From an uncultured virus (IMG/VR IMGVR_UViG_3300046499_000512) (taxonomy: Duplodnaviria; Heunggongvirae; Uroviricota; Caudoviricetes): a stretch of 63,993 nucleotides of DNA. The notes under the pieces are model-generated. The model saw only the letters and a program-made list of their open reading frames with translations, was not told the origin of the DNA and did no database searches. A program made the translations under genes and the position numbers. This document shows positions 1-63,993 of the stretch, piece after piece. Location of the stretch: IMG/VR virus record IMGVR_UViG_3300046499_000512; one strand, written 5' to 3'. Positions within the stretch are counted from its first letter, which is position 1, and each line of letters begins with the position of its first letter.

Positions 1-810
1 CTTGCCTACGGCGGGCTGGTCTTCTCCGTCCAGGGCGGTTACCCAGGTGTGGGTGTGAGGGGCGGTCTGGGGGCGGCTGGGGTCGCGGAGGGGTTCGGGG
101 AAGCCCGGGATGATGTCGGCCCGGGTGAGGGCGTCGGGGATGTCCAGGTCGCGGTGCCACAGGACGATCACGTCAACATCCCCGTCCTTGAGGGCCCGGC
201 GGATGAGCTGGTAGGCCACGGGCGGGTGTTCGGCGTCCTCGGGGTCGTGGGCGGTGATGACGGCGTCCACGGTGTAGCCGCATTCGAGGGCGTAGAGGCG
301 TAGGCGGGTGCGGTGGTAGAGGTCGGATCCGTCCAGGTCGATCTGGGGGTGTCCGACGTAGATGACGGCGTGCAGCGGGGTGTCTGTCACGGGGAGGGTC
401 TCCTTGAGGGCGGTCTGGGTGAGGGCCTTGGCCTGGGCGGGGGTGTATCCGGCCTGGAGTGCTCCGGAGGCGAGCTGTTCGGCGCGGTCTTCTCGGAGGA
501 TCTGGGCGATGTGGTCGGCCTGGGGGCTCGGGATGGAGGCGGTGGGGCGGCTGGAGACGGCCTCGGTTACCGGCTGGTAGTACTTGCAGAAACGGTCGGC
601 ACGCAGGGCCCGGGGTGTTCCGGGGCGGCCCTTGGTGATGTCCGCCTGGGTGCGTTCGAGGTAGCGCACGATCTGGTGTGAGGGGCGGTTGTCGTAGGCG
701 GCCTCGGGGGTGATCTGTTCGATCCGGGCGGTGGCGGCGGTGCCGTCGAGGGCTTCGTACAGGGCGCCTTCGCGGAGGTCTTCGGGGCGCAGCGGGGGTG
801 TGTCGGGCAT
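1..810 (-). CDS. Hypothetical protein (3' end outside window) with a degenerate serine-recombinase/resolvase-like C-terminal segment
   Basis: ATG at 810 after RBS CAGGAG; frame open to base 1; AVIYVG...LRLYALECGYTVDAVI...LKDGDVDVIVLWHRD resembles the resolvase fold but lacks the R-x-S catalytic motif. Confidence 0.6.
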   Translation of the reverse strand, partial: MPDTPPLRPEDLREGALYEALDGTAATARIEQITPEAAYDNRPSHQIVRYLERTQADITKGRPGTPRALRADRFCKYYQPVTEAVSSRPTASIPSPQADHIAQILREDRAEQLASGALQAGYTPAQAKALTQTALKETLPVTDTPLHAVIYVGHPQIDLDGSDLYHRTRLRLYALECGYTVDAVITAHDPEDAEHPPVAYQLIRRALKDGDVDVIVLWHRDLDIPDALTRADIIPGFPEPLRDPSRPQTAPHTHTWVTALDGEDQPAVGK

Positions 811-833
811 GGTGGTGTCTCCTGGTGTGGGCG

Positions 834-859
834 GGCCCTCCAGGGTGTTCTGGAGGGCC
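834..859 (-). terminator. Hairpin terminator
   Basis: GGCCCTCCAG...CTGGAGGGCC inverted repeat after ORF 871-1149. Confidence 0.6.
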
Positions 860-870
860 CGGGGCGGGGT

Positions 871-1149
871 CTAGAGGCGGGGCAGCCAGCCCGGCACGTA
901 CGCGTGAAGGCAGTTCGGGGTGCTGATCCGGCGCTCCCACCCGGCGGCCCGGAACACGGTGTCCAGGCGTTCGAACAGGTACTGGCGGGTGACTCGGAGG
1001 TGGCCGGGGGTGGCTTCGATGATCAGGGCCTGGTGGCTGTATCGGGTGGTGTAGGCGTCTCGCATGTAGGGGGCGGTCCCGAAGGCCTCGGCCAGGAGGG
1101 CGGCTGCCTCGGTGTGCAGGCGGGTTTCGTCGGCTCCGTCGTGGCTCAT
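871..1149 (-). CDS. Hypothetical early protein, 92 aa
   Basis: RBS CAGGAG, high-GC3 codon usage, own promoter at 1181-1215. Confidence 0.75.
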   Translation of the reverse strand: MSHDGADETRLHTEAAALLAEAFGTAPYMRDAYTTRYSHQALIIEATPGHLRVTRQYLFERLDTVFRAAGWERRISTPNCLHAYVPGWLPRL

Positions 1150-1180
1150 GGGGACTCTCCTGGGTTCGGTGTGTCTGTTG

Positions 1181-1215
1181 TATCTACCCTAGCACGTGGA
1201 GTAGCGGGCGTGCAA
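1181..1215 (-). promoter_or_regulatory. Phage early promoter TTGCAC-N18-TAGGGTAGATA
   Basis: -35 at 1215-1210, -10 at 1191-1186; motif recurs about 20 times in the window. Confidence 0.8.
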
Positions 1216-1226
1216 GGCGCAGCATG

Positions 1227-1257
1227 AAGCCCCCTCCAGGGCGGGCTGGAGGGGGCT
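1227..1257 (-). terminator. Hairpin terminator
   Basis: AGCCCCTCCAG...CTGGAGGGGGCT inverted repeat between cassettes. Confidence 0.65.
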
Positions 1258-1269
1258 CGGGGCTGGGTG

Positions 1270-1515
1270 TTACTTGCAGGCGGGGTACTGCGCGCCCATG
1301 GAGCAGGACTCGTAGGTTCCGGCGGGGATGACCACGGCGTGGGTGTGTCCGGCCTTGTCGGTGACGGTGAGGGTGGCTCCCTTGGCCTGCATGACCGCTC
1401 CGCCGGTACGGCTGGTGACGGTGCCCTTGACGTTGCTGGAGTCCTCCAGGTTGCAGGCGGTGGCTCCGAGGGCGACGGTGGCGGCGATGATGGCGGCGGC
1501 TGCGGTCTTGTTCAT
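1270..1515 (-). CDS. Small lipoprotein, 81 aa
   Basis: Signal peptide with lipobox LGATAC; RBS AAGGAG. Confidence 0.8.
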   Translation of the reverse strand: MNKTAAAAIIAATVALGATACNLEDSSNVKGTVTSRTGGAVMQAKGATLTVTDKAGHTHAVVIPAGTYESCSMGAQYPACK

Positions 1516-1550
1516 CGGGATTCTCCTTGGTGGTGTTCCCTGAGCTGATG

Positions 1551-1585
1551 TATCTACCCTAGCACATGGCGTAGCACGGGAACAA
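1551..1585 (-). promoter_or_regulatory. Early promoter copy
   Basis: TTGTTC-N18-TAGGGTAGATA. Confidence 0.7.
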
Positions 1586-1590
1586 CCCCC

Positions 1591-1839
1591 TCAGAACAGG
1601 GGCAGGCGCTCTATCTGCTGCTCCGGGATCTCCGGTGCCTCGGTGTCCTCGGGAAGCTGTTCCTGGCGGTACAGGGCGTCTGTCAGGGGGACGTGGGATT
1701 CGCTCCAGCCGCAGAGCACCAGGGCGCGGCGTTCGATCTTGTGGTCGGCCAGGGAGGCGTATCCGATGCGTTTGGTGGGCAGACCGGCAACGTCTCGGGC
1801 GCAGCCGGGGCAGGTGAACCGGGGCCTCCTGAGGGCCAT
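1591..1839 (-). CDS. Hypothetical Zn-binding protein, 82 aa
   Basis: CPGC...H...C pattern, acidic tail. Confidence 0.7.
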   Translation of the reverse strand: MALRRPRFTCPGCARDVAGLPTKRIGYASLADHKIERRALVLCGWSESHVPLTDALYRQEQLPEDTEAPEIPEQQIERLPLF

Positions 1840-1908
1840 GGGGTACTCCGCTTCTGGGGGTAGCAGGAAGCCCCTGGATTTCTCCAGGGGCCTGGTGTGC
1901 TCGGTGTG

Positions 1909-2100
1909 TCAGTAGTGGCAGTTCATGCACTCCCCGTCCTCCTCCAGGTGCGTCTCGCAGGTGGGGCAGTAGTGGTTGTCGTCGGTGCAGTCGGTCGCGG
2001 TGGGGTCGCAGTACTCAAGGGTCGCGATCGAGAGCGCGTTCTCCGCCTCCTCCAGGGAGATGATCATCTCGGTGAGCTTGGTGTCGATGCGCTCGTTCAT
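1909..2100 (-). CDS. Small acidic Cys-rich protein, 63 aa
   Basis: RBS GGGAGA; CPTC...CMNC zinc ribbon. Confidence 0.75.
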   Translation of the reverse strand: MNERIDTKLTEMIISLEEAENALSIATLEYCDPTATDCTDDNHYCPTCETHLEEDGECMNCHY

Positions 2101-2131
2101 TTCGGTCTCCCTTGTGGTGTCCGGCTTGATG

Positions 2132-2166
2132 TATCTACCCTAGCATGTCGGTGTCCGGGGATGCAA
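2132..2166 (-). promoter_or_regulatory. Early promoter copy
   Basis: TTGCAT-N18-TAGGGTAGATA. Confidence 0.8.
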
Positions 2167-2356
2167 CCCCATCCGCATGACGACTTCTCACCCAGCAGCG
2201 CCCCCGGGGATCCAGGGCGAACCCGCACTCCGAGCCGTCCTCCAGCAGGGCCGTACAGCTCCCGCACCCCTCGGTCCAGTAGCCGGGCAGGTCCATGACC
2301 GCATACAGCCGGTCCGCAGCCCGCTCATGATCTTCCTCAGTCCACTCGTGGCTCAT
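2135..2356 (-). CDS. Hypothetical protein, 73 aa
   Basis: ORF with CGSC motif; plausible codon usage. Confidence 0.55.
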   Translation of the reverse strand: MSHEWTEEDHERAADRLYAVMDLPGYWTEGCGSCTALLEDGSECGFALDPRGRCWVRSRHADGVASPDTDMLG

Positions 2357-2449
2357 ACCCGCTTGGACGGAGCGGGCGGTGTGTTTGTTACAGGGCGCAG
2401 CGAAAAGCCCCCTGATCGGTGTGATCAGGGGGCTCGGTGGGGTGGGGGA

Positions 2450-2572
2450 TTAGATGGCGCCGCAGGCCTGGAGGATGATGTTGATCAGCTCGATGATCGC
2501 GAGGACCGCAAGGATGTATCCGACGGCGTTGACGGTCTTCGGGGAGTCGATGATCTTGCCGAGGTTGCTCAT
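2450..2572 (-). CDS. Small membrane peptide, 40 aa (MSNLGKIIDSPKTVNAVGYILAVLAIIELINIILQACGAI)
   Basis: RBS AAGGAG, promoter at 2605-2639, terminator at 2405-2434; below the ORF-track cutoff. Confidence 0.75.
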   Translation of the reverse strand: MSNLGKIIDSPKTVNAVGYILAVLAIIELINIILQACGAI

Positions 2573-2604
2573 TTGGGTCTCCTTCGTGGTGTCCCTTGCT
2601 GATG

Positions 2605-2639
2605 TATCTACCCTAACACACCCCGCTGCGCCCGTGCAA
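2605..2639 (-). promoter_or_regulatory. Early promoter copy
   Basis: TTGCAC-N18-TAGGGTAGATA. Confidence 0.8.
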
Positions 2640-2698
2640 CCCCCAGGGCAAAAGAAAAGACCCCCGGTCTCCCGGAGGTCTGGGCGCAGCAGGTGTGA

Positions 2699-2944
2699 TC
2701 AGTTCTGGCGGGCGGCGATGATCTTCGCGATCTCGGCGTCCTCGCGGGCGGTGCGGTCCTCATCCAGCATGATCCAGTTGAACCGGTAGTTGGTGTTCGC
2801 TGCGCCCATCCAGCAGCCCAGCTCCTCATCCCAGCTACCCCGGTCGGCGATCCTCTTGGCCTCGGCCTTGGCGGCGAACTCGGCGTCCAGCTTGGCGGTG
2901 ATCTGGGCGTCGGTGGCGAATGCGGCCTTGAGGAACTTGATCAT
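2699..2944 (-). CDS. Hypothetical early protein, 81 aa
   Basis: RBS GGGAGA; flanked by promoter and terminator. Confidence 0.75.
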   Translation of the reverse strand: MIKFLKAAFATDAQITAKLDAEFAAKAEAKRIADRGSWDEELGCWMGAANTNYRFNWIMLDEDRTAREDAEIAKIIAARQN

Positions 2945-2981
2945 TTGGGGTCTCCCTGGCTGGTGTCCCGTTGTCTTGATG

Positions 2982-3016
2982 TATCTACCCTAGCATGCGA
3001 GAGCAGCGGTGTGCAA
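2982..3016 (-). promoter_or_regulatory. Early promoter copy
   Basis: TTGCAC-N18-TAGGGTAGATA. Confidence 0.8.
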
Positions 3017-3075
3017 CAGGGCAACGAAAAAACCCCCCGGAGTTTTCCGGAGGGTCCTCGGTGTACCCGGTGCGA

Positions 3076-3321
3076 TCAGACGGTGGGGACGCGGTCCCAG
3101 CCCTTGTACTTGATGTCCAGGGTCTTGAACCCGGTGACCTCCAGGCCCGCGATGTGGCGGGTGAGGTAGGGGGTGCTGTAGCCGAAGGTACGGGCGTCCA
3201 GGCGCTGGCCGTTGCGCACGACCCACCAGTTGCGGCCGAGGAGTCCGGCGCTGCTCTCCAGGGTCCAGGTGCCCGGGGTGGAGTGGATCTGGCGGTCGTA
3301 GGCGGTGAGGTTCGTGGCCAT
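3076..3321 (-). CDS. Hypothetical early protein, 81 aa
   Basis: RBS AAGGAG; flanked by promoter and terminator (3031-3057). Confidence 0.75.
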   Translation of the reverse strand: MATNLTAYDRQIHSTPGTWTLESSAGLLGRNWWVVRNGQRLDARTFGYSTPYLTRHIAGLEVTGFKTLDIKYKGWDRVPTV

Positions 3322-3354
3322 TTCGGGTCTCCTTCGTGGTGTCCCTTGCTGATA

Positions 3355-3389
3355 TATCTACACTAGCACATGGATCGAGCGGTGTGCAA
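3355..3389 (-). promoter_or_regulatory. Early promoter copy
   Basis: TTGCAC-N18-TAGTGTAGATA. Confidence 0.8.
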
Positions 3390-3667
3390 GCAGGCGCAGC
3401 AAAAAGGCCTGACCGGATTTCTCCGATCAGGCCCTCCGCTGCTCACCGCTACAGGCGGCCGTTCCGCCACGCGAAGTACACCCGAAAAATCTCGACCATC
3501 CGGTGCCACGCCATCCCGCTCACCCCCGCTCCCCCGCCGAATCCCAAAGTATCTGCCCTAGCATACACCCGCTGTCCTGGACACAACAGAAAGCCCCGGC
3601 CGTCTGATGCACGACCGGGGCTCTCCCGCCTCACTGCTGAGTAGAAGCAGCCACACCGTAACACCCG

Positions 3668-3841
3668 CTACGCCCCGCAGTAACAGCCATACGGCGTACC
3701 GCAAGACGCCGGACTAGGACACCCGTCCCACCCGGTACACCGGCAGCCACCCGACCTCTCCGCCACCTCCAGGAGCACCGCATGGAGGGCAACCGCCCGC
3801 CAGCGCCGGTGTATCCGCTGTATCCAGCCCATCCTGATCAC
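3668..3841 (-). CDS. Small Cys-rich protein, 57 aa
   Basis: GTG start overlaps the stop of ORF 3838-4122 (GTGA); CRC...C...C...CYC tail. Confidence 0.5.
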   Translation of the reverse strand: MIRMGWIQRIHRRWRAVALHAVLLEVAERSGGCRCTGWDGCPSPASCGTPYGCYCGA

Positions 3842-4122
3842 TCCGCTTCCGACAGGCGCAGCAGGGTCTTACCGATCCCCGTAGCCACCCCGGCGAACCC
3901 GCCACGGCGGTTGTACGCCACCGGAATCGTCTGGATCTCACTGGGGACGCTGATGGACCCCCGGAACGCCTCCACGGTCGCATCAGGGCCCTCGAAGAGC
4001 CAGAGATAGGCCGTACCCACCGCATCCACTCCGATCGCGATGGTGTGCCCTCCAGGAGTGTCGTCGTCCATTCCGTGCCAGCGGATGACGCAGTCGGGGG
4101 TGTATCGAGCGGACATGATCAC
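3838..4122 (-). CDS. Hypothetical protein, about 94 aa
   Basis: Overlapping start/stop with neighbours. Confidence 0.7.
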   Translation of the reverse strand: MIMSARYTPDCVIRWHGMDDDTPGGHTIAIGVDAVGTAYLWLFEGPDATVEAFRGSISVPSEIQTIPVAYNRRGGFAGVATGIGKTLLRLSEAE

Positions 4123-4415
4123 ACCGGTCCGATCAGGTCAGTCGAGAGGACCCAGTAGTAGGCGCCTTCCTCGGTGTGCATCCCCACCATTTCGATGCTT
4201 CCCCAGTTCCGGAATTCCGTGATCGTTCCGGTGTGCTCCTGGCCGTGCCGCTTGAACCGCATCGGGGTGCGTTCCATGATCCAGCGCACCCGCTGGAGCT
4301 TGACCAGGATCCGGTGCTGCGCCGTGATCTTCTCATCGGAGACGGCGCCCTCGAACTCTCCGATGTAGTTGGATACCGCTGTCTCCAGCAGTCTCAGTTC
4401 GTTCGCCTCGAACAT
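4119..4415 (-). CDS. Hypothetical protein, 98 aa (MFEANELRLL...)
   Basis: ATG at 4415 overlaps the upstream stop (TGATG). Confidence 0.7.
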   Translation of the reverse strand: MFEANELRLLETAVSNYIGEFEGAVSDEKITAQHRILVKLQRVRWIMERTPMRFKRHGQEHTGTITEFRNWGSIEMVGMHTEEGAYYWVLSTDLIGPV

Positions 4416-4612
4416 CAGTAGACCTCCGTGATCAGGTCGACGGGGAAGGTGTAGGGGGTACCGGAGTACAGGCTGATCGCTGTGACTTGTCCTCCGCAGG
4501 CGGGCACCGTTGATTCCACTGTGCCGAGGAACTCCACTCCGCTGATCTTGAAGGCCACGCTGCGCCCGATCAGGGCTTCCAGGTTGTCCGTGTCGTACAT
4601 GATCCACTCCAA
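4415..4612 (-). CDS. Hypothetical protein, about 65 aa
   Basis: Operon-coupled ORF. Confidence 0.65.
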   Translation of the reverse strand: MEWIMYDTDNLEALIGRSVAFKISGVEFLGTVESTVPACGGQVTAISLYSGTPYTFPVDLITEVY

Positions 4613-4681
4613 TTCGGTGAACAGGTGTGCACAGATAAATGCGGGGCGCAGCAGCCGTAGCCGCTACGCCCCGGAGACCGG

Positions 4682-4930
4682 TCAGACCGCCGTGATCGAG
4701 TAGCAGACCGAGTGACGGAACCCGTCCGCCCCGTACATCCCGCCCGAGGAGATCCGCGACGCCTGCATCCGCTTGCCCTCCGCTGCGCCCAGCTCCTTCG
4801 CCCACTTGCGAGCGCCTGCACCGGCCATACGGGAGGCGAGTCCCAGCTTGGCCGCCGGACCGACCACGTGGATCCAGTAGGCGCTGTCGCCTCGGAGTTC
4901 GCGGGTGACGGTGAGGTTGGTCAGGTTCAT
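4682..4930 (-). CDS. Hypothetical early protein, 82 aa
   Basis: RBS GAGGAG; promoter motif at 4964-4978. Confidence 0.75.
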   Translation of the reverse strand: MNLTNLTVTRELRGDSAYWIHVVGPAAKLGLASRMAGAGARKWAKELGAAEGKRMQASRISSGGMYGADGFRHSVCYSITAV

Positions 4931-4987
4931 CGGGGCTCTCCTCGGTGGTGTGCCTGCTTGATGTATCTACCCTAGCACACCGGAGAG

Positions 4988-5361
4988 CAAAAAGAAACCG
5001 GCCGATGCGCCCTCATGCAACGCACCGACCGGATCCCAGAGACGATGCGACGACATGAGCCGCACCGACCCCACCCCCGCAAAAGCGGGGACAACGCCCA
5101 GACCGCTGAAAACCCGGCAAACCAGGCAATCGGGACACCCCCACAACGGTGAGGAAAGAGCCAAGATCATCTCCCCTGGAAACGACCTTGGCCCCCATCC
5201 GAGCCACCCCGCACGCGAGGTGTCAGCAGAGACGACCGTAGCAGTGCTCACGTCTTCCGTCAGCCGTTCCCGTTCTTCCACCACTCGGAAAGAGTTTTTC
5301 GCGTTACCCGCTGCCCCGCCGGGTCCACCACGAGGTATGGCCCCCGTTTCCGGAGGCCTAG
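4988..5361 (-). ncRNA. Candidate structured ncRNA, about 370 nt
   Basis: Promoter TTGATA-N18-TACCCT (5397-5368); run of hairpins whose G-U pairs form only on the minus strand; U-tailed terminator 5032-4988; no credible ORF. Confidence 0.55.
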
Positions 5362-5403
5362 TTGCATAGGGTAAATGCCCGCGTGTGCAAGTATCAAGCC
5401 CTC

Positions 5404-5802
5404 TTACGGTCGGTGAGGTGTGTAGAGGGGGTCGTGCCAGGTGACGTTGCGGAGGATGCCGCTGATGCTGTTGGCGCTGATGCCGTAGGTCTCGGCGAGG
5501 GCTTTGTAGGTGATCCGCTGGGTTCGGAGGGCGTAGTGCTCTCGGATGCGGTGGACGGTGTCCCAGTCGAGGCGGGATCGTGTGGGTGGGGTGAGTGGTT
5601 GTGTGCGGGGGCGTGGGGGTTTCTGTGGTCGTGTGGGTGGGGTGTACCAGGGGTTTTGCCAGGAGTCGCCTCGGATGATGGCGGAGATGGCGGAGCGGCC
5701 GACGTTGTGTTCGGTGGCTAGGTCGGCTGCGGTGGCGTCGGTGGTGGCGTACTGCTGTCGGATGGTGTTGACGGTGTCCCAGTCGAGTTTGGTGTTGGGC
5801 AT
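5404..5802 (-). CDS. Tandem HTH DNA-binding protein (two HNH-associated-type HTH repeats)
   Basis: Two copies of LDWDTV..IR..YA......LA..(H/Y).(V/I)....IS.I.R..(S/T)W..P.YTP; RBS AAAGGAG. Confidence 0.75.
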   Translation of the reverse strand: MPNTKLDWDTVNTIRQQYATTDATAADLATEHNVGRSAISAIIRGDSWQNPWYTPPTRPQKPPRPRTQPLTPPTRSRLDWDTVHRIREHYALRTQRITYKALAETYGISANSISGILRNVTWHDPLYTPHRP

Positions 5803-5859
5803 CTGCGGGGGTCTCCTTTCTTGCTCAGCGGTGTGCAATTGGGGGGTGTTTCAAGATCA

Positions 5860-6130
5860 TCTAGCGCTTAGCAGTGATTTCAGGAACGTGAGCCCCATCG
5901 TCTGATGGCGTCGTGAGGCTAGGTGTGAAGGGGAGTACGCGCGTAAGGCTAAAAACTACTGCTAGAGATGCTAAGACTGCTAAATACCTGATCAGAGGGG
6001 TTGTCCTTGGTGCTAATCACTGTGCTAGAGATCCTGCTAAGCGGAGAGAATCGACGGGGTGCCTCATCCCGGGTCGGATGTGACACCCCGTCAGTTTTGC
6101 TCGGTTCGGGCTGCTAGGCGCTCTTAGCAG
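5860..6130. repeat. Putative replication origin 1 (TGCTAR iterons)
   Basis: TACGCGCGTA palindrome 5936-5945; TGCTAR at 5960, 5969, 5978, 6011, 6023, 6035, 6112; central CCTGATCAGA box; abuts 3' end of helicase 1. Confidence 0.75.
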
Positions 6131-6145
6131 TCCGGTGAAGCAGTT

Positions 6146-7963
6146 TTAGCGGTACACACTGCTATCGGGGACCCGCTCTCTTAGCGCTTCGGTGATCTCC
6201 GGCGGGGCGACCCAGACGCGGCGGTTGACTCCCTGGATGTTGATCTGGACGCTCTTGGTGAAGCCCATCGCGTCGGCCTGTCCCTTGAGGGAGGAGGAGG
6301 ACTCGGTCCGCTTGTCCACGTTGTGCGCTCCCTTGAACACTTCCCAGATCAGCGGGAGGAGTCCCTCGTGGAAGAACAGCCGGGTCTCTCCGGTGCGTGC
6401 GTTCTGGTGGAAGCCGCACGGCGGGTAGTCGATCTGGACGCCCTTGAACGAGGCTCCCTGCTGGAGGTTGAGGGCGAGGACTTCCGGGATGACCTTGAGG
6501 GTGAGCTTGTTGTCGCCGTCGAAGCTGGTGGTGTTGAGTTCTCCGGCTACCCAGGTCGCGACCCGGTGGCTTGTCATGCCCTCGCCAACCCATGCTCCGC
6601 TGTCTCCGAGGAGGCAGTCCACCATGCGCGCCCCTGCGAGGAGGACGGCGTACTTGTCACCGGAGCGTCCCGTGGAAGGCCGCAGAGCGTCCACAAGCTC
6701 GCACAGCCGGTCCACGTACATCAGCACCTCGGAGATCACCGAAGCGGAGATGGCAGCCAGTCCGCCCCACTCCCGGGGATACCTCCGCTGCATCTCCTTC
6801 AAGTCACGGGACTGGGAGACGTGCTCACGGCCCTCCCGGCGGGACTTGCGGTCCACGGGTGACGGCAGCCCGATCTTGACCACACGGTCCAGGAGCGCCT
6901 TCTCCTCGTTCATCCCCAGGTACTCGCCGGTGATGTACATGGAGCCGGTGAGCTGGATCAGCCCGTTGGATCCGAACGCGCCCGTTGCCCCGGGGACCTT
7001 CTTGCCCGACGTGCCCTTCGCGGTGGACAGGCGCAGCAGCTCGAACAGCTTCTTCGGGTCGTCCAGGTCGTCGGTGTGGATGAAACCCGACCACGTGGAG
7101 GCGATGAGGTCACGGGTCACCGGGAGGGTGGTCTGGGACTCGCCCATGGTGTAGCCGGTGAGCAACTGGGCGAGCATGCCGAGCGCTCCGGTGGTCTTGC
7201 CGGTGCCGGACGGTGCCTCCACTGCGAACGCGGGGAAGTGGTCCACGTAGTCCATGAGAGCGGACTGGATGAGCCCCATGACGGACCAGGAGGCGAACAG
7301 AGCGGTAGCGGTCTCGTCGTGGAACGTGAGGACTTCCTGGAGCACTTCCCGGACCTCGGGGATGCCACGGTGGGCGAACCCGAAGGAGAACGGCAGCGGG
7401 TTCGTCCTGTCCAGCTTGCAGGCGGGCAGGTAGGGCAGGTTCGTGTCGAAGTCGATTTCTCCGGGGAGGATGACGCCCTTGGGGGTGACGAACAACTGCA
7501 ACTGGTCGTGGTAGCCGAGCTGCTGGACGATCCGGGCGGGCCTCGGGTTCTGGCTGATCAGGTACCGCATGATCCGCTGTCCGGGCTGGAAGCGGCCTTT
7601 GATCCCGACGGGGTCTCCGCAGGTGAGTTCGTGGTTTGCCAGCCACGCTTCGGTCCTGCGGCGGTCGGCGAGGACGGAGGCAGGCACGAGGTCGTCAATG
7701 GGGGCGCCGTCGGCTTTGCGGGTGAGGCGGACGTCCCAGGTGCTGGTGGTGTCGTCGCGGATGACGGCACGGGCGTGGATGCCGAAGTTGCCGTATTCCT
7801 CGGGGACCTCTACCCGCTTCTCTTTGCCTTCGTCGTCCTCGACGGTTTTCATGGCCTGGACGTGCAGGACCCCGTTTACCGAGGACAGGAATCCGGTGTC
7901 CAGTGACCCTTCGGTGAGGGTCTGGGGGTCCTGTTCGGTGTGCTGCTTGATTGTCTGACCCAT
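6146..7963 (-). CDS. Replicative helicase/initiator paralog 1 (DUF927/Cch-like P-loop NTPase)
   Basis: Walker A EAPSGTGKTT, Walker B-like IHTDDLD, ALLDR Arg finger; paralog of 53218-55038. Confidence 0.75.
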   Translation of the reverse strand: MGQTIKQHTEQDPQTLTEGSLDTGFLSSVNGVLHVQAMKTVEDDEGKEKRVEVPEEYGNFGIHARAVIRDDTTSTWDVRLTRKADGAPIDDLVPASVLADRRRTEAWLANHELTCGDPVGIKGRFQPGQRIMRYLISQNPRPARIVQQLGYHDQLQLFVTPKGVILPGEIDFDTNLPYLPACKLDRTNPLPFSFGFAHRGIPEVREVLQEVLTFHDETATALFASWSVMGLIQSALMDYVDHFPAFAVEAPSGTGKTTGALGMLAQLLTGYTMGESQTTLPVTRDLIASTWSGFIHTDDLDDPKKLFELLRLSTAKGTSGKKVPGATGAFGSNGLIQLTGSMYITGEYLGMNEEKALLDRVVKIGLPSPVDRKSRREGREHVSQSRDLKEMQRRYPREWGGLAAISASVISEVLMYVDRLCELVDALRPSTGRSGDKYAVLLAGARMVDCLLGDSGAWVGEGMTSHRVATWVAGELNTTSFDGDNKLTLKVIPEVLALNLQQGASFKGVQIDYPPCGFHQNARTGETRLFFHEGLLPLIWEVFKGAHNVDKRTESSSSLKGQADAMGFTKSVQINIQGVNRRVWVAPPEITEALRERVPDSSVYR

Positions 7964-8016
7964 CGGGGTCTCTCCACTCCCACTCGTTCCGGTTAGTTAA
8001 GGGTGGTGGGGTGGGG

Positions 8017-8199
8017 TCAGGCTGCGGTGGGTTCGGCGGTGGGTTCGGTGATGCCTTCCCGTTCCAGCATGTCCTGGAGTGCCCAGCGGATGGGGTCGGA
8101 GATGCCGCGTACGCGGTGCTTCTCGGCGACGGTTTTGAGGCCGTCGGCCATCCATCCGGGGACGCGGCAGCGGAGCGGGGTGTCCAGTTCCTGGGCCAT
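8017..8199 (-). CDS. Ribbon-helix-helix (CopG/Arc-like) regulator
   Basis: LRCRVP strand, then helices MADGLKTVAEK and ISDPIRWALQDML; directly upstream of helicase 1. Confidence 0.7.
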   Translation of the reverse strand: MAQELDTPLRCRVPGWMADGLKTVAEKHRVRGISDPIRWALQDMLEREGITEPTAEPTAA

Positions 8200-8316
8200 G
8201 GGGTTCCTTCCTTTGTGGTGTTAGGATCTTCGCACGAAGGACGATGGAATACAAGCACCCATTTCCGCAGGTCAGCGGGCCTTTTGATGGGGTGTGGGGC
8301 GCGTAGGGAGGGTGAA

Positions 8317-8658
8317 ATGGGAGAGCGGGAAGACGGGCAGCGGTACCAGGTGCACCGGGCTGCGGTGAAGCGGTTGATCGCGGCGCATCCGGAGGAGTGG
8401 GAGCAGCTTCGGTCGGAGGAGTGGGAGCGGTTGCGGCCGGGCCAGCCTCCGCGCCAGAACAGTGGGTTCAGGGCCGATCTGCCGATGGAGCGGATCATCA
8501 AGGAGTACGTGGCCGGGGCGAGTCTGCGGGAGCTGGCGAAGAGGTACGGCACGGGCAAGACGACGCTTCAGGAGCGGATCCCGAAGCACTTGCTGCGCCC
8601 TGCGGGACGGACCAAGCAGGACGTACCGCGCGGTCCCCGGCAGTTCACGGAGACGTGA
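8317..8658 (+). CDS. HTH DNA-binding protein
   Basis: IIKEYVAGASLRELAKRYGTGKTTLQERI; RBS GGAGG; divergent from the RHH gene; terminator 8675-8710. Confidence 0.75.
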   Translation: MGEREDGQRYQVHRAAVKRLIAAHPEEWEQLRSEEWERLRPGQPPRQNSGFRADLPMERIIKEYVAGASLRELAKRYGTGKTTLQERIPKHLLRPAGRTKQDVPRGPRQFTET

Positions 8659-8805
8659 GGCAGCGGATATGACGGAGCCCCCGATGCGTGCGAGGTGCAT
8701 CGGGGGCTTTCGTCTCGGGCGGGGTGTGTTCCCGTTCCAACCCGCGCCGGAGCCTACCGTCTTGGCGGGTACCGGGTGGGATTTTCTTAGCGGGGCGGGT
8801 AGATT

Positions 8806-9081
8806 GTGTCTGCGAACCTGTCGCTTAACCTGTCTGCCCTGGAGGGTTTGATGCCCCGTCTGGACCCGAAAGCCGCCGCTCGCTTCCGGCACCTCCGCCC
8901 GCAGCGCAGGAAGATGTTCGCCCGTCCCCTGACCGGTCCGGCGTCCCTGGAAGCCATGATGGAGTTCGTCGCAGCCGCTTACGCAGCGGGTGTTCCCGGG
9001 AACGCGGCGATGGTTGCAGAGGGCCCGCAGATGGTTGCCCGCTGGACTGTCCCGATGGAGGACTATCCGCGCAACCGTTGA
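8806..9081 (+). CDS. Hypothetical protein, up to 91 aa
   Basis: ORF ending at the bidirectional terminator 9109-9148. Confidence 0.55.
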   Translation: MSANLSLNLSALEGLMPRLDPKAAARFRHLRPQRRKMFARPLTGPASLEAMMEFVAAAYAAGVPGNAAMVAEGPQMVARWTVPMEDYPRNR

Positions 9082-9108
9082 CCCTCACCCGACAGGTCCC
9101 AAGCACGG

Positions 9109-9148
9109 CGAAGCCCCCGATACTCCAGCACTGTATCGGGGGCTTCGC
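9109..9148. terminator. Bidirectional hairpin terminator
   Basis: GCGAAGCCCCCGATAC...GTATCGGGGGCTTCGC between convergent genes. Confidence 0.75.
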
Positions 9149-9164
9149 TCTGTTCTGCGGTGGG

Positions 9165-9623
9165 TCAGTAGGCCTCGGTGACGTCGGTGACCTCACCGGT
9201 GATCTTCACGGCGCCGGAGGTGGTGGAGATCATCGACGGAGTCAGGGTCAGGGACGTGCGGTCGGTGAGCGTGGCGGTCTCCACGATCGTCCCGCTCTCG
9301 TCTCCGCTGATCTCGTAGGTGATCTCGTACGTCTTGTCCGGGTCGATCGCGTCGCTGTCCAGCCCGATGTACGTGATGTCCGGGGAGACGGTGAGGTTGC
9401 ATCCGGCGGACCCGAAGCACTGCTTGTGCTTGATCTTGAAGGTGACGATCAGGTCGTCGGAGGTGAGGTCGGTGTACTCGGGCCCGGTCGTCTCCTCCAC
9501 GGGCTCCGGAGCGGCGCTGGTGGTCTTGTGGGAGGGCTTGGAGTCGGCCTGGGCCGCTGCCTTGCATCCGGTGAGCGCGAGGGCGGTGAGGACGGTTGCA
9601 GCGGCGAGGTGACGGATCTTCAC
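9165..9623 (-). CDS. Lipoprotein
   Basis: GTG start; lipobox LALTGC; KQCFGSAGCN motif of a type seen in actinophage lipoproteins. Confidence 0.8.
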   Translation of the reverse strand: MKIRHLAAATVLTALALTGCKAAAQADSKPSHKTTSAAPEPVEETTGPEYTDLTSDDLIVTFKIKHKQCFGSAGCNLTVSPDITYIGLDSDAIDPDKTYEITYEISGDESGTIVETATLTDRTSLTLTPSMISTTSGAVKITGEVTDVTEAY

Positions 9624-9661
9624 GAGGTGAGCCTTCCAGGGGTGTTGGGCGGTCGGGCGGG

Positions 9662-9883
9662 TTACTTGTTGATGGAGATGCCGGTGGGGAACACGGGCTC
9701 CTTGTACACGCAGGTGGCAGGGCAGACGATGCCGTTCTTGCCTCCGCTGCCGTCCTCCAGCCAGTGGGCGAAGTAGTGGGCCCTGCGGATGGTTTCGATC
9801 ATGTTCTCGCCGGGGACGGCGCTGCGGGAGGCCATCTCCAGGGCGGTGCTGCGGATCTTGCGCTCGTTTTCCATCATGGACAA
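9662..9883 (-). CDS. Hypothetical protein, about 73 aa
   Basis: RBS AGGAG. Confidence 0.65.
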   Translation of the reverse strand: MSMMENERKIRSTALEMASRSAVPGENMIETIRRAHYFAHWLEDGSGGKNGIVCPATCVYKEPVFPTGISINK

Positions 9884-9892
9884 CGGGGGCTC

Positions 9893-10063
9893 CTAGGGGA
9901 TGAGGCGGGTGAGGTGTGCGGCGTAGGCCTCGCACTTGTCTTCGTGGTACAGGTCGCCAACGTAGCTGTGATCCCAGCCGTGCACCGGGCAGTACTCCGG
10001 ATCGTCATCTGCGAAGGGGGTACCGCCCGCTGCGAGGGCTGCTACGAGGTCTGCCGGGGTCAC
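9893..10063 (-). CDS. Hypothetical protein, 56 aa
   Basis: GTG start overlapping upstream stop; CPVHG motif. Confidence 0.6.
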   Translation of the reverse strand: MTPADLVAALAAGGTPFADDDPEYCPVHGWDHSYVGDLYHEDKCEAYAAHLTRLIP

Positions 10064-10182
10064 TGTGGCGGGTCTTGCGGCCGGTCGGTCATCATGTCCC
10101 ACAGCTTGGCGACGCCTTTTGCGGCGAGGACGGTGATGATGTAGGCGGCGAGTACGAATAAGAACGTGGGAAGGAGTTCCAT
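10060..10182 (-). CDS. Small membrane peptide, 40 aa (one TTA codon)
   Basis: MELLPTFLFVLAAYIITVLAAKG...; RBS GGAGG; promoter motif 10205-10219. Confidence 0.65.
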   Translation of the reverse strand: MELLPTFLFVLAAYIITVLAAKGVAKLWDMMTDRPQDPPQ

Positions 10183-10241
10183 CTCTACCTCCGTGCTGGC
10201 GATGTATCTACCCTAACACACTTGGACCGAGGAGACCACCC

Positions 10242-10544
10242 ATGACAGAGATGTTGGGCCCTTCCCGCGACTGCATCCGCTGCGGGGAAACCTTCCTGCT
10301 GGGAAGGCTAGGCCGGAAAGCGCTGTATTGCGGAAGGTCGTGCCGACAACGAGCTTTCGAGGACCGTAGGGCCCTGGGACTGCTTGCACCGATGCTTACC
10401 GCCTCACCGGGTTACGCCCCCAAGAAGCGGCGCAGCCCAGCGGCGAGCGGAGATAAGTCACGGCCCCAGACCGGGGAAAAGGCAGTGACGAAAGCGGATG
10501 ATCATGGGAACGACTCAGCCCCCGACCCGAAGGCCGAGGGCTGA
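10242..10544 (+). CDS. Zn-finger protein (CxxC...YCxxxCRQRA)
   Basis: RBS GAGGAG; CGNR/treble-clef-like Cys pattern. Confidence 0.7.
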   Translation: MTEMLGPSRDCIRCGETFLLGRLGRKALYCGRSCRQRAFEDRRALGLLAPMLTASPGYAPKKRRSPAASGDKSRPQTGEKAVTKADDHGNDSAPDPKAEG

Positions 10545-10550
10545 GTCCGA

Positions 10551-10883
10551 TCACTTACCGAGCCAGACCAGGGTGATCCCGAATACCTCGGCCCAGGGCT
10601 TGCCCTGCTCCGGCAGTCCGGTCCCTGCGAGCGACTGGAGGGGGATGGTCATTTCCTCGTGGTCGGTGATCTCGTGCCGTCCGATGCTGGTGTGGGCCAG
10701 GTAGCGGATGTTGAGGTGGGTATGCCGCCAGACGGTCTTCAGCAAGTCCCCCGCTTCCTCCCAGGTGATCGCCAGGAGTAGCTGCCGCTGGACCTCTTCC
10801 GGTACCCGCGCCCGGTCCAGGGCCTCCCGCAACTCCCAGAGCCGACGTAGCAGCTCCCGGGCCGGGATGAGTTCGTCGCTCAC
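10551..10883 (-). CDS. Hypothetical protein
   Basis: GTG start overlapping upstream stop. Confidence 0.65.
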   Translation of the reverse strand: MSDELIPARELLRRLWELREALDRARVPEEVQRQLLLAITWEEAGDLLKTVWRHTHLNIRYLAHTSIGRHEITDHEEMTIPLQSLAGTGLPEQGKPWAEVFGITLVWLGK

Positions 10884-11224
10884 TGCGCTTCCCTCCGCTT
10901 CAGCTCTTCCAGCACCCACGCGGGGGCCTGGCGGGGCTCCGGTGTCCCCAGCAGCATCTGTTCCAGTTCGTCGTCGGATGCCTGCTCCAGCCGGGAGATC
11001 TGCTTGCTGGTGAGGTACCGCAGGTACAGGGCGCGGATGTCCTCGAACGGGATCTCCACCTCGATGCGCATTTCCCCCCCGGCCAGGACGTGCGGGGTGC
11101 TGGCCGACGTGTAGTTGTCCGGGTGGCTGGCCTGGGGGCGTACGGGGATGCTGGCCTTGACTGCTCCGGAGAAGTCTCCGTTGTGGCCGTACTCCTGGCC
11201 TGAGGGTCCACGGGTGCTGTGCAT
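10880..11224 (-). CDS. Hypothetical protein (HNGDFSG motif)
   Basis: RBS AAAGGA; coupled ORF. Confidence 0.7.
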   Translation of the reverse strand: MHSTRGPSGQEYGHNGDFSGAVKASIPVRPQASHPDNYTSASTPHVLAGGEMRIEVEIPFEDIRALYLRYLTSKQISRLEQASDDELEQMLLGTPEPRQAPAWVLEELKRREAQ

Positions 11225-11226
11225 GA

Positions 11227-11538
11227 TCAGTCCTTTTCGAGGTGGAGGAGGTCGGCGGCCATCCGCAGTCCGGTCCACTCGCCTTCCAGCAGGTGGGGTT
11301 TGACGTTGGGGTTGTCGGCGTGCCTGCGGATGCGGGCGGCTTCGTTCTTGCGGACGTCGTGTCCGTGGAAATTCATGGTGGCCATCAGGTCGTCCCAGCG
11401 GGTATCCGTGTCGGCCCATCCGGCTGTGATGCGGCGGAGCCGGTCGACCTGCTCCGGGTAGTAGTAGGTGAGTTCGGCGAGGCGGGGAGACGGCTGCGGG
11501 GCACTACGAGCGGGCTGCTCGCGGGGCAGGCGGGGCAT
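11227..11538 (-). CDS. Hypothetical protein
   Basis: RBS GAGGAGG. Confidence 0.7.
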   Translation of the reverse strand: MPRLPREQPARSAPQPSPRLAELTYYYPEQVDRLRRITAGWADTDTRWDDLMATMNFHGHDVRKNEAARIRRHADNPNVKPHLLEGEWTGLRMAADLLHLEKD

Positions 11539-11540
11539 GG

Positions 11541-11699
11541 CTAGTCCTCCTCGTCCAGGGAGCGCATGGCGACGCTGTAGCCGTCCCAACTGTCGACCCC
11601 TGCGGCTTCCAGGGCGCGGAGTTCCCGCTGGGCTTGCAGGAGTTCCTGGTACTCCTGGTGGGTGAGGGTCCAGGTGGCGTTGAAGTTGCTGGCAGCCAT
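11541..11699 (-). CDS. Small phage protein (LEAAGVDSWDGY motif)
   Basis: Resembles the common phage motif LEAxGVDNWxGY; RBS AAAGGA. Confidence 0.75.
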   Translation of the reverse strand: MAASNFNATWTLTHQEYQELLQAQRELRALEAAGVDSWDGYSVAMRSLDEED

Positions 11700-11701
11700 G
11701 A

Positions 11702-12106
11702 TCAAGTCCTTTCGGGGTGTGCGGCGATCGGGTTGCGCCTGCCGCCCGCCGTCTCGTCGGGGTGGCAGGCGTTGCAGTAGTCGGGGCGGCAGGGGCACTT
11801 GGGGCAGCGGAAGCACTGGCAGTGGTCCGCCATGGGCAGCGGGGTGATCGCCTTGGCGGTGTACTTCCACATCGGGTTCCCGCATTCCGCCATGTCCGTG
11901 TCTTCCAGCTCCAACAGGTGGTCCGCGATGACAGCGGTGACGGCGTCGAAGTGGGTGCGCAGACCGTTGGCGATCTGCTCCTTGGACCATCCGGCGACGA
12001 AGAGCGCGTAGGCGAGGGCTCCGGTGGATGCCTTGTACATCTGGATGGCTTCGGGGTCGTTCTCCTGGTCGATGGGGCCGGTTACCCGGTCGTAGTCGAA
12101 CGGCAT
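11702..12106 (-). CDS. Hypothetical protein with Cys-rich C-terminus
   Basis: HCQCFRCPKCPCRPDYCNACH. Confidence 0.7.
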   Translation of the reverse strand: MPFDYDRVTGPIDQENDPEAIQMYKASTGALAYALFVAGWSKEQIANGLRTHFDAVTAVIADHLLELEDTDMAECGNPMWKYTAKAITPLPMADHCQCFRCPKCPCRPDYCNACHPDETAGGRRNPIAAHPERT

Positions 12107-12108
12107 GG

Positions 12109-12309
12109 TCAGTTTCCTTCCTGGGGCTCGATGCCCAGCCGGTGCAGCACTGAAAGCGTGATAGCCCGTGCACTGCGTTCGTACGGGCGGCCCCAGCTCT
12201 TGCGTCCCTCGTTCGGTTCGAAGTTGTCCCGTAGGACCGCCTCCACGTACTCCAGAATTTCCGGCATGGAGCCGGGACCGTCCTGGTCTGTGAACAGTCG
12301 GGTCATCAC
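12109..12309 (-). CDS. Hypothetical protein, 66 aa
   Basis: RBS AAGGAG; coupled ORF. Confidence 0.65.
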   Translation of the reverse strand: MMTRLFTDQDGPGSMPEILEYVEAVLRDNFEPNEGRKSWGRPYERSARAITLSVLHRLGIEPQEGN

Positions 12310-12674
12310 TTCTCCTTGTGCGGGCAGTCCCAGTCGATGTCGCAGGTGCAGCCGACTTCACGGCCGACGCAGCCGGTGCAGCCTGTGCAGGTGCACGGCT
12401 CTTTGGGACCGTGGGGGATGCAGATGGAGCAGTCTCCGCCGGTACCAGGGAGGGGCGGCAGGATGTACTCCGCCTGCATCTCGGGGTCTTTGAGATAGGC
12501 GGCGGCCCGGTTCAGGGTGCCCACCATCCCGAGAGACGGGTGTGCCCAGTGCAGCTTGTCGCCGTCGACCTGCTGAACGTGGGTGATCAGTTCGGCCAGG
12601 GCCTCATGGGCCACCTGGCCGTCAATTCCGGCCTGAACCATGAGGTTCCAGACATGCGTGCGGGGGTGAGCCAT
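12306..12674 (-). CDS. Hypothetical protein with metallothionein-like tail
   Basis: CSIC...CTCTGCTGC...CTC...CPH. Confidence 0.7.
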   Translation of the reverse strand: MAHPRTHVWNLMVQAGIDGQVAHEALAELITHVQQVDGDKLHWAHPSLGMVGTLNRAAAYLKDPEMQAEYILPPLPGTGGDCSICIPHGPKEPCTCTGCTGCVGREVGCTCDIDWDCPHKEK

Positions 12675-12925
12675 CACTTCTCCTTGGGGCGGCAGGCGGG
12701 GTCTCCTGCGGTCCAGCGGAGGCAGTGGAAGTACTCGGCGGGGTCGTTGGGGCAGCCTCCGCAGTCGGTCTCGGGTGCCTCTTTGAAATCGTTCTGCCGT
12801 CTCTCGCAGCGCTTGCACTTGCGGACGTAGTGGGTGACGTAGGGGCCTGTGATGCAGGGCGGGGCGTGGGCTCTCCAGTCGGTCCAGTCGTGCAGACGCA
12901 GGAGGCAGAGGTACCGGGTGGCCAC
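12674..12925 (-). CDS. Cys-rich hypothetical protein, 83 aa
   Basis: CLLRLHDW...CKRC...CGGC. Confidence 0.65.
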   Translation of the reverse strand: MATRYLCLLRLHDWTDWRAHAPPCITGPYVTHYVRKCKRCERRQNDFKEAPETDCGGCPNDPAEYFHCLRWTAGDPACRPKEK

Positions 12926-12928
12926 GGG

Positions 12929-13189
12929 TTACTCCCTGGGCAGGTAGGTGATGATGCCGGGGCCGTTGCGGTAACCGTTGGTGATGGCTGTCTGGAGGGC
13001 GGTCCCGTCGATCAGGAACAGCTTGTCGTCCGGGCACAGGCTGCTGGGCCGCACGGTCCACAGGTGGGCGACGTGGTGCTTTTCGAGGAGCGTGAGGATC
13101 GCCTCGGTCTTGTCCGGGGGGCAGATGAGTATGCGGTGCAGGCTGCCGTAGTGCTGGACCAGGGCGGCTACACGGTCTTCGAGCGTCAA
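12929..13189 (-). CDS. Hypothetical protein, 86 aa
   Basis: RBS AGGAG; promoter motif 13213-13227. Confidence 0.7.
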   Translation of the reverse strand: MTLEDRVAALVQHYGSLHRILICPPDKTEAILTLLEKHHVAHLWTVRPSSLCPDDKLFLIDGTALQTAITNGYRNGPGIITYLPRE

Positions 13190-13294
13190 GGGGCTCTCCC
13201 TAAGTTCTGATTTGTCTACCCTAGCATATTTGGGGCCAAGAAGATACCGGCCACCCCCGGTGACCGGTCTTCTGCGGGTACTCCGCTGATCCTG

Positions 13295-13699
13295 TCAGCC
13301 CACAGCCTTCGGCGCAGCGGGAATGTCCCGGGGCCACGGCGGAACCGGCCGGACACCCCTTCCGTTCCACGCACTCACCCACTGCCCGGCCAGCAACCGG
13401 GTCACCAGATCAGAGCCGTCCAGCAGTGTTACGGAGGCGTCGTAGCGGCCCCCGTACTTGTCCTCGGGCAGATCCCTGCCCGGCTTGTGCGAGCGGAGGA
13501 CGACCCGGCTGCCGACCGGTAGCAGGGCGGCGAGGTTGTCCCGGGCCTCCGCTCCCCCGGCGTCCTTCAGCTCACGGGCGTTGCAGCCGTACAGCCGCAG
13601 GGCCACGCCGTGCTTCCAGATGCCGAGGCCGAGGTCGATATCGGCTGTGATCGTGTCGCCGTCGTGGACGTCGCGGACGATCGCGTTGTACTCGTACAC
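13295..13699 (-). CDS. Thermonuclease (SNase-like)
   Basis: YEYNA...VHDGDT...IDLG...RLYGCNAREL...DKYGGRY. Confidence 0.85.
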   Translation of the reverse strand: MYEYNAIVRDVHDGDTITADIDLGLGIWKHGVALRLYGCNARELKDAGGAEARDNLAALLPVGSRVVLRSHKPGRDLPEDKYGGRYDASVTLLDGSDLVTRLLAGQWVSAWNGRGVRPVPPWPRDIPAAPKAVG

Positions 13700-13701
13700 G
13701 G

Positions 13702-14529
13702 CTAGGCCACGTTGTTGGACTGGGCCCACGTGCGGAGCGAGCGGTACGCGGCCAGGACGTCCTGATCGACAGCGGGAGCGGGTACCGGCTCGGGCTGCGG
13801 GGCAGCGGGGGCGAGCATGTGCGGGACGGTGACGTCTCCCTGCTGGGACAGCAGCCACTGCAAGTCGGCTTTCAGGAGGTAGCCGCGTCCCTGCTGGCCC
13901 CAGCTCTCGCCCCAGGAGTTGGTGAGCCAGTACCGGCCGTTCTCGACGTCGATCTCATCGATGACGTACTCGTGTCCGCCTGCGACTCCGCTGGTGCGGG
14001 AGACGGGGATACGGCCGCTGGAGGACGGATTGAACATGGACTTCATCCACTGCGTACCCAGCATCACGGGGCCGGACTGGAGGGCCGCGTCCAGGGCGGA
14101 GAGGGAGAAGGCGTGCTTGTACGTGTCGGCGAGGCCGAGGGCCTGGAGGGTCTTGGCGGCGGAGAGGCCGTCGGAGCCGGTGTCGTCGCCGGGGTAGGTC
14201 CCGGGGAAGCCGTCCAGGATGGTGTTGAGGGTGTAGCAGAGGACGGCGAGGTCTTCGTCCACGGCGTGCGTACCGGCGCTGAAGACGCCCTTGGTGGCGT
14301 CGGCCTGTGCGGTGGTCACGAAGATGCTGGTGGTGCCTTCACGGCCTGCGGAGGCGGTGCCTATGAGGCCTGCGGCGGCGTTGCCGGTGCAGCTCCCGAC
14401 GGATCCCTGGTCGAAGACGGGGACGGCGCGGGCCCAGCGGACGGACTTGACCGCGCTCTTGGGCAGGGGGCCGACGGAGTAGGCGAGGGAGCGGGGGTCG
14501 TGCCGGACGTGGCGGCCTAAGGAGTACAT
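13702..14529 (-). CDS. Papain-like (C1) cysteine peptidase; TTA at codon 4
   Basis: DQGSVGSCTG (Cys), GGHE (His), NSWGESWG (Asn). Confidence 0.85.
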   Translation of the reverse strand: MYSLGRHVRHDPRSLAYSVGPLPKSAVKSVRWARAVPVFDQGSVGSCTGNAAAGLIGTASAGREGTTSIFVTTAQADATKGVFSAGTHAVDEDLAVLCYTLNTILDGFPGTYPGDDTGSDGLSAAKTLQALGLADTYKHAFSLSALDAALQSGPVMLGTQWMKSMFNPSSSGRIPVSRTSGVAGGHEYVIDEIDVENGRYWLTNSWGESWGQQGRGYLLKADLQWLLSQQGDVTVPHMLAPAAPQPEPVPAPAVDQDVLAAYRSLRTWAQSNNVA

Positions 14530-14775
14530 GTGCGTGCAGCCTCTCTTGCAGCGGGTCTAAACAGTTAAGTATCGGGTCCGCTGCGGACAGGCAGGGTAAA
14601 GCGGGCATCACGCTTGGGTGAGAGACGGCTGTGTGACGGCTCGGCAAAGCCGGTCAATGGTTGTACGAGAATTGTGTGGCGATCGTCTCAAGCGAAACGC
14701 AACGGGTGCAACGTGTGAGGGGGGTTACCGATAGGTGTTACTAGCAAGTACCACGATGTATCTACCCCAACAAGA

Positions 14776-14810
14776 GAGGCACCGGAGAGTCCCCACTCTC
14801 CGGTGCCTCG
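14776..14810 (-). terminator. Hairpin terminator
   Basis: GAGGCACCGGAGAGT...ACTCTCCGGTGCCTC. Confidence 0.75.
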
Positions 14811-14840
14811 AACCCGTCTGCCTCAGGTCTTGTCCTACGA

Positions 14841-15008
14841 CTACCGCACGATCCGGCGGAACTGACTGTCCCGCTCCAGAGATTCCACTACCCAGTCCGG
14901 GAGAACCCGGACATTGTCCCCTTCGCACTCCTGGTCATTCCGGACAGGAAGGTTGAAAGGGTTGTCCGCACCAAATGTCGCGGTCATGAGAGCAGTAAAA
15001 ACGGGCAT
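14841..15008 (-). CDS. Small hypothetical protein, 55 aa
   Basis: RBS CAGGAG, followed by terminator. Confidence 0.5.
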   Translation of the reverse strand: MPVFTALMTATFGADNPFNLPVRNDQECEGDNVRVLPDWVVESLERDSQFRRIVR

Positions 15009-15115
15009 AGACGACTCCTGGCGCAAAAACGGCAACCCGCCGTTCACCGTCCCCCCTGATGGAGACTTTGTGAAGGCCACATTACTCCGGATAGCCGCTC
15101 AACCCCTAGTAGTGA

Positions 15116-15493
15116 TCATCGCGCTTTCGGGCTCCGCTTGCGCTTGTCCTGTGCCGAGAAGGCCACGCGCCACCGGTTCTCCGCGATCCGCTGGATCGGA
15201 TCCAGGGAAATCCCGACATTTAGGTGAACGGCCGAGGCCCGGAGCCTGGCCCATACGTCCTCGGCCAGGTCCCTTGTGGGCGCGTCCACGCGCAGGGCTG
15301 GCCGCTCCCGGCGGGCCGTGGGCTTCCCCGCGTCCGTCCACTTCTTGTACGCCTCTGTTACGAGGCCGTCGAAGTAAGCCTGCACGGCGTCCCTGGGCCG
15401 GGCTCGGTCCACAGGTCGTAGGGTCGTTTCGCCGGTGGCGAGGCTCGAAAGGTCGTCAGGGGAAAGCTGGCTGGCGTCACTGCGGTTCTGCAT
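15116..15493 (-). CDS. Hypothetical protein, 125 aa
   Basis: RBS CAGGAG before ATG at 15493. Confidence 0.65.
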   Translation of the reverse strand: MQNRSDASQLSPDDLSSLATGETTLRPVDRARPRDAVQAYFDGLVTEAYKKWTDAGKPTARRERPALRVDAPTRDLAEDVWARLRASAVHLNVGISLDPIQRIAENRWRVAFSAQDKRKRSPKAR

Positions 15494-15835
15494 TGCTGGC
15501 TGCTCCTGGGTGGGTGGCTGGGTCGTGCGGTCGAGCACGCATGGCAAAACGACCAGTACGAGTGGCTTCCGCCGATGTACCGGTATCTGTCCGGTCTACT
15601 ACCTTCTGTCCGTTTTCGCCATGTTGGTGCCACTCCGAGGGCTTGCACAGATCGGGTGGCGCATGTCTCTACACTATTGCGGTTACGACTCTATCACTCG
15701 AACCTGATTGTTGTGCTTCAACAAACATTGCTTACGACCGGTGCTTTCTACCGGTCGGTACGTGGTGAAGATACTTTAGCTGCACGCTAACTCGCAAGTT
15801 AGGCCTGCTTAGTTGAGCCAGCAGCAATGCCTGCT

Positions 15836-16018
15836 TTAGATGATGTCTCCGAGGCCTACGTTAACGACGTTGTAGGGCGTGAACACCCGCTTCAGCGTGC
15901 CGTCTCCGCAGGTGGGACAGGCCTTGCCCACCAAGGCATCCCGGTCTTTCATGGCTGATGTGTGGTCCGTCGTCGCGACGCACTCCGGAATAGAACACTT
16001 GTACGAGTACTGTGGCAT
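15836..16018 (-). CDS. FmdB-family zinc-ribbon protein
   Basis: MPQYSYKC...C...CPTCG...LKRVF. Confidence 0.8.
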   Translation of the reverse strand: MPQYSYKCSIPECVATTDHTSAMKDRDALVGKACPTCGDGTLKRVFTPYNVVNVGLGDII

Positions 16019-16028
16019 TGCGCACTCC

Positions 16029-16355
16029 CTAATTGTTGAAGTTGAACCGAATATGACCGGGAGGAATTCTCCGGTCTGAAATCAAGCAGAGCGGGAAGAA
16101 GCACCCATTCCGCTTTTTTCGCTCACTCTCCGGAGCCCTTAGGCGCACAGATGAGCAATTCCCTAACCGGTGCAAAGTGCGGCAACCTGCGCGAAGGTCC
16201 AGGATGTCCGTCACCCGGTCTGCGGTGTCGAGGTAGCCCGACCAGACCTCAGATGACTCTCCGTATTCCCGCGACTGCTCTGCACAATGCAGTGCCCAGA
16301 GCCTCAAGTGCTCCAGTCGCTCTGTCGATAAACCTGTATGTAACCAAGCGGACAC
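16029..16355 (-). CDS. Hypothetical protein (3 TTA codons)
   Basis: Starts right after upstream stop; RBS GGAGG; lower GC. Confidence 0.5.
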   Translation of the reverse strand: MSAWLHTGLSTERLEHLRLWALHCAEQSREYGESSEVWSGYLDTADRVTDILDLRAGCRTLHRLGNCSSVRLRAPESERKKRNGCFFPLCLISDRRIPPGHIRFNFNN

Positions 16356-16613
16356 TCAGACCCTCCGTCCGATCTCGGCGAACACACGGCCGACGGCGTC
16401 CCGGGTGCGTTGGCTGATTACTGCTGCCCGGCGCCACTCGTTGTCGTCCTCGCGGGGCAGGAGGCTGCGGGATATGGCCGCGATCATCGGGTCCAGGCAG
16501 GCGCACTCCGCTCCGTGCGTCGGGTGCTCCTCGTAGTGCTCCTGGACGGCTCTGGACAGCCCTATCAAGGTGAGGTGGGTCTCCGGTGCGGCGGGTGTCT
16601 TGTAGGGGGACAC
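16356..16613 (-). CDS. Hypothetical protein, 85 aa
   Basis: RBS AGGAG. Confidence 0.65.
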   Translation of the reverse strand: MSPYKTPAAPETHLTLIGLSRAVQEHYEEHPTHGAECACLDPMIAAISRSLLPREDDNEWRRAAVISQRTRDAVGRVFAEIGRRV

Positions 16614-16621
16614 GGGGGCTC

Positions 16622-17008
16622 CTAGCAGGCGATCAGGTGGGTGGTGGGGCGGTACGACGCGGTCCGTTCGACCTCGTACCCGCTGGCCGTGGAGTAGACG
16701 ACGGTCCTCACGCCCGACCGCTCTATTGCCGTCCAGCAGCGGGCACAGGGGCGGGAGAGGGCGAGGCCCGACGGGGAGAGGCGGACCACGTACAGGGTCG
16801 CTCCGACGGCGTGTGTGCGCCGTAAGACGGCCTGCTCGGCGTGCACGGAGGAGCCGAGGTAGTTGATCGCCGGGGGGTTGCGGTGCTTGTTGGGTGAGCC
16901 CGCGAGGACGGCGCCGCCTCGTACGATCAGGGAGCCGTGTTTGAACGGGCAGTCGGAGAGCGCTGCATTACGCGCTGCAAGTTCAAGAAACCGCAGGTGG
17001 CGACTCAT
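16622..17008 (-). CDS. dCMP/cytidine deaminase-family protein
   Basis: HAE and PCxxC zinc-deaminase motifs; one TTA codon. Confidence 0.85.
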   Translation of the reverse strand: MSRHLRFLELAARNAALSDCPFKHGSLIVRGGAVLAGSPNKHRNPPAINYLGSSVHAEQAVLRRTHAVGATLYVVRLSPSGLALSRPCARCWTAIERSGVRTVVYSTASGYEVERTASYRPTTHLIAC

Positions 17009-17110
17009 TTGACCCCCTCGACTGCCCTATCGCTCTACCCTACCATTCGGAAAATTGCACGAAAAAGCCCCACCTGCGGTGACGGCAGGCGGGGCTTTGT
17101 CGGGGGCGGG

Positions 17111-17623
17111 TCAGTCGAGGCGGCCGAGTACTTCGGTGATCCGCTTGAGGCTCTGCGGGCCGACGCCGGAGATCCGGCGGATGTCCGCTCCGGTCATCTC
17201 CAGCAGCATTTCGATGAGGACGTCGCTGCGGGCGAACTCCTCGGACCAGTAGTTCGGGGGCGAGTCCCCGTTGCGCTGGTCGGGGATCTTGTCGTACGCC
17301 TGCCGTACCAGGTGTTCCCGGAGTCGGCGGGCGGTGCGGTGCCCTGTCTCGTCGTGGCCCAGCAGCTCGAAGAGGGGGCGGTCACGGCAACCGGGCGGGC
17401 AGGCGCTGCTTATGCGGGGTCCCCGCTGCTGCTGTTCCCTGCGCCGGGCCTTGCTGCTGTCCGGGGTGTCGGGGTCGTGACCGGGGCAGAAGTAGAAGAC
17501 GCCGGTCGGGGTGCCCCGGCGGACCCAGTTGTGTCGGTAGAGGAGCTGTTCGCTCTTGCGGACGGTCAGGTTGTGCGTTTCGAAGGTGCTCTTGCAGTCC
17601 GGGTGACCGCAGGTGATCAGCAT
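17111..17623 (-). CDS. Zn-binding protein with C-terminal RNA polymerase alpha-CTD-like HhH
   Basis: LLEMTGADIRRISGVGPQSLKRITEVL; RBS CAGGAG; promoter motif 17662-17676. Confidence 0.65.
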   Translation of the reverse strand: MLITCGHPDCKSTFETHNLTVRKSEQLLYRHNWVRRGTPTGVFYFCPGHDPDTPDSSKARRREQQQRGPRISSACPPGCRDRPLFELLGHDETGHRTARRLREHLVRQAYDKIPDQRNGDSPPNYWSEEFARSDVLIEMLLEMTGADIRRISGVGPQSLKRITEVLGRLD

Positions 17624-17723
17624 GCAAGGGGCTCCTGGCTGGGTACGGGTCAGGTTTCGCATATCTACCCTAGCACATAGCAATGCCCCCGGCAGTGATC
17701 ACCGGGGGCACGCAGGGTGTCGC

Positions 17724-18065
17724 TCAGTTCCCTTCCAGCCGGACGTGAACGCAGTTGGTCGCCTCCGGCCGGATGTTGATAGGGCCGTCGCCCTGGATCC
17801 GGAGCGTGCCGTCCAGTTCGTGACAGACCATCACGCTACCCCAGCCCTGGTCGAACCGAACCATGGCATTCGGGGGAAGGAACGTGTGTCCGTTGCCCAT
17901 CTTGGCCATGATCCGGACGTTGCTCGGGGGCAGTTCCCCCTTGAGCTGGGCGATCTCGTTGTGCTGGGCGGAGATCTTGGCCCGGTAGGAGTCCAGCAGT
18001 TCCTGGGCCCAGACGGGCAGCTTGGCTTCGCGGATCTTCGGGGGAAAGGGAGGAGGGGTGGTCAT
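17724..18065 (-). CDS. Hypothetical actinophage protein
   Basis: RBS CAGGAG; REAKLPVWAQELL...IRPEATN. Confidence 0.7.
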   Translation of the reverse strand: MTTPPPFPPKIREAKLPVWAQELLDSYRAKISAQHNEIAQLKGELPPSNVRIMAKMGNGHTFLPPNAMVRFDQGWGSVMVCHELDGTLRIQGDGPINIRPEATNCVHVRLEGN

Positions 18066-18093
18066 GAGGACTCCTGGGAGGTCGGGGAGGGGA

Positions 18094-18357
18094 TTAGAAC
18101 CAGGCGGACACGGGGGCGGGCGGGAGGCCGTAGAGACCGGCGCGGTCGTCCTCGGCGAGCAACTGCTCGTAGTCGCCGGTGCCGACGATGGAGTGGCCGC
18201 AGTCACCGTAGCGGCGGGCGATGGCGGCTTCCAGCTCGGCTTCGGCTTCGGCTTCGACGCGCTCGTACATCTCCTGGGCGGTGTAGACGACCTCGCCGTC
18301 CCAGAGGTCGCCTGCCGTGGCGTAGGCCCAGCTCTCGTTCGCTATGCGTTCCATCAT
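18094..18357 (-). CDS. Small acidic early protein, 87 aa
   Basis: RBS AAGGAG; promoter TTGCAC-N17-TAGGGT at 18391-18424. Confidence 0.75.
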   Translation of the reverse strand: MMERIANESWAYATAGDLWDGEVVYTAQEMYERVEAEAEAELEAAIARRYGDCGHSIVGTGDYEQLLAEDDRAGLYGLPPAPVSAWF

Positions 18358-18461
18358 CGCCGGTCTCCTTCGTGGTGTCCGTGACTGCTATATCTACCCT
18401 AGCACATCGATATGGCCTGTGCAATAGGGGGACCCTAGCACTTCCGGTTGCGCTACAGTAG

Positions 18462-18737
18462 ACCCTGCAAGGCCCCTGGGGTACCTGATCACCCTGGAAG
18501 TCCTGCAACGAACCCTTCCGCGAGAGCTGTCCGGAGGGGTTCGTGCAATCCGGTGCAGGGTTGAACTAGCCTCGGCTAGGCTGTGCCGCGTGTTCGCCGG
18601 GATCAGCAGCCGGAACCAGGGAACTGGATCCTCCCGCAAGCGGTACCCAATCAGGGGAATCACGCCGCGCGGGGTATAGAGGCCCCCGGGAACGCCCAGC
18701 CTTGAGCCCCCGCCCTGTTCCTACAGGCGGGGGCTCT
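18462..18737 (+). ncRNA. Candidate structured ncRNA A
   Basis: GCTACAGTAGA promoter-like motif 18452-18462; long-range pairings 18462-69/18554-61 and 18509-20/18532-43; CCAG-GGAA-CTGG GNRA hairpin; terminator 18705-18737. Confidence 0.5.
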
Positions 18738-18990
18738 CGTGCGTCCGGAGACAGCAAACCGCCCGCCCTCGGCCATCCCAGAACGAAGGCGGGCAGTAAG
18801 CCCTATGGCCCGGCGCTGGCGCGGGGTTACCGCTGACCGGGCCGCACTGGGGCCGCGCTGCGGGAAGCCTAACGGACAGCAGAACGCCCGCTCCCCCAGA
18901 GGTCAGAAAGAGGGAACGGGCATCCTGCGCCTTTGACTCGACCGGGTCGCCCGAAGAGCGGTAACGGAGGAATCGCGCTGGCCATGCGCT
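18705..18990 (-). ncRNA. Candidate structured ncRNA B (convergent with A)
   Basis: GCTAGGGTGAG promoter-like motif about 18994-19004; cUUCGg hairpin and three long G-U-containing stems on the minus strand. Confidence 0.45.
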
Positions 18991-19006
18991 GTGCTCACCC
19001 TAGCCG

Positions 19007-19576
19007 CTACAGGATGGGGGTGTGGACCATTCCCCCGGATCCCGGCTGGGTGAACGTCCGGATGATCTCCGGCATCAACTGCGGGACCTGCTGCCGCTGC
19101 TGCTCCGTCAGCCCCAGAGCGTCGATCATCCGCTCCAGGATCAGGAACATCGCGTCGGCCTGCTGCTCCTGCAAGGCCAACTGCCGTTCCTCCACACCGA
19201 TGGCGTGGCAGAGCTTGATGCACTCCCGCAGCTCCTTGCGCTCCTGCATCCACAGGTCCAGCCACGCGGCCTCGTGAGTCTGCGCCGACTGGAGCGCGCC
19301 CTTGTCATCGAAATGATCTTCGGTCAGCGGGAGAAGGTTCGGCGCCCACAAGGACATCTGGGACTCGATCCACCGGACCATCGCCAGGGCCCGCCGGAAG
19401 GCCTCCACGGCGGCCTCTGTGGGGGTGATGTCCTCCGGGACGTCGAACCCGCCACCGAAGGACTTATCGTCTATGATCTGCCGCCGCAGCCGCATCACTT
19501 GCTGCCGCTTGACCTGCATTTCTCTGGTGGGGCGGCCGATCTTGGGGCTGTCTTCGTCGCCTAACTTGGGGCTCAC
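19007..19576 (-). CDS. Putative terminase small subunit-like protein; TTA at codon 5
   Basis: Helical protein with W..ERKEL...GVEERQLALQEQQA pattern seen in actinophage TerS-like proteins; RBS GAAAGG. Confidence 0.5.
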   Translation of the reverse strand: MSPKLGDEDSPKIGRPTREMQVKRQQVMRLRRQIIDDKSFGGGFDVPEDITPTEAAVEAFRRALAMVRWIESQMSLWAPNLLPLTEDHFDDKGALQSAQTHEAAWLDLWMQERKELRECIKLCHAIGVEERQLALQEQQADAMFLILERMIDALGLTEQQRQQVPQLMPEIIRTFTQPGSGGMVHTPIL

Positions 19577-19598
19577 TTGTCTGCCTTTCGTTCGAGGG

Positions 19599-19790
19599 TC
19601 ACCGCAAGGGGCCGTCGCTGATCCAGTGGTCCGCGTCACCGGTTTCCTCGCCCTGCGGGGAGTCCCATGTGTGCTCCCAGATGGTGACGGATCCATCGTC
19701 CCATCCGGCGAGCTGAACGCCGTACTGCCGTTCGAGTGCACCCAGGGCCGTCTTGACGGCTTTGACCCGGTCTTCCCAGCTCATATCCAT
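19599..19790 (-). CDS. Hypothetical protein, 63 aa
   Basis: Directly after promoter motif 19792-19806 (possibly leaderless). Confidence 0.6.
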   Translation of the reverse strand: MDMSWEDRVKAVKTALGALERQYGVQLAGWDDGSVTIWEHTWDSPQGEETGDADHWISDGPLR

Positions 19791-19811
19791 GTATCTATCC
19801 TAGCATCTCGG

Positions 19812-21836
19812 CTACTTGGCGAACTGCTTGCCGTCGATCTTCATCGGTACTCCCCTACCGTTGAACCCGTTGTCGATGTAGCCGAAGTAGTCGTGCCACA
19901 GATCCACCCCGGCCTTCTTGACCAGGTGGGAGTACTCCTCCTCAAGGTCCCGGGGAATCAGCGGGATCATCGAGTCGTGGACCTCCATCAGGAGACCGGC
20001 CCGGCCGATGCCCTCCTTCGCGGCCCGCTTGTGAACCCCGAGCCGCTGGCAGATCTGCTCCCCCTCCAACAGCCAGTGCAGCATGTACTGCCCCAGGCTC
20101 CCCTGGACGTGCTGGTTCCAGGCCAGCCGGGTGTCCTCACCGAAGCGGATGTACCGGTTCTGCCCGCCGATCAGCGGCACGAACTTGTTCGTCCGGGCGA
20201 AGCCGTCCCACTTCTCGATCGCCCGGTTCAGCTCCGGGTAGGCGCGGTGGAAGCCGGTGTGGATCTCCTTCAGCTCCCACGGCTTCATCTTGACCTTGCC
20301 CTTGGTCATCTTGACCATCATGTTCCCGAGCGTGGTCGGCCCGGCGCCGTACTCCAGGGACAGGTTCGCGACCTTGCCGACCTGACGGGGTGCTCCGAGC
20401 TGCTCGGCGGTGAACGTGTGCAGGTCGACGTCATCGAAGTAGGCGGCCAGCATCTTCTTGCACTTGGACAGCAGCGCTCCGAGCCGCAGTTCGGCCTGGG
20501 ACAGGTCGTACTCCATGAGGACCCAGCCGGGCATCGTGGCTGCCACCTGGCGGGCAATCAACTGACGCGGGGTGGGGAGGCCGTCCAGTCCTACGAATGC
20601 CAGACCCTCCAGCTTTCCGTCGTGCGGCATGGCCTGGAGGTTGGCGCGCTCGATGGAGAACCGGGTGGAGACGGTGCCGACCTGGCGGATGCGGGCGCGG
20701 ATGCGGTTGTCCTTGCCGCTCTTGTCGGCCCAGCCGTCGTAGTACATGGACTGGGCGCGGGTGAGGAGGGTGTAGATCTGCCACTCGTAGGCCCAGGGCA
20801 CTTGCTGTTCGGCCAGCTCGCGCAGTACCTCCGAGTTCAGGGAGGGTTCGCCGGTGTTCTCGCTGCGGACGGCGGGGACAAGTCCGAGGGAGCGGTGACC
20901 GCGCCGGTTGATCTTGTCGGTGCTGCCGTAGAAGTAATCCTTGGCGTGATCGCCGGTCGGTTCGAACGGCAGTGTCTTGCCCAGCTCTTCGCGGGCCACG
21001 GCGACGCGCTGTGCGGCCTCCCTGGACTCTTCCACGGCGTAGGGCATGCCGCGTACCTCCTGCTGTACCAGGAGCCGCAGGACGGGCAGCAGGACCGCCT
21101 TGAAGTGGGCGTACTGCGGGTGGTCGGGGGCGACGAATGCTTTCTTCTGGGCGAGGTACAGCCGGAGTGCCTTGTAGGCGTCGTCGTCGGCGTACTGCTC
21201 CATGACTTCCCACTGGGCGAGGTCGTAGCGGACGCCGCCCTTGTTGCCGCGCTTCTTTTTCTGGTTCTTCAGGTGCTGCTTGAGGCGGGTCTGGGAGTCC
21301 TTCTGGCCCTCCTCCGGCCACAGGCGTTCGGCGGTCTCCTTGAGGCCCAGCATCTCCCGGGGCCACAGCACGTAGTTGGCCAGCATCGTGTCCCAGTACA
21401 GCCGGTCGCACAGGTCGATGCCGTGCCCGTCGCCCCACCGGTAGTCCATGACGCCGCCGGTCAGCATGATCAGGTCGAACTGGGCGTTGTGGGCGATGAG
21501 CCGCTGCTTGGACAGCCAGGCGGTGAACGCCTTCCACTCCTCCAGCGGGAGGTTGATGTCCTCGGCGGAGCCCCACAGGACTTCCTGGCCGCCCCAGTCC
21601 GGCTTGCCCTCTTCCCCCTGGGCGAAGGGGAACGCGGCGGTGCGGATGTGGGCTTCGTCCTGGATGTTGTTCTCGAACCAGGCGACGGACGCGGTGGCGA
21701 TACCGCCTTCATCCGTATAGAGCGCGCTGGTCTCGAAGTCGAAGGCGACCGGGGTGTACAGGTTGTCGGGGAGCTGCGAGGGGAGGATCTGGACGCGGTT
21801 GATCGCGGTCGCGGGCAGGAACGTGGCGGGCAGCAT
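19812..21836 (-). CDS. polA: DNA polymerase, family A, with 3'-5' exonuclease
   Basis: ExoI DFE, ExoII HNAQFD, ExoIII YADDD; motif A DLSQAELR, motif B KVANLSLEYG, motif C VHDS. Confidence 0.95.
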   Translation of the reverse strand: MLPATFLPATAINRVQILPSQLPDNLYTPVAFDFETSALYTDEGGIATASVAWFENNIQDEAHIRTAAFPFAQGEEGKPDWGGQEVLWGSAEDINLPLEEWKAFTAWLSKQRLIAHNAQFDLIMLTGGVMDYRWGDGHGIDLCDRLYWDTMLANYVLWPREMLGLKETAERLWPEEGQKDSQTRLKQHLKNQKKKRGNKGGVRYDLAQWEVMEQYADDDAYKALRLYLAQKKAFVAPDHPQYAHFKAVLLPVLRLLVQQEVRGMPYAVEESREAAQRVAVAREELGKTLPFEPTGDHAKDYFYGSTDKINRRGHRSLGLVPAVRSENTGEPSLNSEVLRELAEQQVPWAYEWQIYTLLTRAQSMYYDGWADKSGKDNRIRARIRQVGTVSTRFSIERANLQAMPHDGKLEGLAFVGLDGLPTPRQLIARQVAATMPGWVLMEYDLSQAELRLGALLSKCKKMLAAYFDDVDLHTFTAEQLGAPRQVGKVANLSLEYGAGPTTLGNMMVKMTKGKVKMKPWELKEIHTGFHRAYPELNRAIEKWDGFARTNKFVPLIGGQNRYIRFGEDTRLAWNQHVQGSLGQYMLHWLLEGEQICQRLGVHKRAAKEGIGRAGLLMEVHDSMIPLIPRDLEEEYSHLVKKAGVDLWHDYFGYIDNGFNGRGVPMKIDGKQFAK

Positions 21837-21938
21837 GGAGGTCTCCCGATAGCGCAATAGGGGCCCTCCAAGTGGTGGGCCCCTATTGAGAGTTGACGGT
21901 CTTCAGTGGGTAATCGGGTGCCATGCCGGGCTCCGGTG

Positions 21939-22232
21939 CTACTGGTTGCTGGTGTCCGGGTCGACGTACACGTAGACGTTGTAGGTGCCGTCACCCTGCT
22001 TGAGGGCCGAGGCGCGTACTTCACCCAGGTACTGCTTCCACGGACCCCGGCGGCCGGTACGGATCTCGTTGGCCTTGACGCGGGCACCGTACTTCTCGTG
22101 CTCCTGCGAGGCGAGGATCTTGAGCCCGGGGGTCTTGCGGGCCAGACGCATGGCTTCTTCGGGGGTGCGGACGGCCTTGGAGGGGGACGCGCCGCGCGCC
22201 CGGGTCGGGGTTGTCTCGGTAGTGTCGGACAT
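21939..22232 (-). CDS. Hypothetical protein, 97 aa
   Basis: ORF with good codon usage between terminators. Confidence 0.65.
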   Translation of the reverse strand: MSDTTETTPTRARGASPSKAVRTPEEAMRLARKTPGLKILASQEHEKYGARVKANEIRTGRRGPWKQYLGEVRASALKQGDGTYNVYVYVDPDTSNQ

Positions 22233-22361
22233 GGTGGCCTGCTCTCGGCTAGGGGTTCACTTTAGATAGTGACAGCCTAGCACATTCAAGCCTCTCACCT
22301 GGTACAACAGTTCGGCCCCCGTGATCATCCACGGGGGCCGAACCTGCCGGTCACACCGGGC

Positions 22362-22988
22362 TTAGAACTCGTCGGTCTCGTCGGTCTGCGCCTGCGGGGG
22401 GACGGTGACGGCCGGGACCGTCACTGCGGCGGGCGTGGCGGGCGCGACGGCCCACGGGTCCTCCTCCTTGGCCACGGACGCGGCCGGGGCCTGCGGCGCG
22501 TACGGGTCGTCGTCGCCGCCGAACGGGGGCTCCGTGCCCTGCGCGGGCGGGATGTCCTCCTCGTAGTGCGTGGCGAACCGGCGGGCCTTCATCGTGATCT
22601 TCGGCGGGGTGCCGTAGGAGTCCTGCGTCGGGTGGATCACGACGACGGCCTCATCGTTGATCAGCTCGTCGGTGTCCGTGTCCGGGGAGTAGCCGAACGC
22701 GTGCAGCACCTTGGCGATGGCCCACTCCTGGGTCACGTCGGTGTAGTGCCAGATCCGCTCCAGGTAGCCCGTGCCCACGAACTGGGGGTGGTAGCGGGCA
22801 TCGAGCTGGAGTTCCCACGTCCACTGGATCTTGGTCGGGTTGTTCTTGGCCGGGCCGGAGGAGCAGGAGAGGAGCTTGTAGACGTAGCCCTGGCCCTGGT
22901 CGGTCGGGAGCGGCTTGAGCGCCTTCGGCTCGTTGTCGTATCCCTGGTCCTGGGCGGCCTTGACCTGCTGCTGGTTGAGCTTCGGCAT
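22362..22988 (-). CDS. Single-stranded DNA-binding protein (DUF669/gp2.5-like)
   Basis: Follows Sak4-like ATPase; acidic tail ending TDETDEF. Confidence 0.7.
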   Translation of the reverse strand: MPKLNQQQVKAAQDQGYDNEPKALKPLPTDQGQGYVYKLLSCSSGPAKNNPTKIQWTWELQLDARYHPQFVGTGYLERIWHYTDVTQEWAIAKVLHAFGYSPDTDTDELINDEAVVVIHPTQDSYGTPPKITMKARRFATHYEEDIPPAQGTEPPFGGDDDPYAPQAPAASVAKEEDPWAVAPATPAAVTVPAVTVPPQAQTDETDEF

Positions 22989-23029
22989 GGTTCTTGTCCT
23001 CGCGTGTCTAGTGTGCGGTGGTTCAGGGA

Positions 23030-24058
23030 TCAGGCTGCGGGGCGCTGCTGCTTGCGGGCGTTGCGGACCTGCTCGGCCTTGGCGCGGACGTCCTCGTAAC
23101 GCTGGACCTCCGTGTCCGTGGCCTCGGTCAGCTCGCCCTTCACGTACTGGTGGATACGGTCGAACGTGGGGTTCACCAGACGGAAGGGGAGGACGCCCTC
23201 ACGGTCCTTGCACTGCCGGGTCAGGGAGGCCTTCGTCTCGGCCGTGACCAGGGTGACCTGCTCCGAGGGGCCCGTCTTGAGGGTTTCGGCGCTGAGCCGA
23301 ATGACCAGGTCGACGTAGCTGCGCAGGGAGTTGGAGATCTTGTTCGGCAGTTCCGGGCCGATCGCCTTGCCGCCGTTGTCGGAGACCGCGTCGTCCTTCT
23401 CCAGGGCGGTGATCACGAAGTGGCAGCCCAGGTCACGGAAGCCACGGAAGAGCGTCCGGGCCTGGTTGGTGAGAAGGCCGTAGTCCTGAAGCTGGGGCGA
23501 GTGGGGGCCCTCGCGGAGGGTCTTGCCCTCCGCCAGCTTCTTGTCCCGCATGACCTGCGGGAGGGACTGCTCCTTTTCGTAGGCGTAGGCCGTGATGTCC
23601 TGGAGGAGACCGGCGATCAGGTCCGTGGCGGAGTCGAATCCGACGCCCTTGATGGACCCGGGCGACCTTTGCAGGGCGTTGCGCAGCCGGTACAGCAGCG
23701 TTTCGAGGGAATCGTAGGTGATCTCCTCGCCTTTGCTGCGGTCGGGCCAGATGACGACCTTGCTGGTGTCGACGCCGAGCGCCTTGAGGGCCTGCTTCTT
23801 CAGGCCGCCCTCGGCGTTGATGACGACGGTCAGGCCGTCGCCGGGGAGGTTGGCGAGGAAGGCCATGCAGGACGTCTTGCCGGTTCCGGCGTCCCCGAAC
23901 AGGAGGGCGTTCGTGAACTCGTCGGCCTCTTCGAGGGCCACGAGACCGAGCGCTTCCATCGGGTCGTAGGGGCCCTCGGGGACGGCCGTCAGGGGCGTCG
24001 GAGGGGATGCAGCCTGGTTACCCTGGCGGGTAGGTGTAGTCGGTAGAGCGCGAGGCAC
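23030..24058 (-). CDS. AAA_24 / Sak4-like ATPase (start uncertain: 24058 or 23960)
   Basis: LLFGDAGTGKTS, FDS, HFVITALE motifs. Confidence 0.85.
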   Translation of the reverse strand: MPRALPTTPTRQGNQAASPPTPLTAVPEGPYDPMEALGLVALEEADEFTNALLFGDAGTGKTSCMAFLANLPGDGLTVVINAEGGLKKQALKALGVDTSKVVIWPDRSKGEEITYDSLETLLYRLRNALQRSPGSIKGVGFDSATDLIAGLLQDITAYAYEKEQSLPQVMRDKKLAEGKTLREGPHSPQLQDYGLLTNQARTLFRGFRDLGCHFVITALEKDDAVSDNGGKAIGPELPNKISNSLRSYVDLVIRLSAETLKTGPSEQVTLVTAETKASLTRQCKDREGVLPFRLVNPTFDRIHQYVKGELTEATDTEVQRYEDVRAKAEQVRNARKQQRPAA

Positions 24059-24128
24059 GCGAGTCTCTTTTCGTACGGGTTGACGTGTCACTTCCGGATT
24101 GGCGCCGGGTCGCTTGGTGCTAGGTACT

Positions 24129-24158
24129 AAGGTAGACACATCGTGTAGGACGTGTCAA
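24129..24158 (-). promoter_or_regulatory. Sigma70/HrdB-type promoter TTGACA-N18-TACCTT
   Basis: Perfect -35 and 18-bp spacer upstream of the ATPase. Confidence 0.7.
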
Positions 24159-24245
24159 CCAGGGCCAGAGGCCTTGCCAGCAGCGTTCATTGCAGGAGAA
24201 ATACTCACACTACAGGTAGCCACTGACAAGGCCTGGGGGGTGAAG

Positions 24246-24635
24246 TCACTTGCCGCCCTTGGCGGTCCGCTCCTTGATCAGCGCCGCCATATGCAGCTTG
24301 GTTGAGGTGGTGTGCCAGGCCAGCAGGTTGAACACGACGGCCGCCCCATGGTCCTCATCGACATCCCCGGCTATCCACTGGGCGAAGTGGCGGGCCGCAG
24401 AGGCTACGAAGCGATCCAGTTCCTCCTGTGTGCGCGCTTTCTCCCAGTTGCGCTCCCCGTACTTTTCCGCACCCCGGGCCATCAACTCGGCCACTCGTGT
24501 CAGGAACTGCACGTCGTACGGGACGCCCTCGGCCCACAGCAGGTCGTGGCGGGCCTTCCCCTCCTGGGTATCCCGCCGCATCCCGGTGGAGTACTCCTCA
24601 CGGATCCCGCTGTCCTTGGTCACGAACTCGGTCAT
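24246..24635 (-). CDS. dATP/dGTP diphosphohydrolase-domain protein (DUF5664)
   Basis: GMRRDTQEGKARHDLL...GAEKYGERNWEK...SAARH...EDHGAAVVFN. Confidence 0.85.
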   Translation of the reverse strand: MTEFVTKDSGIREEYSTGMRRDTQEGKARHDLLWAEGVPYDVQFLTRVAELMARGAEKYGERNWEKARTQEELDRFVASAARHFAQWIAGDVDEDHGAAVVFNLLAWHTTSTKLHMAALIKERTAKGGK

Positions 24636-24871
24636 GCCGTCTTCTCCCGCATCAGTTCTTCCTTGCGCCAGGCCCAGAAGTTGCGGCTGTAGACGTAGCC
24701 GTAGAGGCCTGCGGAGACGAGAAAGCCCCACTGCTCCGTGGTCACCGCGTAGGCGACCCAGAGGGCCTGTGCGCCGATTCCTACGGCCCATCCGCCGGAA
24801 CTCTTGCGACCGGCCAGCCACAGACCGAAGACGCCTACAGCGGTGAGCAGATAGCTCCAGTACGGATTCAC
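24632..24871 (-). CDS. Small membrane protein (PnuC-like half)
   Basis: Three hydrophobic segments; GLWLAGRK..GW...QALW..YA....QWGF. Confidence 0.7.
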   Translation of the reverse strand: MNPYWSYLLTAVGVFGLWLAGRKSSGGWAVGIGAQALWVAYAVTTEQWGFLVSAGLYGYVYSRNFWAWRKEELMREKTA

Positions 24872-24872
24872 G

Positions 24873-25055
24873 TCAGTCGTCCTTGTCCAGGGGGATCCGG
24901 CGCGGGGCCCAGTCGTCTTCCGCCAGCCGCTTCTTGATCGCTTCCAGGGTGCTCGGGGAGACCGTGAGCACGACCATCATCCGCCGGTAGTACGCGGCGT
25001 CCCGTCGCTCCCGGCGCTGCTCCAGCCACGCCGTGAACCGCTTCCAGGCCTTCAT
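24873..25055 (-). CDS. Hypothetical protein, 60 aa
   Basis: RBS GAGGAGG; ATGA overlap. Confidence 0.65.
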   Translation of the reverse strand: MKAWKRFTAWLEQRRERRDAAYYRRMMVVLTVSPSTLEAIKKRLAEDDWAPRRIPLDKDD

Positions 25056-25414
25056 GATTTCCTCCTCTTGCCGCTGTACCAGGGCAGCGCCAAACCGTCG
25101 TTTTCCGCCCTCGGAACAAGGTGGAGATGCAGGTGGAAAACGGACTGTGTGGCTTCCCGGCCCCGGCTGGTGATGACGTTCATCGGGCGGGGTGTCCAGC
25201 GCATCAACTCCGCCGCACGCCGGGCGGTTGCCGCGAAGATCTCCGGATCGGCGGCGAAATCCGCGACGTGGGTCTTCGGGACGATCAGGCAGTGGCCTTC
25301 GGTCACCGGGTTCAGCGGGACGAAGGCAACCGCGTCGGGCCACGTATCGGGCGAGAGGATCCATTCGGCGGGTGCCCGCCCTGCGACGATTTCGCAGAAC
25401 GGGCAATCCGTCAC
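25052..25414 (-). CDS. HIT-family nucleotide hydrolase
   Basis: DCPFCEI...GHCLIVPKTH...QSVFHLHLHLVPR. Confidence 0.9.
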   Translation of the reverse strand: MTDCPFCEIVAGRAPAEWILSPDTWPDAVAFVPLNPVTEGHCLIVPKTHVADFAADPEIFAATARRAAELMRWTPRPMNVITSRGREATQSVFHLHLHLVPRAENDGLALPWYSGKRRKS

Positions 25415-25698
25415 AGCCCCTCTTCGGTGTACGTCTTGAGGCACGACGGGCACAGGTCCCGCTCCGGTGTGCAGGACCACCCCTGGCCCCGCAGGTGCGC
25501 CCGCGCCGCTTCGTACCGCTCCAGCGTGATCATCTCGTCGTTGACGATGTAGTCGTCGGAGACAACCGCCCAGCACTCATCGCAGTTGACCCCGATCCGG
25601 GCCGGGTACAGGGCGCCCGGCTCGTCGTCCGGGGCCCGCATGATGGCGGAGACGACCTCCGGCAGCAGGCTCCGGACCGGCTTTCCCAGGAGACTCAA
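25411..25698 (-). CDS. Hypothetical Zn-binding protein
   Basis: CDEC...GW...DLCPSC; TTG start overlapping thyX stop. Confidence 0.6.
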   Translation of the reverse strand: MSLLGKPVRSLLPEVVSAIMRAPDDEPGALYPARIGVNCDECWAVVSDDYIVNDEMITLERYEAARAHLRGQGWSCTPERDLCPSCLKTYTEEGL

Positions 25699-26417
25699 GG
25701 CGCCACCCTCCGGTTCGCCTCGAAGGCCTTCCAGGTCTGGGGGAACAGGCCCTTGAAGGCGTCTTCCATCTGCTCGGCGGCCATCTCGATCTCCCGCTGC
25801 GGGTGGGAGACGAACAGGGCGTCCTCCCGGTGCGTGCGCAGGCCCAGGAAGTGCATGAGGGAGCGCGGGTTGCAGGTGACGTAAGCGGAGCTGTAGATGT
25901 TCACCGGCAGGCACATCCGGGCGACCTCGCGGGCGACGCCGTTGGCGAGCATGTCCTCGTAGGCCGCGTAGGCGGTCAGGGAGGCGGTCATCAGGTTGTC
26001 CAGGACGACGTCGTGCTGCTCGGGAGTGCCTTCGGTGAAGGTGTAGTGGCCGGGCTTGCCGGTCTGGGCGAGCTTGCGGCCGGGGGCGGGGGTGTAGAAC
26101 TCGGGGGCGAGCTTCTTGTACCTTCCCGACTCCTCGTTGTAGCTGAATCCCACGCGGTGGCGCATGAACTCGCGGAAGACGAAGATCGGCGCCTTCACGA
26201 GGAAGGTCATGGAGCCGTGCTCGAACGGGCTTCCGTGCCGGTCCCGCATCAGGTAGTTGATCAGTCCGGCGTTCTTGGTGGGGCAGGCCTCATCGAGCGC
26301 GGCCAGCTCCCCGAGGGTGGAGACGCGGGCGGCGTTGCAGATCCCGGCGTCGTCCCCGACGAACTGGGTGAGTTCCACGGTGACCTTGGAACTGAAGGTG
26401 ATGTCGGTCGCGGGCAT
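25695..26417 (-). CDS. thyX: FAD-dependent thymidylate synthase
   Basis: AARVS, HGSPFEH, RHRVGFSYNEESGRY. Confidence 0.95.
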   Translation of the reverse strand: MPATDITFSSKVTVELTQFVGDDAGICNAARVSTLGELAALDEACPTKNAGLINYLMRDRHGSPFEHGSMTFLVKAPIFVFREFMRHRVGFSYNEESGRYKKLAPEFYTPAPGRKLAQTGKPGHYTFTEGTPEQHDVVLDNLMTASLTAYAAYEDMLANGVAREVARMCLPVNIYSSAYVTCNPRSLMHFLGLRTHREDALFVSHPQREIEMAAEQMEDAFKGLFPQTWKAFEANRRVAP

Positions 26418-26935
26418 CAGAAAAGCCTCTCGGGGGCGGGCTTGGGCGGGACGACGATCTGGATCGGGATACCGACCTCCCGGGCCAGGCGGACGGCGTT
26501 GCGGGTGCCGCGAGAGGCCCGGTACGGGGCGGCGATCAGACGGCGGGGGCTGGGGCCGTCCTTGGTGACCATGGCCCGGTTGCGGCGGGGTCCGGCGTGC
26601 GGGCAGTAGTCGTCCAGCTTGCCGGGGTGCTCGATGTCGCCGTAGCGCTTGCGGATGCGGTGTCCGGCCGGGCAGGTGGCGACGCAGTTGTCCCAGTCGG
26701 CGGGCATCGGGTCTTCGAGGACTCCGAGGGCTTCTCCGCAGTCCCGGACCCACTCGTGGACGGCCTGGTCGACGGACTGGAAGCCGGGGCAGGCGCCGTG
26801 ACGGACGATGACCCAGCCGGGGGCTTCGGTCAGGACGTACTTGGCGAGGGCGCTGGTGGCGACGACGGGGTCCGGGTGCCAGCGGGCTCCGGAGATGATC
26901 ACGACGGTGGTCTCTCCGAGGGTTGCGGTGCTCAT
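26417..26935 (-). CDS. SLOG-family (DUF2493/YspA-like) protein
   Basis: IISGAR, HGACPG, ADW, AGPRRNRAMV, SRGT motifs. Confidence 0.8.
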   Translation of the reverse strand: MSTATLGETTVVIISGARWHPDPVVATSALAKYVLTEAPGWVIVRHGACPGFQSVDQAVHEWVRDCGEALGVLEDPMPADWDNCVATCPAGHRIRKRYGDIEHPGKLDDYCPHAGPRRNRAMVTKDGPSPRRLIAAPYRASRGTRNAVRLAREVGIPIQIVVPPKPAPERLF

Positions 26936-27081
26936 GCCATCCTCCAGCGGGTGATCTTGCGGCAGAAGCCGCAGGCCATACGGGGGCTGACGCGGCGCCA
27001 GGCGACGCGGGTGGTGGTCTGGGCGTGGCCGCAGTTGAGGCAGGCCAGCCGGATCAGGCCGAGGGTGGTGTCACGCGGCAT
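26932..27081 (-). CDS. Small Zn-ribbon protein, 49 aa
   Basis: CLNC...CGFC; RBS GGAGG. Confidence 0.6.
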   Translation of the reverse strand: MPRDTTLGLIRLACLNCGHAQTTTRVAWRRVSPRMACGFCRKITRWRMA

Positions 27082-27280
27082 TGGCGGCCTCCGTGGTGTC
27101 ATTGAGGTGCTTCCAGGTGACGCCGTTGATCGCGCGGCGCATCGCTCCGGCGGAGACGCCGTAGCGGGTGGCGAGTTCGGCGGCGGAGATGCCGCCCGCG
27201 CGGTACTCCTTGCGGGCCTCACGGACGTCGTCCTCGCTGAGGATCGCGAGGTGGTGGGCGGAACCCTGGTGTGCGGGCAT
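27071..27280 (-). CDS. HTH protein (same HTH type as 5404-5802)
   Basis: LSEDDVREAR...ELATRYGVS...GVTWKH; RBS AAAGGA. Confidence 0.75.
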   Translation of the reverse strand: MPAHQGSAHHLAILSEDDVREARKEYRAGGISAAELATRYGVSAGAMRRAINGVTWKHLNDTTEAANAA

Positions 27281-27294
27281 GGGCGTTCCTTTCG

Positions 27295-28290
27295 TCAGGC
27301 CGTGAGGCCGTTGAACTCGGTGGGGATCTGCTTGAACCCGGCGTCCTCCATGAGCTGGGGGACGGAGTGGCCCTTGCGGGCGTCGATGTGGACGTTCTGG
27401 AAGGAACATTTCCAGCCGCACTGACTCGGGTTGGGGCCGCTGTAGATCGGGAGAAGGCCGCCGTAGAGGGCCTGGGTGGTGGCCAGGGCGTCGCGGCGGA
27501 TGGCTTCCAGCTCGATGGGCGTGCGGGGGACCATGATGCGCTGGTGGCGGGCCTGGAGCGTCTGGGCCTTGCCCTTGGTGGCGCCGGGCTTGTCGCCGAC
27601 GTTCATCGTCTTCTTGGCCTCGGAGCGGACGCATCCGTTGATGGTCAGGGCCTGCGGGTGGCCGCTGTTGCGGAATGCCCACTCGTACAGGCCGGTCTGG
27701 TCGTCCAGTTCGAGGGCGAAGCGGGTGGACAGGGTCGCGGCGGACTTGGATTCGATGGCGAAGGTGCCGCCGAGTTCCAGGTCTTCGACCACGAGGTCGA
27801 TCCGGAAGTCGAGGACGACGTCGCGGGGTCCGGCCTGGGTGGTGATGGTGCCCAGCGGTACGAGGCCCTTGAACTCGACGTCCAGGATGCGCCACTGGGG
27901 GTCGCAGCCGTAGAGGTCCGTGTATCCGGCGTACATCCAGCGGAGGGTGTCGTAGTCGTCCCCGGAGAGCTGGCTGAACTTCTCGCCCCGCAGTGCGGCT
28001 GTGAGGGCACTGTGGACGGCATCACGGGCGACGGACAGGAGGCTCTTTTCGTCTTCGCTGCCGCGTTCCGGGGAGAGTCCGGTGTCCGTGAAGTCCTGGT
28101 AGTCCTTGATCGTCTGGTAGTGGTTCTCCAGGACGCATTCGTGCCAGGCGGAACCGAGTTGGAGCTTTTTGTCCGCGTTGATGATCCGGTATCCGTCGAA
28201 GTAGTGCCACCTGTGCTTGAGCGGGCAGTCCCGGCCGGTGGTCAGGCCGGAATAGCTGACCTTGATCGGCGGGAGCGTGATCGCGGGCAT
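27295..28290 (-). CDS. Cas4-like PD-(D/E)XK exonuclease
   Basis: SYS...CP, GSAWH, RIDLV, ESKS, Q..LY, C..KC. Confidence 0.85.
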   Translation of the reverse strand: MPAITLPPIKVSYSGLTTGRDCPLKHRWHYFDGYRIINADKKLQLGSAWHECVLENHYQTIKDYQDFTDTGLSPERGSEDEKSLLSVARDAVHSALTAALRGEKFSQLSGDDYDTLRWMYAGYTDLYGCDPQWRILDVEFKGLVPLGTITTQAGPRDVVLDFRIDLVVEDLELGGTFAIESKSAATLSTRFALELDDQTGLYEWAFRNSGHPQALTINGCVRSEAKKTMNVGDKPGATKGKAQTLQARHQRIMVPRTPIELEAIRRDALATTQALYGGLLPIYSGPNPSQCGWKCSFQNVHIDARKGHSVPQLMEDAGFKQIPTEFNGLTA

Positions 28291-28512
28291 AGAGGATGCC
28301 TCCGATGGGCGGTGGGATGGGAGTTCTACCCTAGCAACTCCGGATGTGCGGCCTAGCACCCCTAGGCCCTCACGGGCCGCGTTTACCGGGGTTGGCACCG
28401 ATGATACGCGTAAATAGCCCTGCAACAAGCCCTGCGTACGGAGTCTGCATCAGAAAACGCAAAAGGGAGGCTCCGGAATTTCCGGGGCCTCCCTTGCGGA
28501 AGTGCGCTGTAC

Positions 28513-28788
28513 TCAGCCGACGCTGTCGGCGGCCTCGATCTCTCCACGCTCGATCGCCACCTGCACGGCATGTGTCGGGTTGTCGGCGCCGAGGGCTACC
28601 ACGGCCGCCCCTACGTAGGAACGGGCCGTTCCGATGGCCAGACCCATCGTCTCGGCGATCTCGCCGTACTTCTTGCCCCAGGCGTAGAGCTGGAGCGCTT
28701 CCTTCTGCCGGGGGTAGAGAGCACGCTGCCGGTTGCGCTTCTCGAACCAGGTACTTTCTTCCGTCGGGGGCGCCGTTGCTGACGTCAT
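28513..28788 (-). CDS. LuxR-type HTH regulator
   Basis: LYPRQKEALQLYAWGKKYGEIAETMGLAIGTA...LGADNPTHAV. Confidence 0.85.
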   Translation of the reverse strand: MTSATAPPTEESTWFEKRNRQRALYPRQKEALQLYAWGKKYGEIAETMGLAIGTARSYVGAAVVALGADNPTHAVQVAIERGEIEAADSVG

Positions 28789-28832
28789 CTAGGGGATCTC
28801 CTGCTCACAAGGGGGACGTGGTCTTATCTACC

Positions 28833-29450
28833 CTATGCCAAGGTGATCCCGTCGACAACCCCGGAGCGGATCAGACCGTGCCAGAAATGCAGCTCAGAAC
28901 TCCTCTGGTGGTCCCCCGTGCTGAACTTGGCCGCGCTCTTCCCCTTGGGAGAAACCGGGCGAATCCCGTTGTCCCTCAGCAGGGCCGAGGTCGGGCCGGT
29001 CAGCACGGTGTTCGGCTGCCAGTACACCTCGATGTGCTGGGCGAACAGCATGCAGTGCATGCGGACCCAACCGATGAGCTGGGACGTCGGCATCGTGGAG
29101 CCCACCAGGGTCATGGCACGTTTCTTCTCCAGACGGAACATTTCGCCGTAGATGCAGTCGATCCCGGCCGCGTTCTTCGCGAACCAGCGGATGAACTCGT
29201 CCGGGTTCATCTCGAAGGTGTCGTAGACCCTCCAGCCCGGGGCCTGGAGCTGCCACGTGGGCTGGGACTGGTCCGGGGTGGTGTCGACAAAGTTCCGGCA
29301 GGCGAGCGTGACGCCGACGTGCCCCTGTGTGTCATCGTCGTCTTTGCCGCCCGGGTCGAATCCCATGACGACGGTGTCATCCGGATTGACCCGGGGGTAA
29401 ACAACCGGCTCCGGCCGCCGTACGGCGGCGGGGGCCTTGGTGGTGTTCAT
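28833..29450 (-). CDS. RuvC-like Holliday junction resolvase
   Basis: GFDPG, E.F, IG, QP, H motifs of actinophage RuvC-like proteins. Confidence 0.7.
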   Translation of the reverse strand: MNTTKAPAAVRRPEPVVYPRVNPDDTVVMGFDPGGKDDDDTQGHVGVTLACRNFVDTTPDQSQPTWQLQAPGWRVYDTFEMNPDEFIRWFAKNAAGIDCIYGEMFRLEKKRAMTLVGSTMPTSQLIGWVRMHCMLFAQHIEVYWQPNTVLTGPTSALLRDNGIRPVSPKGKSAAKFSTGDHQRSSELHFWHGLIRSGVVDGITLA

Positions 29451-29557
29451 GCTCGGCACTGTTCAGTCCTCCAGCATTACGACGGTGACCTGACCGGTAG
29501 AAGCGGTCAAGGGAGTCTCCTTGGTTGGTGTCTCTCGGTAGGTATCTACCCTAACAC

Positions 29558-31189
29558 CTACAGGAGATCCTTCACAACTCCCCAGCTCAGATGCCGCATC
29601 TGCCGGTCCTGCTTCGTCGCCAGCAGTTCCCGCTTGCCCTCATCCACCGTTTTCGGCGTCACGTAGTCGTACGCCGTGACCGGCCGGGTCTGCCCCAGCC
29701 GGTGAACCCGCCGCAGCGCCTGCTGGTTACGGGACGGCTTCCAGGAGTGCTCCACGAAAATGACCAGGTCAGCGGCCGTGAGCGTCAGTCCCTCCGAGAT
29801 CGTCTCCAGGGACCCGACCAGCACGTCCAGCTCACCACCCTGGAAGGCTTCCACGAACTTCTGACGGTCCGCCTTGGACGTCCGGCCGTCGATCTGCTCC
29901 GCCTTCTTGCCGACCTGCCGGGCCACCTCCGTGCACGCGCTCACCGTGTCCTGGTAGTGCGCGACGACCAGCGTGGGATACGTCCGCTCTGCGAGGTCGA
30001 ACCGGAGCTGCTCCAGCTTCCCGGACTCCTCGATGCTCCCGGTGAAGATCCCGAGCCCGGTGGCCATCCGGTCCAGCTTCACGTGCGCCGCGCCCTTGGA
30101 CCATGCGACCTCATAGGCGCCGTCCAGGTTGGTGGCCAGGCAGTCCTTCTTCATCTTCCGGTACTGGATGCCCTGCGTCTTGGTCATCGGCGTGAGGATG
30201 GTCTGCATCTCCAGCGGAGGCAGATCGGTCAGCACGTCGTCCCGCAGGCGCTGGATGTACAGCTCCCCCAGGCTCTCCTGGAAGAACCGTTCGTAGTGCT
30301 CGCACGGGTCCCAGGCGGGCCGGTTCAGGCACTCCGGGTAGCAGTGCAGCAGGTCCCCGACGACCTTGGCGTGCTCTCCGCCGTGCTTGGACTCTCCGAC
30401 GTGGAACCACTGGCCGATCCACCGCCAGTAGCTGCCGAACTTCTGGCCGTTGCCGCACAGGTGCGGGTACAGGAGCTGGAGCGGGGCGAACAGTTCGGGG
30501 GCGAAGTTGGAGATCGGGGTGCCGGAGGCCAGCCAGAGGCGGTCGGTCATCCGGGAGAGGATCCGCAGGGCGTCGACCCAGCTTGTCTTGCGGCCTTTCA
30601 GCAACTGGGCTTCGTCGCAGATGATCGTGTCCCAGTGCTGGAGGTATTCCGGGCGGGGCTCGGGGACGACCTTGGACCGGGACGGGCGCCGCTTGTGGTT
30701 GCCCTTGGCGTCCAGGAGGGGCCGGTAGCCGGGCAGGAGGCGCCCGTAGTTGGGGCTGTCCTCGAAGTAGTCCAGGACGGCGGGTTCTTCGTAGATGTCG
30801 GAGGCGGTGTCGGTCGGGCCGTGTCCGAAGTTGGGGCTGCCCTCGAAGGGGCCCAGGACGGGGGGTTCTTCGTAGCCGTCGCCCAGGGATTCGTAGAGGA
30901 AGTGGCCGAGGATGGTTTCGCGGCGGCAGAGCGAGGTGTAGGGGACGTAGGTGAACCGGTCGGGGTCATCGGCCCAGCGGTTGACCTCGTTGCGCCAGGT
31001 TCCGGAGTCCAGGATCATCGCCGGGGCGAGGATGAGCGTCCTGCCCACGGAGGCTTCCAAAAGTTGGCGGCTCTTGCCGAGGCCGGGATCGTCCGCGAGA
31101 TAGGCGCGGGGGTGCTCCTGGAGGAACCGGACCCCGGCAGCCTGGTAGGGCCGCAGCGGAGGCTTGACGGGGGCTATGGCCGTGGTCAC
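29558..31189 (-). CDS. SNF2-family helicase
   Basis: LRPYQ, DDPGLGKS, DEAQ, SGTP, EGLTLT, QALRRVHRLGQ. Confidence 0.9.
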   Translation of the reverse strand: MTTAIAPVKPPLRPYQAAGVRFLQEHPRAYLADDPGLGKSRQLLEASVGRTLILAPAMILDSGTWRNEVNRWADDPDRFTYVPYTSLCRRETILGHFLYESLGDGYEEPPVLGPFEGSPNFGHGPTDTASDIYEEPAVLDYFEDSPNYGRLLPGYRPLLDAKGNHKRRPSRSKVVPEPRPEYLQHWDTIICDEAQLLKGRKTSWVDALRILSRMTDRLWLASGTPISNFAPELFAPLQLLYPHLCGNGQKFGSYWRWIGQWFHVGESKHGGEHAKVVGDLLHCYPECLNRPAWDPCEHYERFFQESLGELYIQRLRDDVLTDLPPLEMQTILTPMTKTQGIQYRKMKKDCLATNLDGAYEVAWSKGAAHVKLDRMATGLGIFTGSIEESGKLEQLRFDLAERTYPTLVVAHYQDTVSACTEVARQVGKKAEQIDGRTSKADRQKFVEAFQGGELDVLVGSLETISEGLTLTAADLVIFVEHSWKPSRNQQALRRVHRLGQTRPVTAYDYVTPKTVDEGKRELLATKQDRQMRHLSWGVVKDLL

Positions 31190-31284
31190 CGGTTGTCTCC
31201 CTTGCCGGTGAGGGCGATGACCCAGGCGATGCCGACGATCAGGAGGCAGGCTCCGAGGATGTAGGTCCGGGGCGACAGGGACAT
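31186..31284 (-). CDS. Small membrane peptide, 32 aa
   Basis: RBS AAGGAG; single hydrophobic helix; GTGA overlap with helicase start. Confidence 0.65.
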   Translation of the reverse strand: MSLSPRTYILGACLLIVGIAWVIALTGKGDNR

Positions 31285-31627
31285 ACGGCTCTCCTTGCGG
31301 TGTGCTGGAAAATGAGGAACCCCGGCAGGGAGCCGGGGCTCGACCTGCCGGGGTTTGCCGGGGTCCTCGGGGTAGACCGCAGTCATCCCTCACCCGACAC
31401 CGCCTTAGCCCTGTGCGGGAGGACGTCGGCGGACGTTCGTGGGGCTTGATCCCCCTCCGAGGTGGCCGGACTTCTCAGACCGGCCGCCAAGGAGATGTGG
31501 ATCACGCTCCTAGGTCAGGGATGTTTCCATCGTGTCGGGCTGCATCTTCTCGGTTGCGTCCGTCATGAGGGCGATCACCTGACCTTTCGCTGTATCTACT
31601 GTAGCAGGAGGGCGGTCGGGAGTCCTA

Positions 31628-31816
31628 TCACCTTGCGTTAAGTGCGATGGTGTCATCGACGCGGAGCGTGAAGCCCTGATCAATGAGTTTGTCCGCATAC
31701 GCGTTGGTGTGATGCCCGCAGAACGTGAGGGAAAGGTGCCGAATGCCCCAGGTCGTGTAGCCCTGCGCGCGACAGCGGTCGCAACGGTCCTGGGCTGTGT
31801 GTTGCATACCGGCCAC
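31628..31816 (-). CDS. Small actinobacterial Zn-binding protein (DRCDRC...FCGHH)
   Basis: Conserved Cys/His motif. Confidence 0.75.
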   Translation of the reverse strand: MAGMQHTAQDRCDRCRAQGYTTWGIRHLSLTFCGHHTNAYADKLIDQGFTLRVDDTIALNAR

Positions 31817-31908
31817 GTGTACCGCCTCTGCTAGAAACGCTGCATAGGGTTGATCTTAGCGCTCGAAGGGGCGGCAGCCCAGAGGGAACTGCCGCCTCTT
31901 CGCACAGG

Positions 31909-32130
31909 TCAGGCGCCTGCGGGAACCTTCGCGGCGCGACGGGCCTTGAACGCGGCCTTGGCCACCGCGAACGCGGCGGGCAGGGCCGACAGCAGGGCCG
32001 CCTTGGTGGCGGCGACATCATGCAGGTTGGTGACGTCGGCCAGCTCCAGGCCGACGAACACCTGGACGTAGGTAGCGCTGGTGCGCTCCGCTAAGTCCTT
32101 CAGGAACTCACGGTTCAGGTACTTCTCCAC
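31909..32130 (-). CDS. Holin (r1t-like); one TTA
   Basis: FLKDLAERTSATYVQ plus hydrophobic helices and basic tail. Confidence 0.75.
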   Translation of the reverse strand: MEKYLNREFLKDLAERTSATYVQVFVGLELADVTNLHDVAATKAALLSALPAAFAVAKAAFKARRAAKVPAGA

Positions 32131-32166
32131 AGGGTGCCTCTCACTCTGCTTGCGACACGGGGCCGC

Positions 32167-32742
32167 TTACCAGCCCCGCTGAACAGGGATCCGCACGATG
32201 AACCCCGGGGGGACGTCTGCGGCTGAGGGGTGGCCGTGAAGGCGGGCGATGCGGTCGGCGTCCTTGTTGGAAGGCGCGATCCATCCGCAGGCCCGCATGA
32301 GGAGCCGTAGCGGGAGCCCGGGAAAGACGGTGGCCGCCTGGTACGGAATCTCGCCCTCGGGGCGCTTGATCGGCGGCGGGAATGCCTCGGGGGCGTACAC
32401 CTGGTAGGCATCGGTGGCGTACTGGGGCCACATCTTGAGCCCGTTCATGTACGTCAGGGCGACGGCGGCCAGGCACTGGTTGGTGAAGCTCTCCAGGAGG
32501 TATTCGCGGTCGCGCGGGGTGCCGTGGCCGGTGGCTTCGGGCCGTACGGGGATCTGGAAGCAGCCGACGCGTTCCCGGTCGTCCTGGACGGTGATCAGGT
32601 CGGGCTGGGCCTCTCCCTGGGTGCCGGAGGCGGCGAGGGCGACGGCGGCGAGGGTCTCGGCGGTGTCGGGGTGCTGCCAGGTGCCGCTGCGTGCTCCGGC
32701 AGCGATGAGGGCCTGCCGGAGCTGTGCACGGTTGACTCGCAT
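32167..32742 (-). CDS. Lysozyme-like (SLT-type) domain plus LysM-like domain; catalytic Glu apparently missing
   Basis: AVALAASG (usually AxAxAESG), GCFQI, W..Y...AY; C-terminal VFPG.PL...IARL.G...PG..VRIP. Confidence 0.6.
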   Translation of the reverse strand: MRVNRAQLRQALIAAGARSGTWQHPDTAETLAAVALAASGTQGEAQPDLITVQDDRERVGCFQIPVRPEATGHGTPRDREYLLESFTNQCLAAVALTYMNGLKMWPQYATDAYQVYAPEAFPPPIKRPEGEIPYQAATVFPGLPLRLLMRACGWIAPSNKDADRIARLHGHPSAADVPPGFIVRIPVQRGW

Positions 32743-33122
32743 CAGTCGCCCGGTGCTGCGGGGACGTTCACCGGCTCGTCGTCGGTGAGGGTCCACAGCA
32801 GGGCCTCCAGTTCCGGAGGGGTCCCGTGTGAGGGGTTCACCGCGTTGCGCCGCATGTCGGAGCGGAGGTCCAGAATGTGCCGGAGGGCCAGCCGAAGTAA
32901 CCGTTCCACCTTGATCGTCTTCGCTTCCTGGGCTTCTTGGCGCTCCTCGAACTCTTCCATCCGCTCTTGGTACGCCTTTTTGAAGATCTCGAATTCGCTG
33001 CTGTTGAGCTTCCGGTCTTCCGTCGTCTTCGTGTTACGGGATGCGAACCGGGATCCACCTAACACGCATAAGCTCCCGACAATTGCCGCCCCGGCGGTAA
33101 CGAGGCTATCCATACCACTCAC
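32742..33122 (-). CDS. Lysis-cassette membrane protein (TM plus coiled coil); 3 TTA
   Basis: N-terminal hydrophobic helix, coiled coil, PPEL end. Confidence 0.7.
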   Translation of the reverse strand: MSGMDSLVTAGAAIVGSLCVLGGSRFASRNTKTTEDRKLNSSEFEIFKKAYQERMEEFEERQEAQEAKTIKVERLLRLALRHILDLRSDMRRNAVNPSHGTPPELEALLWTLTDDEPVNVPAAPGD

Positions 33123-33195
33123 TTGATGTGCCTCTCGGGAACTGAAACCGGCCTTACCAGATCATAACAAAGTGGGCCATTTCGGAAGAATAGCT

Positions 33196-33474
33196 TTAGC
33201 CCTCCGGGGCCTGCTCTTCCACGACCGTCCAGGACCGCGTCCCGTTTTCCACGACGACGACGTTGGCTTCGGTCACCCACGAAAGTCCCCCGCACGCCTT
33301 TTGCAGCGCGTCGCACAGCTCATCCGTCTGGGCCGGGGTCAGCAGGTAGTTCGTGGAGAGCTGGCCGGTGACGGCGGACCCGTCGGTACCTGCCACGGCG
33401 TAGCTCAACCGCACTTCCGAGGAGGCCGGGTTGTAGCTTCCCGAGCCTCCGGCGTAGTTACGTACCAAACTCAT
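33196..33474 (-). CDS. Hypothetical protein (possible tail-fibre chaperone)
   Basis: RBS AAGGAG; follows tail fibre. Confidence 0.65.
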   Translation of the reverse strand: MSLVRNYAGGSGSYNPASSEVRLSYAVAGTDGSAVTGQLSTNYLLTPAQTDELCDALQKACGGLSWVTEANVVVVENGTRSWTVVEEQAPEG

Positions 33475-33489
33475 GCTGCTCCTTAGATG

Positions 33490-34452
33490 TCACAGGATTT
33501 CTGCGCTGCCGGTGAGCCGGATAACGGAACCCGACCCCCATGTGCCGCCGCCCGGAATAGCCGAGCTGCCTATTACGGCAATGGCCGTGTTGGTGGCGCT
33601 GGTCGGTGCATAGAGAGACATGTTTCCGGTGCCGTCGCCTGCGGGCTGCGCGACCAGCGGATATCGTCCGCCGGTCACGGAAACAATTCCGGTGATCTGC
33701 TGGCTGGATCCGGAGGTGGAGAAAACCCACGGAACGCCGATGGTGTAGGTACCGGATCCGAACGTCGTGGACGCGGTGAAAGCCATCCACAGAGAGAAGT
33801 TGACCGTCTTGCCGGAGATGGCGAACCGCACGTTCGCCGTCCCTGTGCCCAGGGACGGGTTCGTGGTGGGGGCCGTCCACGTGATCGCGGTGCTCTGCGT
33901 CCAGGCGGAATAGCCTATGGTCTGCCAGGCGGTGCCGTCGTGGATCTGATCGGCTTTCAGGTCCGTGCGGTAGCAGCGGTCCCCGTTCACCGGGGAGGGG
34001 AACCCTGCGTCCCTGGCTGCCTGTGACGCGAACCGGGCGATGATCAGAGGGTCCAGCTTGGCGGCGAGGGCCTGCTCCAGCGGGTCCGCCGTGTTGTACG
34101 GCAGGGCGGCCTTGGTCGTGAAGCTCGGGGCTGCGGCATCCGCCGTGCGCTGCACCGCGATGGCCCGCGTAGCCGCCAGGTCAACCGCCTTGGGGGGTAA
34201 CGCCCACCGGATGCCGCCGCCGAAATCCAGCCACAGGGTGCCGATGTAGTTGTCGGGCCCGAAGAACGCCACCTGCCCGTAGGCATCGGAGGTCACAGAG
34301 CTGATCGCGGCTCCGGCCAGGGTCTGGAGATCCGTGATCGGGGAACCGCCGGTGCGCGAGTTGTAGACGCCCGCCGCCGCGTTGGCGTAGGGGAGACCCG
34401 TGGGCCGGACGACCTCTCCGTCTCCGCCTGCTCCGTACAGGTATCGCGCCAT
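33490..34452 (-). CDS. Tail fibre / receptor-binding protein A
   Basis: N-terminal about 165 aa paralogous to 34452-35519; beta-rich C-terminal head; one TTA. Confidence 0.75.
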   Translation of the reverse strand: MARYLYGAGGDGEVVRPTGLPYANAAAGVYNSRTGGSPITDLQTLAGAAISSVTSDAYGQVAFFGPDNYIGTLWLDFGGGIRWALPPKAVDLAATRAIAVQRTADAAAPSFTTKAALPYNTADPLEQALAAKLDPLIIARFASQAARDAGFPSPVNGDRCYRTDLKADQIHDGTAWQTIGYSAWTQSTAITWTAPTTNPSLGTGTANVRFAISGKTVNFSLWMAFTASTTFGSGTYTIGVPWVFSTSGSSQQITGIVSVTGGRYPLVAQPAGDGTGNMSLYAPTSATNTAIAVIGSSAIPGGGTWGSGSVIRLTGSAEIL

Positions 34453-35519
34453 CAGTTGACCCTTTCCCAGAACCAGCCGTACACCGAGACCGCGTTGAGC
34501 GGGCTGGAGGCGCTCCACTGGACCGTCAGCGAGGCGGAGGTAGCCGTCGTGGTGTCCCGGGTGATCTCGGCGGAGCCGTCGCAGCGGACGGACGCGCCGG
34601 AGGTCGTCAGAGCCGTCGAACTGGTCATCAGGGAGTGCGAGGTCAGGTTGCCGAACCAGGTACCGCTGGACCCGGTGGACGTGATCGTCACACAGGCCGT
34701 GAGCTGCCAGGTCCGTGTGGCCGAGGCCGCGTTCGTGGCCGCCGTGTACCAGTTGGAACCCATGATCGTTCCGGTCACACCGCCCAGGCGGAACCGGAAG
34801 GCCAGGTCGGGTGTCGAGTTGAGCAGCACGGACGTGGTGCCGTAGGCCGTGAGCCGGAACGTCGTCCCTGCGGGCATGTTGGCCGGGATCGGCACATTGA
34901 TCAGTTCGACCTCGGACACCGTCCAGGACATGCCGACCGCCGGGCCGGAGGTACCCCGGTTGGTGGCGTAGCTGGCGTTGAACCAACCTGCCAGCGCCGT
35001 GTTGTAGACCTGCTCCGCGCGGATGTCCAGCCGGTAGCAGCGGTCGCCTTCCTGCGGGGAGGGGAACGCGGCGTCCCGGGCCGACTGGGAGGAGAACCGG
35101 GGCAGAACCAGCGGGTCCAGCTTGTTCGCCAGGGCCTGCTCCAGGGGATCGGCCGCGCTGTAGGGCAAGGCTGCCTTGGTGGTCGTGGAGGCCCCGGCAG
35201 CGTCGGCGGCCCGCTGCGTCGTGATGACGCGCGCGGCTGTGAGGTCGACCGCCTTGGGCGACAGAGCCCAGCGGACCGCGCCTCCGCCGAAGTCCAGCCA
35301 CACGACCCCGATGTAGTTGTCGGGGCCGTAGAAGACGGCCTGGCCGTAGCCGTCGGTGACGACGGAGGTGACGGCTGCCCCGGAGATGTTCTGGAGGTCC
35401 GTTATCCGTGTGCCGCCGGTTCGGGCGTCGTACACGGAGGCGGTGGAGTTGGCGTAGGGGGCGCCGGACATCTGGATAATGTCCCCGTCGCCGCCTCCGC
35501 CGTATATGAAACGCGTCAT
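34452..35519 (-). CDS. Tail fibre / receptor-binding protein B
   Basis: Paralogous N-terminus, different Thr/Ser-rich C-terminus. Confidence 0.75.
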   Translation of the reverse strand: MTRFIYGGGGDGDIIQMSGAPYANSTASVYDARTGGTRITDLQNISGAAVTSVVTDGYGQAVFYGPDNYIGVVWLDFGGGAVRWALSPKAVDLTAARVITTQRAADAAGASTTTKAALPYSAADPLEQALANKLDPLVLPRFSSQSARDAAFPSPQEGDRCYRLDIRAEQVYNTALAGWFNASYATNRGTSGPAVGMSWTVSEVELINVPIPANMPAGTTFRLTAYGTTSVLLNSTPDLAFRFRLGGVTGTIMGSNWYTAATNAASATRTWQLTACVTITSTGSSGTWFGNLTSHSLMTSSTALTTSGASVRCDGSAEITRDTTTATSASLTVQWSASSPLNAVSVYGWFWERVN

Positions 35520-35532
35520 CGGTCAGATCTCC

Positions 35533-36171
35533 CTATGCGCCCGGCAGCACGAGACCGTCGAGGCCGACCCAGGACGTCTGTACGCCACTTCCCATGAACA
35601 CGACGATGTTTCCGCTGGCCGTGACGGAGATCTTGGCGGTTCCGGGAGGTGAACTCGTACCGGATACCGAGATGGTGGAGGCACCCTCGTAGAAGGGCTG
35701 GACGCTACTGACGGCGACTGCTGCCGGGAGGGTTCCGAGCGTGGTATTGCTCGGAATGTTCGAGCTGTTTATGGTGCCGATGTTTCCCCAGAGTGCCCAC
35801 GTATTCGCCCCCGAGTTGTAGACGGCGATGGGGTTCTTGCCGTTGGCGGCCTGGAAGCCGTCGGACAGGTTGATGGCGACGGGGACCGGGGCGACGGGGG
35901 CGGTCCAGACGGCCGACCAGACGGACGTTCCGACGTCGGAGGTCTTCACGTATACACCGGTCACCACGGTTGTGCCGCTGTTGCGGACCACGCAGATGAC
36001 GCCTGACGGGGCGTTGAAGAACTTGCTGTCCCGGTCGGCTGTCGAGGTGGCCGCGAGGACTAATCGTCCGTCCATGGCGGCCACTAACTGGGATAACCAG
36101 TAGGGCACGTCGTTGGTCCCGGCACTGTCCGGTATCGGTAGTCCCGAGAATGCGCTGTACGTTGCTCCCAC
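35533..36171 (-). CDS. Minor tail protein; 3 TTA
   Basis: Position and composition. Confidence 0.7.
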   Translation of the reverse strand: MGATYSAFSGLPIPDSAGTNDVPYWLSQLVAAMDGRLVLAATSTADRDSKFFNAPSGVICVVRNSGTTVVTGVYVKTSDVGTSVWSAVWTAPVAPVPVAINLSDGFQAANGKNPIAVYNSGANTWALWGNIGTINSSNIPSNTTLGTLPAAVAVSSVQPFYEGASTISVSGTSSPPGTAKISVTASGNIVVFMGSGVQTSWVGLDGLVLPGA

Positions 36172-36208
36172 GGATTTCCCCTCCTTTACTGTCGATCAAC
36201 TATACCGA

Positions 36209-36970
36209 CTAAATCGCCCGGAAACCGCCCGAGACCTTGCTGAAAATCACGTAGCTGGCGTTCGCCGTGGTCAGGGTTGTGGGCTGTATCGCGAAGCCCT
36301 TGATGGTGGGTGTGACCGCCGTAATAGCCGTCCACCAGTCTGCCGGGATGGGGATAGTGCGAACCTCGCCCACTTCCAGTCGGAAGAACACGGGGCTGAA
36401 GGAATTCGTTCCCAGCGTGAGTACGGTCGGGAGCGCGTTGAAGTTGTGCGGGCACAGTTGTAATTCGACGGCTTCCCGCTGACCGTGCAGGACGCTGTTG
36501 CGGGCGACGGTGACGGTCATGGACGTCTTGGTCGTGCCGTTCGCGGGAAGGGCGTTCGTGGTGCCGTTGTAGTACGACCAGGCCAGCATGCCGGGACTGT
36601 CGCCGGGGGCGTCCGTGACGCCCACGTAGCCCTCGTAGCCAGGGTCGGAGGAGCCCCGGGCGCGCATGGTCTTCATGTCGTAGACGGCCCAGCCGTTGTT
36701 CTGGGTCGCGGGGGCGAGCCAACTGGAGTCGGTACCGCCGATGCGGCCGACGACCAGCCAGGCGTTGCGGCCGAGGTCCAGTACCTGCACCACGTCGCCG
36801 ATCCTGCGGTTGGTGTAGGACGCCAGGCAGGGGACGCCGAAGATCTGCGCGGTTCCGTAGCGCAGGTTGACCATGCCGTCTTCGCGGTAGGCCGAGACCG
36901 TGGCGCGGAGTGTGCGGACGCCGCTGTCGTTGGCGGTGAGCTTGGCGAGGAGGTTCGCGGCATCAGACAT
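36209..36970 (-). CDS. Minor tail protein
   Basis: OB-like N-terminus (PCLASY...GDVV); RBS CAGGAG. Confidence 0.7.
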   Translation of the reverse strand: MSDAANLLAKLTANDSGVRTLRATVSAYREDGMVNLRYGTAQIFGVPCLASYTNRRIGDVVQVLDLGRNAWLVVGRIGGTDSSWLAPATQNNGWAVYDMKTMRARGSSDPGYEGYVGVTDAPGDSPGMLAWSYYNGTTNALPANGTTKTSMTVTVARNSVLHGQREAVELQLCPHNFNALPTVLTLGTNSFSPVFFRLEVGEVRTIPIPADWWTAITAVTPTIKGFAIQPTTLTTANASYVIFSKVSGGFRAI

Positions 36971-38111
36971 GGACGGTGATCTCCTGCTTCGTGCTGCGGG
37001 TCGTGTAGGAGACGGCTCCGGAGCCCCACGTGTAGCTGATGGCGTCCACGAGGTGGCGTTCCTGGCGGCCGTCGAGGCGGCTGACCACGATGACGTCTCC
37101 GGCTTCCTGGGCGGGGTGGTAGCGGCCGGTGAGGCTGAGGGTCTTGGACTCGCCCACGAGGTCATCGAGGATGGCCTTGCCGACTCGCCACGCCTGCTGG
37201 TCGTTGACGATCAGCGGGGAGTCGTACCGGTAGGGCTTCACTCCGAAGTGCCCGGCCAGTTCCGGGTGGTTGATGGGGTCGGGGCCTGCGTAGGTCTTGG
37301 AGGCGGGGTCGTCGTCCCATACGAAGATCGGGCCGATCGGGGCGGATCCGTCTGCTGCTGCGCCGGTGATGGATACCAGGTTGTAGACGTTGGCCCGGTC
37401 GTAGGCGAACGCTGATGCGATCTTGGTCCTTGTGCCCTCCAGGACGGTCCACACGGGGTCGTCTGCCAGAGAAGGTCGCCGGACAAAGGCGAAGGCTCCG
37501 GAGGCGTCACAGAGGGCGTCAGCGCCCAGCGCGGTGGCAATGGAGGCGTCGCTCGCCGTGCCGTGCACGACCGACCAGCGGTCCGTGTCCACGGTCATGG
37601 CCACCATCGCGGCGGTGGAGGCCAGCCGGGAGTCCCAGGTGAACCGGGCGTCCGGGACAGCCTCTGTGATCAGCTTCTCCGCCTGCCTGCGGTACGTCGA
37701 GTACCGGTTGTCCGGCAGGTTCCTTGCCACAGGGAACTGTGCGTCGATGACGTCCTGCTCGAAGGAGATTCCGTCGATCGTCAGGTTGTTGACGCTCTCC
37801 GTGATCGCGGTGACGGAGTACAGGCCTGCCGGGATGTACTCGGGGGAGGATCCGAGGAAGCTCACGGCCATCCGCAGGCGCAGACGGCAGCCGTACGGGT
37901 GGATTCCTTCGTATCCGACGGTGACCGTCTTGGCGATGGTGGCGCCCAGCGCCCAGCGGGCTGTGCTGGTGCGGTCCTGCGTGTGGCTCCCGGAGATGAT
38001 CTCCAGCGGGTACCAGTTCTTCCAGTCCGGGGACCAGTCCAGGACCGGCTGGATCTGTAAGGCCGTGCCGTCGGACAGGGCCCGCGTGAGGCGCTCGGAG
38101 TGGGTGAGCAT
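36963..38111 (-). CDS. Minor tail protein (DUF5047-like baseplate hub)
   Basis: Position after Dit-like gene; YNLV...G, FG.KP..YDSPLI. Confidence 0.75.
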   Translation of the reverse strand: MLTHSERLTRALSDGTALQIQPVLDWSPDWKNWYPLEIISGSHTQDRTSTARWALGATIAKTVTVGYEGIHPYGCRLRLRMAVSFLGSSPEYIPAGLYSVTAITESVNNLTIDGISFEQDVIDAQFPVARNLPDNRYSTYRRQAEKLITEAVPDARFTWDSRLASTAAMVAMTVDTDRWSVVHGTASDASIATALGADALCDASGAFAFVRRPSLADDPVWTVLEGTRTKIASAFAYDRANVYNLVSITGAAADGSAPIGPIFVWDDDPASKTYAGPDPINHPELAGHFGVKPYRYDSPLIVNDQQAWRVGKAILDDLVGESKTLSLTGRYHPAQEAGDVIVVSRLDGRQERHLVDAISYTWGSGAVSYTTRSTKQEITVHV

Positions 38112-39451
38112 CAGATGTTCTCCATGCTCACCGCGTCAAAGTAGGCCTGCTGGCCCGCTGCTGTCGCCGTGACGACGACGTTGCAGATGGCTAAGGACGT
38201 CCCGGGCGGGGGCGTCACCGACAGAACGACCTTCGTCCAGGTCAGGGGGGTCAGGGTGACGGTGCGGCCCCACTCCGACAGGGAGTCCGTGGTGAGGTAG
38301 TTGCCTGCCCCGTCCAGCCAGTCGACCAGCAGGTCGGTTACCAGTCCGGTGGCCGAGTTCACCCACATCGAGTAGGTGTAGGTGAGGCCCGGGGTCACCC
38401 GGTACTGCGGGATGCCGGTGGCGCCGATCAGTCCGGCGGCGGTCGCGGTGAGACGGCGGGAGTAGGCGCCCCGGAACGGCAGGGCGGTGGTGCGCAGGAT
38501 CGTCGTGTTGCCGTTGTAGGAGTTCCAGCCGTTGCCGGGGGCGGAGCCGGACTCGCCCTCGGAGGTGTAGGCGTCCATCATGTTGCCGCCCTGGATGGCA
38601 TCGAACGGCAGCGGCAGCAGGTCGGAGAACAGGGGGGCCTGCGCGGTGGACGCGGCGAACGTGAAGGTCGGGGTCGCCACGGTCTGCCCGTAGGTGTTGG
38701 GGCGGCTGACCTCGATGAGTCCCAACTGCCACAGGTACACGCCCCGGCCGGTGCTCGCGGACTGCGCGGCGTAGGAGACGTCGTCCACGGTGAAATAGCC
38801 GTCGGGGCGTTCCCACAGCGACGACTTGCGCATGATCACGGTCTGGTTCAGCAGCTTCTGCATGGCGAGGAATTCGGCCTGGCCCACCGTCAGCACGGAT
38901 ATGGACGTGCCCAGTCCGTTGCGGGTGTCCGGGGTGACTACGGGGTAGGGGCTGCCCAGGACGGTCTGCTTGTCGTTGCGGCCGTTGTAGCTGCCGCCCA
39001 GCGTGGACGTGCCCCGGGCCTGGATGGAGGCGCTGGGGTCTTCCAGGTTGACCAGCCACATGTCGGGGGACATGTAGCCGCCTGTCGGGGCGGAGGTGGT
39101 GATGGCCGCCGAGGCGGACTGCTGCGCGAGGGCGCCCGTCGAGTCGACCGGGACCGCGTAGTAGGAGACCGCCTGTCCCAGGGGGGCTTCCTGGTCGTAC
39201 AGCCAGCCCTTGCCCGAGTAGTTCAGGTAGGGGTCTCCCCCGCGCACGGTGTGCACAGTGCCGTCCGCGTTCTCCCGGTAGACGGTGCACCGGAATGGGC
39301 TGGACCAGGAGGACAGGTCCAGGCTGTAGTCGAGCTTGATCCGGACGCCGCCGAACTTGGGGTCGTCAATCGCCCGGACCCGTCCGTCGAAAGAGGTCGC
39401 ATCAACCGTCGTGGACGAAACCGGGGAGGCTACAGGGACTACAACCGGCAT
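38111..39451 (-). CDS. Distal tail-like protein with C-terminal carbohydrate-binding module
   Basis: Follows tape measure; VRGG...YDQEAPLG motif; VTPGLTYTYSMWV CBM-like end. Confidence 0.7.
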   Translation of the reverse strand: MPVVVPVASPVSSTTVDATSFDGRVRAIDDPKFGGVRIKLDYSLDLSSWSSPFRCTVYRENADGTVHTVRGGDPYLNYSGKGWLYDQEAPLGQAVSYYAVPVDSTGALAQQSASAAITTSAPTGGYMSPDMWLVNLEDPSASIQARGTSTLGGSYNGRNDKQTVLGSPYPVVTPDTRNGLGTSISVLTVGQAEFLAMQKLLNQTVIMRKSSLWERPDGYFTVDDVSYAAQSASTGRGVYLWQLGLIEVSRPNTYGQTVATPTFTFAASTAQAPLFSDLLPLPFDAIQGGNMMDAYTSEGESGSAPGNGWNSYNGNTTILRTTALPFRGAYSRRLTATAAGLIGATGIPQYRVTPGLTYTYSMWVNSATGLVTDLLVDWLDGAGNYLTTDSLSEWGRTVTLTPLTWTKVVLSVTPPPGTSLAICNVVVTATAAGQQAYFDAVSMENI

Positions 39452-39452
39452 G

Positions 39453-42400
39453 TCACTTCTTCTTTCCTGCAACCGCCACGATCTCGGACACCTTTTCCTC
39501 CACGACCTTTTCCGTGTGGGCCCGGAACTTCTTGCCGTCGATGTTCACCATAATGGTATGCGGTGCGGTGACCGTTATCTTTGCCCCGGCCAGAGCCTTC
39601 GACTGCTTCTTCAGCGTGCTCAGTCCGAAGCCGTCGTCGGCGGCGGAATCCGCGTACTTCCCGGAAACCGTTTCCAGCTCCTTGTACGTGTCATTGAGCT
39701 TTTTCAGGTCGGCGGACGAAGAGGAGCGGGCCAGGGACTGGGCGAGCTGCCCGCCCTGCTCCGGACCCATGGCCGCGATCTGCTGGATGAGGGCCTGGGA
39801 CATGCCGAGCTTGGCCAGCGTGTGAAGGTTGACCTGGAAGTCCTTGATGGCCTTGATCTTCGCCTGGAGCTGCTGCGTGAACCCGGCGGCCCGGTTGCCG
39901 GACAGACCCGACAGGGCGCCGGTCTGCATCGCGGCGTCCTTGTAGGAGTTCCGGGCGTCGGTCGCAACGGCGATCTTCGCGTCGATCGCAGCCTTCTTGC
40001 CCGCAATGTAATCCTGGGCCGCCTTGCGCTCCTTCGAGATTTCCGCGTCCCGGGCCTTTTTCTTTGCGGCGGCGAGAGTCGCAGCGTCCTTGCGCTCCTG
40101 CTCCACAGCCTTCGAGGCGTTCTTGTAACGCTTCTCGTTCAGCTTGATCAGCTTGGTGTCGGAAGCTATTTCCTTGTTGGCCTTGTCGATCTGCTTGTCG
40201 TACTTGGCCATTTCCTTCTTTGCGGCGGCCTGCTCCTTGGCGGTCGTCGCGTGCAGGTACTTCGTGTGCGCGGCGTCGTACTTCTTCTGCGCCGCGTCAC
40301 GACGGGCCCTGTCCCTGTCGCGCTCTTCGAAGGCCTCGCGGACGACGTGGCGCTGGTGCCGGGTGCCGGTGCCCGAGGCGTACCCGTGCAGGCTGCCCAT
40401 GGAGGCCATGTGCAGGGAGTCCTTGTGGTTGTAGACGGTCTCCCCGCCGTGGAAGTTGACCAGCTCGGGGCCGCGTTCGCCGACCCAGGCCAGGCCGGAG
40501 GCGGCTCCGTTGGTACCCGTCCAGTAGCCCTTCGGGGCCTTGTTGGCGTTGGCCTGCTGAACGTTGTTGATGTTGCCGTACCTCGCCACGATGTACCTGA
40601 TCGCGGCCGCTACGTTGGCGACGGGGTCGGTGATGGAGCGGTCGGCGAGGGCCGCCGGGACGTAGGCGTGGAACGTGCCCGGGATCGTCTGCGCGAGGCC
40701 CTGGGACGGGTGCCCTGCCTTGGCGTTGGAGTCGGTCAAGTTGATCGCGTTCGAGTTCCAGCCGCTCTCGCGCGTGATCAACGTGTTGAGACCGGCCTGC
40801 CAGGCGCCCTTGGTCCCGGGCGGGGGGACGTTGGCGTACCGCATGGCCGCGTTGATGATGGCCAGGTGGCGTCCCTCGGGGATCTTCCCGCCGACGGCCA
40901 GGGCCTTCTTGTCCTCGCGGTTGACCCAGCCCTTGATGTCCTCCAGCGGCTTTTTCATGACGCCGCCTGCGAGGTTGCTCCAGGCGCCGCTGCCCGGGAC
41001 GATCTTGTCGATGGCGCCTTCGGCCTTGTTGATGACCGGGTTGACGATGGCAGCCAGCGCGCCGAGCGCGGCGTCTTCCAGGGCGTCCAGGCCCTTGTTC
41101 GCTGCGTTCTTGAGGCCGTCGCCCACGTCCGAGATCCAGCCGCCCACGCCGAACCGGCCCGTGGTGTTGGCGCCCATGACGGGGCGTCCGCCGTGCAGGG
41201 AGGACCGGAACGCCTGGACGGCGTGGTGACCGCCCATGGCCGCGACGTCCTCGCGGGTGAACACGTGCTCGTCCGGCATCAGGACCGCGTTGACGGAGTC
41301 CTTGCCCGGACGGGATCCGGCGGTGTGCGGGACGGGGCCACCGGCTGCGAAGTGGGGGATCTTGTCGGTGTTGATCTTGCCCAGCGGGTTGTCCTGGTGG
41401 ACGAAGCTGGAGATCTTGTCCATGATCTTCCAGATGGCGTCATTCCAGACATACTTCGCAACCCAGTAGATCGGGGTACCAATCGCCTTCTTGACGTTGT
41501 CCCAGACCTTCTGAATGCCCTTCCACGCCGAATCGAAGGCCTCAACCAGGCCCTTCTTCATCGTCGTTCCCCAGCCGGGGATGGTCTTGGTGAAGAACGT
41601 GCCCATCGGGGAGAACACGTTGTTCTTGATGGCCCGCCACTTGTCCCCGATCCAGTCCTGGATGCTCTGGAACACCGGCTTGATGGAGCCCTGCCACAGG
41701 TTCCGCGCCGCACCCGACACGGCGTCCCAGGCGGGCTTGAGGATGTGGTTGTTGACCCACTTGAAGCCGTTGGCCATCGCGCGCCAGCCGTCGCCGATCC
41801 AGCCGAAGACCGGACCCAGCGTGTGATCCCACACAGCCTTTCCTGCCGAGGCGAAGGCGTCCCAGGCAGGCTTCAGGATGTGGCCGACGACCCACTTGAA
41901 GCCCGTCCCCAGGGCGTGCCAGCCGTCCGAGATCCAGCCCAGCACGGGCTTGATCCCGAACACCCACAGCGCCTTGATCGCGGCCTCGAACAGGATGAAG
42001 ATGACCTTGAAAATCGTTTCGTGGACCTTCCACCACACCTTGGCCACGGTCACGAACGCGTCACCGATGGCGACGAAGACCGGCTTGATGTAGCCCCACA
42101 GCCACGCGGCCCCGGCGACGATGGCGCTCCAGACGCCCTTGATCGTCCCCCAGACCTTGGTCCAGTTGGCAGCGATCCAGGCGATGGCACCGATCGGGCC
42201 GAGCAGGAGCGCGAGCAGGCCGAACTTGCCCCGCAGGAACTCCACCGTGGCGTTGAAAGCAGTTTTGATCCCGCCCCACACCATGTGCCAAAGCTGCTGG
42301 AACCAGGTGGTCTTCGTCGCGATGATCACAATGACCGCGACCAGTGCCACGATGCCCGCGATGATCACACCGAGCGGGCTGAGACCCCACGCGATCGTCA

Positions 42401-44213
42401 GAGCGATCCAGGCCGTCTCCATGGCACCGATCACACCAACCAGGACGTCCCAGACCACCACGGCCGCGTTCCAGCCGATGATCGCCAGCTTCCACGCGAT
42501 CATCGCGTCCGCGATCAGCCGGATCGTGCCCGGCGGCAGCGCGTTGACGATGTCCACGATGGCCTTGCTGGTGATCCCGATGACCGGGGCCAGCGCGACC
42601 GCCACATCGGCGATCGACTGGAAGATCTCGCCGAAAGCCTTGATCGCAGCAGGCTGGACCTGGCCGACCGCGTCCGCGATACCGCCGATGACCTTCGCGA
42701 GAGCGTCACCGTTGGTCTGGCCGGTGCCGGAGAGGATGTCCCAGACGTGCTGTGTCAGCCTCACCAGACCGGACAGGATCGGCCGGACCTGCGCCCAGGC
42801 CCGCTTCACGGACTCCTTGAAGCGCTCGGCGCCGCCGTTCTTGCCCCACTTGTCGGCGGCCTTCCCGACGTGCCCGATGTACTCGGACATCTTCAGCGCC
42901 CACGGACCGAACGCCCGGATGATCGCGCCGCCTGCCGTGAGGAAGCCCTTGAACCCGCCGATGGTGTTCTTGAGGATCGGAACGCCGTACGTCTGCAAGA
43001 ACGTGACGAACCGGGTCAGGCCGTCCCCGCTCATCCAGTTCTTGAGAGAGTCGGCCACGTCCTGGACGACCGGCGCCAAGTCCTTGACCAGCGGAATGAA
43101 CTTGGGCAGGGCGGCAGCAGCGCCCTGGATGACCGTGGTCACCGGGGCCAGCGTGTACTTGCTGGTCGCGCCGATGAACGACTGCCAGGCACCCTTCGTC
43201 TGCTCGATGGAGGCGTTGAACTTCTTCTCCGCCGGGGTGAGGTCGTCAATGGCCTTCTTGTGGGCCTTCTCCGCCTCCGTGACGTCCTTCAGCGCCTTCT
43301 TGTACGCCTCGGTACCCGCCGTGGTCCCGGCGAGGCGTTCCTGGGCCTTCTCCAGGGCGATCTGGGTCAGGTCGACGGCCTTCGCGTGGGCTGTGGCCTG
43401 CTTGACCGCACCCACGGTGGCCATGCCGTAGATGCCCAGCGCACCACCAGCCGCGACACCGAACGAGGCCACGGCTGCTGTCGCGCCGCCCAGCAGGGTC
43501 GTCAGTGCGGGGAGCTGCGGGAGAACCGAGGCGATGAGCCCTGGAAGGCTGACAAGCGCCCCCAGGTGCAGATTGAGGGGGTCCTTGATCTTCCGGTTGC
43601 GACGGCCGCCGCTGTCGTCGTCATCGTCGTCCGGGTCGCCGTCACCGAGGTCCGGTACATGCGGCGCATCCGGATCCGGGTCCGGGTCGTTGTTGCTCGG
43701 ACTCACCCGGGGACGGGGACCGCCGCCGGTCGTGTTGGTCCGGATCGTGATCGGCGCGGCTGCGGCGGCCCGAAGGGCGGCGAGAGAGGCAGCGGCGGCG
43801 GCCGTGTCCACGTCGGCGTGAATCGTGATCGTCCGCATGTTCATCGCGGTGATCTCGGCGTCTAACAGAGCGAGTGTGGCGCGGGCGGCAGTGTCATCGA
43901 TCTGGGCACGGATGTTGATCGACGTGGCGTTTAATCGGTCTGCCTGGCCCTGTAACGCGGTGAGCTGGGTGGCTAAGCTGTCGTAGCCCGATAACGCTGC
44001 CGTCACGGAGATGTTCCGTAAGCTGGCTAACTCGTCCTTTAACGCACGGAGTTTGGCCTTGGCCTCCGTGTCGTCCAGGTCGATCTTCGGGCTGTACTTC
44101 GTCTTCTGGAACTCTTCGGCGTCCTTCTTTGCCTGGTTGAGTTCCCGGTTGAAGTCGGACCGGTCCAGCTTGAGGGACGCCTCGATCGAACCGGCATTGT
44201 AAGCTCCCGCCAC
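39453..44213 (-). CDS. Tape measure protein with lytic transglycosylase domain
   Basis: 1586 aa, W-rich amphipathic repeats, RESGWN...SQGLAQTIPGTF...AIRYI SLT motif. Confidence 0.95.
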   Translation of the reverse strand: MAGAYNAGSIEASLKLDRSDFNRELNQAKKDAEEFQKTKYSPKIDLDDTEAKAKLRALKDELASLRNISVTAALSGYDSLATQLTALQGQADRLNATSINIRAQIDDTAARATLALLDAEITAMNMRTITIHADVDTAAAAASLAALRAAAAAPITIRTNTTGGGPRPRVSPSNNDPDPDPDAPHVPDLGDGDPDDDDDDSGGRRNRKIKDPLNLHLGALVSLPGLIASVLPQLPALTTLLGGATAAVASFGVAAGGALGIYGMATVGAVKQATAHAKAVDLTQIALEKAQERLAGTTAGTEAYKKALKDVTEAEKAHKKAIDDLTPAEKKFNASIEQTKGAWQSFIGATSKYTLAPVTTVIQGAAAALPKFIPLVKDLAPVVQDVADSLKNWMSGDGLTRFVTFLQTYGVPILKNTIGGFKGFLTAGGAIIRAFGPWALKMSEYIGHVGKAADKWGKNGGAERFKESVKRAWAQVRPILSGLVRLTQHVWDILSGTGQTNGDALAKVIGGIADAVGQVQPAAIKAFGEIFQSIADVAVALAPVIGITSKAIVDIVNALPPGTIRLIADAMIAWKLAIIGWNAAVVVWDVLVGVIGAMETAWIALTIAWGLSPLGVIIAGIVALVAVIVIIATKTTWFQQLWHMVWGGIKTAFNATVEFLRGKFGLLALLLGPIGAIAWIAANWTKVWGTIKGVWSAIVAGAAWLWGYIKPVFVAIGDAFVTVAKVWWKVHETIFKVIFILFEAAIKALWVFGIKPVLGWISDGWHALGTGFKWVVGHILKPAWDAFASAGKAVWDHTLGPVFGWIGDGWRAMANGFKWVNNHILKPAWDAVSGAARNLWQGSIKPVFQSIQDWIGDKWRAIKNNVFSPMGTFFTKTIPGWGTTMKKGLVEAFDSAWKGIQKVWDNVKKAIGTPIYWVAKYVWNDAIWKIMDKISSFVHQDNPLGKINTDKIPHFAAGGPVPHTAGSRPGKDSVNAVLMPDEHVFTREDVAAMGGHHAVQAFRSSLHGGRPVMGANTTGRFGVGGWISDVGDGLKNAANKGLDALEDAALGALAAIVNPVINKAEGAIDKIVPGSGAWSNLAGGVMKKPLEDIKGWVNREDKKALAVGGKIPEGRHLAIINAAMRYANVPPPGTKGAWQAGLNTLITRESGWNSNAINLTDSNAKAGHPSQGLAQTIPGTFHAYVPAALADRSITDPVANVAAAIRYIVARYGNINNVQQANANKAPKGYWTGTNGAASGLAWVGERGPELVNFHGGETVYNHKDSLHMASMGSLHGYASGTGTRHQRHVVREAFEERDRDRARRDAAQKKYDAAHTKYLHATTAKEQAAAKKEMAKYDKQIDKANKEIASDTKLIKLNEKRYKNASKAVEQERKDAATLAAAKKKARDAEISKERKAAQDYIAGKKAAIDAKIAVATDARNSYKDAAMQTGALSGLSGNRAAGFTQQLQAKIKAIKDFQVNLHTLAKLGMSQALIQQIAAMGPEQGGQLAQSLARSSSSADLKKLNDTYKELETVSGKYADSAADDGFGLSTLKKQSKALAGAKITVTAPHTIMVNIDGKKFRAHTEKVVEEKVSEIVAVAGKKK

Positions 44214-44369
44214 TGGCCCGACCTTTCATCACCCTCGTGTACAGCATTGCGTTGCGGATTCCAAGATTACCTGCTAAAAGGGGCGATTAGCCATAGCCTA
44301 AAACGCTCGTGGGGCCGAAGCCTTTTACGGCTCCGGCCCCACGATCTCCACCCGGCACGGCGAGTCTTT

Positions 44370-44968
44370 TTAGGTCCCGGGAGGCATGTCGTCCCAACTG
44401 GTCAGTTCCTGTGGCTCTGACCCGCCGGAATCGCCGTCCTCGTTGTACTCCGGGTCCTCGTTTAGCTGTTCGATGTACATCCGCTGGTCGTGCCAGGGCA
44501 TGTCATCCCATTCGCGCCGGGTGATATGGAAGATTTTCAGCACCGTGTAATACAGACGGCGCTGTTCCTCTCCCCCGGTCAGGCCGTCGTAGCGCCCGTC
44601 AATTTTCCCGGGTTGAACTGCTCCTGGAGCCACTTCGAGAAGAGCACCTTGTGGCGCCACGGGAGCTGGGCCAGGGTCTCCACGGACGGGGTGTTCTTGC
44701 AGAGCTTGGCGGTCAGCGCGTCCATGCGCTTCTCCAGCTCCTCAGCGCGCTCGGAGACGCGCTCCAGGTCTTCACCCGATAACTCCTCGGGGTCGAGATC
44801 CTGGACGTCCTTGTACTCGTTGATGACCGCCATCACGGCCCGGCGGTAGCCCGCCATGGCCTGCTGGCTGGGCTCGGGAACGGTGCCCGTCGCCTCGGGG
44901 CCCTCCACGAAGCCGGTGAAGTCGTAGTCGAGGGGTTCGACCGCCGTACTTGCCTTGAAACCTGCCAT
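44370..44968 (-). CDS. Tail assembly chaperones G (44579-44968) and GT (-1 frameshift, ends 44370)
   Basis: Slippery G GGA AAA at 44609-44603; -1 frame continues GKIDGRYDG... Confidence 0.85.
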
Positions 44969-45029
44969 GGTGTTGTAGTCCTTCTCGCTGTGCCGGGTGA
45001 ATAGTTCGATCTGAGGGATCACGTGGCCC

Positions 45030-45626
45030 CTACGGAAGCGCGGCGGCTACCATTTCCTGGATCTTGACGTCGGCCGGGGCGCAGGTGCCTTCGAACTGGA
45101 AGGAGTACATGCGCTTCTCGTTGGCCCTGCGGAACGAGGTGTCCACGTTGGTGCCGACGACGCCCATCGGGATGAGGTACCGGCGCCAGAAGCCCTGAAC
45201 GTTGATGGTCTCCAGGCCGATCGCCCAGTAGTTCAGGTTGTCCTGGAGCGTCAGGGTCTGGTAGCCCGGGATGCCGGACGCTGCGGCGGTGGTGACGAGA
45301 CTGCCGCCGCCGTAGGCCCACAGGGCGTGCTGGAGGTTGTCCTCCGCGAGGTCGCCCGTGACCTGGTAGCTGTGGCTGTCGGCGATGACGAGAGCCGGGG
45401 TCGACTGCTCCTCGATGGAGATCGTCTTGGTGGACGTGCCGACCTGGAGCTTCCAGCCCTGGTCGGTGGCGCCGAGGTTCTGCCAGTTGCCGCCCCAGTC
45501 CGCGCCCTTGGTGACGGTGACCGCCGGTAACTGGGCCGGAATGAGGGCGTCGTACGGCTGGATCCAGGCACTCGCGACGCCGACGACGACGTTCTTCGGG
45601 TTTACTGCTCCGGGCGTAGTAATCAC
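45030..45626 (-). CDS. Major tail protein
   Basis: Position; WQNLGATDQG motif; one TTA. Confidence 0.85.
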   Translation of the reverse strand: MITTPGAVNPKNVVVGVASAWIQPYDALIPAQLPAVTVTKGADWGGNWQNLGATDQGWKLQVGTSTKTISIEEQSTPALVIADSHSYQVTGDLAEDNLQHALWAYGGGSLVTTAAASGIPGYQTLTLQDNLNYWAIGLETINVQGFWRRYLIPMGVVGTNVDTSFRRANEKRMYSFQFEGTCAPADVKIQEMVAAALP

Positions 45627-45763
45627 TTCCCTAAATAGCTCTCCCCGGCTACCCGGAAAAGAGTCGTTTTTCTGGTCCGTGTTGGTCGGCCTTACGCCCG
45701 GACCTTAAAAGCCTGCCAGTGGCAAGTATAAAGTCCTGAGTGATACTTGCCAACTGTCGGAAT

Positions 45764-46006
45764 TTACGGGGTTTCGCGGTACCTGATGCCGTACTTCAGG
45801 CACATCATGCGCACGACGTCCGCGTCCGCAGGCTTGTAGGCCGTGCCTCCCTGAACCAGGTCGGGGAGGCCGATGTTCCCCAGCTCGAACCGGGTGTTCG
45901 GCTGGTTCAGGTAGAGGTAGACCAGCGCCGCCGGGGCCGACTCCACTTCCGGGGTCGCCGCCTTCCGGACCGGAGCCTTTTCCGTAGGTGCCTTTTCGTC
46001 TGCCAT
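45764..46006 (-). CDS. Hypothetical virion-module protein, 80 aa
   Basis: RBS AAGGA. Confidence 0.65.
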   Translation of the reverse strand: MADEKAPTEKAPVRKAATPEVESAPAALVYLYLNQPNTRFELGNIGLPDLVQGGTAYKPADADVVRMMCLKYGIRYRETP

Positions 46007-46015
46007 GAGGAGTCC

Positions 46016-46456
46016 TTAGCTCTCGTAGATTCCGGATTCAGCTTCGACCACGTACATGGCCAGGAATGACGGCCGGTTGGCGTTGTCCAGAGGCTGCCCG
46101 GAGGGGCTGCCCTGCGGCGTGGAGCCGAACCGGGAGATGTAAATGACCTGCTCTCCGCCAATGATAGGGCGGCCAGCGTTCATTATCACCTTGTCGATAG
46201 CGCGGGCTATTTGCTCTGTCTCGGAAAAGACAGCATTCCAGGTAGCTGAATTGAGCCCCAGGCGTCCGATGGTCTTCACCTGGAAGACACGGGCCTCGAT
46301 GCACCCGTCGACCAGCATGCCGCCCCCGGGGACCGGGGTGACCACGAGATACTTCCGGGGTTCCGACGGCGGCCCCTGAGGGCCCTGGTAGATGACCGGA
46401 GGGTCATCGCCGAGGTCTTGCTCCCCCAGCCAGGTCATGAAGTCAGAAGTCAGCAT
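46016..46456 (-). CDS. Tail terminator-like protein
   Basis: Position before major tail; LDNANRP motif. Confidence 0.65.
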   Translation of the reverse strand: MLTSDFMTWLGEQDLGDDPPVIYQGPQGPPSEPRKYLVVTPVPGGGMLVDGCIEARVFQVKTIGRLGLNSATWNAVFSETEQIARAIDKVIMNAGRPIIGGEQVIYISRFGSTPQGSPSGQPLDNANRPSFLAMYVVEAESGIYES

Positions 46457-46901
46457 CGAAGATCCCCAGCGCCTTCAGTGCCTGCTTGGCCTTCAGCTCT
46501 TCCTCGGACAGGCGGTGAACGTTCGGCGCCCGGTGGTAGACCTGGTTGTCTCCGTCCATCACCTCGGGGGATCCGGAGGCGCGCAGGTCGTGGAACTCGC
46601 GCGGGGCCAGCTCGTAGTACTCCGAGTTGAGGTCTTCCATGCCTTCGGCCATCGCGTTGTTCATGGCGTCGCGGCCGTCCAGGACGGCGCCGGAGAGCTT
46701 GTGCAGGATGTCGGGGTTCTTGTTCAGCAGCGCCGAGGCCAGCGCCAGCGCGATACCGCCCCGGGGGTGATTGAAGTCCAGGCCCGTTTCCTGGTACTTG
46801 GCGTAGACCTGGTCGACGGTGAGAGACCCCGTCAGATCGGTCTCCGTGGCCGCCAGAAGCTCTTCCACCTTCTCGCCGAAGGAGCCGCCCATCACGACCA
46901 C
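46443..46901 (-). CDS. Neck / HK97 gp10-like protein
   Basis: VYAKYQE...HPRGG, AP...DLRASG. Confidence 0.6.
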   Translation of the reverse strand: MVVMGGSFGEKVEELLAATETDLTGSLTVDQVYAKYQETGLDFNHPRGGIALALASALLNKNPDILHKLSGAVLDGRDAMNNAMAEGMEDLNSEYYELAPREFHDLRASGSPEVMDGDNQVYHRAPNVHRLSEEELKAKQALKALGIFDADF

Positions 46902-47347
46902 CAGGTCCGGATCAGGTCGAAGTCCTCGGTGGAGAACAGTTGCCCGTCGTACTGGTTCACCACGGCCGGGTTGTCGGTGCGCTGCTGCGCGCCCGCGCCG
47001 GGCAGGGACAGCATGATCTCCCCGGTGCGGATCTTCTCCAGGGTGTTCATGGCGCTCTGGGCCTTCACCTGGACCGGGTGGGTGGGCTGGAGGGGAATGC
47101 TTCCCAGGTAGGTGATGGTGGCGTACGAGGCCGCCAGGTCCCGGGAGATCATGCGGACGATCGGCGGGATGGTGTCCGCGTCGATCGGCAGTGCGTAGCG
47201 GGCTGTCAGGTAGCCGTCGATCAGAGCGTCGGCTTCATCGATCTTGTCCTGGATGTCCCCGTCCGCCATGGATGCGGCGGACGTGGGGTCCAGCAGGCCG
47301 CCAGCGGCGAGGGCCGTACGGACGCTTACCAGTGTGGAATACGACAT
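46892..47347 (-). CDS. Head-tail adaptor (Mu gp36/DUF1320-like)
   Basis: ADALIDGYLTARYALP...LEKIRTGEIML. Confidence 0.8.
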   Translation of the reverse strand: MSYSTLVSVRTALAAGGLLDPTSAASMADGDIQDKIDEADALIDGYLTARYALPIDADTIPPIVRMISRDLAASYATITYLGSIPLQPTHPVQVKAQSAMNTLEKIRTGEIMLSLPGAGAQQRTDNPAVVNQYDGQLFSTEDFDLIRTWWS

Positions 47348-47371
47348 TACGGCCCTCCCCTCTCGCTGGTA

Positions 47372-47662
47372 CTACTCGGCGGACTTGGCCGGACGGCCCG
47401 GACGACGCGCAGGCGCCTTGGGCTCCTCCGGGACTTCCGGCTCCTTGGGCTCCTCCGGGACCTCCGGGGTCTCCGGAGCCTCCTCGGACTCGCCCGCGAC
47501 CACGATGACCCCCACGCCGTTGCGGACGTGGTACTCCGCCGTCGACTTGGGGAGATCGATCTCCTCGCCGGTCTGGATCGGAAGCAGGCTGACGCCCCGG
47601 TCCGGGTGGAAGATCGACGTGTTCGACCGGGTGACCCGGAAACGAACGTTCTCTTCTGCCAT
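47372..47662 (-). CDS. Hypothetical protein with PE/PK-rich tail
   Basis: RBS AAGGAG; follows capsid gene. Confidence 0.7.
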   Translation of the reverse strand: MAEENVRFRVTRSNTSIFHPDRGVSLLPIQTGEEIDLPKSTAEYHVRNGVGVIVVAGESEEAPETPEVPEEPKEPEVPEEPKAPARRPGRPAKSAE

Positions 47663-47722
47663 GACTGTCTGGACTCCTTCTCTGCTGGTTCGCCGTGCCG
47701 GGTTCGGACTGTCCGCTGTGGG

Positions 47723-48637
47723 CTAGATGCCCGTGATCACACGACCGGCCTTCGGCTGGTCAAGGAAGATCGCGCTCTGGCGGACGACGTTGCAGCGCCA
47801 CGTCTCGTTGGTGGAGTTGTGCTCCAGCGGCGTGACGTCCAGGGCGCGCTCGTCGGCGATGCCGCCGATGGTCTTGGCCTCCAGGAGGATCGCCGAGTTC
47901 GCCGGGACACGCCACGACTTGACGATCTTGAACTGGCCGAAGAGCAGGCCCGGCAGGGTCAGCTTGTCGGCGGACGCCGTACGGTCGGAGCCGACGAAGT
48001 ACTTGTTCATGTCCGAGTTCAGCGCCAGGTCCATCGCACGCGCGTGGTGCAGGATCAGCGTGTCGGGCTCGAAGCCGAACTTGGCGACGCCGGTCTGGTT
48101 GGTGGACTCCGCGTCGGCGAGCTGGATGGCCAGCATCGCGTTCGCCAGCGTGGAGCGGACGTCCGTCGCGGTCGCCCAGGCGGTACCCGAAGCGGTCGAC
48201 GCGAGACCGGCGATGGCGGACGTCAGGAACGCGTCCTCCCACGCCGCCTTCATCGAGTTCACGACCTGCGTGATGCTCGTGTTGACGCGGTCCATGTCGT
48301 TCCGGCGCCGCATCTCCTCGGTGAACTCGATACCGAAGGCGCGCTTGATGGTGCGCGCGGCCTTGCCGATGCCGAGGTTCGCCGTGATCAGCGGGATCTC
48401 GCCGCCTTCAGCGACCACCGAGGGGCCGCCGTTGGCGTAGAGCGGAGTGGACTCGTTGTACAGGACGACGCCGCTGGGAACGTCCTGCACCTTGCGTAAC
48501 ACCTGGTCGGTGATGAACTGCTGGTCGGCCAGGGCGAGAATCCGCTCCCTGATGACCGCAGGCCGCTTGAGCAGGGTGTTGACTGTGAGGCGGTAGCCGT
48601 CGTTGCTGGAAACGGTTCCGACCGTGGTCTGAGGCAT
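47723..48637 (-). CDS. Major capsid protein
   Basis: VAEGGEIP, PDTLILH; position after scaffold and decoration genes; TTA at codon 47. Confidence 0.85.
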   Translation of the reverse strand: MPQTTVGTVSSNDGYRLTVNTLLKRPAVIRERILALADQQFITDQVLRKVQDVPSGVVLYNESTPLYANGGPSVVAEGGEIPLITANLGIGKAARTIKRAFGIEFTEEMRRRNDMDRVNTSITQVVNSMKAAWEDAFLTSAIAGLASTASGTAWATATDVRSTLANAMLAIQLADAESTNQTGVAKFGFEPDTLILHHARAMDLALNSDMNKYFVGSDRTASADKLTLPGLLFGQFKIVKSWRVPANSAILLEAKTIGGIADERALDVTPLEHNSTNETWRCNVVRQSAIFLDQPKAGRVITGI

Positions 48638-48669
48638 GTCTCAGTCGCCTTTCTGGATTCTTCTCGGGA

Positions 48670-49131
48670 TCAGACGCCGAGACGGAGGTCGACCAGGCCG
48701 GTCGAACCGTTGGAGATCGCGGCCTGCGCGATGCCGATGATGGAGGCCGGGGAGTCCGTACCGGACACCCAGGGGACGACGGTGCCAGCGGCACCGGCCT
48801 TGAGGACGTCGAACGCCGCGATGGCGGAACCGGCCAGGAGGTTCCAGACACCCGCCTTGGAGACCGCGACGTAGTCCACGATCGTGGAGGTGTCGAAGGC
48901 CTTGCGGGTCACGCCGGTTCCGTACGTGATGTCGTTGTCCGGGACGGCCGTGCCGACCGCGTCGTCCGTGGCGACACCCGCGACCTTCAGGGAGGTCAGA
49001 CCGGCTTCCTGGACCTTGGTGGTGCTGGACTCGGTGACGAACTCAACCAGGCGTCCGGCGCGGATTGCACCGGAGCTGATGACCTGGAACGTCTGCGGGG
49101 ATCCGTGCTTGAAGACGGGGCTCACACCCAT
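48670..49131 (-). CDS. Capsid decoration/cement protein (DUF2190-like)
   Basis: GVATDDA...AIAAFDVLKAGAAGTV...IIGIA. Confidence 0.7.
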   Translation of the reverse strand: MGVSPVFKHGSPQTFQVISSGAIRAGRLVEFVTESSTTKVQEAGLTSLKVAGVATDDAVGTAVPDNDITYGTGVTRKAFDTSTIVDYVAVSKAGVWNLLAGSAIAAFDVLKAGAAGTVVPWVSGTDSPASIIGIAQAAISNGSTGLVDLRLGV

Positions 49132-49170
49132 GATCTATCTCCTTAGAGAGGTATCTGCCGGGAGCCCCGG

Positions 49171-50766
49171 TCAGTGACGGCCGTACTGCTCGCCCCAGAG
49201 CGAGGCGAGGTGCTTGTCTTCCTGAGCGGCCATGGCCTCACGGTCGTCGCTCTCCGGGGAGTAGCTGTGACCGCGTTCGCGGGCCAGGTCGATGTAGCCG
49301 GTAGCCGAGTCGAGTAGCTGCCGGACGATGGCGGAGGCGTCCACCGTTTCGATGCCGCCTACCTGGTTGGAGAACTCCAGCGTCGCGGCGGAGCCCGCGA
49401 TGAGGACGGGCCTGGCCAGGTCGACCAGCGCGGCGGGGACGCCCTTGCGGACGTACTCGGCCTTGAGCGTGGTGAACTGCTGGAGCGCCAGTTCGTGCTG
49501 GAGCAGCGCGACCTGGTTGGACAGGCTGACGATCTCGGGGCCTGCCTCGTTGGAGAGGCTGACCGATCCGGCGCCGACCAGTACCGGGGCGGGCTCGGTC
49601 TCCGCTTCGGCGGCGGCCTGTGCGGCGGCCTCCTCGGCGAGGGCCTCGGCCTCCACGGATCCCTCGGCGGCTTCGTCCTTCGCGCGGGCGGTCTCCCACA
49701 GCGCGGCGAAGTCTTCGTCGGTGAGGTCGTCCAGGTCGGCGTCGGTGCCGAGGGTGGGGTCTTCGGTTCCCAGCCCGCTGTTGAAGTCCCCGGTGCCCAG
49801 GCGTTCGACCAGTTCAGCGGTGGTCGGCTCGGCGTCGGCTTCGGCGGTGACCTCGGTCTCCTCCTCGGCGACAGCCTCGGTCTCACCCTCGGTGTCCTCG
49901 GCGGTGAGGCCCAGCTCTGCGGCCAGCGCCTCCAGCTCGTCGTCGGTGAGGTTCTCCACGGCCGCCTCGATGTCCTCCTCGGTGGGGAGGTCCATCTCAG
50001 CGTCGGTGTCCAGGTCCAGGAGACCGGGCTCGCCCGGCTCCTCGATCAGCTCGTCGGAGTCGTCGGCGTCGGCGGAGGCCTCGGGGGTCTCGTCCGGGAC
50101 GAAGGCGGAGGCGAAGATCGCCAGCTCCTCATCCGTCATGTCGAGGGCTTCGAGGTCTTCTACGGTCATGTCGGTAGCCTCGGCCACCTGCTGTAAATGG
50201 TCGGCACGTGTGGCCATGTGCTCCAACTCCTCGTATGAGGTCGCGGACAGGTCAATCACGTTTTCGACGGCCACTCCGTTGGACAGCGCCACCTCTTCCC
50301 AGGTGCCAAGTCCGGGAATGACCGGGTCCAACGTGCCCAGAACATGCTGAAGCGCCCGGGGGAATTGCTTCCCGTCCGAGCGCTGGTAGTTCTCAAGGAT
50401 CCGAGCGGACACGCCTAACTTGGGGTTCTGCTCCAGAACCTTGGCAGCCTCCGGGGTGACGGAAAAGATGCCGTACAGACCGTCGTCCCCGACTTCCACC
50501 TGCTTGATCTCGCCGCGAAAACGCTCGGGATCCAGGGTGTGGGAGTTGTTGTCCGGGGCCATCATGAACGCTACCTGGTCGTAGGCGCCGTCCTTGAAGG
50601 AGTTGGCCAGGTCAGCGAGGTAGGCAGCGTCGAAGGTGATCTTCCGGCCCCGGTAGTTGATCGTGGCCTTGGGAAGGATCCTTTTCCGGAACGTCTTGTT
50701 GGACAGCGCGACGGCGTCACCATCATCCTGAGGGGATAACAGTAATTCGCTCTCGACCATCCTCAT
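49171..50766 (-). CDS. Capsid maturation protease fused to acidic scaffold (probable internal start at 50217)
   Basis: H...GVSA...HVLGTLDP protease region; acidic C-terminal half; internal RBS GAGGAG before MATRAD; 4 TTA. Confidence 0.8.
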   Translation of the reverse strand: MRMVESELLLSPQDDGDAVALSNKTFRKRILPKATINYRGRKITFDAAYLADLANSFKDGAYDQVAFMMAPDNNSHTLDPERFRGEIKQVEVGDDGLYGIFSVTPEAAKVLEQNPKLGVSARILENYQRSDGKQFPRALQHVLGTLDPVIPGLGTWEEVALSNGVAVENVIDLSATSYEELEHMATRADHLQQVAEATDMTVEDLEALDMTDEELAIFASAFVPDETPEASADADDSDELIEEPGEPGLLDLDTDAEMDLPTEEDIEAAVENLTDDELEALAAELGLTAEDTEGETEAVAEEETEVTAEADAEPTTAELVERLGTGDFNSGLGTEDPTLGTDADLDDLTDEDFAALWETARAKDEAAEGSVEAEALAEEAAAQAAAEAETEPAPVLVGAGSVSLSNEAGPEIVSLSNQVALLQHELALQQFTTLKAEYVRKGVPAALVDLARPVLIAGSAATLEFSNQVGGIETVDASAIVRQLLDSATGYIDLARERGHSYSPESDDREAMAAQEDKHLASLWGEQYGRH

Positions 50767-50885
50767 ACCTCACTCTTGCCCATGAAACCGTGACTGCGCC
50801 TCATAGTATCTGATTAGTCCCGTTCTTTACTAGCATCCCTTTTCGATTCCGACAATAGATGAAATGTGTCGGCCTCCGAGACGGG

Positions 50886-52646
50886 TCACTTACGTTCGAG
50901 GGAAATCCAACTGCCTATGCCCAGCGTGGCCACCTGACCCGCCGTACCGCTGGCAAAAGTCAGCACGAGGTTTCCGGCGGTCGTGGACGTAACCAGCGTC
51001 CCGGAAAGGAGAGCGGTCTTGTTCGCCCCGGATCCCGACCAGGTATCTATGCCCGTGAGCGTCGCAATGCTGGTGCCCGTGGCGTCGCCCCAGACCATCG
51101 TTGCGCCGGACGGGCCGGTGAAGGAATGCGTGAAGCTGACACCCGACGGGCTCTGGATGACCAGGAAGCCTCGCATCAGGTACGTGGTCGAAGCCTCCAC
51201 GGCCAGCGTCAGATACGTGGAAGCCGTCTGCGTCACGGTGCTGTTGGTCTGTGCGGCGGTCGCGTTGGCAGGCAGGGCGTTCTGGACCACGCGGATGATG
51301 CCGTTGGCCTGCTTGACCTTCAGCATGTCGCCCTCGCAGTAGACGACCACCCCCGTGGTGGGGTTACCGGTCGGGGCTGTGGTGACGTTCTGTATCGCAA
51401 GAGCCCCGCCGTTGGACCCGCCGAAGTTCCCGGAAGACCCCAGGCGCAGGTTGAGCAACTGGCTGGTACCGGATCCGGTGAAAGTCGTACCAGACAAGGC
51501 GCCGGTCAGGGTGCCGCCGCCGATCGGCAGGTAGCGGGTGTCGACCGGGTCCCCCGGCGTACCGCCGCCCACGTTCCCCCGTGACACGGTGTTCGGTGCG
51601 TTGAGATCCATGGCGCCGACACTCAGGGTGCCCACCGTGACCAGCGTGTTGCCCTGGATGTTGTTGGTACCTGCGCCGCCGACGTTCTCTTCCCGGATGA
51701 GGGAGCGGGCCGCGCCGCTCGTCGCCGAGGACACCAGCGTGTTGCCCTGGACGGTGACGTTGACCGCGCCGCTTTCCAGGTGGATCCCCGAGACCGTTCC
51801 GGCGGTACCGGTCGCTCCCACGTTCAGGGCCGTGTTGCCTATGATCGTGTGATTGGCGCCGGTGACGAAAATGTTGTCCCCGCCGACACTGTCGAACGTG
51901 CAATGGGAGACGGTGCTGCTCGCAACGGCCTGGATCCGCACGCCCTTGGTGCTGTTGGTCGCCCCGCCCAGGAAGGTACAGCCCAGAATGAGCTGCGCCC
52001 CGGCAAGGTCCAGGATGCCCACGGCGGTGGAGAAGGTCGTGCCCCCCGAGCCTCCGAGATATTCGAAGTCGCAGGCCAGGATCTGGTTCTCGTTGTTGGA
52101 GGACATGCTGATACCCCGGCCGGGGCCGGATGCGGACATGGACTGGTCGAAGACGCAGCCCACAACCTTGTTGCTGTAGCCGAACGCCCCGGCGGTCATC
52201 CCTCCGAGGTACAGCGCGTCGTCACGGCAGCCGGTGAAATGGATGTTGTCGAACCGGCTGAAGACCGCGCCGTTGGCGTAGACGCCTCCCGAGGACCCCA
52301 GAGATCCCTGCTGTGCGCAGTTCCCGTCGATGGTCATGTCCCGCATGGTGATCCGGGTGTCGGCACCGGTCATCTGGAAGACGTAACAGTTCTTGTTGGG
52401 CATGAGCTTGACCCGGCTGCCCAGCCCCGCGCCGAGGATGGTCAGACCCTCCCCGGCGGGAATCGTGATGGGCGCGCTCACGAGGTAGGTCCCGGCGGGC
52501 AGGAAAACGGAGGTGTGGGCGGAGGCCGCGTCGTTCACGGCAGCCTGGAGGGCCGCCCTGTCGTCGGCGACGCCGTTGCCGAGCGCACCGTAGGCCGGGC
52601 TCTTGACGTTGATACCGGCGTTCGCGGGACCTTCGAGCGTGAGCAT
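50886..52646 (-). CDS. Right-handed beta-helix (pectate lyase 3-like) protein, possible depolymerase or spike
   Basis: NVKSPAYGALGNGVADDRAALQAA...FLPAGTY; repeated GN ladders. Confidence 0.85.
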   Translation of the reverse strand: MLTLEGPANAGINVKSPAYGALGNGVADDRAALQAAVNDAASAHTSVFLPAGTYLVSAPITIPAGEGLTILGAGLGSRVKLMPNKNCYVFQMTGADTRITMRDMTIDGNCAQQGSLGSSGGVYANGAVFSRFDNIHFTGCRDDALYLGGMTAGAFGYSNKVVGCVFDQSMSASGPGRGISMSSNNENQILACDFEYLGGSGGTTFSTAVGILDLAGAQLILGCTFLGGATNSTKGVRIQAVASSTVSHCTFDSVGGDNIFVTGANHTIIGNTALNVGATGTAGTVSGIHLESGAVNVTVQGNTLVSSATSGAARSLIREENVGGAGTNNIQGNTLVTVGTLSVGAMDLNAPNTVSRGNVGGGTPGDPVDTRYLPIGGGTLTGALSGTTFTGSGTSQLLNLRLGSSGNFGGSNGGALAIQNVTTAPTGNPTTGVVVYCEGDMLKVKQANGIIRVVQNALPANATAAQTNSTVTQTASTYLTLAVEASTTYLMRGFLVIQSPSGVSFTHSFTGPSGATMVWGDATGTSIATLTGIDTWSGSGANKTALLSGTLVTSTTAGNLVLTFASGTAGQVATLGIGSWISLERK

Positions 52647-52648
52647 CG

Positions 52649-52693
52649 TCAGCCGCCCTGTCCGGTGTTGCGCCGGGATAAGTCGCTCTGCAT
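52649..52693 (-). CDS. 14-aa TTA-containing leader uORF (MQSDLSRRNTGQGG)
   Basis: AGGAG RBS 7 nt before ATG; TGA stop 2 nt before the main ATG at 52646. Confidence 0.5.
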   Translation of the reverse strand: MQSDLSRRNTGQGG

Positions 52694-52839
52694 CCAATTA
52701 CTCCTGATTCGTCAGCCAGCCTCCATGTTACGGGCTTGATCGCACGCCTGGAAGGCTTCACAGCCCTGGTTGCAGGGTCTGTTGCAGGGCTAGCAGGTGT
52801 AGGCGCTCGCAACGCTCGAATGCCTTCCACAGGGTGTTC

Positions 52840-53116
52840 CGAGGGCGGTTACCCCGTTTGGAAACATGGACGTGGCACCCGCCGTGCGCGTGTGCGTGGG
52901 TGTGCGCGCGCGTATAGGCGGAAATACAGGGGTAACCGGGGTAACCGGGTAACTATGCAGGTCAGATGGGTCGTGTGTGAGGTAACTCTAGGAGTAACTT
53001 TGGGGTAACTTGGTTACTTGAGGCAGTTTTCCAGTTTTTGATCTTGGAACGGTCCTCATGGTCACGTCAAGATTTTTCGTCGGTTACCCCGTCGGTTACC
53101 CCCTCAGGGGTAACCC
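52840..53116. repeat. Putative replication origin 2 (GGTAAC iterons)
   Basis: CGCGCGTA 52907-14; GGTAAC at 52931, 52940, 52948, 52981, (AGTAAC) 52993, 53004, 53109; inverted copies at about 52848, 53013, 53083, 53095; central GCAGGTCAGA box. Confidence 0.75.
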
Positions 53117-53217
53117 TGGACACGGCATGATCACGTGTTAGGGTGTGCTCTCACAACGCAAGAACCCCCCGACCGGTCGGCACCAGTCGAGGGGTTGATC
53201 GAGAGGTCTAGCTCTCT

Positions 53218-55038
53218 ATGCCCGACAATATCTCCCCTCCCAAGTCGGTGGCAACCTTGACCGCCTCCACCCCCGTAACGCACGCCACGCTCGACACGGG
53301 CTGGCTGATGACCAAGAACGGCGTCATCCACGTCATCACGCGGGGACGCGACCCGCAGGATTCCTCCCAGTACATCCTGGATGAGGAGGCTTACGGCAAT
53401 TTCGACATTGTGGCCCTCGGCATCATCGCGGACGACAAGACCGAGCGCCGGGCCTGGGACGTCGTGATCAAGCGTCAGGACGACGGCAAGGAACTGCGCC
53501 GCATCCTGGACGAGAAGACCCTCGCGGACAGCAAGCGTCTGACGCTGTGGCTGACCTCGGCCGGAGTCTCCGTGATGTGCCCGGACGGTGCCCTCGGGGG
53601 CGGCGTGGCCCAGGGGGTCCGCCTGCTGCGCTACATCAACGCCCAGAAGCCCCCTGAGGCCACGATCGTGGACCAGGTGGGGTACCACCCCGACCTGAAC
53701 CTGTTCGTGTCCCACGACGGCGTCCTGCGGCCTGGAGACAGTAAGTTCGACGTCACCGCCCCCTACCGGCCCTCCGCGCAGCTCTCCACGTCGGGGGATG
53801 CCCCGTTCTCCTACGGTTTCGCCCCCAAGGGCCTGGAGGAGGTACGGGACGTCCTCTCCCAGGTGCTGACGTTCCATGACGAAACGCCCCTCGCGGTCGC
53901 GGCGTCCTGGATGGTCATGAGCCTGGTGCAGTCCGCGATCATCCGGCACACCTCGCACTTCCCCGTCCTCGCGGTCGAAGCCCCCTCGGGATCCGGCAAG
54001 ACCACGGGTGCGCTGTCGATGCTCCGTCAGGCCCTCACGGGCAACACGTCCGGCCCCTCACAGGCCACGCTCCCCGACCTGCGGCAGAAGATCGCCAGCA
54101 CGCGTTCCGGGTTCGTGCACGTCGATGACCTGGACGACCCCAAGACCGTCTTTGAGATGCTGCGGCTGTCGACGGCCGACGGGACGAAGATGATGCGCTC
54201 CCACGCCTCGGGGTTCACCGCCTCCCAGCACTCCCAGATGACCGGAACCGTGCTGCTGACCGGCGAACACCTGGGCCTGAAGGCGCAGAAGGCCCTGGCG
54301 GATCGTTTCATCTCCCTGGAGCTGACCGACCCGACCGATCGCAAGTCCCAGGTTCCGGGCCGGGAACACCTGTCCCAGTGGACCGACGTCACCGCGCTGA
54401 TGCGGCGCTACCCGGGCGCCAGCGGTCTGACCGCCGTCGCCGGAACCGTCGTCGCGGAGATCCTGCGCTGGCTCGATGACCTCGAAGCGCTGCTGGATGA
54501 GGTCAAGCCCTGCTCGGGGCGTCTCGGCGACAAGTACGCGACGGTCCTCGCGGGGGCCTGCTTCGTGGATCACCTGCTGGGGGACCAGAAAGCGTGGTCC
54601 AAGAAGGGTGCCACGTTCGAACGCGTCTCGGCCTGGGTGAAGGAAGACCTCAAGACCGCGAACGCGTGGGACAACGCGCTCACCTCGGAAGTCCTCGTGT
54701 GGGCCCTGCACGAGTACGGCGAGTGGTTCGGGGTCGCGCCGGACTCGTTCGAGCCGGTCAAGATCTCCGGGAAGACCTTCATCAACGCCCCGGCCTTCTA
54801 CAAGGAATTCGGCATGGAGGGGGAAGGGATCTTCATACACCCGCGCACCCTCGCGGACGCCTGGCGGGCTCACAAGGGCAACCAGTTCGAGGACCGCGTG
54901 CACTCGGCCGCCGCGATCGTCGCACAAGCCAAGGTGGCGGGGTTCCAGGAGAAGGTGATCAAGATCCTGAACAAGTCGGTGAAGGGCTGGGCCCTCACCG
55001 GGGACCGGGTCGGAATCATCCGCGACCGCGCCAGCTAG
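53218..55038 (+). CDS. Replicative helicase/initiator paralog 2 (DUF927/Cch-like P-loop NTPase)
   Basis: EAPSGSGKTT, VHVDDLD, ALADR; colinear with 6146-7963; promoter-like GTGTTAGGGT at 53135. Confidence 0.75.
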   Translation: MPDNISPPKSVATLTASTPVTHATLDTGWLMTKNGVIHVITRGRDPQDSSQYILDEEAYGNFDIVALGIIADDKTERRAWDVVIKRQDDGKELRRILDEKTLADSKRLTLWLTSAGVSVMCPDGALGGGVAQGVRLLRYINAQKPPEATIVDQVGYHPDLNLFVSHDGVLRPGDSKFDVTAPYRPSAQLSTSGDAPFSYGFAPKGLEEVRDVLSQVLTFHDETPLAVAASWMVMSLVQSAIIRHTSHFPVLAVEAPSGSGKTTGALSMLRQALTGNTSGPSQATLPDLRQKIASTRSGFVHVDDLDDPKTVFEMLRLSTADGTKMMRSHASGFTASQHSQMTGTVLLTGEHLGLKAQKALADRFISLELTDPTDRKSQVPGREHLSQWTDVTALMRRYPGASGLTAVAGTVVAEILRWLDDLEALLDEVKPCSGRLGDKYATVLAGACFVDHLLGDQKAWSKKGATFERVSAWVKEDLKTANAWDNALTSEVLVWALHEYGEWFGVAPDSFEPVKISGKTFINAPAFYKEFGMEGEGIFIHPRTLADAWRAHKGNQFEDRVHSAAAIVAQAKVAGFQEKVIKILNKSVKGWALTGDRVGIIRDRAS

Positions 55039-55052
55039 CCCCTTCCATACAG

Positions 55053-55087
55053 AAGCGCCCCCCGATCGCTGTGATCGGGGGGCGCTT
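55053..55087. terminator. Bidirectional terminator
   Basis: AAGCGCCCCCCGATC...GATCGGGGGGCGCTT. Confidence 0.75.
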
Positions 55088-55100
55088 TGCTGTTGAAGGA

Positions 55101-55316
55101 TCAGCCCTTCGGGACGGCCTTGCGGCGCTTGGCCCGTGCGGCTTCCACCTTCTCCTCCAGGAGGAGCTTGCGCCCCTCGCGGAGCTGCTTCGCCTGGTCG
55201 GCCTTGAACTGTGCGGTGACCTCAGGAGTCACGTCGTCCGGACCGATGATCCATTCGACGTTGTCACAGAGGTCCGGCGTCGGTCCCTTGGGGTCTGCGG
55301 TGCCCATTGCACTCAT
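55101..55316 (-). CDS. Small protein, 71 aa, with its own early-type promoter (candidate immunity protein)
   Basis: RBS AAGGAG; promoter motif 55322-55336. Confidence 0.65.
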   Translation of the reverse strand: MSAMGTADPKGPTPDLCDNVEWIIGPDDVTPEVTAQFKADQAKQLREGRKLLLEEKVEAARAKRRKAVPKG

Positions 55317-55353
55317 CTCCTTATCTACCCTAGTACTAGCACAGATGATCGGG

Positions 55354-58300
55354 TTACGGAACCAGTTCAACCACGATGTGACGAACTTTCTTTCCGTGGT
55401 AGACCGACGTCGTGTCCTCGATGACCTTGAACTTGCTCTCCCGGTTCAGCAGAACCTCGTGCTCCCCGGAGTTGTCCGAGCCCGTCGTGTGGTTCAGGTC
55501 CAGCACCTTCGACCCCTTCGGCAGGCGGATCTCCATGTGCGTGTCACCGGACCATACGTCGCGGGTCTTCGACGTGGAGTTGTACCCGTGGTCGACGTAC
55601 ACCTCACCGGGCTTCATCGGAGGCGCCGGGGGCACCGTCGGGAACGGTCCGCCGCCGTTCATCTTGCGGGAAACGATGACGTTCCGGTCCAGCGGCGGCA
55701 CCTCACCGAACACCTTGTCCATGTGCGCGATGACGTCGTCCCACTTGCCGCCCGTGGTACCGAACGGCGCGATGCCCTTCTTCTTGTCGCCCCGGAGCTG
55801 CTGGTTGATCCCCGTGTAGTTGTTCGTGGAGTAGATGTAGGGCCCGGAGCCGGAACCGGTGTCCGCCGGGTCAGGGTGCCAGTCCCCGTGGAGGTTCTGG
55901 TTGAACGACATCGACCGGTAACCGGCGTCGAAGGATCCCTGGGACCACTGGTGCTTGGTGATGTCCGCCAGCGCGGTGCGGTCCAGCGTGCCCTGGCCGT
56001 CGTAGGAGCCTTCCGCCGGGTTGTACGGCTTGAAGCCCTGGAAGCCCGCGAAGACCTTCTTCTTCGGCGCCCCGAACTGCGGGTTCGTGTTGCTGCCCAT
56101 CGGCGGGTTCTGGCCCAGGGCAAACACCTTGTCCGGGTTGAACGGGCCGGTGGAGTGCTTCTTGACCCAGGCGTCCTGAGCCTTGGCGTACTCCGCCTTG
56201 TCCGCCGCCGTGGCGTTCGGGCCCATTGACTGCGCATACAGCTTCTTGAGGAGCTGGGCGTTGTCGTACTTGTTGTTCGTCAGGCCGGTGAACATGACGT
56301 GCGGCGCCGACGGGGCTGCCGAAGCCGCCGCGTCCGGGTTGAGACCCAGGGCCTTGAGGTACGTCTTCGGCTTGTGGGCCGCAGCGGTGATCTCCTCTGC
56401 GGTCGCACCGGCAGCCTTGGCCGCCTGCTTCAGATCCGCGTCCTTGTCGTAGTCCCAGTCGTCGCCGTTGTCCGGCAGGTTGTGTTCGGCCAGTAGCTGG
56501 AGAGCGAACTTCTTGCTGCCCGCGTCCGACGCGCCGGAGGGCGCGTTGTGCGCGTTCAGCTCCGCCTGCGCCTCCTTGTTCCACTGGCTGTTGGCGACGT
56601 GCGCCTTGAACTGGGCGGCATCCGCCGGGTTCGCGGCCATCCACGCCTTGTGGGACTCAGTCGTGATCGCCTTGGACGAGCCGTGGTTCTTGGCCATCCA
56701 CTCGGCCGCCAGCTTGGCTTCCTTCTGCGTCTTGAACGCCTTGCCCATGGTCAGGCCGTCGGCAGAGGAGACGTGCCAGCCGGAGCCGTTGATCTTCTTG
56801 TGGACGACCAGGCCCTTCGGGCCCTGCACGACCGGGTGCTCCTCCGTCTCCCCGTTCCCGTTCTTGAGTCCCTTGAGTCCCTTGGTCCACTTGGCCTTCG
56901 GCTTGAACGGGTCCACGGCGGGCTTCGACGGAGCCGCCGGAGTCACCTGGGCCTTGGGGGGTTCCGGAGTCGCCTTGGGGGCGTTGCCGCCGCCCGTGGT
57001 GTGCGCGGCCCCGGTCTCCTCCTTGGTGGTCAGCTCCGCGAGCACTTCGGCAGACTTGTGGGCCGCCTTCATGATCTCGTTGTCGTCTGCCCCGGCCGCC
57101 TTCGCGTCCTGCTCCAGCTTGTTGGCCTTGTCGTACGACCACGCCCCGTCGTTCTTGGGGTGCTCGTGCTCGGCGATGGCCTTGAGAGCCTTCTCCTTCG
57201 CGGACAGACCCCCGGAAGGCTGCGGCTCAAGGTACTTGTCTGCGTTGTGCAGAACGTCCTTGATGTCCGTCATCGTCGCGCCAGCGTCCAGCGCGTCCTG
57301 CTTGAGCTTCTTGTAGTCGGTCGGCGCCCAGTCGGTGTCGTCGGACTGCATGTGCTCGGCCAGCGCCTTCAGCGCGGCAGCCTTCTTCTCAGGAGAGACT
57401 CCTCCCGGGTTGGCAGCCTTGGCCGCAGCCGACTTGCTCGACAGGTCGGCCACGAACTTGTCCGGGTCGTCCAGCGCCGCATTGATCTCGGCCTGCGTCG
57501 CCCCCAGAGCCTTCGCCTTGTCCTTCAGCTCGTTGGAGGTGTCAGGTTCCCAGTTCTCGTCGTTGGCCGGGGAGTTGTGCTCTGCGAACGCCTTGAGCGC
57601 CGTGTCCTTCTGGCTCAGACCCGAGGTGGGCTTGCCCTTCTTGGCGGCCATCTTGCCCGCCTGGTGCGCTGCGTGGATCTCCGACAGGGAAGCCCCGGCA
57701 TCCTTGGCCTTCTGGACCTGCGAACTGACCACCGACGGGTTGCCCTTGGCGTTCTCCGTGATGTCCTTCAGCGCGGAGGCCTTGGCGTCCCCGTCGGCCT
57801 TGGCTCCGGCCTTCGCGGAGTCCGGGAGCCCGTTGTACAGCTTCTGGAACTCGTCACCGATCTTGTTCTTGTGCGCGGCGATGTCGTCCAGGAAGTCGTC
57901 CACGGTCTTTCCGCCGGGAAGCTGCCCGTTCTGCTGGGCGTGCTCGGCGTACGGCCGGAAGAGCTTCTTGAACTCTTCGTCCGGCATGTCCTGGATCGCC
58001 TTGATGGTGTCGGCGAAGCTGTTGTTCCCCTGCGGGTCGGGGAGCTTGACATGACCGGCCTTCGCCGCGTTCCACAGCTTCGGGTACACCGGGACGTCCG
58101 CACCCAGCGGCGGGTACGTCTTCGTCGGGTCCGCGTGCGTGCCGTACTTGAACGCCTGCCCCTGGTCGACCTGGACCAGCTTGCCGTCAGCCGTGCGCAG
58201 CCACTGGCCGCTGTGCGTGTCCTGGTTGCCCGTCGCGGAGTCCATGACCTGGTGCTGGAGCATGGAGAGGATGTCGGCCTCGGACAGCTTCGTCGGGTCG

Positions 58301-60624
58301 AAACTGCCGTTGGGGAAGGCGTCCTTGGAGCCAGGCAGCATGCCCTGGAGGTGCCCGTCCTTCGTCTTGACGAAGATCGGGGTGTCCATGCCGACCATGC
58401 GGTGCAGCTTGGCGATGGCCGGGTCCAGCGTGCGGGAGTACTCGTCCTGCTTGACCAGCCACTCGTTCCCGGCTTCGTCCTTCATCAGCTTGTTGTCGTG
58501 CGAGCCGAGAGTCTGGCCCGTGGGAGTCAGCTTGCCGACCGGCTTGAGCGGAAGCCCGTTCTCGGACGTCGCCGCCGCCGGGGCCTTGACCGACGGCGGG
58601 TTCTTGACCTCGGCCGCCTGCTTGGTCGTGAGCGCGTCGGCGGAATTGCCGTGGTGCGTCATCTGGAACTTGTACTTGTTCAGGACACTCTGGTCAGGGG
58701 CGGCCTTCTGGATCTCCGACCCGAGGGCCTTGGCCGCCGCCGTACCGGCCGCCTGGTGGTCTTCCTTCGTGTTGGTGATCTCCGCCAGGTCACTCAGGGC
58801 GTTGACCATCAGGGAGGTGTGACCGCCCTCCTCGGCGACCTTCGCAGCCTCCTTGGCCTTCTGCGCGGCAAGCTCCGGATTCCCGGCCTTCATCGCGTCG
58901 TCGGCCTCGTTCAGCAGGTCACCCGCCTGCATGAGCTTGGCCTTCTTGTCCTCCTTGGCCTTCAGCTCCGCATCGTGAGCAGCGGCGAGCTTCTTGGCCT
59001 CGGCGGCGTGCCCCTTGGCAGCCTCCGTGTGGTCATCCGCCACACCCGTCCAGCCCGCCTTGTGCGCCGCCTCGGCTGCGTCCAAGTGAGCGCCGCCCGC
59101 GTCCAGGTGAAGGCCGCTGAGCTGCTGGGGAGTCGCGTTGCCCTCGTACTTGGCGTTGTGCGCCGCCTCGGTGGCGCTGTGCGCCTTCACCGAGGCAGAG
59201 GAGGCAGCAGACTCAGCCTTCTTCTTCTCCTCGGCGTGCTTGACGACGTCGTTGCCGACCTGCACCGACTGGTTCTGGTGCTTGATGATGGCCTCGTTGT
59301 GGGCCTGCACCAGGTCGGTGTCGCCCGCAGCCTTGGCGGCGATCTTCGCCTTCAGGTGCGCCTTGGCCGCCTTGAGGTGAGCGTCCTGGGCGTCCGCCGT
59401 CGCTCCTGCCCCGCCAGCCGAACCGGGCGTCTTCCAGGCACCCTCGGAGACCTTCCAGGCTTCGTCGGAGATCTTGTCGGCCTCCGCCTGCGCCTTGGCC
59501 TTGGCCTCCTGCTCCTTGTCGTGCTGCGCCGTGAGGTTGGCAGCCTCCGCCTGGTGCCCCATCTTCTGCGTCAGGTGCGCCTGGTGGGCGTCCGTCTGAC
59601 CGATGCTCTGGTGCATGTTGGCGGCCTGGCCGTGCGCGTCGGCAGCCTGCTTGTGCGCGTGGATCTGGGAGGGGAGGTTGTCGCCCTCCTCCTGCGCGAT
59701 CTTCGCGGCCTTGGACGACTTCTCGGCCTGCGCCGACAGGTTGTCCGCCGCCGAAGCCAGGGAGTCGTGCGCGGCCTGCTGCTTCTCGGCGATGCCCTCG
59801 TGCTTGCCGACCGCCTGGCCGTGCGCCTCGGCGAGGAACTTGTTCCCGGCCGCCTCGTTGGCCGTCTTCGCGTCCGCGTGAGCCTTCGCCGCCTTCTGGT
59901 GCAGCTCGGCCGCCTGCTTCGGCGAGTGGCTGCCGCCCTTGAGCGACGCGGTGAGTTCGTTGGCCCCGTCCGTCAGCTTCTTGGCGTGCGCCTTCGCGGC
60001 GACCTTCTCCGCTTCGAGCTTCGCCGCCTTCTCGACCTTGGCTTCCTGACCGAGCTTGTCGGCCTTGGAGGCGTGGATCGCGGAGTGCGCGGAGTGCGTC
60101 AGGACCGCAGACTTCAGACCGCCCTTGCCCATGGCCTGGAAGTGGGGGACAGCGTCCGCGTGGGCCTTGGAGGCGACGGCGTGGGCGGCTGCCTGGACGT
60201 CCTTGGAGGCACCGGAGGCCGCGAGCTTCTCAGCCGCGTTCGTGGCCGACTCAGCCTTCTGGACGGCTGCCTTCGCCGCCTCCTGTTTGGCGACGACTCC
60301 GGCCGCGCCCTTCTTGACCGCGTTCTCCCAGTCCGCCTTGGAGGCGTACCGGTCGACGGCCTTGAAGGACATCTTGCCGTCGGCACCCTTGATGAAGTGG
60401 CCGGTCGTGTGACCGCCGGAGATGTGGCCGTGCTGCCGGGCCAGACCGCCGCCGGACAGACCCCGGGACGGAATCAGCGGGTTGATCAGAATCCAGCCGT
60501 GCTTGTAGCGGAAGGCCAGGGCACCGGCGGGGTTCTTCGAGAAATCCAGGGTGTGCGGGTCAACGACCCTCACGTTCTTCGGCAGCGTCCCGACGAACGC
60601 TAACTCGTACTCCTGCGTGTTCAC
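55354..60624 (-). CDS. Polyvalent virion-associated protein: His/Ala repeats, HipA/PI3K-like kinase domain, helical repeats, C-terminal ADP-ribosyltransferase
   Basis: WLVK...NQDTHSGQW...VDQGQAF; YTGINQQLR...VSR...GYNSTS...EHEVLL (R-S-ExE clade). Confidence 0.85.
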   Translation of the reverse strand: MNTQEYELAFVGTLPKNVRVVDPHTLDFSKNPAGALAFRYKHGWILINPLIPSRGLSGGGLARQHGHISGGHTTGHFIKGADGKMSFKAVDRYASKADWENAVKKGAAGVVAKQEAAKAAVQKAESATNAAEKLAASGASKDVQAAAHAVASKAHADAVPHFQAMGKGGLKSAVLTHSAHSAIHASKADKLGQEAKVEKAAKLEAEKVAAKAHAKKLTDGANELTASLKGGSHSPKQAAELHQKAAKAHADAKTANEAAGNKFLAEAHGQAVGKHEGIAEKQQAAHDSLASAADNLSAQAEKSSKAAKIAQEEGDNLPSQIHAHKQAADAHGQAANMHQSIGQTDAHQAHLTQKMGHQAEAANLTAQHDKEQEAKAKAQAEADKISDEAWKVSEGAWKTPGSAGGAGATADAQDAHLKAAKAHLKAKIAAKAAGDTDLVQAHNEAIIKHQNQSVQVGNDVVKHAEEKKKAESAASSASVKAHSATEAAHNAKYEGNATPQQLSGLHLDAGGAHLDAAEAAHKAGWTGVADDHTEAAKGHAAEAKKLAAAHDAELKAKEDKKAKLMQAGDLLNEADDAMKAGNPELAAQKAKEAAKVAEEGGHTSLMVNALSDLAEITNTKEDHQAAGTAAAKALGSEIQKAAPDQSVLNKYKFQMTHHGNSADALTTKQAAEVKNPPSVKAPAAATSENGLPLKPVGKLTPTGQTLGSHDNKLMKDEAGNEWLVKQDEYSRTLDPAIAKLHRMVGMDTPIFVKTKDGHLQGMLPGSKDAFPNGSFDPTKLSEADILSMLQHQVMDSATGNQDTHSGQWLRTADGKLVQVDQGQAFKYGTHADPTKTYPPLGADVPVYPKLWNAAKAGHVKLPDPQGNNSFADTIKAIQDMPDEEFKKLFRPYAEHAQQNGQLPGGKTVDDFLDDIAAHKNKIGDEFQKLYNGLPDSAKAGAKADGDAKASALKDITENAKGNPSVVSSQVQKAKDAGASLSEIHAAHQAGKMAAKKGKPTSGLSQKDTALKAFAEHNSPANDENWEPDTSNELKDKAKALGATQAEINAALDDPDKFVADLSSKSAAAKAANPGGVSPEKKAAALKALAEHMQSDDTDWAPTDYKKLKQDALDAGATMTDIKDVLHNADKYLEPQPSGGLSAKEKALKAIAEHEHPKNDGAWSYDKANKLEQDAKAAGADDNEIMKAAHKSAEVLAELTTKEETGAAHTTGGGNAPKATPEPPKAQVTPAAPSKPAVDPFKPKAKWTKGLKGLKNGNGETEEHPVVQGPKGLVVHKKINGSGWHVSSADGLTMGKAFKTQKEAKLAAEWMAKNHGSSKAITTESHKAWMAANPADAAQFKAHVANSQWNKEAQAELNAHNAPSGASDAGSKKFALQLLAEHNLPDNGDDWDYDKDADLKQAAKAAGATAEEITAAAHKPKTYLKALGLNPDAAASAAPSAPHVMFTGLTNNKYDNAQLLKKLYAQSMGPNATAADKAEYAKAQDAWVKKHSTGPFNPDKVFALGQNPPMGSNTNPQFGAPKKKVFAGFQGFKPYNPAEGSYDGQGTLDRTALADITKHQWSQGSFDAGYRSMSFNQNLHGDWHPDPADTGSGSGPYIYSTNNYTGINQQLRGDKKKGIAPFGTTGGKWDDVIAHMDKVFGEVPPLDRNVIVSRKMNGGGPFPTVPPAPPMKPGEVYVDHGYNSTSKTRDVWSGDTHMEIRLPKGSKVLDLNHTTGSDNSGEHEVLLNRESKFKVIEDTTSVYHGKKVRHIVVELVP

Positions 60625-61775
60625 TGCCCGCCCTTTCTGCGACCGTTACGCCGCTTCTTCTGCGCCTTGATCGCCGCATCCGCCAGGTAGCGCTTCGGAT
60701 ACTTCGTGGTCAGGCTGTTGACTGTGAGCCGTGCCCCGTCCTGGGAACTCCCGGTGGGTACGGTGACCTGCTCCGATGCCATGGGCTGGGACAGGTTGAC
60801 GTTGTTGCGCAGGTTGTCCGTCTGCTCGTCCTGCTGGGCGTCGTAGTGGTCCAGCAGCCGGACCTGGCTGGGGGTCAGAGGCCGTCCGGCCTTCTTGTCC
60901 GCGAGGGCCTGCTTGATGGCGGCGGCGACCAGCTTGCGGTGCTCGTTTAGCTTGGTCTTCGCCGCCTTGGCCTTCGCCGCAGCGGCCTTCTTGGCGGCCA
61001 TCGCCTTGGCGTGCTCTTCCCGCTTCTTGGTGGCTGCCTTCTTGGCGGCCAGCCTCTTCGCGGCGGCCTCGGCGCGCTTCTTGGCGGCTACGGCCCGGCG
61101 GGAGTTGGACTTGGCCTTGACGGCGGCCTTCTTGCCGTCGGCGGTGGCCTTGTTCTTGTACGCCTGGCGGATCGCGTCCTTGGTGGCCTCGGTGTGCCCG
61201 GCCATGTCCTTGATCTCGGAGGCGGATTTGTCCTTCTGGGAAGGGCCGACGGCCTGGCCGTTCTTGTCGACGGGGACCCAGTTGTGCTTCCAGCCCACGG
61301 CGCCCGGGGGCAGCTTGTGCTTGCCGTGCGGGTCTTCCTTCTTGGCCTTGTTGGCGGGCGGCTTCTTGTCCGTCTTCTGCGGCAGAGGCTCCGGCGCGAC
61401 GGCCAGGTCAACCACAGAGGAGCCGTCCAGGATGCCTCGCAGGAGTTCCATGGGCTGAGACAGCGTCACGTCGGATCCCTTGTTCGGGGTCGCGTGCGCC
61501 TTGGCCTTGGCGGATTCCCAGGCGGCTACGGCTGCCGTGGCGGCGGCCCTGACCTCGGGGCGGACGTTGCCCTGTCCCGCCGCCCAGTTCTTGACGGTGC
61601 CCAGGGCCACCTGGATGGCCTTGGACTTGTCCATCCCCCGCTCGGTCATCAGGCTGTGCGCGATGTTTTGCACGTAGGGCGGCAGGCTCAGGGAGCGGTC
61701 ACCGAATAAGCCCGGTCCCCCGGGCTTCCCTAACGGGTGCGGCGTGACTGCTAACGCCGCTGTCTCAGCACTCAT
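60621..61775 (-). CDS. Lys/Ala-rich basic head-module protein; 3 TTA in first 23 codons
   Basis: Histone H1-like AKK repeats; overlaps start of the ART gene. Confidence 0.75.
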   Translation of the reverse strand: MSAETAALAVTPHPLGKPGGPGLFGDRSLSLPPYVQNIAHSLMTERGMDKSKAIQVALGTVKNWAAGQGNVRPEVRAAATAAVAAWESAKAKAHATPNKGSDVTLSQPMELLRGILDGSSVVDLAVAPEPLPQKTDKKPPANKAKKEDPHGKHKLPPGAVGWKHNWVPVDKNGQAVGPSQKDKSASEIKDMAGHTEATKDAIRQAYKNKATADGKKAAVKAKSNSRRAVAAKKRAEAAAKRLAAKKAATKKREEHAKAMAAKKAAAAKAKAAKTKLNEHRKLVAAAIKQALADKKAGRPLTPSQVRLLDHYDAQQDEQTDNLRNNVNLSQPMASEQVTVPTGSSQDGARLTVNSLTTKYPKRYLADAAIKAQKKRRNGRRKGGQ

Positions 61776-61804
61776 GTCGTTTTCCTTCGCCGTGCCGGGT
61801 CAGC

Positions 61805-62128
61805 TCAGTGGAACGCGGCGAGCTTGATCGTGGCGACGGACGCGGTGACCTTCACGCTGTCGCCCGTGACGGAGTACGGGAAGTCGCTGGGGCACAGCAG
61901 GTAGAACGTGGTCGCGGCGAGCGTGTAGACCTTGTCGGGGACGACGACGCCGGTCGGCAGGGTGACGTTGGACTTGACGGTGAGCGTGCCGCCCGCCGCA
62001 CCTCCGTCGACGTAGAGCCAGGTGGCACCGTCGTTCTGGAACGTGTTGCCGGTGACGTCGGCGGCAGCGGTCGCGATGGACGCGATACCGATCGCGGAGG
62101 CGGAAACAACGTTTAAGGCGGTAGACAT
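61805..62128 (-). CDS. Small beta-rich virion protein; TTA at codon 5
   Basis: RBS GGGAG; upstream TTGACG-N18-TATCTG promoter (62197-62168). Confidence 0.7.
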   Translation of the reverse strand: MSTALNVVSASAIGIASIATAAADVTGNTFQNDGATWLYVDGGAAGGTLTVKSNVTLPTGVVVPDKVYTLAATTFYLLCPSDFPYSVTGDSVKVTASVATIKLAAFH

Positions 62129-62221
62129 GGATAGGTCTCCCTCACGTGAGTTTTCAGGCAGGCATGCCAGATACCAAACTACCGGTTTATCCGTCAATAA
62201 GGGAGGCTAGCACCCGGGGGA

Positions 62222-62842
62222 CTAATTCACGGAGAGATGTGCGGGCAGTGCGTCGACCACCCTTTTTCCGACATAGGCGGGGGTCGGGTAGCAGCGGCAG
62301 CGCGGGTGTCTTCCTCCGGGGTGGAGTCCTCCGGGTGGATTGTCTGCGCGGAAGTTCTTTCCGATTAGCCAGCGGCAGTCGGGGGTTGTCTTGTCGTCCA
62401 GGATTCCGCCCCAGCCGAGGAGCTGGCTGTGGGTGACGGCGGCCATTTTCTTGGAGGCTTTCGCTGCGGCGACGCGGCGGGCGCATGCCTGCTGGTGCTG
62501 GGCGAACAGGGCCTTTTCCCTGGTGAGGGCGGCCTGGAGGTTGTCGGCGGTGGCGAGGCGCTGGAGTGCGGCGAGGATGTAGAGGGCGCGGTAGCGCAGG
62601 TTGGCCCGGTGTGCGGCCATGACGGGGTCTTCGCCCTTGGGGTGGGCCTTTTTACCGGGCTTGTACTTCATGGCCGTGAGTAATCCGAGGGCGAGCTTTT
62701 TCGGGGTTTTCGTGGCCGCTGAAATAGCCTGTATCGCAACAATGAGGGGCGGCCCGGCCACTAAAATGGCCACGACCGCCGCGATCACCGCATCTTTCTG
62801 CGAAGAATCCTCTTGGGCCTTTTCCTGCGCTTGCTCGGACAT
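62222..62842 (-). CDS. MuF-like minor head protein
   Basis: W..ILDDKTTPDC...HPRCRC; 2 TTA. Confidence 0.85.
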   Translation of the reverse strand: MSEQAQEKAQEDSSQKDAVIAAVVAILVAGPPLIVAIQAISAATKTPKKLALGLLTAMKYKPGKKAHPKGEDPVMAAHRANLRYRALYILAALQRLATADNLQAALTREKALFAQHQQACARRVAAAKASKKMAAVTHSQLLGWGGILDDKTTPDCRWLIGKNFRADNPPGGLHPGGRHPRCRCYPTPAYVGKRVVDALPAHLSVN

Positions 62843-62883
62843 GCACCCTCCCGCTAATATCCATTTTGGGTGGTTGGGTGATC

Positions 62884-62928
62884 GAACCCCCGCTAGTCGC
62901 AGCTTCAGCTCCTAGCGGGGGTTCGGTT
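62884..62928 (-). terminator. Hairpin terminator after portal
   Basis: CGAACCCCCGCTAG...CTAGCGGGGGTTCG. Confidence 0.65.
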
Positions 62929-62930
62929 TT

Positions 62931-63993
62931 TTATTTCCCCGAGCCCTTTGCCGCCGCAGCCTTCGCCTGGACCATGCTCGCGGCCTTGTTGATCTTCGCC
63001 CCGGCCTTCGCCATCTCGGTCTTCTTCTGCACGTTGGCCGCGCCGACCGCCGCACCTGCCTGCGGGCCGCCCTGCGCAGCGAGCTGCTTCTGGGCCTCCA
63101 GGCCGGTCTTCTTGGTCTCCAGCTCCAGCTCCATGCGCTGGTCGATGCGCTCCTCCAGCGCGGAGAACTCGGCCTCGACCTCATCCATGGGCATGTCCAG
63201 GTAGGTGCCCATCATCCGGGTCAGCTCGGACATGAACGCCTGGGGAACGCGGAGTTCGGTCGGGGTCGTACCGAAGCCGAGCAGGAGGGCCTTGACGGTC
63301 TCCAGGTCACCCTCGGACAGCGGCCCGAACTCGAAGGAGGGGCAGACGCCCTTGGGGCCGTAGTTGTACATGACCAGGTCGGCCAGCACGTAGTTCGTGA
63401 TCGACTCGGCCAGCTCCTTGGCGGTGCCGGTCAGCGACTGGAGAAAGAAGTCGCTCTGATCCTTCGACAGGGCGTACGAACCGCCGGGGCTGTCGGGCAG
63501 GTTGGTGAACCCGGCCAGCACGGAGGCGGCCATCTGGTTGTCCAGGTAGGTGATGAACTCCTGGAACAGCCCGGCCGCTCCGGTGCCCAGCTCCAGTGTG
63601 TCGATCTTGATCTCGGAGGACGTGCCCAGCACGCCGCCGTTCTTCACGTACCGCAGGGCCTGCGCGTACTGCTTGGCCCGGGTCTCGTCCTCGGCCTGCA
63701 CGACGTAGCGGCCGGTAGCGTTCGCCTCCAGGAAGGACGCCCAGAGGAACAGCACCTTCTGCTTCTTGTCGTGGAGCCAGTAGATCAGCTCCATGTCGCT
63801 GTGACCCCGGGCCGCGTTGATGTGCTGGTTGTTCAGGTGAACCCACGAGTACTGGGCAGGGATGTCCACCCAGATGTCCGGCCACACGGCGCCGCCGACG
63901 GACACCGGACGCTGCCGGAAGCCACGGAACGCCCCGTTCTGGGGGTCGCGGGCAATCGCGGTCGTCTCGGCCGGGCGGAAGGCGAGCCGGTCG
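62931..63993 (-). CDS. Portal protein (DUF935/Mu gp29-like), 5' end outside window
   Basis: YLDNQMAASVLAGF...GSYALS...LVMYNYG...P.FEF; upstream of MuF. Confidence 0.85.
   Translation of the reverse strand, partial: DRLAFRPAETTAIARDPQNGAFRGFRQRPVSVGGAVWPDIWVDIPAQYSWVHLNNQHINAARGHSDMELIYWLHDKKQKVLFLWASFLEANATGRYVVQAEDETRAKQYAQALRYVKNGGVLGTSSEIKIDTLELGTGAAGLFQEFITYLDNQMAASVLAGFTNLPDSPGGSYALSKDQSDFFLQSLTGTAKELAESITNYVLADLVMYNYGPKGVCPSFEFGPLSEGDLETVKALLLGFGTTPTELRVPQAFMSELTRMMGTYLDMPMDEVEAEFSALEERIDQRMELELETKKTGLEAQKQLAAQGGPQAGAAVGAANVQKKTEMAKAGAKINKAASMVQAKAAAAKGSGK

Follow-up and report, generated by a model that had tools for sequence, protein, structure and literature searches.

Gene content of the window and its TTA codons

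The window analysed here, a 63,993-nt stretch of DNA from an uncultured tailed soil phage, a probable actinophage, represents about half of a roughly 125-kb genome. Our own codon-usage-based caller identified 88 genes across it, 85 of them on the minus strand and all in frames that are open under the standard code. Using annotated gene function, rather than expression or RNA data, we assigned 58 genes to an early block (positions 1-31284) and 29 minus-strand genes to a late block (31909-63905). GC3 is equal in the two blocks, and A-ending codons (A3) are less frequent in the late genes. Sixteen of the 29 late genes contain 33 in-frame TTA codons, and one more lies in a 14-codon upstream reading frame (uORF), bringing the total to 34; these independent calls agree, gene by gene, with an earlier note made from the sequence alone, which had listed 34 late TTA codons in 16 genes and a uORF. 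The count within genes is 33 when the lysis-cassette membrane protein is read from its 126-aa start and 32 when it is read from its 107-aa start. The remaining 13 of the 29 late genes, including the scaffold and connector genes, carry no TTA.

The TTA-bearing late genes all lie on the minus strand. A MuF-like head protein gene (62222..62842; PF04233) has TTA at codons 27 (62762-62764) and 54 (62681-62683), a 107-aa virion-block gene (61805..62128) at codon 5 (62114-62116), and a 384-aa head-block gene (60621..61775) at codons 8, 15 and 23 (61752-61754, 61731-61733 and 61707-61709). A virion protein of 1756 aa that carries an ADP-ribosyltransferase domain in its C-terminal part (55354..60624; PF03496) has a single TTA at codon 8 (60601-60603), and a 529-aa protease/scaffold-like gene (49171..50760) has four, at codons 6, 8, 115 and 189. 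The major capsid gene (47723..48637; phrog_1650) carries TTA at codon 47 (48497-48499), and two genes labelled from gene order, the major tail gene of the earlier note (45030..45626) and a tail assembly chaperone-like gene (44579..45022), carry it at codons 33 (45528-45530) and 81 (44780-44782), respectively. The tape measure gene (39453..44213; tape measure PHROGs, PF01464) holds eight, between codons 58 and 117 (43863-44042), so that TTA makes up 8 of the 18 leucine codons up to codon 150 and none of the 99 that follow (P=6e-8). Four minor tail genes with matches to tail PHROGs (35533..39451) share six: codon 420 in 38111-39451, codon 18 in 36963-38111, codon 170 in 36209-36970, and codons 26, 29 and 37 in 35533-36171. 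A 320-aa fibre-like gene (33490..34452) has TTA at codon 85 (34198-34200), the lysis-cassette membrane protein (32742..33122) has three in its 126-aa form and two in its 107-aa form, and the holin gene (31909..32130; PF16945, phrog_443) has one at codon 13 (32092-32094).

The uORF (52649..52693, minus strand; MQSDL...) is preceded by an AGGAG Shine-Dalgarno sequence, has TTA at codon 5 (52679-52681), and ends in a TGA stop 2 nt ahead of the ATG of a tailspike-like gene with a pectate-lyase fold (50886..52646, minus strand; PF12708, PF13229), which itself has no TTA. Among the metagenomic relatives described below, both the uORF and its codon-5 TTA are kept in L001, L003/6/9/55, L007/8 and L019, and the uORF of L014 has AGA at that codon. 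On the opposite, plus strand within the late block lies a primase/polymerase paralogue (53218..55038; phrog_5177) with no TTA in 58 leucine codons, which serves as a TTA-free internal control.

The early genes contain 4 TTA codons, in 4 of the 58. On the minus strand outside the late block, TTA occurs at codon 5 (19562-19564) of a 189-aa gene (19007..19576), at codon 4 (14518-14520) of a papain-like C1 peptidase gene (13702..14529; PF00112, phrog_16701), at codon 62 (16823-16825) of a dCMP/cytidine deaminase gene (16622..17008; PF00383), and at codon 8 of a 40-codon ORF of weak coding status (10060..10182; score 10.1). The deaminase gene adjoins thyX-type nucleotide metabolism genes. The peptidase, deaminase and 40-aa peptide codons had all been listed in the earlier note and appear in our own gene calls, as does its codon-5 TTA in the 189-aa gene; its naming of that gene as TerS-like found no supporting family match. 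In five of five relatives the 189-aa gene has TTA at codon 5, at codon 9, or at 5 and 10; the peptidase TTA is kept in the single relative that covers the codon, and the deaminase TTA in two of two. The three TTA codons that had been assigned to an ORF at 16029-16355 are present in the DNA, and the coding score of this ORF (-43, with GC3 of 0.63) indicates that it is probably not a gene. The polA, helicase, thyX, exonuclease and SNF2 genes, together with those at 1-5 kb, had been described as TTA-free, and they contain none in our calls.

Codon specificity and position of the late TTA codons

Counted per leucine codon, the comparison that the earlier note had proposed, TTA accounts for 32 of 739 late codons against 4 of 724 early ones (Fisher odds ratio 8.1, P=1.5e-6), and its description of a late-gene TTA pattern is confirmed. 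At the level of genes the contrast is 16 of 29 against 4 of 58 (P=1.3e-6), and with the tape measure gene excluded it is 24 of 622 late leucine codons against the same four early TTA codons (P=2.2e-5). The triplet is also tied to the reading frame, as 32 TTA lie in frame inside late genes against 6 and 8 in the two other frames. The bias toward gene starts noted earlier is real: TTA makes up 13 of 69 late leucine codons at positions 2-30 and 19 of 670 beyond.

When the 30 A/T-ending codons were tested, TTA was the sole strong outlier both in codons 2-30 and further in, and AGA, ATA, CTA, AAA and GTA showed no late enrichment. Because GC3 is equal in the two blocks, late genes use fewer A-ending codons, and TTA alone stands out strongly, the excess does not arise from base composition. 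Local enrichment of A/T-ending codons at gene starts, named in the earlier note as a possible cause, does not explain it either, since the excess is specific to TTA and is found not only in codons 2-30 (odds ratio 12.4, P=1.5e-5) but also from codon 31 onward (19 of 670 late against 1 of 559 early; odds ratio 16.3, P=1.2e-4). The codons flanking late TTA are ordinary G/C-ending ones, and no motif is common to them.

Maintenance in relatives and tRNA content

The relatives form a clade of metagenomic loci with 73-99% nucleotide identity, in which the same genes keep TTA and the same genes are kept free of it. TTA accounts for about 2-5% of leucine codons in late-region loci against 0-1% in five early-region loci (8 of 1191 summed), and for 0 of 843 in the left-arm genes just upstream of the late block (64 pooled, non-independent gene calls from relatives). 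Some sites are fixed or nearly so, including codon 5 of the 107-aa gene (17 of 17 covered relatives) and codons 115 (18 of 18) and 6 (17 of 18) of the 529-aa gene; in the 384-aa gene 13 of 14 relatives have TTA at codon 8 and 9 of 14 have it at codon 15, and of the 18 relatives covering codon 27 of the MuF-like gene, 5 have TTA there. Elsewhere the codon relocates within its gene. All 22 relatives have at least one TTA in the capsid gene, at codon 47 in 18 of them and shifted to codon 17 in L018-L021; in the major tail gene it moves from codon 33 to codon 102 (L011-13), and in the chaperone-like gene from codon 81 to codon 64 (L017-20). The tape measure gene holds 3-8 TTA codons throughout the clade; the relatives have 3-6, at shifting sites and nearly all within codons 14-144, and codons 420 and 18 of the minor tail genes are not kept as TTA in the few relatives covering them. 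A near-identical contig, L038, adds TTA at codon 16 of the terminase large subunit, an intact ORF of 570 aa, and at codon 6 of the portal. The codon is read as leucine in the standard way, with leucine codons in 142 of the 155 cells aligned across divergent relatives. Strict site conservation of TTA averages 0.56, only modestly above the 0.41 of other rare codons (P=0.03; P=0.059 against rare leucine codons alone). Together, the retention of TTA in the same genes and its relocation within them support the view that selection maintains TTA in late genes across relatives.

No tRNA was found in the window. Each of the three largest relatives searched, G002-G004, has exactly one, and its anticodon is CAA in all seven relative loci that reach the site. 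This tRNA is encoded some 9 kb upstream of the portal, among leftward genes that are presumably early, and its anticodon loop is invariant despite compensatory changes in the stem and the existence of two different tRNA bodies. By standard rules an anticodon of CAA reads UUG, and TTG is in use, at 27 of 722 leucine codons in early genes, 14 of 739 in late genes and 50 of 843 in left-arm genes, so that the tRNA can be explained without any link to TTA. The search for a tRNA-Leu(UAA), also suggested earlier, returned none in the window or in the relatives searched, including G002, which is a 97%-complete, 125-kb relative. With CAA as the only anticodon in these relatives, decoding of UUA would fall to the host.

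Proposed dependence on a host tRNA, alternatives and parallels

Four attempts at host assignment gave nothing discriminating. The nearest isolates are syntenic Streptomyces phages with about 40% amino-acid identity, Streptomyces phages account for all 13 records matching one tail protein and for the best 15 matches of the tailspike, and this identity together with the tail-protein homologues suggests a Streptomyces-like host. The 5' bias of TTA agrees with that described for streptomycete TTA genes, a bias which PMC4255298 reports for Streptomycineae only.

We favour, with moderate confidence, a model in which selection keeps TTA in late genes whose translation is throttled by host tRNA-Leu(UAA), which would be the bldA tRNA if the host is a streptomycete. 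In this model TTA would be retained in the genes for packaging, head, tail and lysis, where it usually falls in the first 30-150 codons and in one case in a leader uORF, and replication and other non-virion genes would be kept free of it. If the phage, like the relatives searched, brings no UUA-reading tRNA, the supply of charged host tRNA-Leu(UAA) would limit the synthesis of late proteins; a ribosome held up at a UUA near the start of a message would keep others from initiating on it, and the yield of all virion modules, and of lysis, would therefore scale with one tRNA. Particle production thus probably depends on a single host tRNA in short supply, for which the developmental bldA tRNA of a Streptomyces-like host is the likeliest candidate, and in a streptomycete both particle production and lysis would follow the growth or developmental state of the host. 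The extent to which the bldA tRNA restricts translation in young hyphae is disputed, and we infer the limiting role of the tRNA as well as the direction of the coupling and its biological purpose. The earlier interpretation is partly supported: its codon pattern stands, and its developmental lock, with replication in vegetative hyphae and virions formed only at host development, is one form that such a coupling could take.

TTA may instead act as the slowest codon, creating local pauses or a 5' ramp that serves folding, assembly order, stoichiometry or weak mRNA structure at gene starts, with no sensing of host state. This host-independent tuning would fit the strong 5' bias, the confinement of the tape measure cluster to one N-terminal segment, the status of TTA as the leucine codon richest in A/T, and a roughly 1.9-fold rise of other A/T-ending codons in late codons 2-30 (0.191 against 0.102). 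We nevertheless regard it as rather unlikely, because the other very rare codons are not late-enriched, 19 late TTA lie past codon 30 against one in early genes, and early genes, which need good initiation too, avoid TTA. No stoichiometric logic is visible, as high-copy (capsid, major tail) and low-copy (terminase, portal) genes carry TTA alike, and the syntenic Streptomyces phage Marky manages with none across the 73 CDS that its first 50 kb contain. Chance, mutation bias or a foreign origin of the late block is hardly credible: tandem clusters such as the eight tape measure codons do inflate raw counts, but the contrast survives without that gene and at gene level, and the equal GC3, lower late A3, frame dependence and retention with relocation in several lineages all contradict this reading.

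Two further readings change the purpose or the source of the coupling. Were the clade temperate, the same tRNA dependence could prevent translation of leaky late transcripts in vegetative lysogens or bias the choice between lysis and lysogeny, an idea related to the proposal in PMC10732093 that a UUA codon in the phiHau3 terminase acts as a lytic/lysogenic sensor. G002 and G003 encode a tyrosine recombinase located 31-36 kb upstream of the portal, with a conserved repeat-rich upstream region, which is consistent with this reading. We consider the reading quite improbable, since the polarity in phiHau3 is opposite, terminase there being proposed to arise in the absence of the tRNA, the analysis identified no repressor, the recombinase might resolve dimers instead, a search of 401 Streptomyces genomes for attP/attB matches returned only terminator-like hairpins, and the annotation of the nearest isolates suggests lytic phages, none of the 74 features listed being an integrase. 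It is very improbable that the phage instead times its own late genes, holding them back until a phage product appears, as stop-codon-recoded phages with suppressor tRNAs do, through an unsampled tRNA or through the tRNA(CAA) modified at its anticodon so as to read A. Every relative reaching the site does carry exactly one tRNA, which belongs to the UUR-leucine box, has an invariant anticodon loop and is placed in the presumably early leftward group, and a cytidine/dCMP deaminase-fold gene is present; however, the anticodon is CAA in seven of seven loci, TTG is used more in early than in late genes, neither a second tRNA in the nearly complete G002 nor a TilS-like domain in G002-G004 was found, and the deaminase sits among nucleotide metabolism genes.

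The throttling by a host tRNA that we favour has partial parallels in other phages. Late genes of crAss-like and Lak phages contain in-frame stop codons, and these phages carry suppressor tRNAs; the early/late split at codon level, which could gate late translation, is shared, but here the codon is a sense codon in standard-code open frames and no cognate phage tRNA was found. Cowe and Sharp reportedly described in 1991 how the tRNAs of T4-type phages match late-gene codons, a case in which codon usage likewise varies with time of expression; in the present phage, where the time classes are those of gene function, a single codon is involved and the only tRNA, the CAA one of the relatives, is non-cognate. 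According to PMC10732093, which describes the work of Smith et al. 2013, phiHau3/StrepC.1 has UUA in an essential late gene, the terminase, and is proposed to sense host state through the bldA tRNA, a likeness to our model. In that account the UUA codons of this single gene head 10-nt frame-breaking inserts, and terminase synthesis is proposed to proceed by bypassing if the tRNA is lacking, whereas here the TTA codons are plain sense codons of unbroken frames across the whole late regulon, so that late protein should be made when the tRNA is present.

For Streptomyces phage CW39, the authors of PMC13350457 noted in-frame TTA in nine of 208 genes (two HNH endonucleases and seven hypothetical proteins) and suggested a link to bldA; the available part of that report contains no late-gene pattern, statistics or conservation. 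The closest likeness is to the bldA/TTA regulon itself, in which very rare in-frame TTA codons are read as leucine amid G/C-ending codons, mark one functional gene class, are biased to gene starts and are kept across relatives. The phage uORF with TTA beside the tailspike start likewise parallels adpA, for which PMC10732093 describes a short TTA-bearing uORF beside the main start. Unlike that regulon, the TTA set here lies in a virus rather than in the host, and its bldA dependence would be by analogy. Its density is also far higher: S. coelicolor has 147 chromosomal TTA genes by the account in PMC4255298, and 1.91% of the genes of 161 Streptomyces phages carry UUA by that in PMC10732093, against 55% of late genes here, with up to eight per gene.

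Distribution of TTA codons in the window

The window is 65% G+C with a GC3 near 0.9, almost all of its genes lie on the minus strand, and its gene order, as assigned with PHROGs and Pfam, is a siphovirus layout. From high to low coordinates, the portal gene, cut by the window end, is followed by a MuF-like protein, head genes and a 1756-aa protein with an ADP-ribosyltransferase domain, then by the tailspike, a protease/scaffold-like gene, scaffold, capsid and connectors, then by the major tail, chaperone, tape measure, minor tail and fibre genes, and finally by a lysis cassette whose last gene is the holin at 31909. After the cassette come genes of replication and nucleotide metabolism (SNF2 helicase, exonuclease, ThyX, Sak4-like ATPase, PolA, deaminase, C1 peptidase and primase/polymerase).

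Our independent gene calls reproduced exactly the per-gene counts of the earlier note, which had claimed that TTA marks the late regulon as a candidate developmental lock on virion production and lysis. The 29 packaging, virion and lysis genes of the late block (31909-63905, minus strand) carry 33 in-frame TTA codons in 16 genes, a total that assumes the 126-aa start of the lysis membrane protein and becomes 32 with the shorter start of the gene caller, and one more lies in a 14-codon uORF at 52649-52693. Four TTA codons occur among the 58 genes of the early block (1-31284), in the 189-aa protein labelled TerS-like, the C1 peptidase, the deaminase and a 40-codon ORF; a further ORF listed earlier as TTA-bearing, at 16029-16355, scores as non-coding. 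TTA thus makes up 32 of 739 leucine codons in late genes versus 4 of 724 in early genes (OR 8.1, P=1.5e-6), and it is present in 55% of late genes versus 4 of 58 early ones (P=1.3e-6). The difference from the early genes persists when the tape measure gene is excluded (24/622 leucine codons, P=2.2e-5).

This excess is specific to the codon and to the reading frame. A general enrichment of A/T at third positions, or acquisition of the late block from elsewhere, is ruled out by the equal GC3 of the two blocks (0.887 and 0.893) and by A-ending codons, which are fewer in late genes (5.3%) than in early genes (6.6%). A TTA motif acting at the DNA level is likewise ruled out, as the flanking codons are ordinary G/C-ending ones that share no motif and late genes hold 32 TTA triplets in frame, compared with 6 and 8 in the two remaining frames; all TTA codons of window genes lie in continuous reading frames. 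The late TTA codons are biased towards gene starts (13 of 69 leucine codons at codons 2-30 versus 19 of 670 later, P=1.1e-6). A generic 5' ramp is nevertheless a disfavoured explanation, given the late excess past codon 30 (19/670 versus 1/559 in early genes, P=1.2e-4) together with the outlier status of TTA itself. In a codon-by-codon test of 30 A/T-ending codons, TTA was the sole strong outlier in both zones (codons 2-30 and later), with a mild late-gene excess of CCT, ATT, GCT and GGT and none of the very rare A-ending codons other than TTA. Because TTA stands alone in both zones, its excess is not explained by A/T-ending enrichment at gene 5' ends, the account that the earlier note had set against its own claim.

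Among the leucine codons of late genes, TTA exceeds each of TTG, CTA and CTT. TTG, the sister codon, trends in the opposite direction (27 of 722 leucine codons early versus 14 of 739 late, P=0.04) and reaches 50 of 843 in the left-arm genes, those immediately preceding the late block in relatives. The primase/polymerase paralogue embedded in the late block on the opposite strand has no TTA in 58 leucine codons, and in the tape measure gene TTA accounts for 8 of 18 leucine codons within the first 150 codons and for 0 of 99 in the remainder.

TTA codons and the tailspike uORF in relatives

Megablast of 8 kb of the window against isolated phages found no close isolate; the nearest are the syntenic Marky-group Streptomyces phages, with about 40% amino-acid identity in capsid and PolA. 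Much closer are 22 IMG/VR contigs with capsid identities of 85-100% and nucleotide identities of 73-99%. One relative (G002) is 124,939 bp long and rated 97% complete, so the window represents about half of a genome of about 125 kb. The sequencing runs that contain window sequence are rhizosphere and soil metagenomes, none of those listed being RNA.

In a codon-level alignment of 15 more divergent loci, the TTA sites of the window fall on a leucine codon in 142 of 155 aligned cells, and TTA is therefore read as leucine. Several sites are nearly fixed as TTA, namely codon 5 of the 107-aa gene (17/17 relatives), codons 115 (18/18) and 6 (17/18) of the 529-aa gene and codon 8 of the 384-aa gene (13/14). 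Across lineages TTA is borne by the same genes, and it is never present in the scaffold, the connectors or any of the replication genes sampled. When a TTA site disappears from the capsid, major tail, chaperone or tape measure gene, a new one appears elsewhere in the same gene: the capsid codon is at position 47 in 18 loci and at 17 in the remaining four, the major tail codon at 33 or 102 and the chaperone codon at 81 or 64, and the tape measure gene keeps 3-8 TTA codons whose positions shift, nearly all inside codons 14-144. Conservation in relatives, a check that the earlier note had proposed, thus holds gene by gene. Site by site, TTA is conserved only modestly better than other rare codons are (mean 0.56 versus 0.41, P=0.03; P=0.059 against rare leucine codons). 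The signal is therefore that TTA is kept in given genes more than at given sites.

The partition between blocks recurs as well. Late-region loci of relatives mostly show 2-5% TTA per leucine codon and five early-region loci 0-1% (8/1191 in sum), and the left-arm genes of 11 relatives have none in 843 leucine codons, a pooled count of non-independent loci. The contig L038, 100% identical to the window over the portal part, extends the late set beyond the window end with a full-length portal gene bearing TTA at codon 6 and a terminase large subunit (phrog_2) encoded by one 570-aa ORF with TTA at codon 16, a site common to L039 and L054. TTA is mostly missing from loci with a more distantly related capsid (32-43% identity; none in five of seven loci), and none occurs in 73 CDS of Streptomyces phage Marky.

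The uORF has the form AGGAG-N8-ATG CAG AGC GAC TTA ... TGA and stops 2 nt before the ATG of the tailspike gene, which itself contains no TTA. The uORF and its codon-5 TTA are conserved in four sequence groups; in one further locus (L014), codon 5 is AGA, another very rare codon. As read from sequence, this layout suggests that uORF and tailspike gene are translationally coupled, in which case the effect of TTA would reach a TTA-free gene; the layout also resembles the UUA-bearing uORF upstream of adpA as described in PMC10732093. The divergent intergenic region between this uORF and the plus-strand primase/polymerase gene (52647-53217) also contains several GTTACCCC / GTTAC repeats, especially around 52930-53010, which may be regulator sites.

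Decoding, host and a candidate mechanism

No tRNA was found in the window, and the covariance-model search found exactly one in each of the three largest relative records (G002, G003 and G004) and in three smaller ones. ARAGORN and Rfam alignment assign it the anticodon CAA in every case, which by standard rules reads UUG. This gene (L039:1012-1087, and in L040, L042, L045, L051, L052 and L054) is located some 9 kb upstream of the portal gene on the opposite strand, outside the window, and occurs with two bodies, one of 76 nt without and one of 83 nt with a long variable arm; in both the T-CAA loop is invariant and the stems carry compensatory changes. The single tRNA found in a clade with TTA-filled late genes serves the sister codon alone. 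The search for tRNA-Leu(UAA) that the earlier note proposed accordingly came back empty for the window and the relatives searched, and no TilS-like ATP_bind_3 domain was found in G002-G004. With no tRNA in the window, only CAA in relatives and no such domain, present evidence has UUA read by a host tRNA.

The host is probably Streptomyces-like. All 13 phage records matching one tail protein are Streptomyces phages, the top 15 tailspike matches are Streptomyces phages from several unrelated clusters, and at whole-genome scale the syntenic group is again one of Streptomyces phages. A 5' positional bias of TTA is described for streptomycetes and not for other actinobacteria in a review (PMC4255298, available text). 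ThyX homologues are spread more broadly (73 loci, 50-64% identity, across Streptomyces, Cellulomonas, Rathayibacter, Microbacteriaceae, Actinoplanes and others) and do not discriminate between hosts. In a search of five actinobacterial genomes, the phage tRNA DNA gave only matches of 27-31 nt in the T-arm and acceptor, and the tailspike protein gives 11 weak, unlabelled N-terminal matches among 401 genomes of the class. Relatives G002 and G003 encode a tyrosine recombinase (L139:790-1854 and L140:399-1376, respectively), 31-36 kb upstream of the portal gene, preceded by a conserved ACTAGT/TAGTAG-rich repeat with candidate roles in integration or dimer resolution. With the region upstream of the recombinase as query, no attB was found in 401 Streptomyces genomes; 42 gave weak matches, of which the best-scoring and most others fall on a G+C-rich hairpin and the remainder are short, weak and elsewhere in the query. 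WhiB and AraC-type HTH_18 domains were not found in G002-G004.

The most likely mechanism is gating of late translation by tRNA-Leu(UAA). Judging from the observed codon distribution, early genes would be translated whatever the level of this tRNA. Because late messages carry UUA near the start of most ORFs, scarce charged tRNA would cause ribosomes to queue there, and by analogy with bldA targets the output of packaging, head, tail and lysis proteins would track its level. The uORF, through its putative coupling, would place the tailspike gene under this control as well. In a streptomycete the tRNA would be bldA, whose abundance and maturation increase with development (PMC4255298, PMC10732093), so virion production would depend on the state of the host. 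The arrangement may delay lysis in young hyphae, set it off as development begins or protect a lysogen; G002 and G003 do encode the recombinase described above. The most far-reaching formulation, which we regard as a tentative and rather unlikely one, is that a clade of rhizosphere actinophages of about 125 kb has made its whole packaging, virion and lysis programme and at least one leader uORF dependent on host bldA, keeps a tRNA of its own only for UUG and, with one tRNA as its readout of host physiology, decides when to assemble and lyse. In that form a virus would be using bldA across a regulon for the first time, and a sense codon would play the part that recoded stop codons play in late genes elsewhere.

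Known systems and further features

Of the known systems the bldA/TTA regulon comes closest, and the late genes share with it in-frame TTA read as leucine amid G/C-ending codons (GC3 0.89), confinement of TTA to a conditional gene class (16/29 late versus 4/58 early genes, 0/843 in the left arm) and a bias towards gene starts. Late ORFs are intact under table 11 and free of in-frame stops, and the window and the relatives searched yielded no suppressor tRNA. A phage tRNA cognate to the enriched codon, the T4-type feature, is absent from the window, and the sole tRNA of relatives is CAA; stop-codon recoding and T4-type tRNA matching therefore lack their defining features. The phiHau3 and StrepC.1 terminase genes contain UUA with frame-breaking inserts for which bypassing was proposed (as described in PMC10732093), a combination absent here, where the L038 terminase is one intact ORF.

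Earlier links between phages and TTA/bldA are limited to a single unusual terminase gene and some codon counts of an anecdotal kind. According to the available text of PMC10732093, Streptomyces phage genomes are usually without UUA, which occurs in 1.91% of genes across 161 Streptomyces phages, against 55% of late genes in the window. Nine TTA genes were remarked on in phage CW39 (PMC13350457, available text). The literature searched contained no report of late-regulon-wide TTA in a phage and nothing on phage plaques with bldA mutants, and the Streptomyces phage genome descriptions examined do not mention TTA, bldA, UUA or 'rare codon'; the supplements of PMC10732093 on phage UUA-gene clusters lay outside the search and could bear on this.

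Control by TTA and bldA is a classic example of single-tRNA regulation and is still debated. The clade described here is a natural, diverse set of phages with TTA under selection over a whole late regulon, and its internal controls (early, embedded non-virion and left-arm genes), relocation events and uORF make it a source of many short reporter constructs on whether and when tRNA-Leu(UAA) limits translation. If the gating is real, phages would time lytic output by host development, with a bearing on soil phage ecology and on phage contamination of Streptomyces fermentations, and a codon census would suggest host and lifestyle for uncultured actinophages.

Several features of the window stand apart from codon usage. 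At 19007-19576, the gene called TerS-like finds no TerS support in PHROGs, Pfam, NCBIfam or PDB sequences. Coding potential is low at 14530-16355 and 4931-6145, stretches that contain several gaps of 400-1200 nt. A TTA-free 191-aa protein of the lysis cassette (32167-32742, minus strand) has a weak lysozyme-like SLT_3 match under the Pfam cut-off and no homologue among isolated phages, and it may be the endolysin. The primase/polymerase genes form a paralogous pair (phrog_5177), one at 6146-7963 on the minus strand and the other, TTA-free, at 53218-55038 on the plus strand amid the virion genes. At 11541-11699 (minus strand), a 52-aa protein matches the T7 gp5.9 RecBCD-inhibitor family (PF25708, E=2e-16) in an actinophage. 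The 1756-aa virion-block protein (55354-60624, minus strand) carries its ADP-ribosyltransferase exoenzyme domain (PF03496) at the C-terminus, and a shorter counterpart occupies the same genome place in the Marky group.

What the first reader, a model, noticed from the sequence alone, without database searches (positions are those of the whole stretch)
43863..44042. Eight TTA codons packed into codons 58-117 of the tape measure gene
TTA occurs at codons 58, 62, 65, 74, 80, 87, 94 and 117, which is 8 of the 11 Leu codons in that stretch. I found none in the remaining ~1470 codons. Such a cluster looks like a deliberate ribosome-stall switch on a low-copy, essential tail protein. It lies at the head of a possibly separate transcript (terminator 44307-44344 upstream), so it could be polar on all downstream tail genes.
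Basis: partly seen in the sequence, partly recalled or inferred. Interest (0 to 1): 0.8.

Follow-up and report, generated by a model that had tools for sequence, protein, structure and literature searches.

The report
Conserved TTA-codon cluster in tape-measure gene
The start of this soil phage's tail tape-measure gene carries a conserved pile-up of the very rare leucine codon TTA, the extreme case of a habit shared by many of its particle genes, which probably makes particle building depend on one scarce host tRNA.

Summary
The 1586-codon tape measure gene (39453-44213, minus strand) has TTA at codons 58, 62, 65, 74, 80, 87, 94 and 117. That is 8 of the 11 Leu codons there and none of its other 106 (P <= 3e-8).

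It is not chance. Eight lineages of the same ~125-kb uncultured actinophage clade keep 3-8 TTAs in the first ~145 codons of this gene. The Leu sites shift between lineages, although synonymous sites are near saturation. Sister groups, including Streptomyces phage Bogota, have none. No overlapping ORF, DNA repeat or conserved RNA fold explains it.

The cluster is the extreme of a clade-wide habit:
- About half of virion-module genes carry in-frame TTA, nearly always within the first 120 codons.
- No tRNA-Leu(UAA) gene was found; the only phage tRNA has anticodon CAA.

My best reading is a selected slow-decoding throttle or gate that ties tape-measure synthesis, and possibly coupled tail-gene synthesis, to host tRNA-Leu(UAA). 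bldA-type developmental gating is plausible but untestable, because the host is unknown.

The upstream hairpin (44307-44344) is real and covaries; its terminator function is unproven. This scan has noted TTA-tagged late genes before in other actinophage lineages.

The parts
39453..44213 (-). Tape measure protein gene: 1586 codons, GTG start, SLT lytic transglycosylase domain at residues 1136-1235.
   Evidence: ORF. PHROG tape-measure families (best E = 1.8e-55). Pfam SLT domain. 32% identical to the annotated tape measure of Streptomyces phage Bogota.
43863..44042 (-). TTA cluster: codons 58, 62, 65, 74, 80, 87, 94 and 117, which is 8 of the 11 Leu codons in this stretch.
   Evidence: Conserved with positional turnover in relatives.
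44211..44227 (-). Ribosome-binding site GAAAGG, an 8-nt spacer, and the GTG start of the tape measure gene.
   Evidence: Conserved in 5 lineages.
44261..44271 (-). Invariant GGTAATCTTGG in the intergenic leader. It contains TAATCT, a possible -10 element; that reading is inferred only.
   Evidence: Invariant in 5 lineages except the last bases in L017. Unique in the window.
44307..44344 (-). Conserved G+C-rich hairpin (16-bp stem) followed by GCGUUUU. Candidate leaky terminator, attenuator or mRNA 3'-end stabiliser between the chaperone genes and the tape measure gene.
   Evidence: 21 predicted pairs in the whole consensus, of which 7, all in this stem, show compensatory changes across 5 lineages. 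Not called by the terminator scan. No Rfam family matches.
44345..44365 (-). Invariant 21-nt block ACTCGCCGTGCCGGGTGGAGA, lying a few bases after the GT-chaperone stop codon. Function unknown.
   Evidence: invariant in 5 lineages. Unique in the window.
44370..45022 (-). Tail assembly chaperone pair. G is 44579-45022. The -1 slippery site G_GGA_AAA is at 44603-44609, and the GT extension ends at the TAA at 44370-44372. There is one TTA at 44780-44782.
   Evidence: 43% identical to Bogota gene 23.
45030..45626 (-). Major tail protein gene with a single TTA at codon 33 (45528-45530).
   Evidence: 54% identical to Bogota's annotated major tail protein. The codon-33 TTA is kept in 5 of 5 lineages. 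In three further lineage groups the single TTA sits at codon 102 instead.
47723..48637 (-). Major capsid protein gene with a single TTA at codon 47 (48497-48499).
   Evidence: PHROG major head protein, E = 1.7e-60. There is one TTA per lineage: at codon 47 in 3 lineages and at codon 17 in 2.
38111..39451 (-). Next tail gene. Its likely ATG at 39449-39451 lies one base after the tape measure stop (TGAcATG).
   Evidence: PHROG tail protein. The same spacing is seen in relatives.

Best explanation
The TTA cluster is a selected, codon-level device: a run of slowly decoded UUA codons at the 5' end of the tape-measure mRNA.

How it would work. No tRNA-Leu(UAA) gene was found in this phage clade, so each UUA must wait for the host's tRNA-Leu(UAA). 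In high-G+C actinobacteria that is a minor, usually single-gene tRNA (recalled, not tested here). Four to eight such codons within about 100 codons would make tape-measure output a steep function of the supply of that tRNA. Slowed ribosomes queue back towards the start site and limit initiation. Because the next tail gene starts one base after the tape-measure stop, its translation may follow.

The cluster is the strongest instance of a clade-wide tagging of virion, packaging and lysis genes with 5'-proximal TTA. Together with the conserved upstream hairpin and the GTG start, it keeps the tail-length ruler low and conditional relative to the abundant major tail protein encoded just upstream.

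If the host is a streptomycete, the tRNA read is bldA, and the device would gate tail and virion production on the host's physiological or developmental state.

Shown: the cluster, its codon-level specificity, its conservation with turnover, and the absence of a phage tRNA-Leu(UAA) gene in the DNA examined.

Inferred: slow decoding, the throttle effect, coupling to the downstream gene, and the bldA link.
For: 1. Non-random placement. All 8 TTAs lie within 11 consecutive Leu codons of 117, P <= 2.6e-8.

2. Conservation with positional turnover. TTA positions in the tape-measure gene by lineage:
- window / L006: 58, 62, 65, 74, 80, 87, 94, 117
- L003-5: 62, 65, 74, 80, 87, 94
- L009/10: 16, 62, 74, 87, 117
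- L016: 46, 58, 62, 74, 140
- L017/18: 14, 16, 46, 117 (plus 1505)
- G011/L032: 16, 74, 84
- L034-36: 16, 74, 84, 117
- L037: 16, 62, 70 (plus 355, 498)
. Meanwhile 4-fold third-site identity between the window and the 62-76% aa-identical lineages is 0.43-0.62, against 0.39 expected at random. The N-terminal part is no better conserved than the rest.

3. The effect is on the codon, not the RNA word. In genes of at least 200 codons, in-frame TTA is 32-fold enriched in the first 120 codons. Out-of-frame TTA is enriched only 2-3-fold.

4. It is TTA-specific in late genes.
- The major tail gene keeps TTA at codon 33 in 5 of 5 lineages.
- The capsid gene keeps exactly one TTA per lineage.
- Other rare codons there are sporadic: seen in one lineage, at most two.
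- TTA is retained between the window and G002 in 11 of 18 and 11 of 15 cases. Compare TTG 2/7, CTT 3/12, AAA 1/8 and GCA 5/34.

5. Late-module enrichment, as genes with TTA in the late module against the rest:
- window: 14 of 33 against 7 of 43 (p = 0.019)
- G002: 14 of 25 against 9 of 100 (p = 1e-6)
- G011: 16 of 34 against 15 of 136 (p = 1e-5)
. As TTA/Leu in the first 120 codons of late genes: 29/282, 23/233 and 24/305. Beyond codon 120: 2/479, 3/505 and 0/543.

6. No decoder found. There is no tRNA in the window. G002 (89 kb) and the 97%-complete G011 (125 kb) each hold one tRNA, with anticodon CAA. The window and G002 together tile the genome.

7. Sister groups at similar G+C lack the feature. 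Bogota has 0 TTA among 1171 Leu codons in 72 CDS. L041-43, L047-50 and L054 have 0 TTA in 703-746 tape-measure codons seen.

8. Context fits down-tuning: a conserved hairpin before the gene, a GTG start, and a TGAcATG junction to the next gene.

9. Literature.
- A TTA bias towards gene starts is reported as a streptomycete trait (PMC4255298, passages).
- A 5' UUA in slpR makes phage-tail-like particles bldA-dependent (PMC8505568, passages).
Against: - There is no direct evidence of slow decoding, stalling or tRNA limitation. No RNA or ribosome data exist for this phage.
- The host is unknown. The nearest cultured phages infect Streptomyces, but are only 32-54% identical in protein. bldA-type scarcity cannot be assumed.
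- The abundant capsid and major tail proteins also carry a TTA. A pure 'low-copy throttle' reading is therefore incomplete, and a single TTA evidently does not prevent high expression.
- The window also shows a general 5' enrichment of other rare A-ending codons (CAA, CGA, CCA, CTA). Part of the 5' bias could be a generic ramp.
- Two lineages have TTAs far inside the gene: L017 at codon 1505 and L037 at codons 355 and 498.
- Gene calls outside the tape-measure locus come from my own crude caller (longest ORF, GC3-GC2 score). Codon numbers and gene counts there are approximate.
- G002 is 70% complete, and the window's own remaining ~55 kb was not available.
Confidence: 0.55

Rival explanations
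1. Host-independent tuning. The TTAs are simply the slowest available codons and act as a constitutive 5' 'ramp'. The ramp spaces ribosomes and sets fixed protein ratios from a polycistronic late mRNA, with more TTAs giving less protein. Nothing about the host's state is sensed.
For: - Rare codons in general decline smoothly over the first ~120 codons. Five rare A-ending codons together fall from 6.0% at codons 1-20 to <= 0.5% after codon 120.
- The highest TTA doses are in the tape measure (8) and in three other proteins of unknown function with 3-4 TTAs each (window 49171-50766, 60621-61775, 35533-36171). The capsid and major tail genes have one each.
- TTA positions are flexible while the count is kept.
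Against: - In late genes only TTA is conserved. Other equally rare codons are not.
- Those other rare codons are commoner in early genes, while TTA is 4-10 times commoner in late genes.
- A ramp would not need one particular codon.
- Sister phages at similar G+C have no such ramp. Bogota GC3 is 0.91, 0.95 and 0.95 across codons 2-40, 41-120 and beyond 120, with 0 TTA.
- This rival shares the slow-decoding step with the best explanation. It differs only in whether tRNA supply varies.
Confidence: 0.25
2. Recoding. Hungry UUA codons trigger frameshifting, drop-off or hopping. The cluster would then yield alternative or truncated tape-measure products, as proposed for UUA-triggered bypassing in phage phiHau3 terminase.
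For: - UUA-mediated bypassing is proposed, with some experimental support, for a Streptomyces phage terminase (PMC10732093; abstract, passages and one section read).
- Five of the 8 TTAs are followed by A or G, so a +1 slip would meet TAA or TAG at once.
Against: - The tape-measure frame is intact in every lineage. There is no frame-breaking insert after any TTA.
- Five of 8 followed by a purine seems about what chance would give; I did not compute the background.
- I saw no conserved slippery context, and the alternative frames are closed in relatives.
- TTA positions shift between lineages.
Confidence: 0.07
3. No function. Selection against rare codons is relaxed at gene 5' ends, where errors are cheap, and combined with mutation bias this lets TTA accumulate there by drift.
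For: Increasing codon adaptation along genes is a known general pattern (recalled, no call). The window shows such a gradient: GC3 is 0.74, 0.84 and 0.90 across codons 2-40, 41-120 and beyond 120 of long genes.
Against: - Eight of 11 Leu as TTA while neighbouring non-Leu GC3 stays at 0.84 cannot come from drift.
- TTA is retained in 61-73% of cases across near-saturated synonymous divergence.
- Codon 33 of the major tail gene is TTA in 5 of 5 lineages.
- Out-of-frame TTA is not similarly enriched.
Confidence: 0.05
4. An overlapping nucleotide-level element dictates the TTAs. Candidates are an antisense constraint (TAA stops on the + strand), an overlapping ORF, a protein-binding array or an RNA structure.
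For: A 1509-aa antisense ORF (39336-43865, + strand) ends exactly at the complement of codon 117.
Against: - That antisense ORF is a shadow frame. It stays open only because the gene body has no TTA, CTA or TCA codons. In relatives it would be broken elsewhere: CTA at codon 1134 in L016 and TTA at 1505 in L017.
- Alternative sense frames carry stops in relatives.
- There is no DNA tandem repeat.
- There is no conserved fold: the covariation term is +3.6 kcal/mol (a penalty) and the single-sequence z-score is -1.29.
- TTA sites move between lineages.
Confidence: 0.03

Closest known systems
bldA (tRNA-Leu-UAA) / TTA-codon translational control in Streptomyces. An example is the 5' UUA in slpR/SCO4263, which makes phage-tail-like particles bldA-dependent (PMC8505568, passages; PMC2000904, passage; PMC4255298, passages).
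   Same: - A rare in-frame TTA placed near the 5' end of genes.
- Dependence on a tRNA that the element does not encode.
- The positional bias towards gene starts that is reported as a streptomycete trait.
   Different: - Here the TTAs sit in phage structural genes themselves, including the most abundant ones, not in a regulator.
- Up to eight are packed into 60 codons.
- The host, and therefore bldA itself, is unidentified.
- No expression test exists.
UUA-triggered translational bypassing in the Streptomyces phage phiHau3 terminase (PMC10732093; Smith et al. 2013 is cited there but is not held in the library).
   Same: A phage late gene uses the rare UUA codon as a proposed reader of the host's tRNA state.
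   Different: In phiHau3, UUA heads 10-nt frame-breaking inserts that must be hopped over. Here the reading frame is intact and the TTAs encode conserved leucines. The same paper states that Streptomyces phage genomes usually lack UUA entirely, which this clade contradicts if its host is a streptomycete.
5' codon 'ramp' of slowly translated codons (general concept, recalled; no paper read here).
   Same: Rare codons are concentrated at the beginning of genes, and the frequency declines smoothly.
   Different: The gradient reaches ~120 codons. In late genes one specific codon is conserved across lineages, while other rare codons are not.
Streptomyces phage CW39: nine TTA-containing genes, with a suggested bldA link to solid-medium-dependent infection (PMC13350457, one discussion passage read).
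   Same: A phage with in-frame TTA codons and a proposed bldA dependence.
   Different: In CW39 the nine genes are two HNH endonucleases and seven hypothetical proteins. No conservation, positional pattern or tape-measure cluster was reported in the passage I read.
Earlier notes of this scan on other uncultured soil actinophage lineages: e1-5328283 and e1-5356903 ('TTA codons mark phage late genes').
   Same: Virion-module genes are tagged with TTA, mostly within the first ~120 codons, and no phage tRNA for it was found.
   Different: Those are different genomes; a sequence look-up found no overlap with this window. The dense eight-codon tape-measure cluster, its turnover across eight lineages and its absence from sister clades are shown here.

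Membership tests
bldA-dependent (TTA-containing) gene of streptomycetes | In-frame TTA codon(s) encoding leucine | tested here: met
   Eight in-frame TTAs at conserved Leu positions.
bldA-dependent (TTA-containing) gene of streptomycetes | Expressed in a host whose only UUA decoder is the developmentally limited bldA tRNA | not testable with these tools
   The host is unknown and no genome is held for the window. The nearest cultured relatives infect Streptomyces but at 32-54% aa identity.
bldA-dependent (TTA-containing) gene of streptomycetes | Protein output falls in a bldA mutant and is restored by TTA-to-CTG change | not testable with these tools
   This needs a reporter or infection experiment.
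bldA-dependent (TTA-containing) gene of streptomycetes | TTA biased towards the start of genes (reported as streptomycete-specific; PMC4255298 citing Chater & Chandra 2008) | tested here: met
   In genes of at least 200 codons, TTA/Leu is 28/286 in the first 120 codons against 2/813 after. G011 late module: 24/305 against 0/543.
bldA-dependent (TTA-containing) gene of streptomycetes | No decoder supplied by the element itself | tested here: met
   The window has 0 tRNAs. G002 and the 97%-complete G011 each have one tRNA, with anticodon CAA. The window's own missing ~55 kb was not seen.
Hau3-type UUA-triggered translational bypass | Reading frame interrupted by a short insert that begins with TTA | tested here: not met
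   The frame is continuous over 1586 codons, with intact orthologues in all lineages.
Generic 5' rare-codon ramp | Rare codons of several kinds enriched near gene starts | tested here: met
   CAA 31/156 against 4/399, CGA 33/270 against 4/421, CCA 13/253 against 2/487 (first 120 codons against later). The decline is smooth.
Generic 5' rare-codon ramp | Rare codons interchangeable, with no selection for one particular codon | tested here: not met
   In late genes only TTA is conserved between lineages. TTA is late-enriched, whereas CTA, CAA, CGA and CCA are early-enriched.
Siphophage tape measure protein | Homology to tape-measure families, large size, and position after the G/GT chaperone pair and before distal tail genes | tested here: met
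Intrinsic (Rho-independent) terminator | Stable G+C-rich hairpin | tested here: met
   A 16-bp stem with 7 covarying pairs.
Intrinsic (Rho-independent) terminator | U-tract directly after the stem | tested here: inconclusive
   Only 3-4 U, starting 3 nt after the stem. The scan's criteria are not met.

The most novel reading that the evidence does not exclude
A whole clade of ~125-kb soil actinophages has turned the host's scarcest tRNA into a checkpoint for particle assembly. Nearly every key virion gene carries a conserved 5' TTA 'tag'. The tape-measure gene, which nucleates tail assembly, carries a multi-TTA cluster that works as an ultrasensitive threshold. Tails, and hence infectious particles, would then be made only in host cells or hyphal compartments where tRNA-Leu(UAA) (bldA) is active. 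That would be a phage-encoded sensor of host developmental state. It is the opposite of the published view that Streptomyces phages must purge TTA.
Probability: 0.3. Interest if true: 0.85.

Novelty: new variant of a known kind. Interest (0 to 1): 0.66.

Why it matters
TTA/bldA control is a classic of Streptomyces biology. Passages I read say that Streptomyces phages usually lack UUA altogether (PMC10732093). An earlier paper suggests that scarcity of the bldA tRNA may have evolved partly because UUA in highly expressed phage genes would hurt the phage (PMC2000904).

This clade does the reverse. It conserves TTA in its most important particle genes and stacks up to eight in the tail-length ruler. 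If slow decoding is confirmed, three things follow:
- a simple, portable example of translational dosage or gating by codon choice in a virus;
- a possible link between phage production and host development in soil actinobacteria;
- a ready-made test piece, the first ~130 codons, for measuring how multiple rare codons combine.

It also gives a sequence signature for finding such phages in metagenomes: 5'-restricted, late-gene-restricted TTA with no matching tRNA.

Tried and rejected
- **Nucleotide search of the 5' region against cultured phages:** no match.
- **No whole genome is held for the window,** so the host tRNA set and the rest of this phage could not be read.
- **Genome-contig scan with the N-terminal 238 aa:** 601 pattern matches, none a relative.
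- **Metagenome-contig scan:** only one distant hit from a ~51% G+C organism (L011). It is not informative.
- **Sequencing runs:** no RNA holder is listed. The holders are rhizosphere, soil and one freshwater metagenome, kept as contigs.
- **Laying four runs:** contigs span the stretch, but the table of differences was cut (52 rows not shown). It says nothing usable about the TTA positions.
- **Rfam:** nothing in the locus or in the whole window.
- **Tandem Repeats Finder:** no repeat in the TTA stretch.
- **The repeat finder:** rejected my minus-strand reference. I did not repeat it.
- **Conserved RNA structure over codons 50-125:** none.
- **Conserved overlapping ORF in other frames:** none.
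- **Antisense 1509-aa ORF:** rejected as a shadow frame.
- **Recent duplication of the ~30-aa N-terminal protein repeats as the source of the TTAs:** rejected. There is no DNA-level repeat, and the sites differ between lineages.
- **A phage-encoded tRNA-Leu(UAA):** not found in 10 related records beyond G002 and G011. These are fragments of 8-40% completeness plus two 91-92%-complete genomes of the Bogota-like sister group.
- **Scan notebook:** look-ups by place and by sequence returned nothing.
- **Smith et al. 2013 (PMC3807479):** not held. Its content is cited only through PMC10732093.
- **In print?** Searches listed no paper whose title or abstract start describes conserved TTA clusters in phage tape-measure or other structural genes. 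The library does not cover most subscription journals.
- **Host identification:** I had no workable route to it.
Full report
**What is there.**
- The window is about half of a ~115-125-kb lytic siphophage genome of ~65% G+C. PHROG and Pfam scans identify these genes:
  - portal and a MuF-like protein;
  - a 1756-aa protein with an ADP-ribosyltransferase domain;
  - scaffold and major capsid;
  - head-tail adaptor, tape measure, tail proteins and holin;
  - a replication module.
- CheckV figures attached to related records imply the genome size: 21.7 kb = 17%, 89.5 kb = 70%, 124.9 kb = 97%.
- The window and the 89-kb relative G002 overlap at both ends and together tile the genome.
- The finding lies in the ORF at 39453..44213 on the minus strand.
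- It is the tape measure gene. The evidence is PHROG tape-measure families, an SLT domain, and 32% identity to the annotated tape measure of Streptomyces phage Bogota.
- It follows the major tail protein gene, which is 54% identical to Bogota's.
- It also follows a G/GT chaperone pair with the -1 slippery site G_GGA_AAA.

**The observation.**
That is 8 of the 11 Leu codons in that span and 0 of the other 106 Leu codons.
- The probability of such clustering among the gene's 117 Leu positions is at most 2.6e-8. None of 200,000 permutations came near it.
- It is not a local A+T-rich patch. Non-Leu GC3 there is 0.84 against 0.90 in the gene body, and none of the six Gln codons in the first 120 is CAA.

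**Is it selected?**
- Scans of IMG/VR with the tape measure, its N-terminus and the major tail protein recovered relatives. They fall into seven further lineages of the same clade, with tape-measure N-terminus 53-99% identical and major tail protein 83-99% identical.
- Every lineage has 3-8 TTAs in the first ~145 codons of the tape measure gene. The Leu sites overlap but are not identical. In window numbering they are 14, 16, 46, 58, 62, 65, 70, 74, 80, 84, 87, 94, 117 and 144. Sites 70 and 84 are given in the lineages' own numbering.
- In the six lineages whose whole gene was read (window, L003-5, L009/10, L016, L017, G011), only one TTA lies beyond codon 145: codon 1505 in L017. For L034-36 and L037 only the first 437-726 and 530 codons were seen. 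L037 has two extra TTAs, at codons 355 and 498.
- Four-fold third-position identity between the window and the 62-76% identical lineages is 0.43-0.62, against 0.39 expected from composition alone. Synonymous sites are therefore close to saturation.
- The N-terminal 160 codons are no better conserved at those sites than the rest of the gene.
- A codon that makes up ~0.2% of Leu codons outside gene starts cannot reappear 3-8 times in the same 400 bases of eight diverged lineages without selection. The moving positions point to selection on presence and number, not on a fixed nucleotide element.
- Sister groups lack the feature altogether.
  - Bogota has 0 TTA in 72 CDS.
  - The Bogota-like contigs L041-43, and more distant contigs at 64-66% G+C, have 0 TTA in 703-746 tape-measure codons seen.
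  - Relatives at 52-57% G+C have TTAs scattered along the gene.

- No conserved overlapping ORF exists. The other sense frames carry stops in relatives.
- The 1509-aa antisense ORF that ends at the complement of codon 117 is a shadow frame. It is open only because the gene body has no TTA, CTA or TCA codon. It would be broken elsewhere in relatives.
- There is no DNA repeat and no conserved RNA fold.

**The wider pattern.**
- Using a crude caller of my own (longest ORF, GC3-GC2 score), the window has 41 TTAs in 21 of 74 genes.
- In the 29 genes of at least 200 codons, TTA/Leu is 28/286 in the first 120 codons against 2/813 later.
- The enrichment is 32-fold for in-frame TTA but only 2-3-fold for the same trinucleotide out of frame, so it acts at the codon level.
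- Genes of the virion/lysis module carry TTA more often than the rest:

| Genome | Late module | Rest | p |
|---|---|---|---|
| window | 14/33 | 7/43 | 0.019 |
| G002 | 14/25 | 9/100 | 1e-6 |
| G011 (97% complete) | 16/34 | 15/136 | 1e-5 |

- In G011 all 24 late-module TTAs lie within the first 120 codons.
- Other rare A-ending codons (CAA, CGA, CCA, CTA) are also 5'-biased. However, they are commoner in early genes, whereas TTA is 4-10 times commoner in late genes.
- Those other rare codons are not conserved between lineages in late genes.
  - The major tail gene keeps TTA at codon 33 in 5 of 5 lineages. In three further lineage groups the single TTA sits at codon 102.
  - The capsid gene keeps exactly one TTA, at codon 47 or 17.
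  - The other rare codons there turn up in one lineage, at most two.
- Between the window and G002, TTA is retained in 11/18 and 11/15 aligned cases. Compare TTG 2/7, CTT 3/12, AAA 1/8 and GCA 5/34.

**Who reads the codon?**
- ARAGORN and Rfam find no tRNA in the window.
- G002 and G011 each have a single tRNA, with anticodon CAA. By standard wobble rules it pairs with UUG, not UUA; that is established knowledge, not tested here.
- UUA decoding must therefore fall to the host. The caveat is that the window's own missing ~55 kb was not seen.
- The host is unknown. The nearest cultured phages infect Streptomyces griseus or S. scabiei but are only 32-54% identical in protein.

**Upstream region.**
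- The 156-nt spacer between the GT stop and the tape-measure start is unusually conserved. It holds:
  - an invariant 21-nt block;
  - the 16-bp hairpin at 44307-44344, with 7 covarying pairs, followed by GCGUUUU;
  - an invariant GGTAATCTTGG;
  - a conserved ribosome-binding site.
- This fits a leaky terminator or mRNA-end stabiliser followed by a possible promoter. Neither is shown, and the consensus scan called neither.
- The next tail gene starts one base after the tape-measure stop.

**Mechanism.**
- The most economical reading is a selected run of slowly decoded codons. It would make tape-measure synthesis depend steeply on host tRNA-Leu(UAA), and possibly also synthesis of the coupled downstream tail gene.
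- It sits within a clade-wide TTA tagging of late genes.
- Whether the tRNA supply varies (a gate, bldA-like) or is simply low (a constant throttle) cannot be decided without the host.
- I put ~0.55 on tRNA-limited throttling or gating as the function. Within that, ~0.3 goes to true host-state (bldA-type) gating.
- The rivals and their odds are given separately.

**Relation to the literature.**
- Passages read in PMC10732093 state that Streptomyces phage genomes usually lack UUA. They describe UUA-triggered bypassing in the phiHau3 terminase.
- PMC2000904 speculates that UUA in highly expressed phage genes would penalise the phage.
- PMC4255298 reports the 5' positional bias of TTA as a streptomycete trait.
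- PMC8505568 shows bldA dependence of phage-tail-like particles through a regulator's 5' UUA.
- PMC13350457 lists nine TTA genes in phage CW39.
- Three library searches listed no paper whose title or abstract start describes conserved TTA clusters in phage structural genes. The library's coverage is incomplete.
- Earlier notes of this scan (e1-5328283, e1-5356903) report TTA-tagged late genes in other soil actinophage lineages. I took them as a lead and tested the analogous claim on this clade.

**Verdict.** This is a real, selected feature. It is a new variant of TTA-based translational control, with a strong comparative footing but no functional test.

Noticed in passing
whole window; clearest in genes at 1-31.6 kb: A genome-wide 5' codon gradient. 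GC3 rises from 0.74 (codons 2-40) to 0.84 (41-120) to 0.90 (beyond 120) in 29 long genes. CAA, CGA, CCA and CTA are 5-20 times commoner in the first 120 codons than later. This is stronger in early genes than in late genes, and absent from Streptomyces phage Bogota. It is partly confounded by my crude start-codon calls.
   Followed up: partly
window 44214-44369 (minus strand): A highly conserved non-coding leader before the tape measure gene. It holds an invariant 21-nt block, a covarying 16-bp hairpin and an invariant GGTAATCTTGG. All are unique in the window and have no Rfam match.
   Followed up: partly
L020 1501-1583 (G002) and L062 1500-1575 (G011): The clade's only tRNA has anticodon CAA in both genomes, and both are followed by the same CGTGAACA. 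It has a long variable arm (82-83 nt) in G002 but a short one (75-76 nt) in G011. Its amino-acid identity in G011 is therefore uncertain. I did not test whether it bears on TTA/TTG decoding.
   Followed up: partly
window 53218-55038 (+): A primase-polymerase-like gene on the opposite strand, in the middle of the virion module. It is 40% identical to a second copy at 6146-7963 (-), and is conserved in place in G002 and G011.
   Followed up: no
window 55354-60624 (-) and 62222-62842 (-): A 1756-aa protein with a C-terminal ADP-ribosyltransferase domain (Pfam PF03496, E = 1e-12), near a MuF-like gene. Bogota has an annotated ADP-ribosyltransferase in the same position.
   Followed up: no
window 39336-43865 (+): A 1509-aa antisense 'ORF' across the tape measure gene. 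It is a shadow frame caused by the total absence of TTA, CTA and TCA codons from codon 118 onward.
   Followed up: yes
window 44603-44609 (-): A classical -1 frameshift heptamer, G_GGA_AAA, joins the chaperone ORF G to the T extension that ends at 44370.
   Followed up: yes
window 49171-50766, 60621-61775, 35533-36171, 32742-33122 (all minus strand): Other genes with small TTA clusters near their starts: codons 8/10/117/191, 8/15/23, 26/29/37 and 18/21/75. Several of these sites are kept in G002. No PHROG or Pfam function was found, apart from one PHROG family of unknown function for 35533-36171.
   Followed up: partly
L037 (relative's tape measure gene): This lineage has TTAs at codons 355 and 498 in addition to 16, 62 and 70. 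It is an exception to the 5'-only rule.
   Followed up: no
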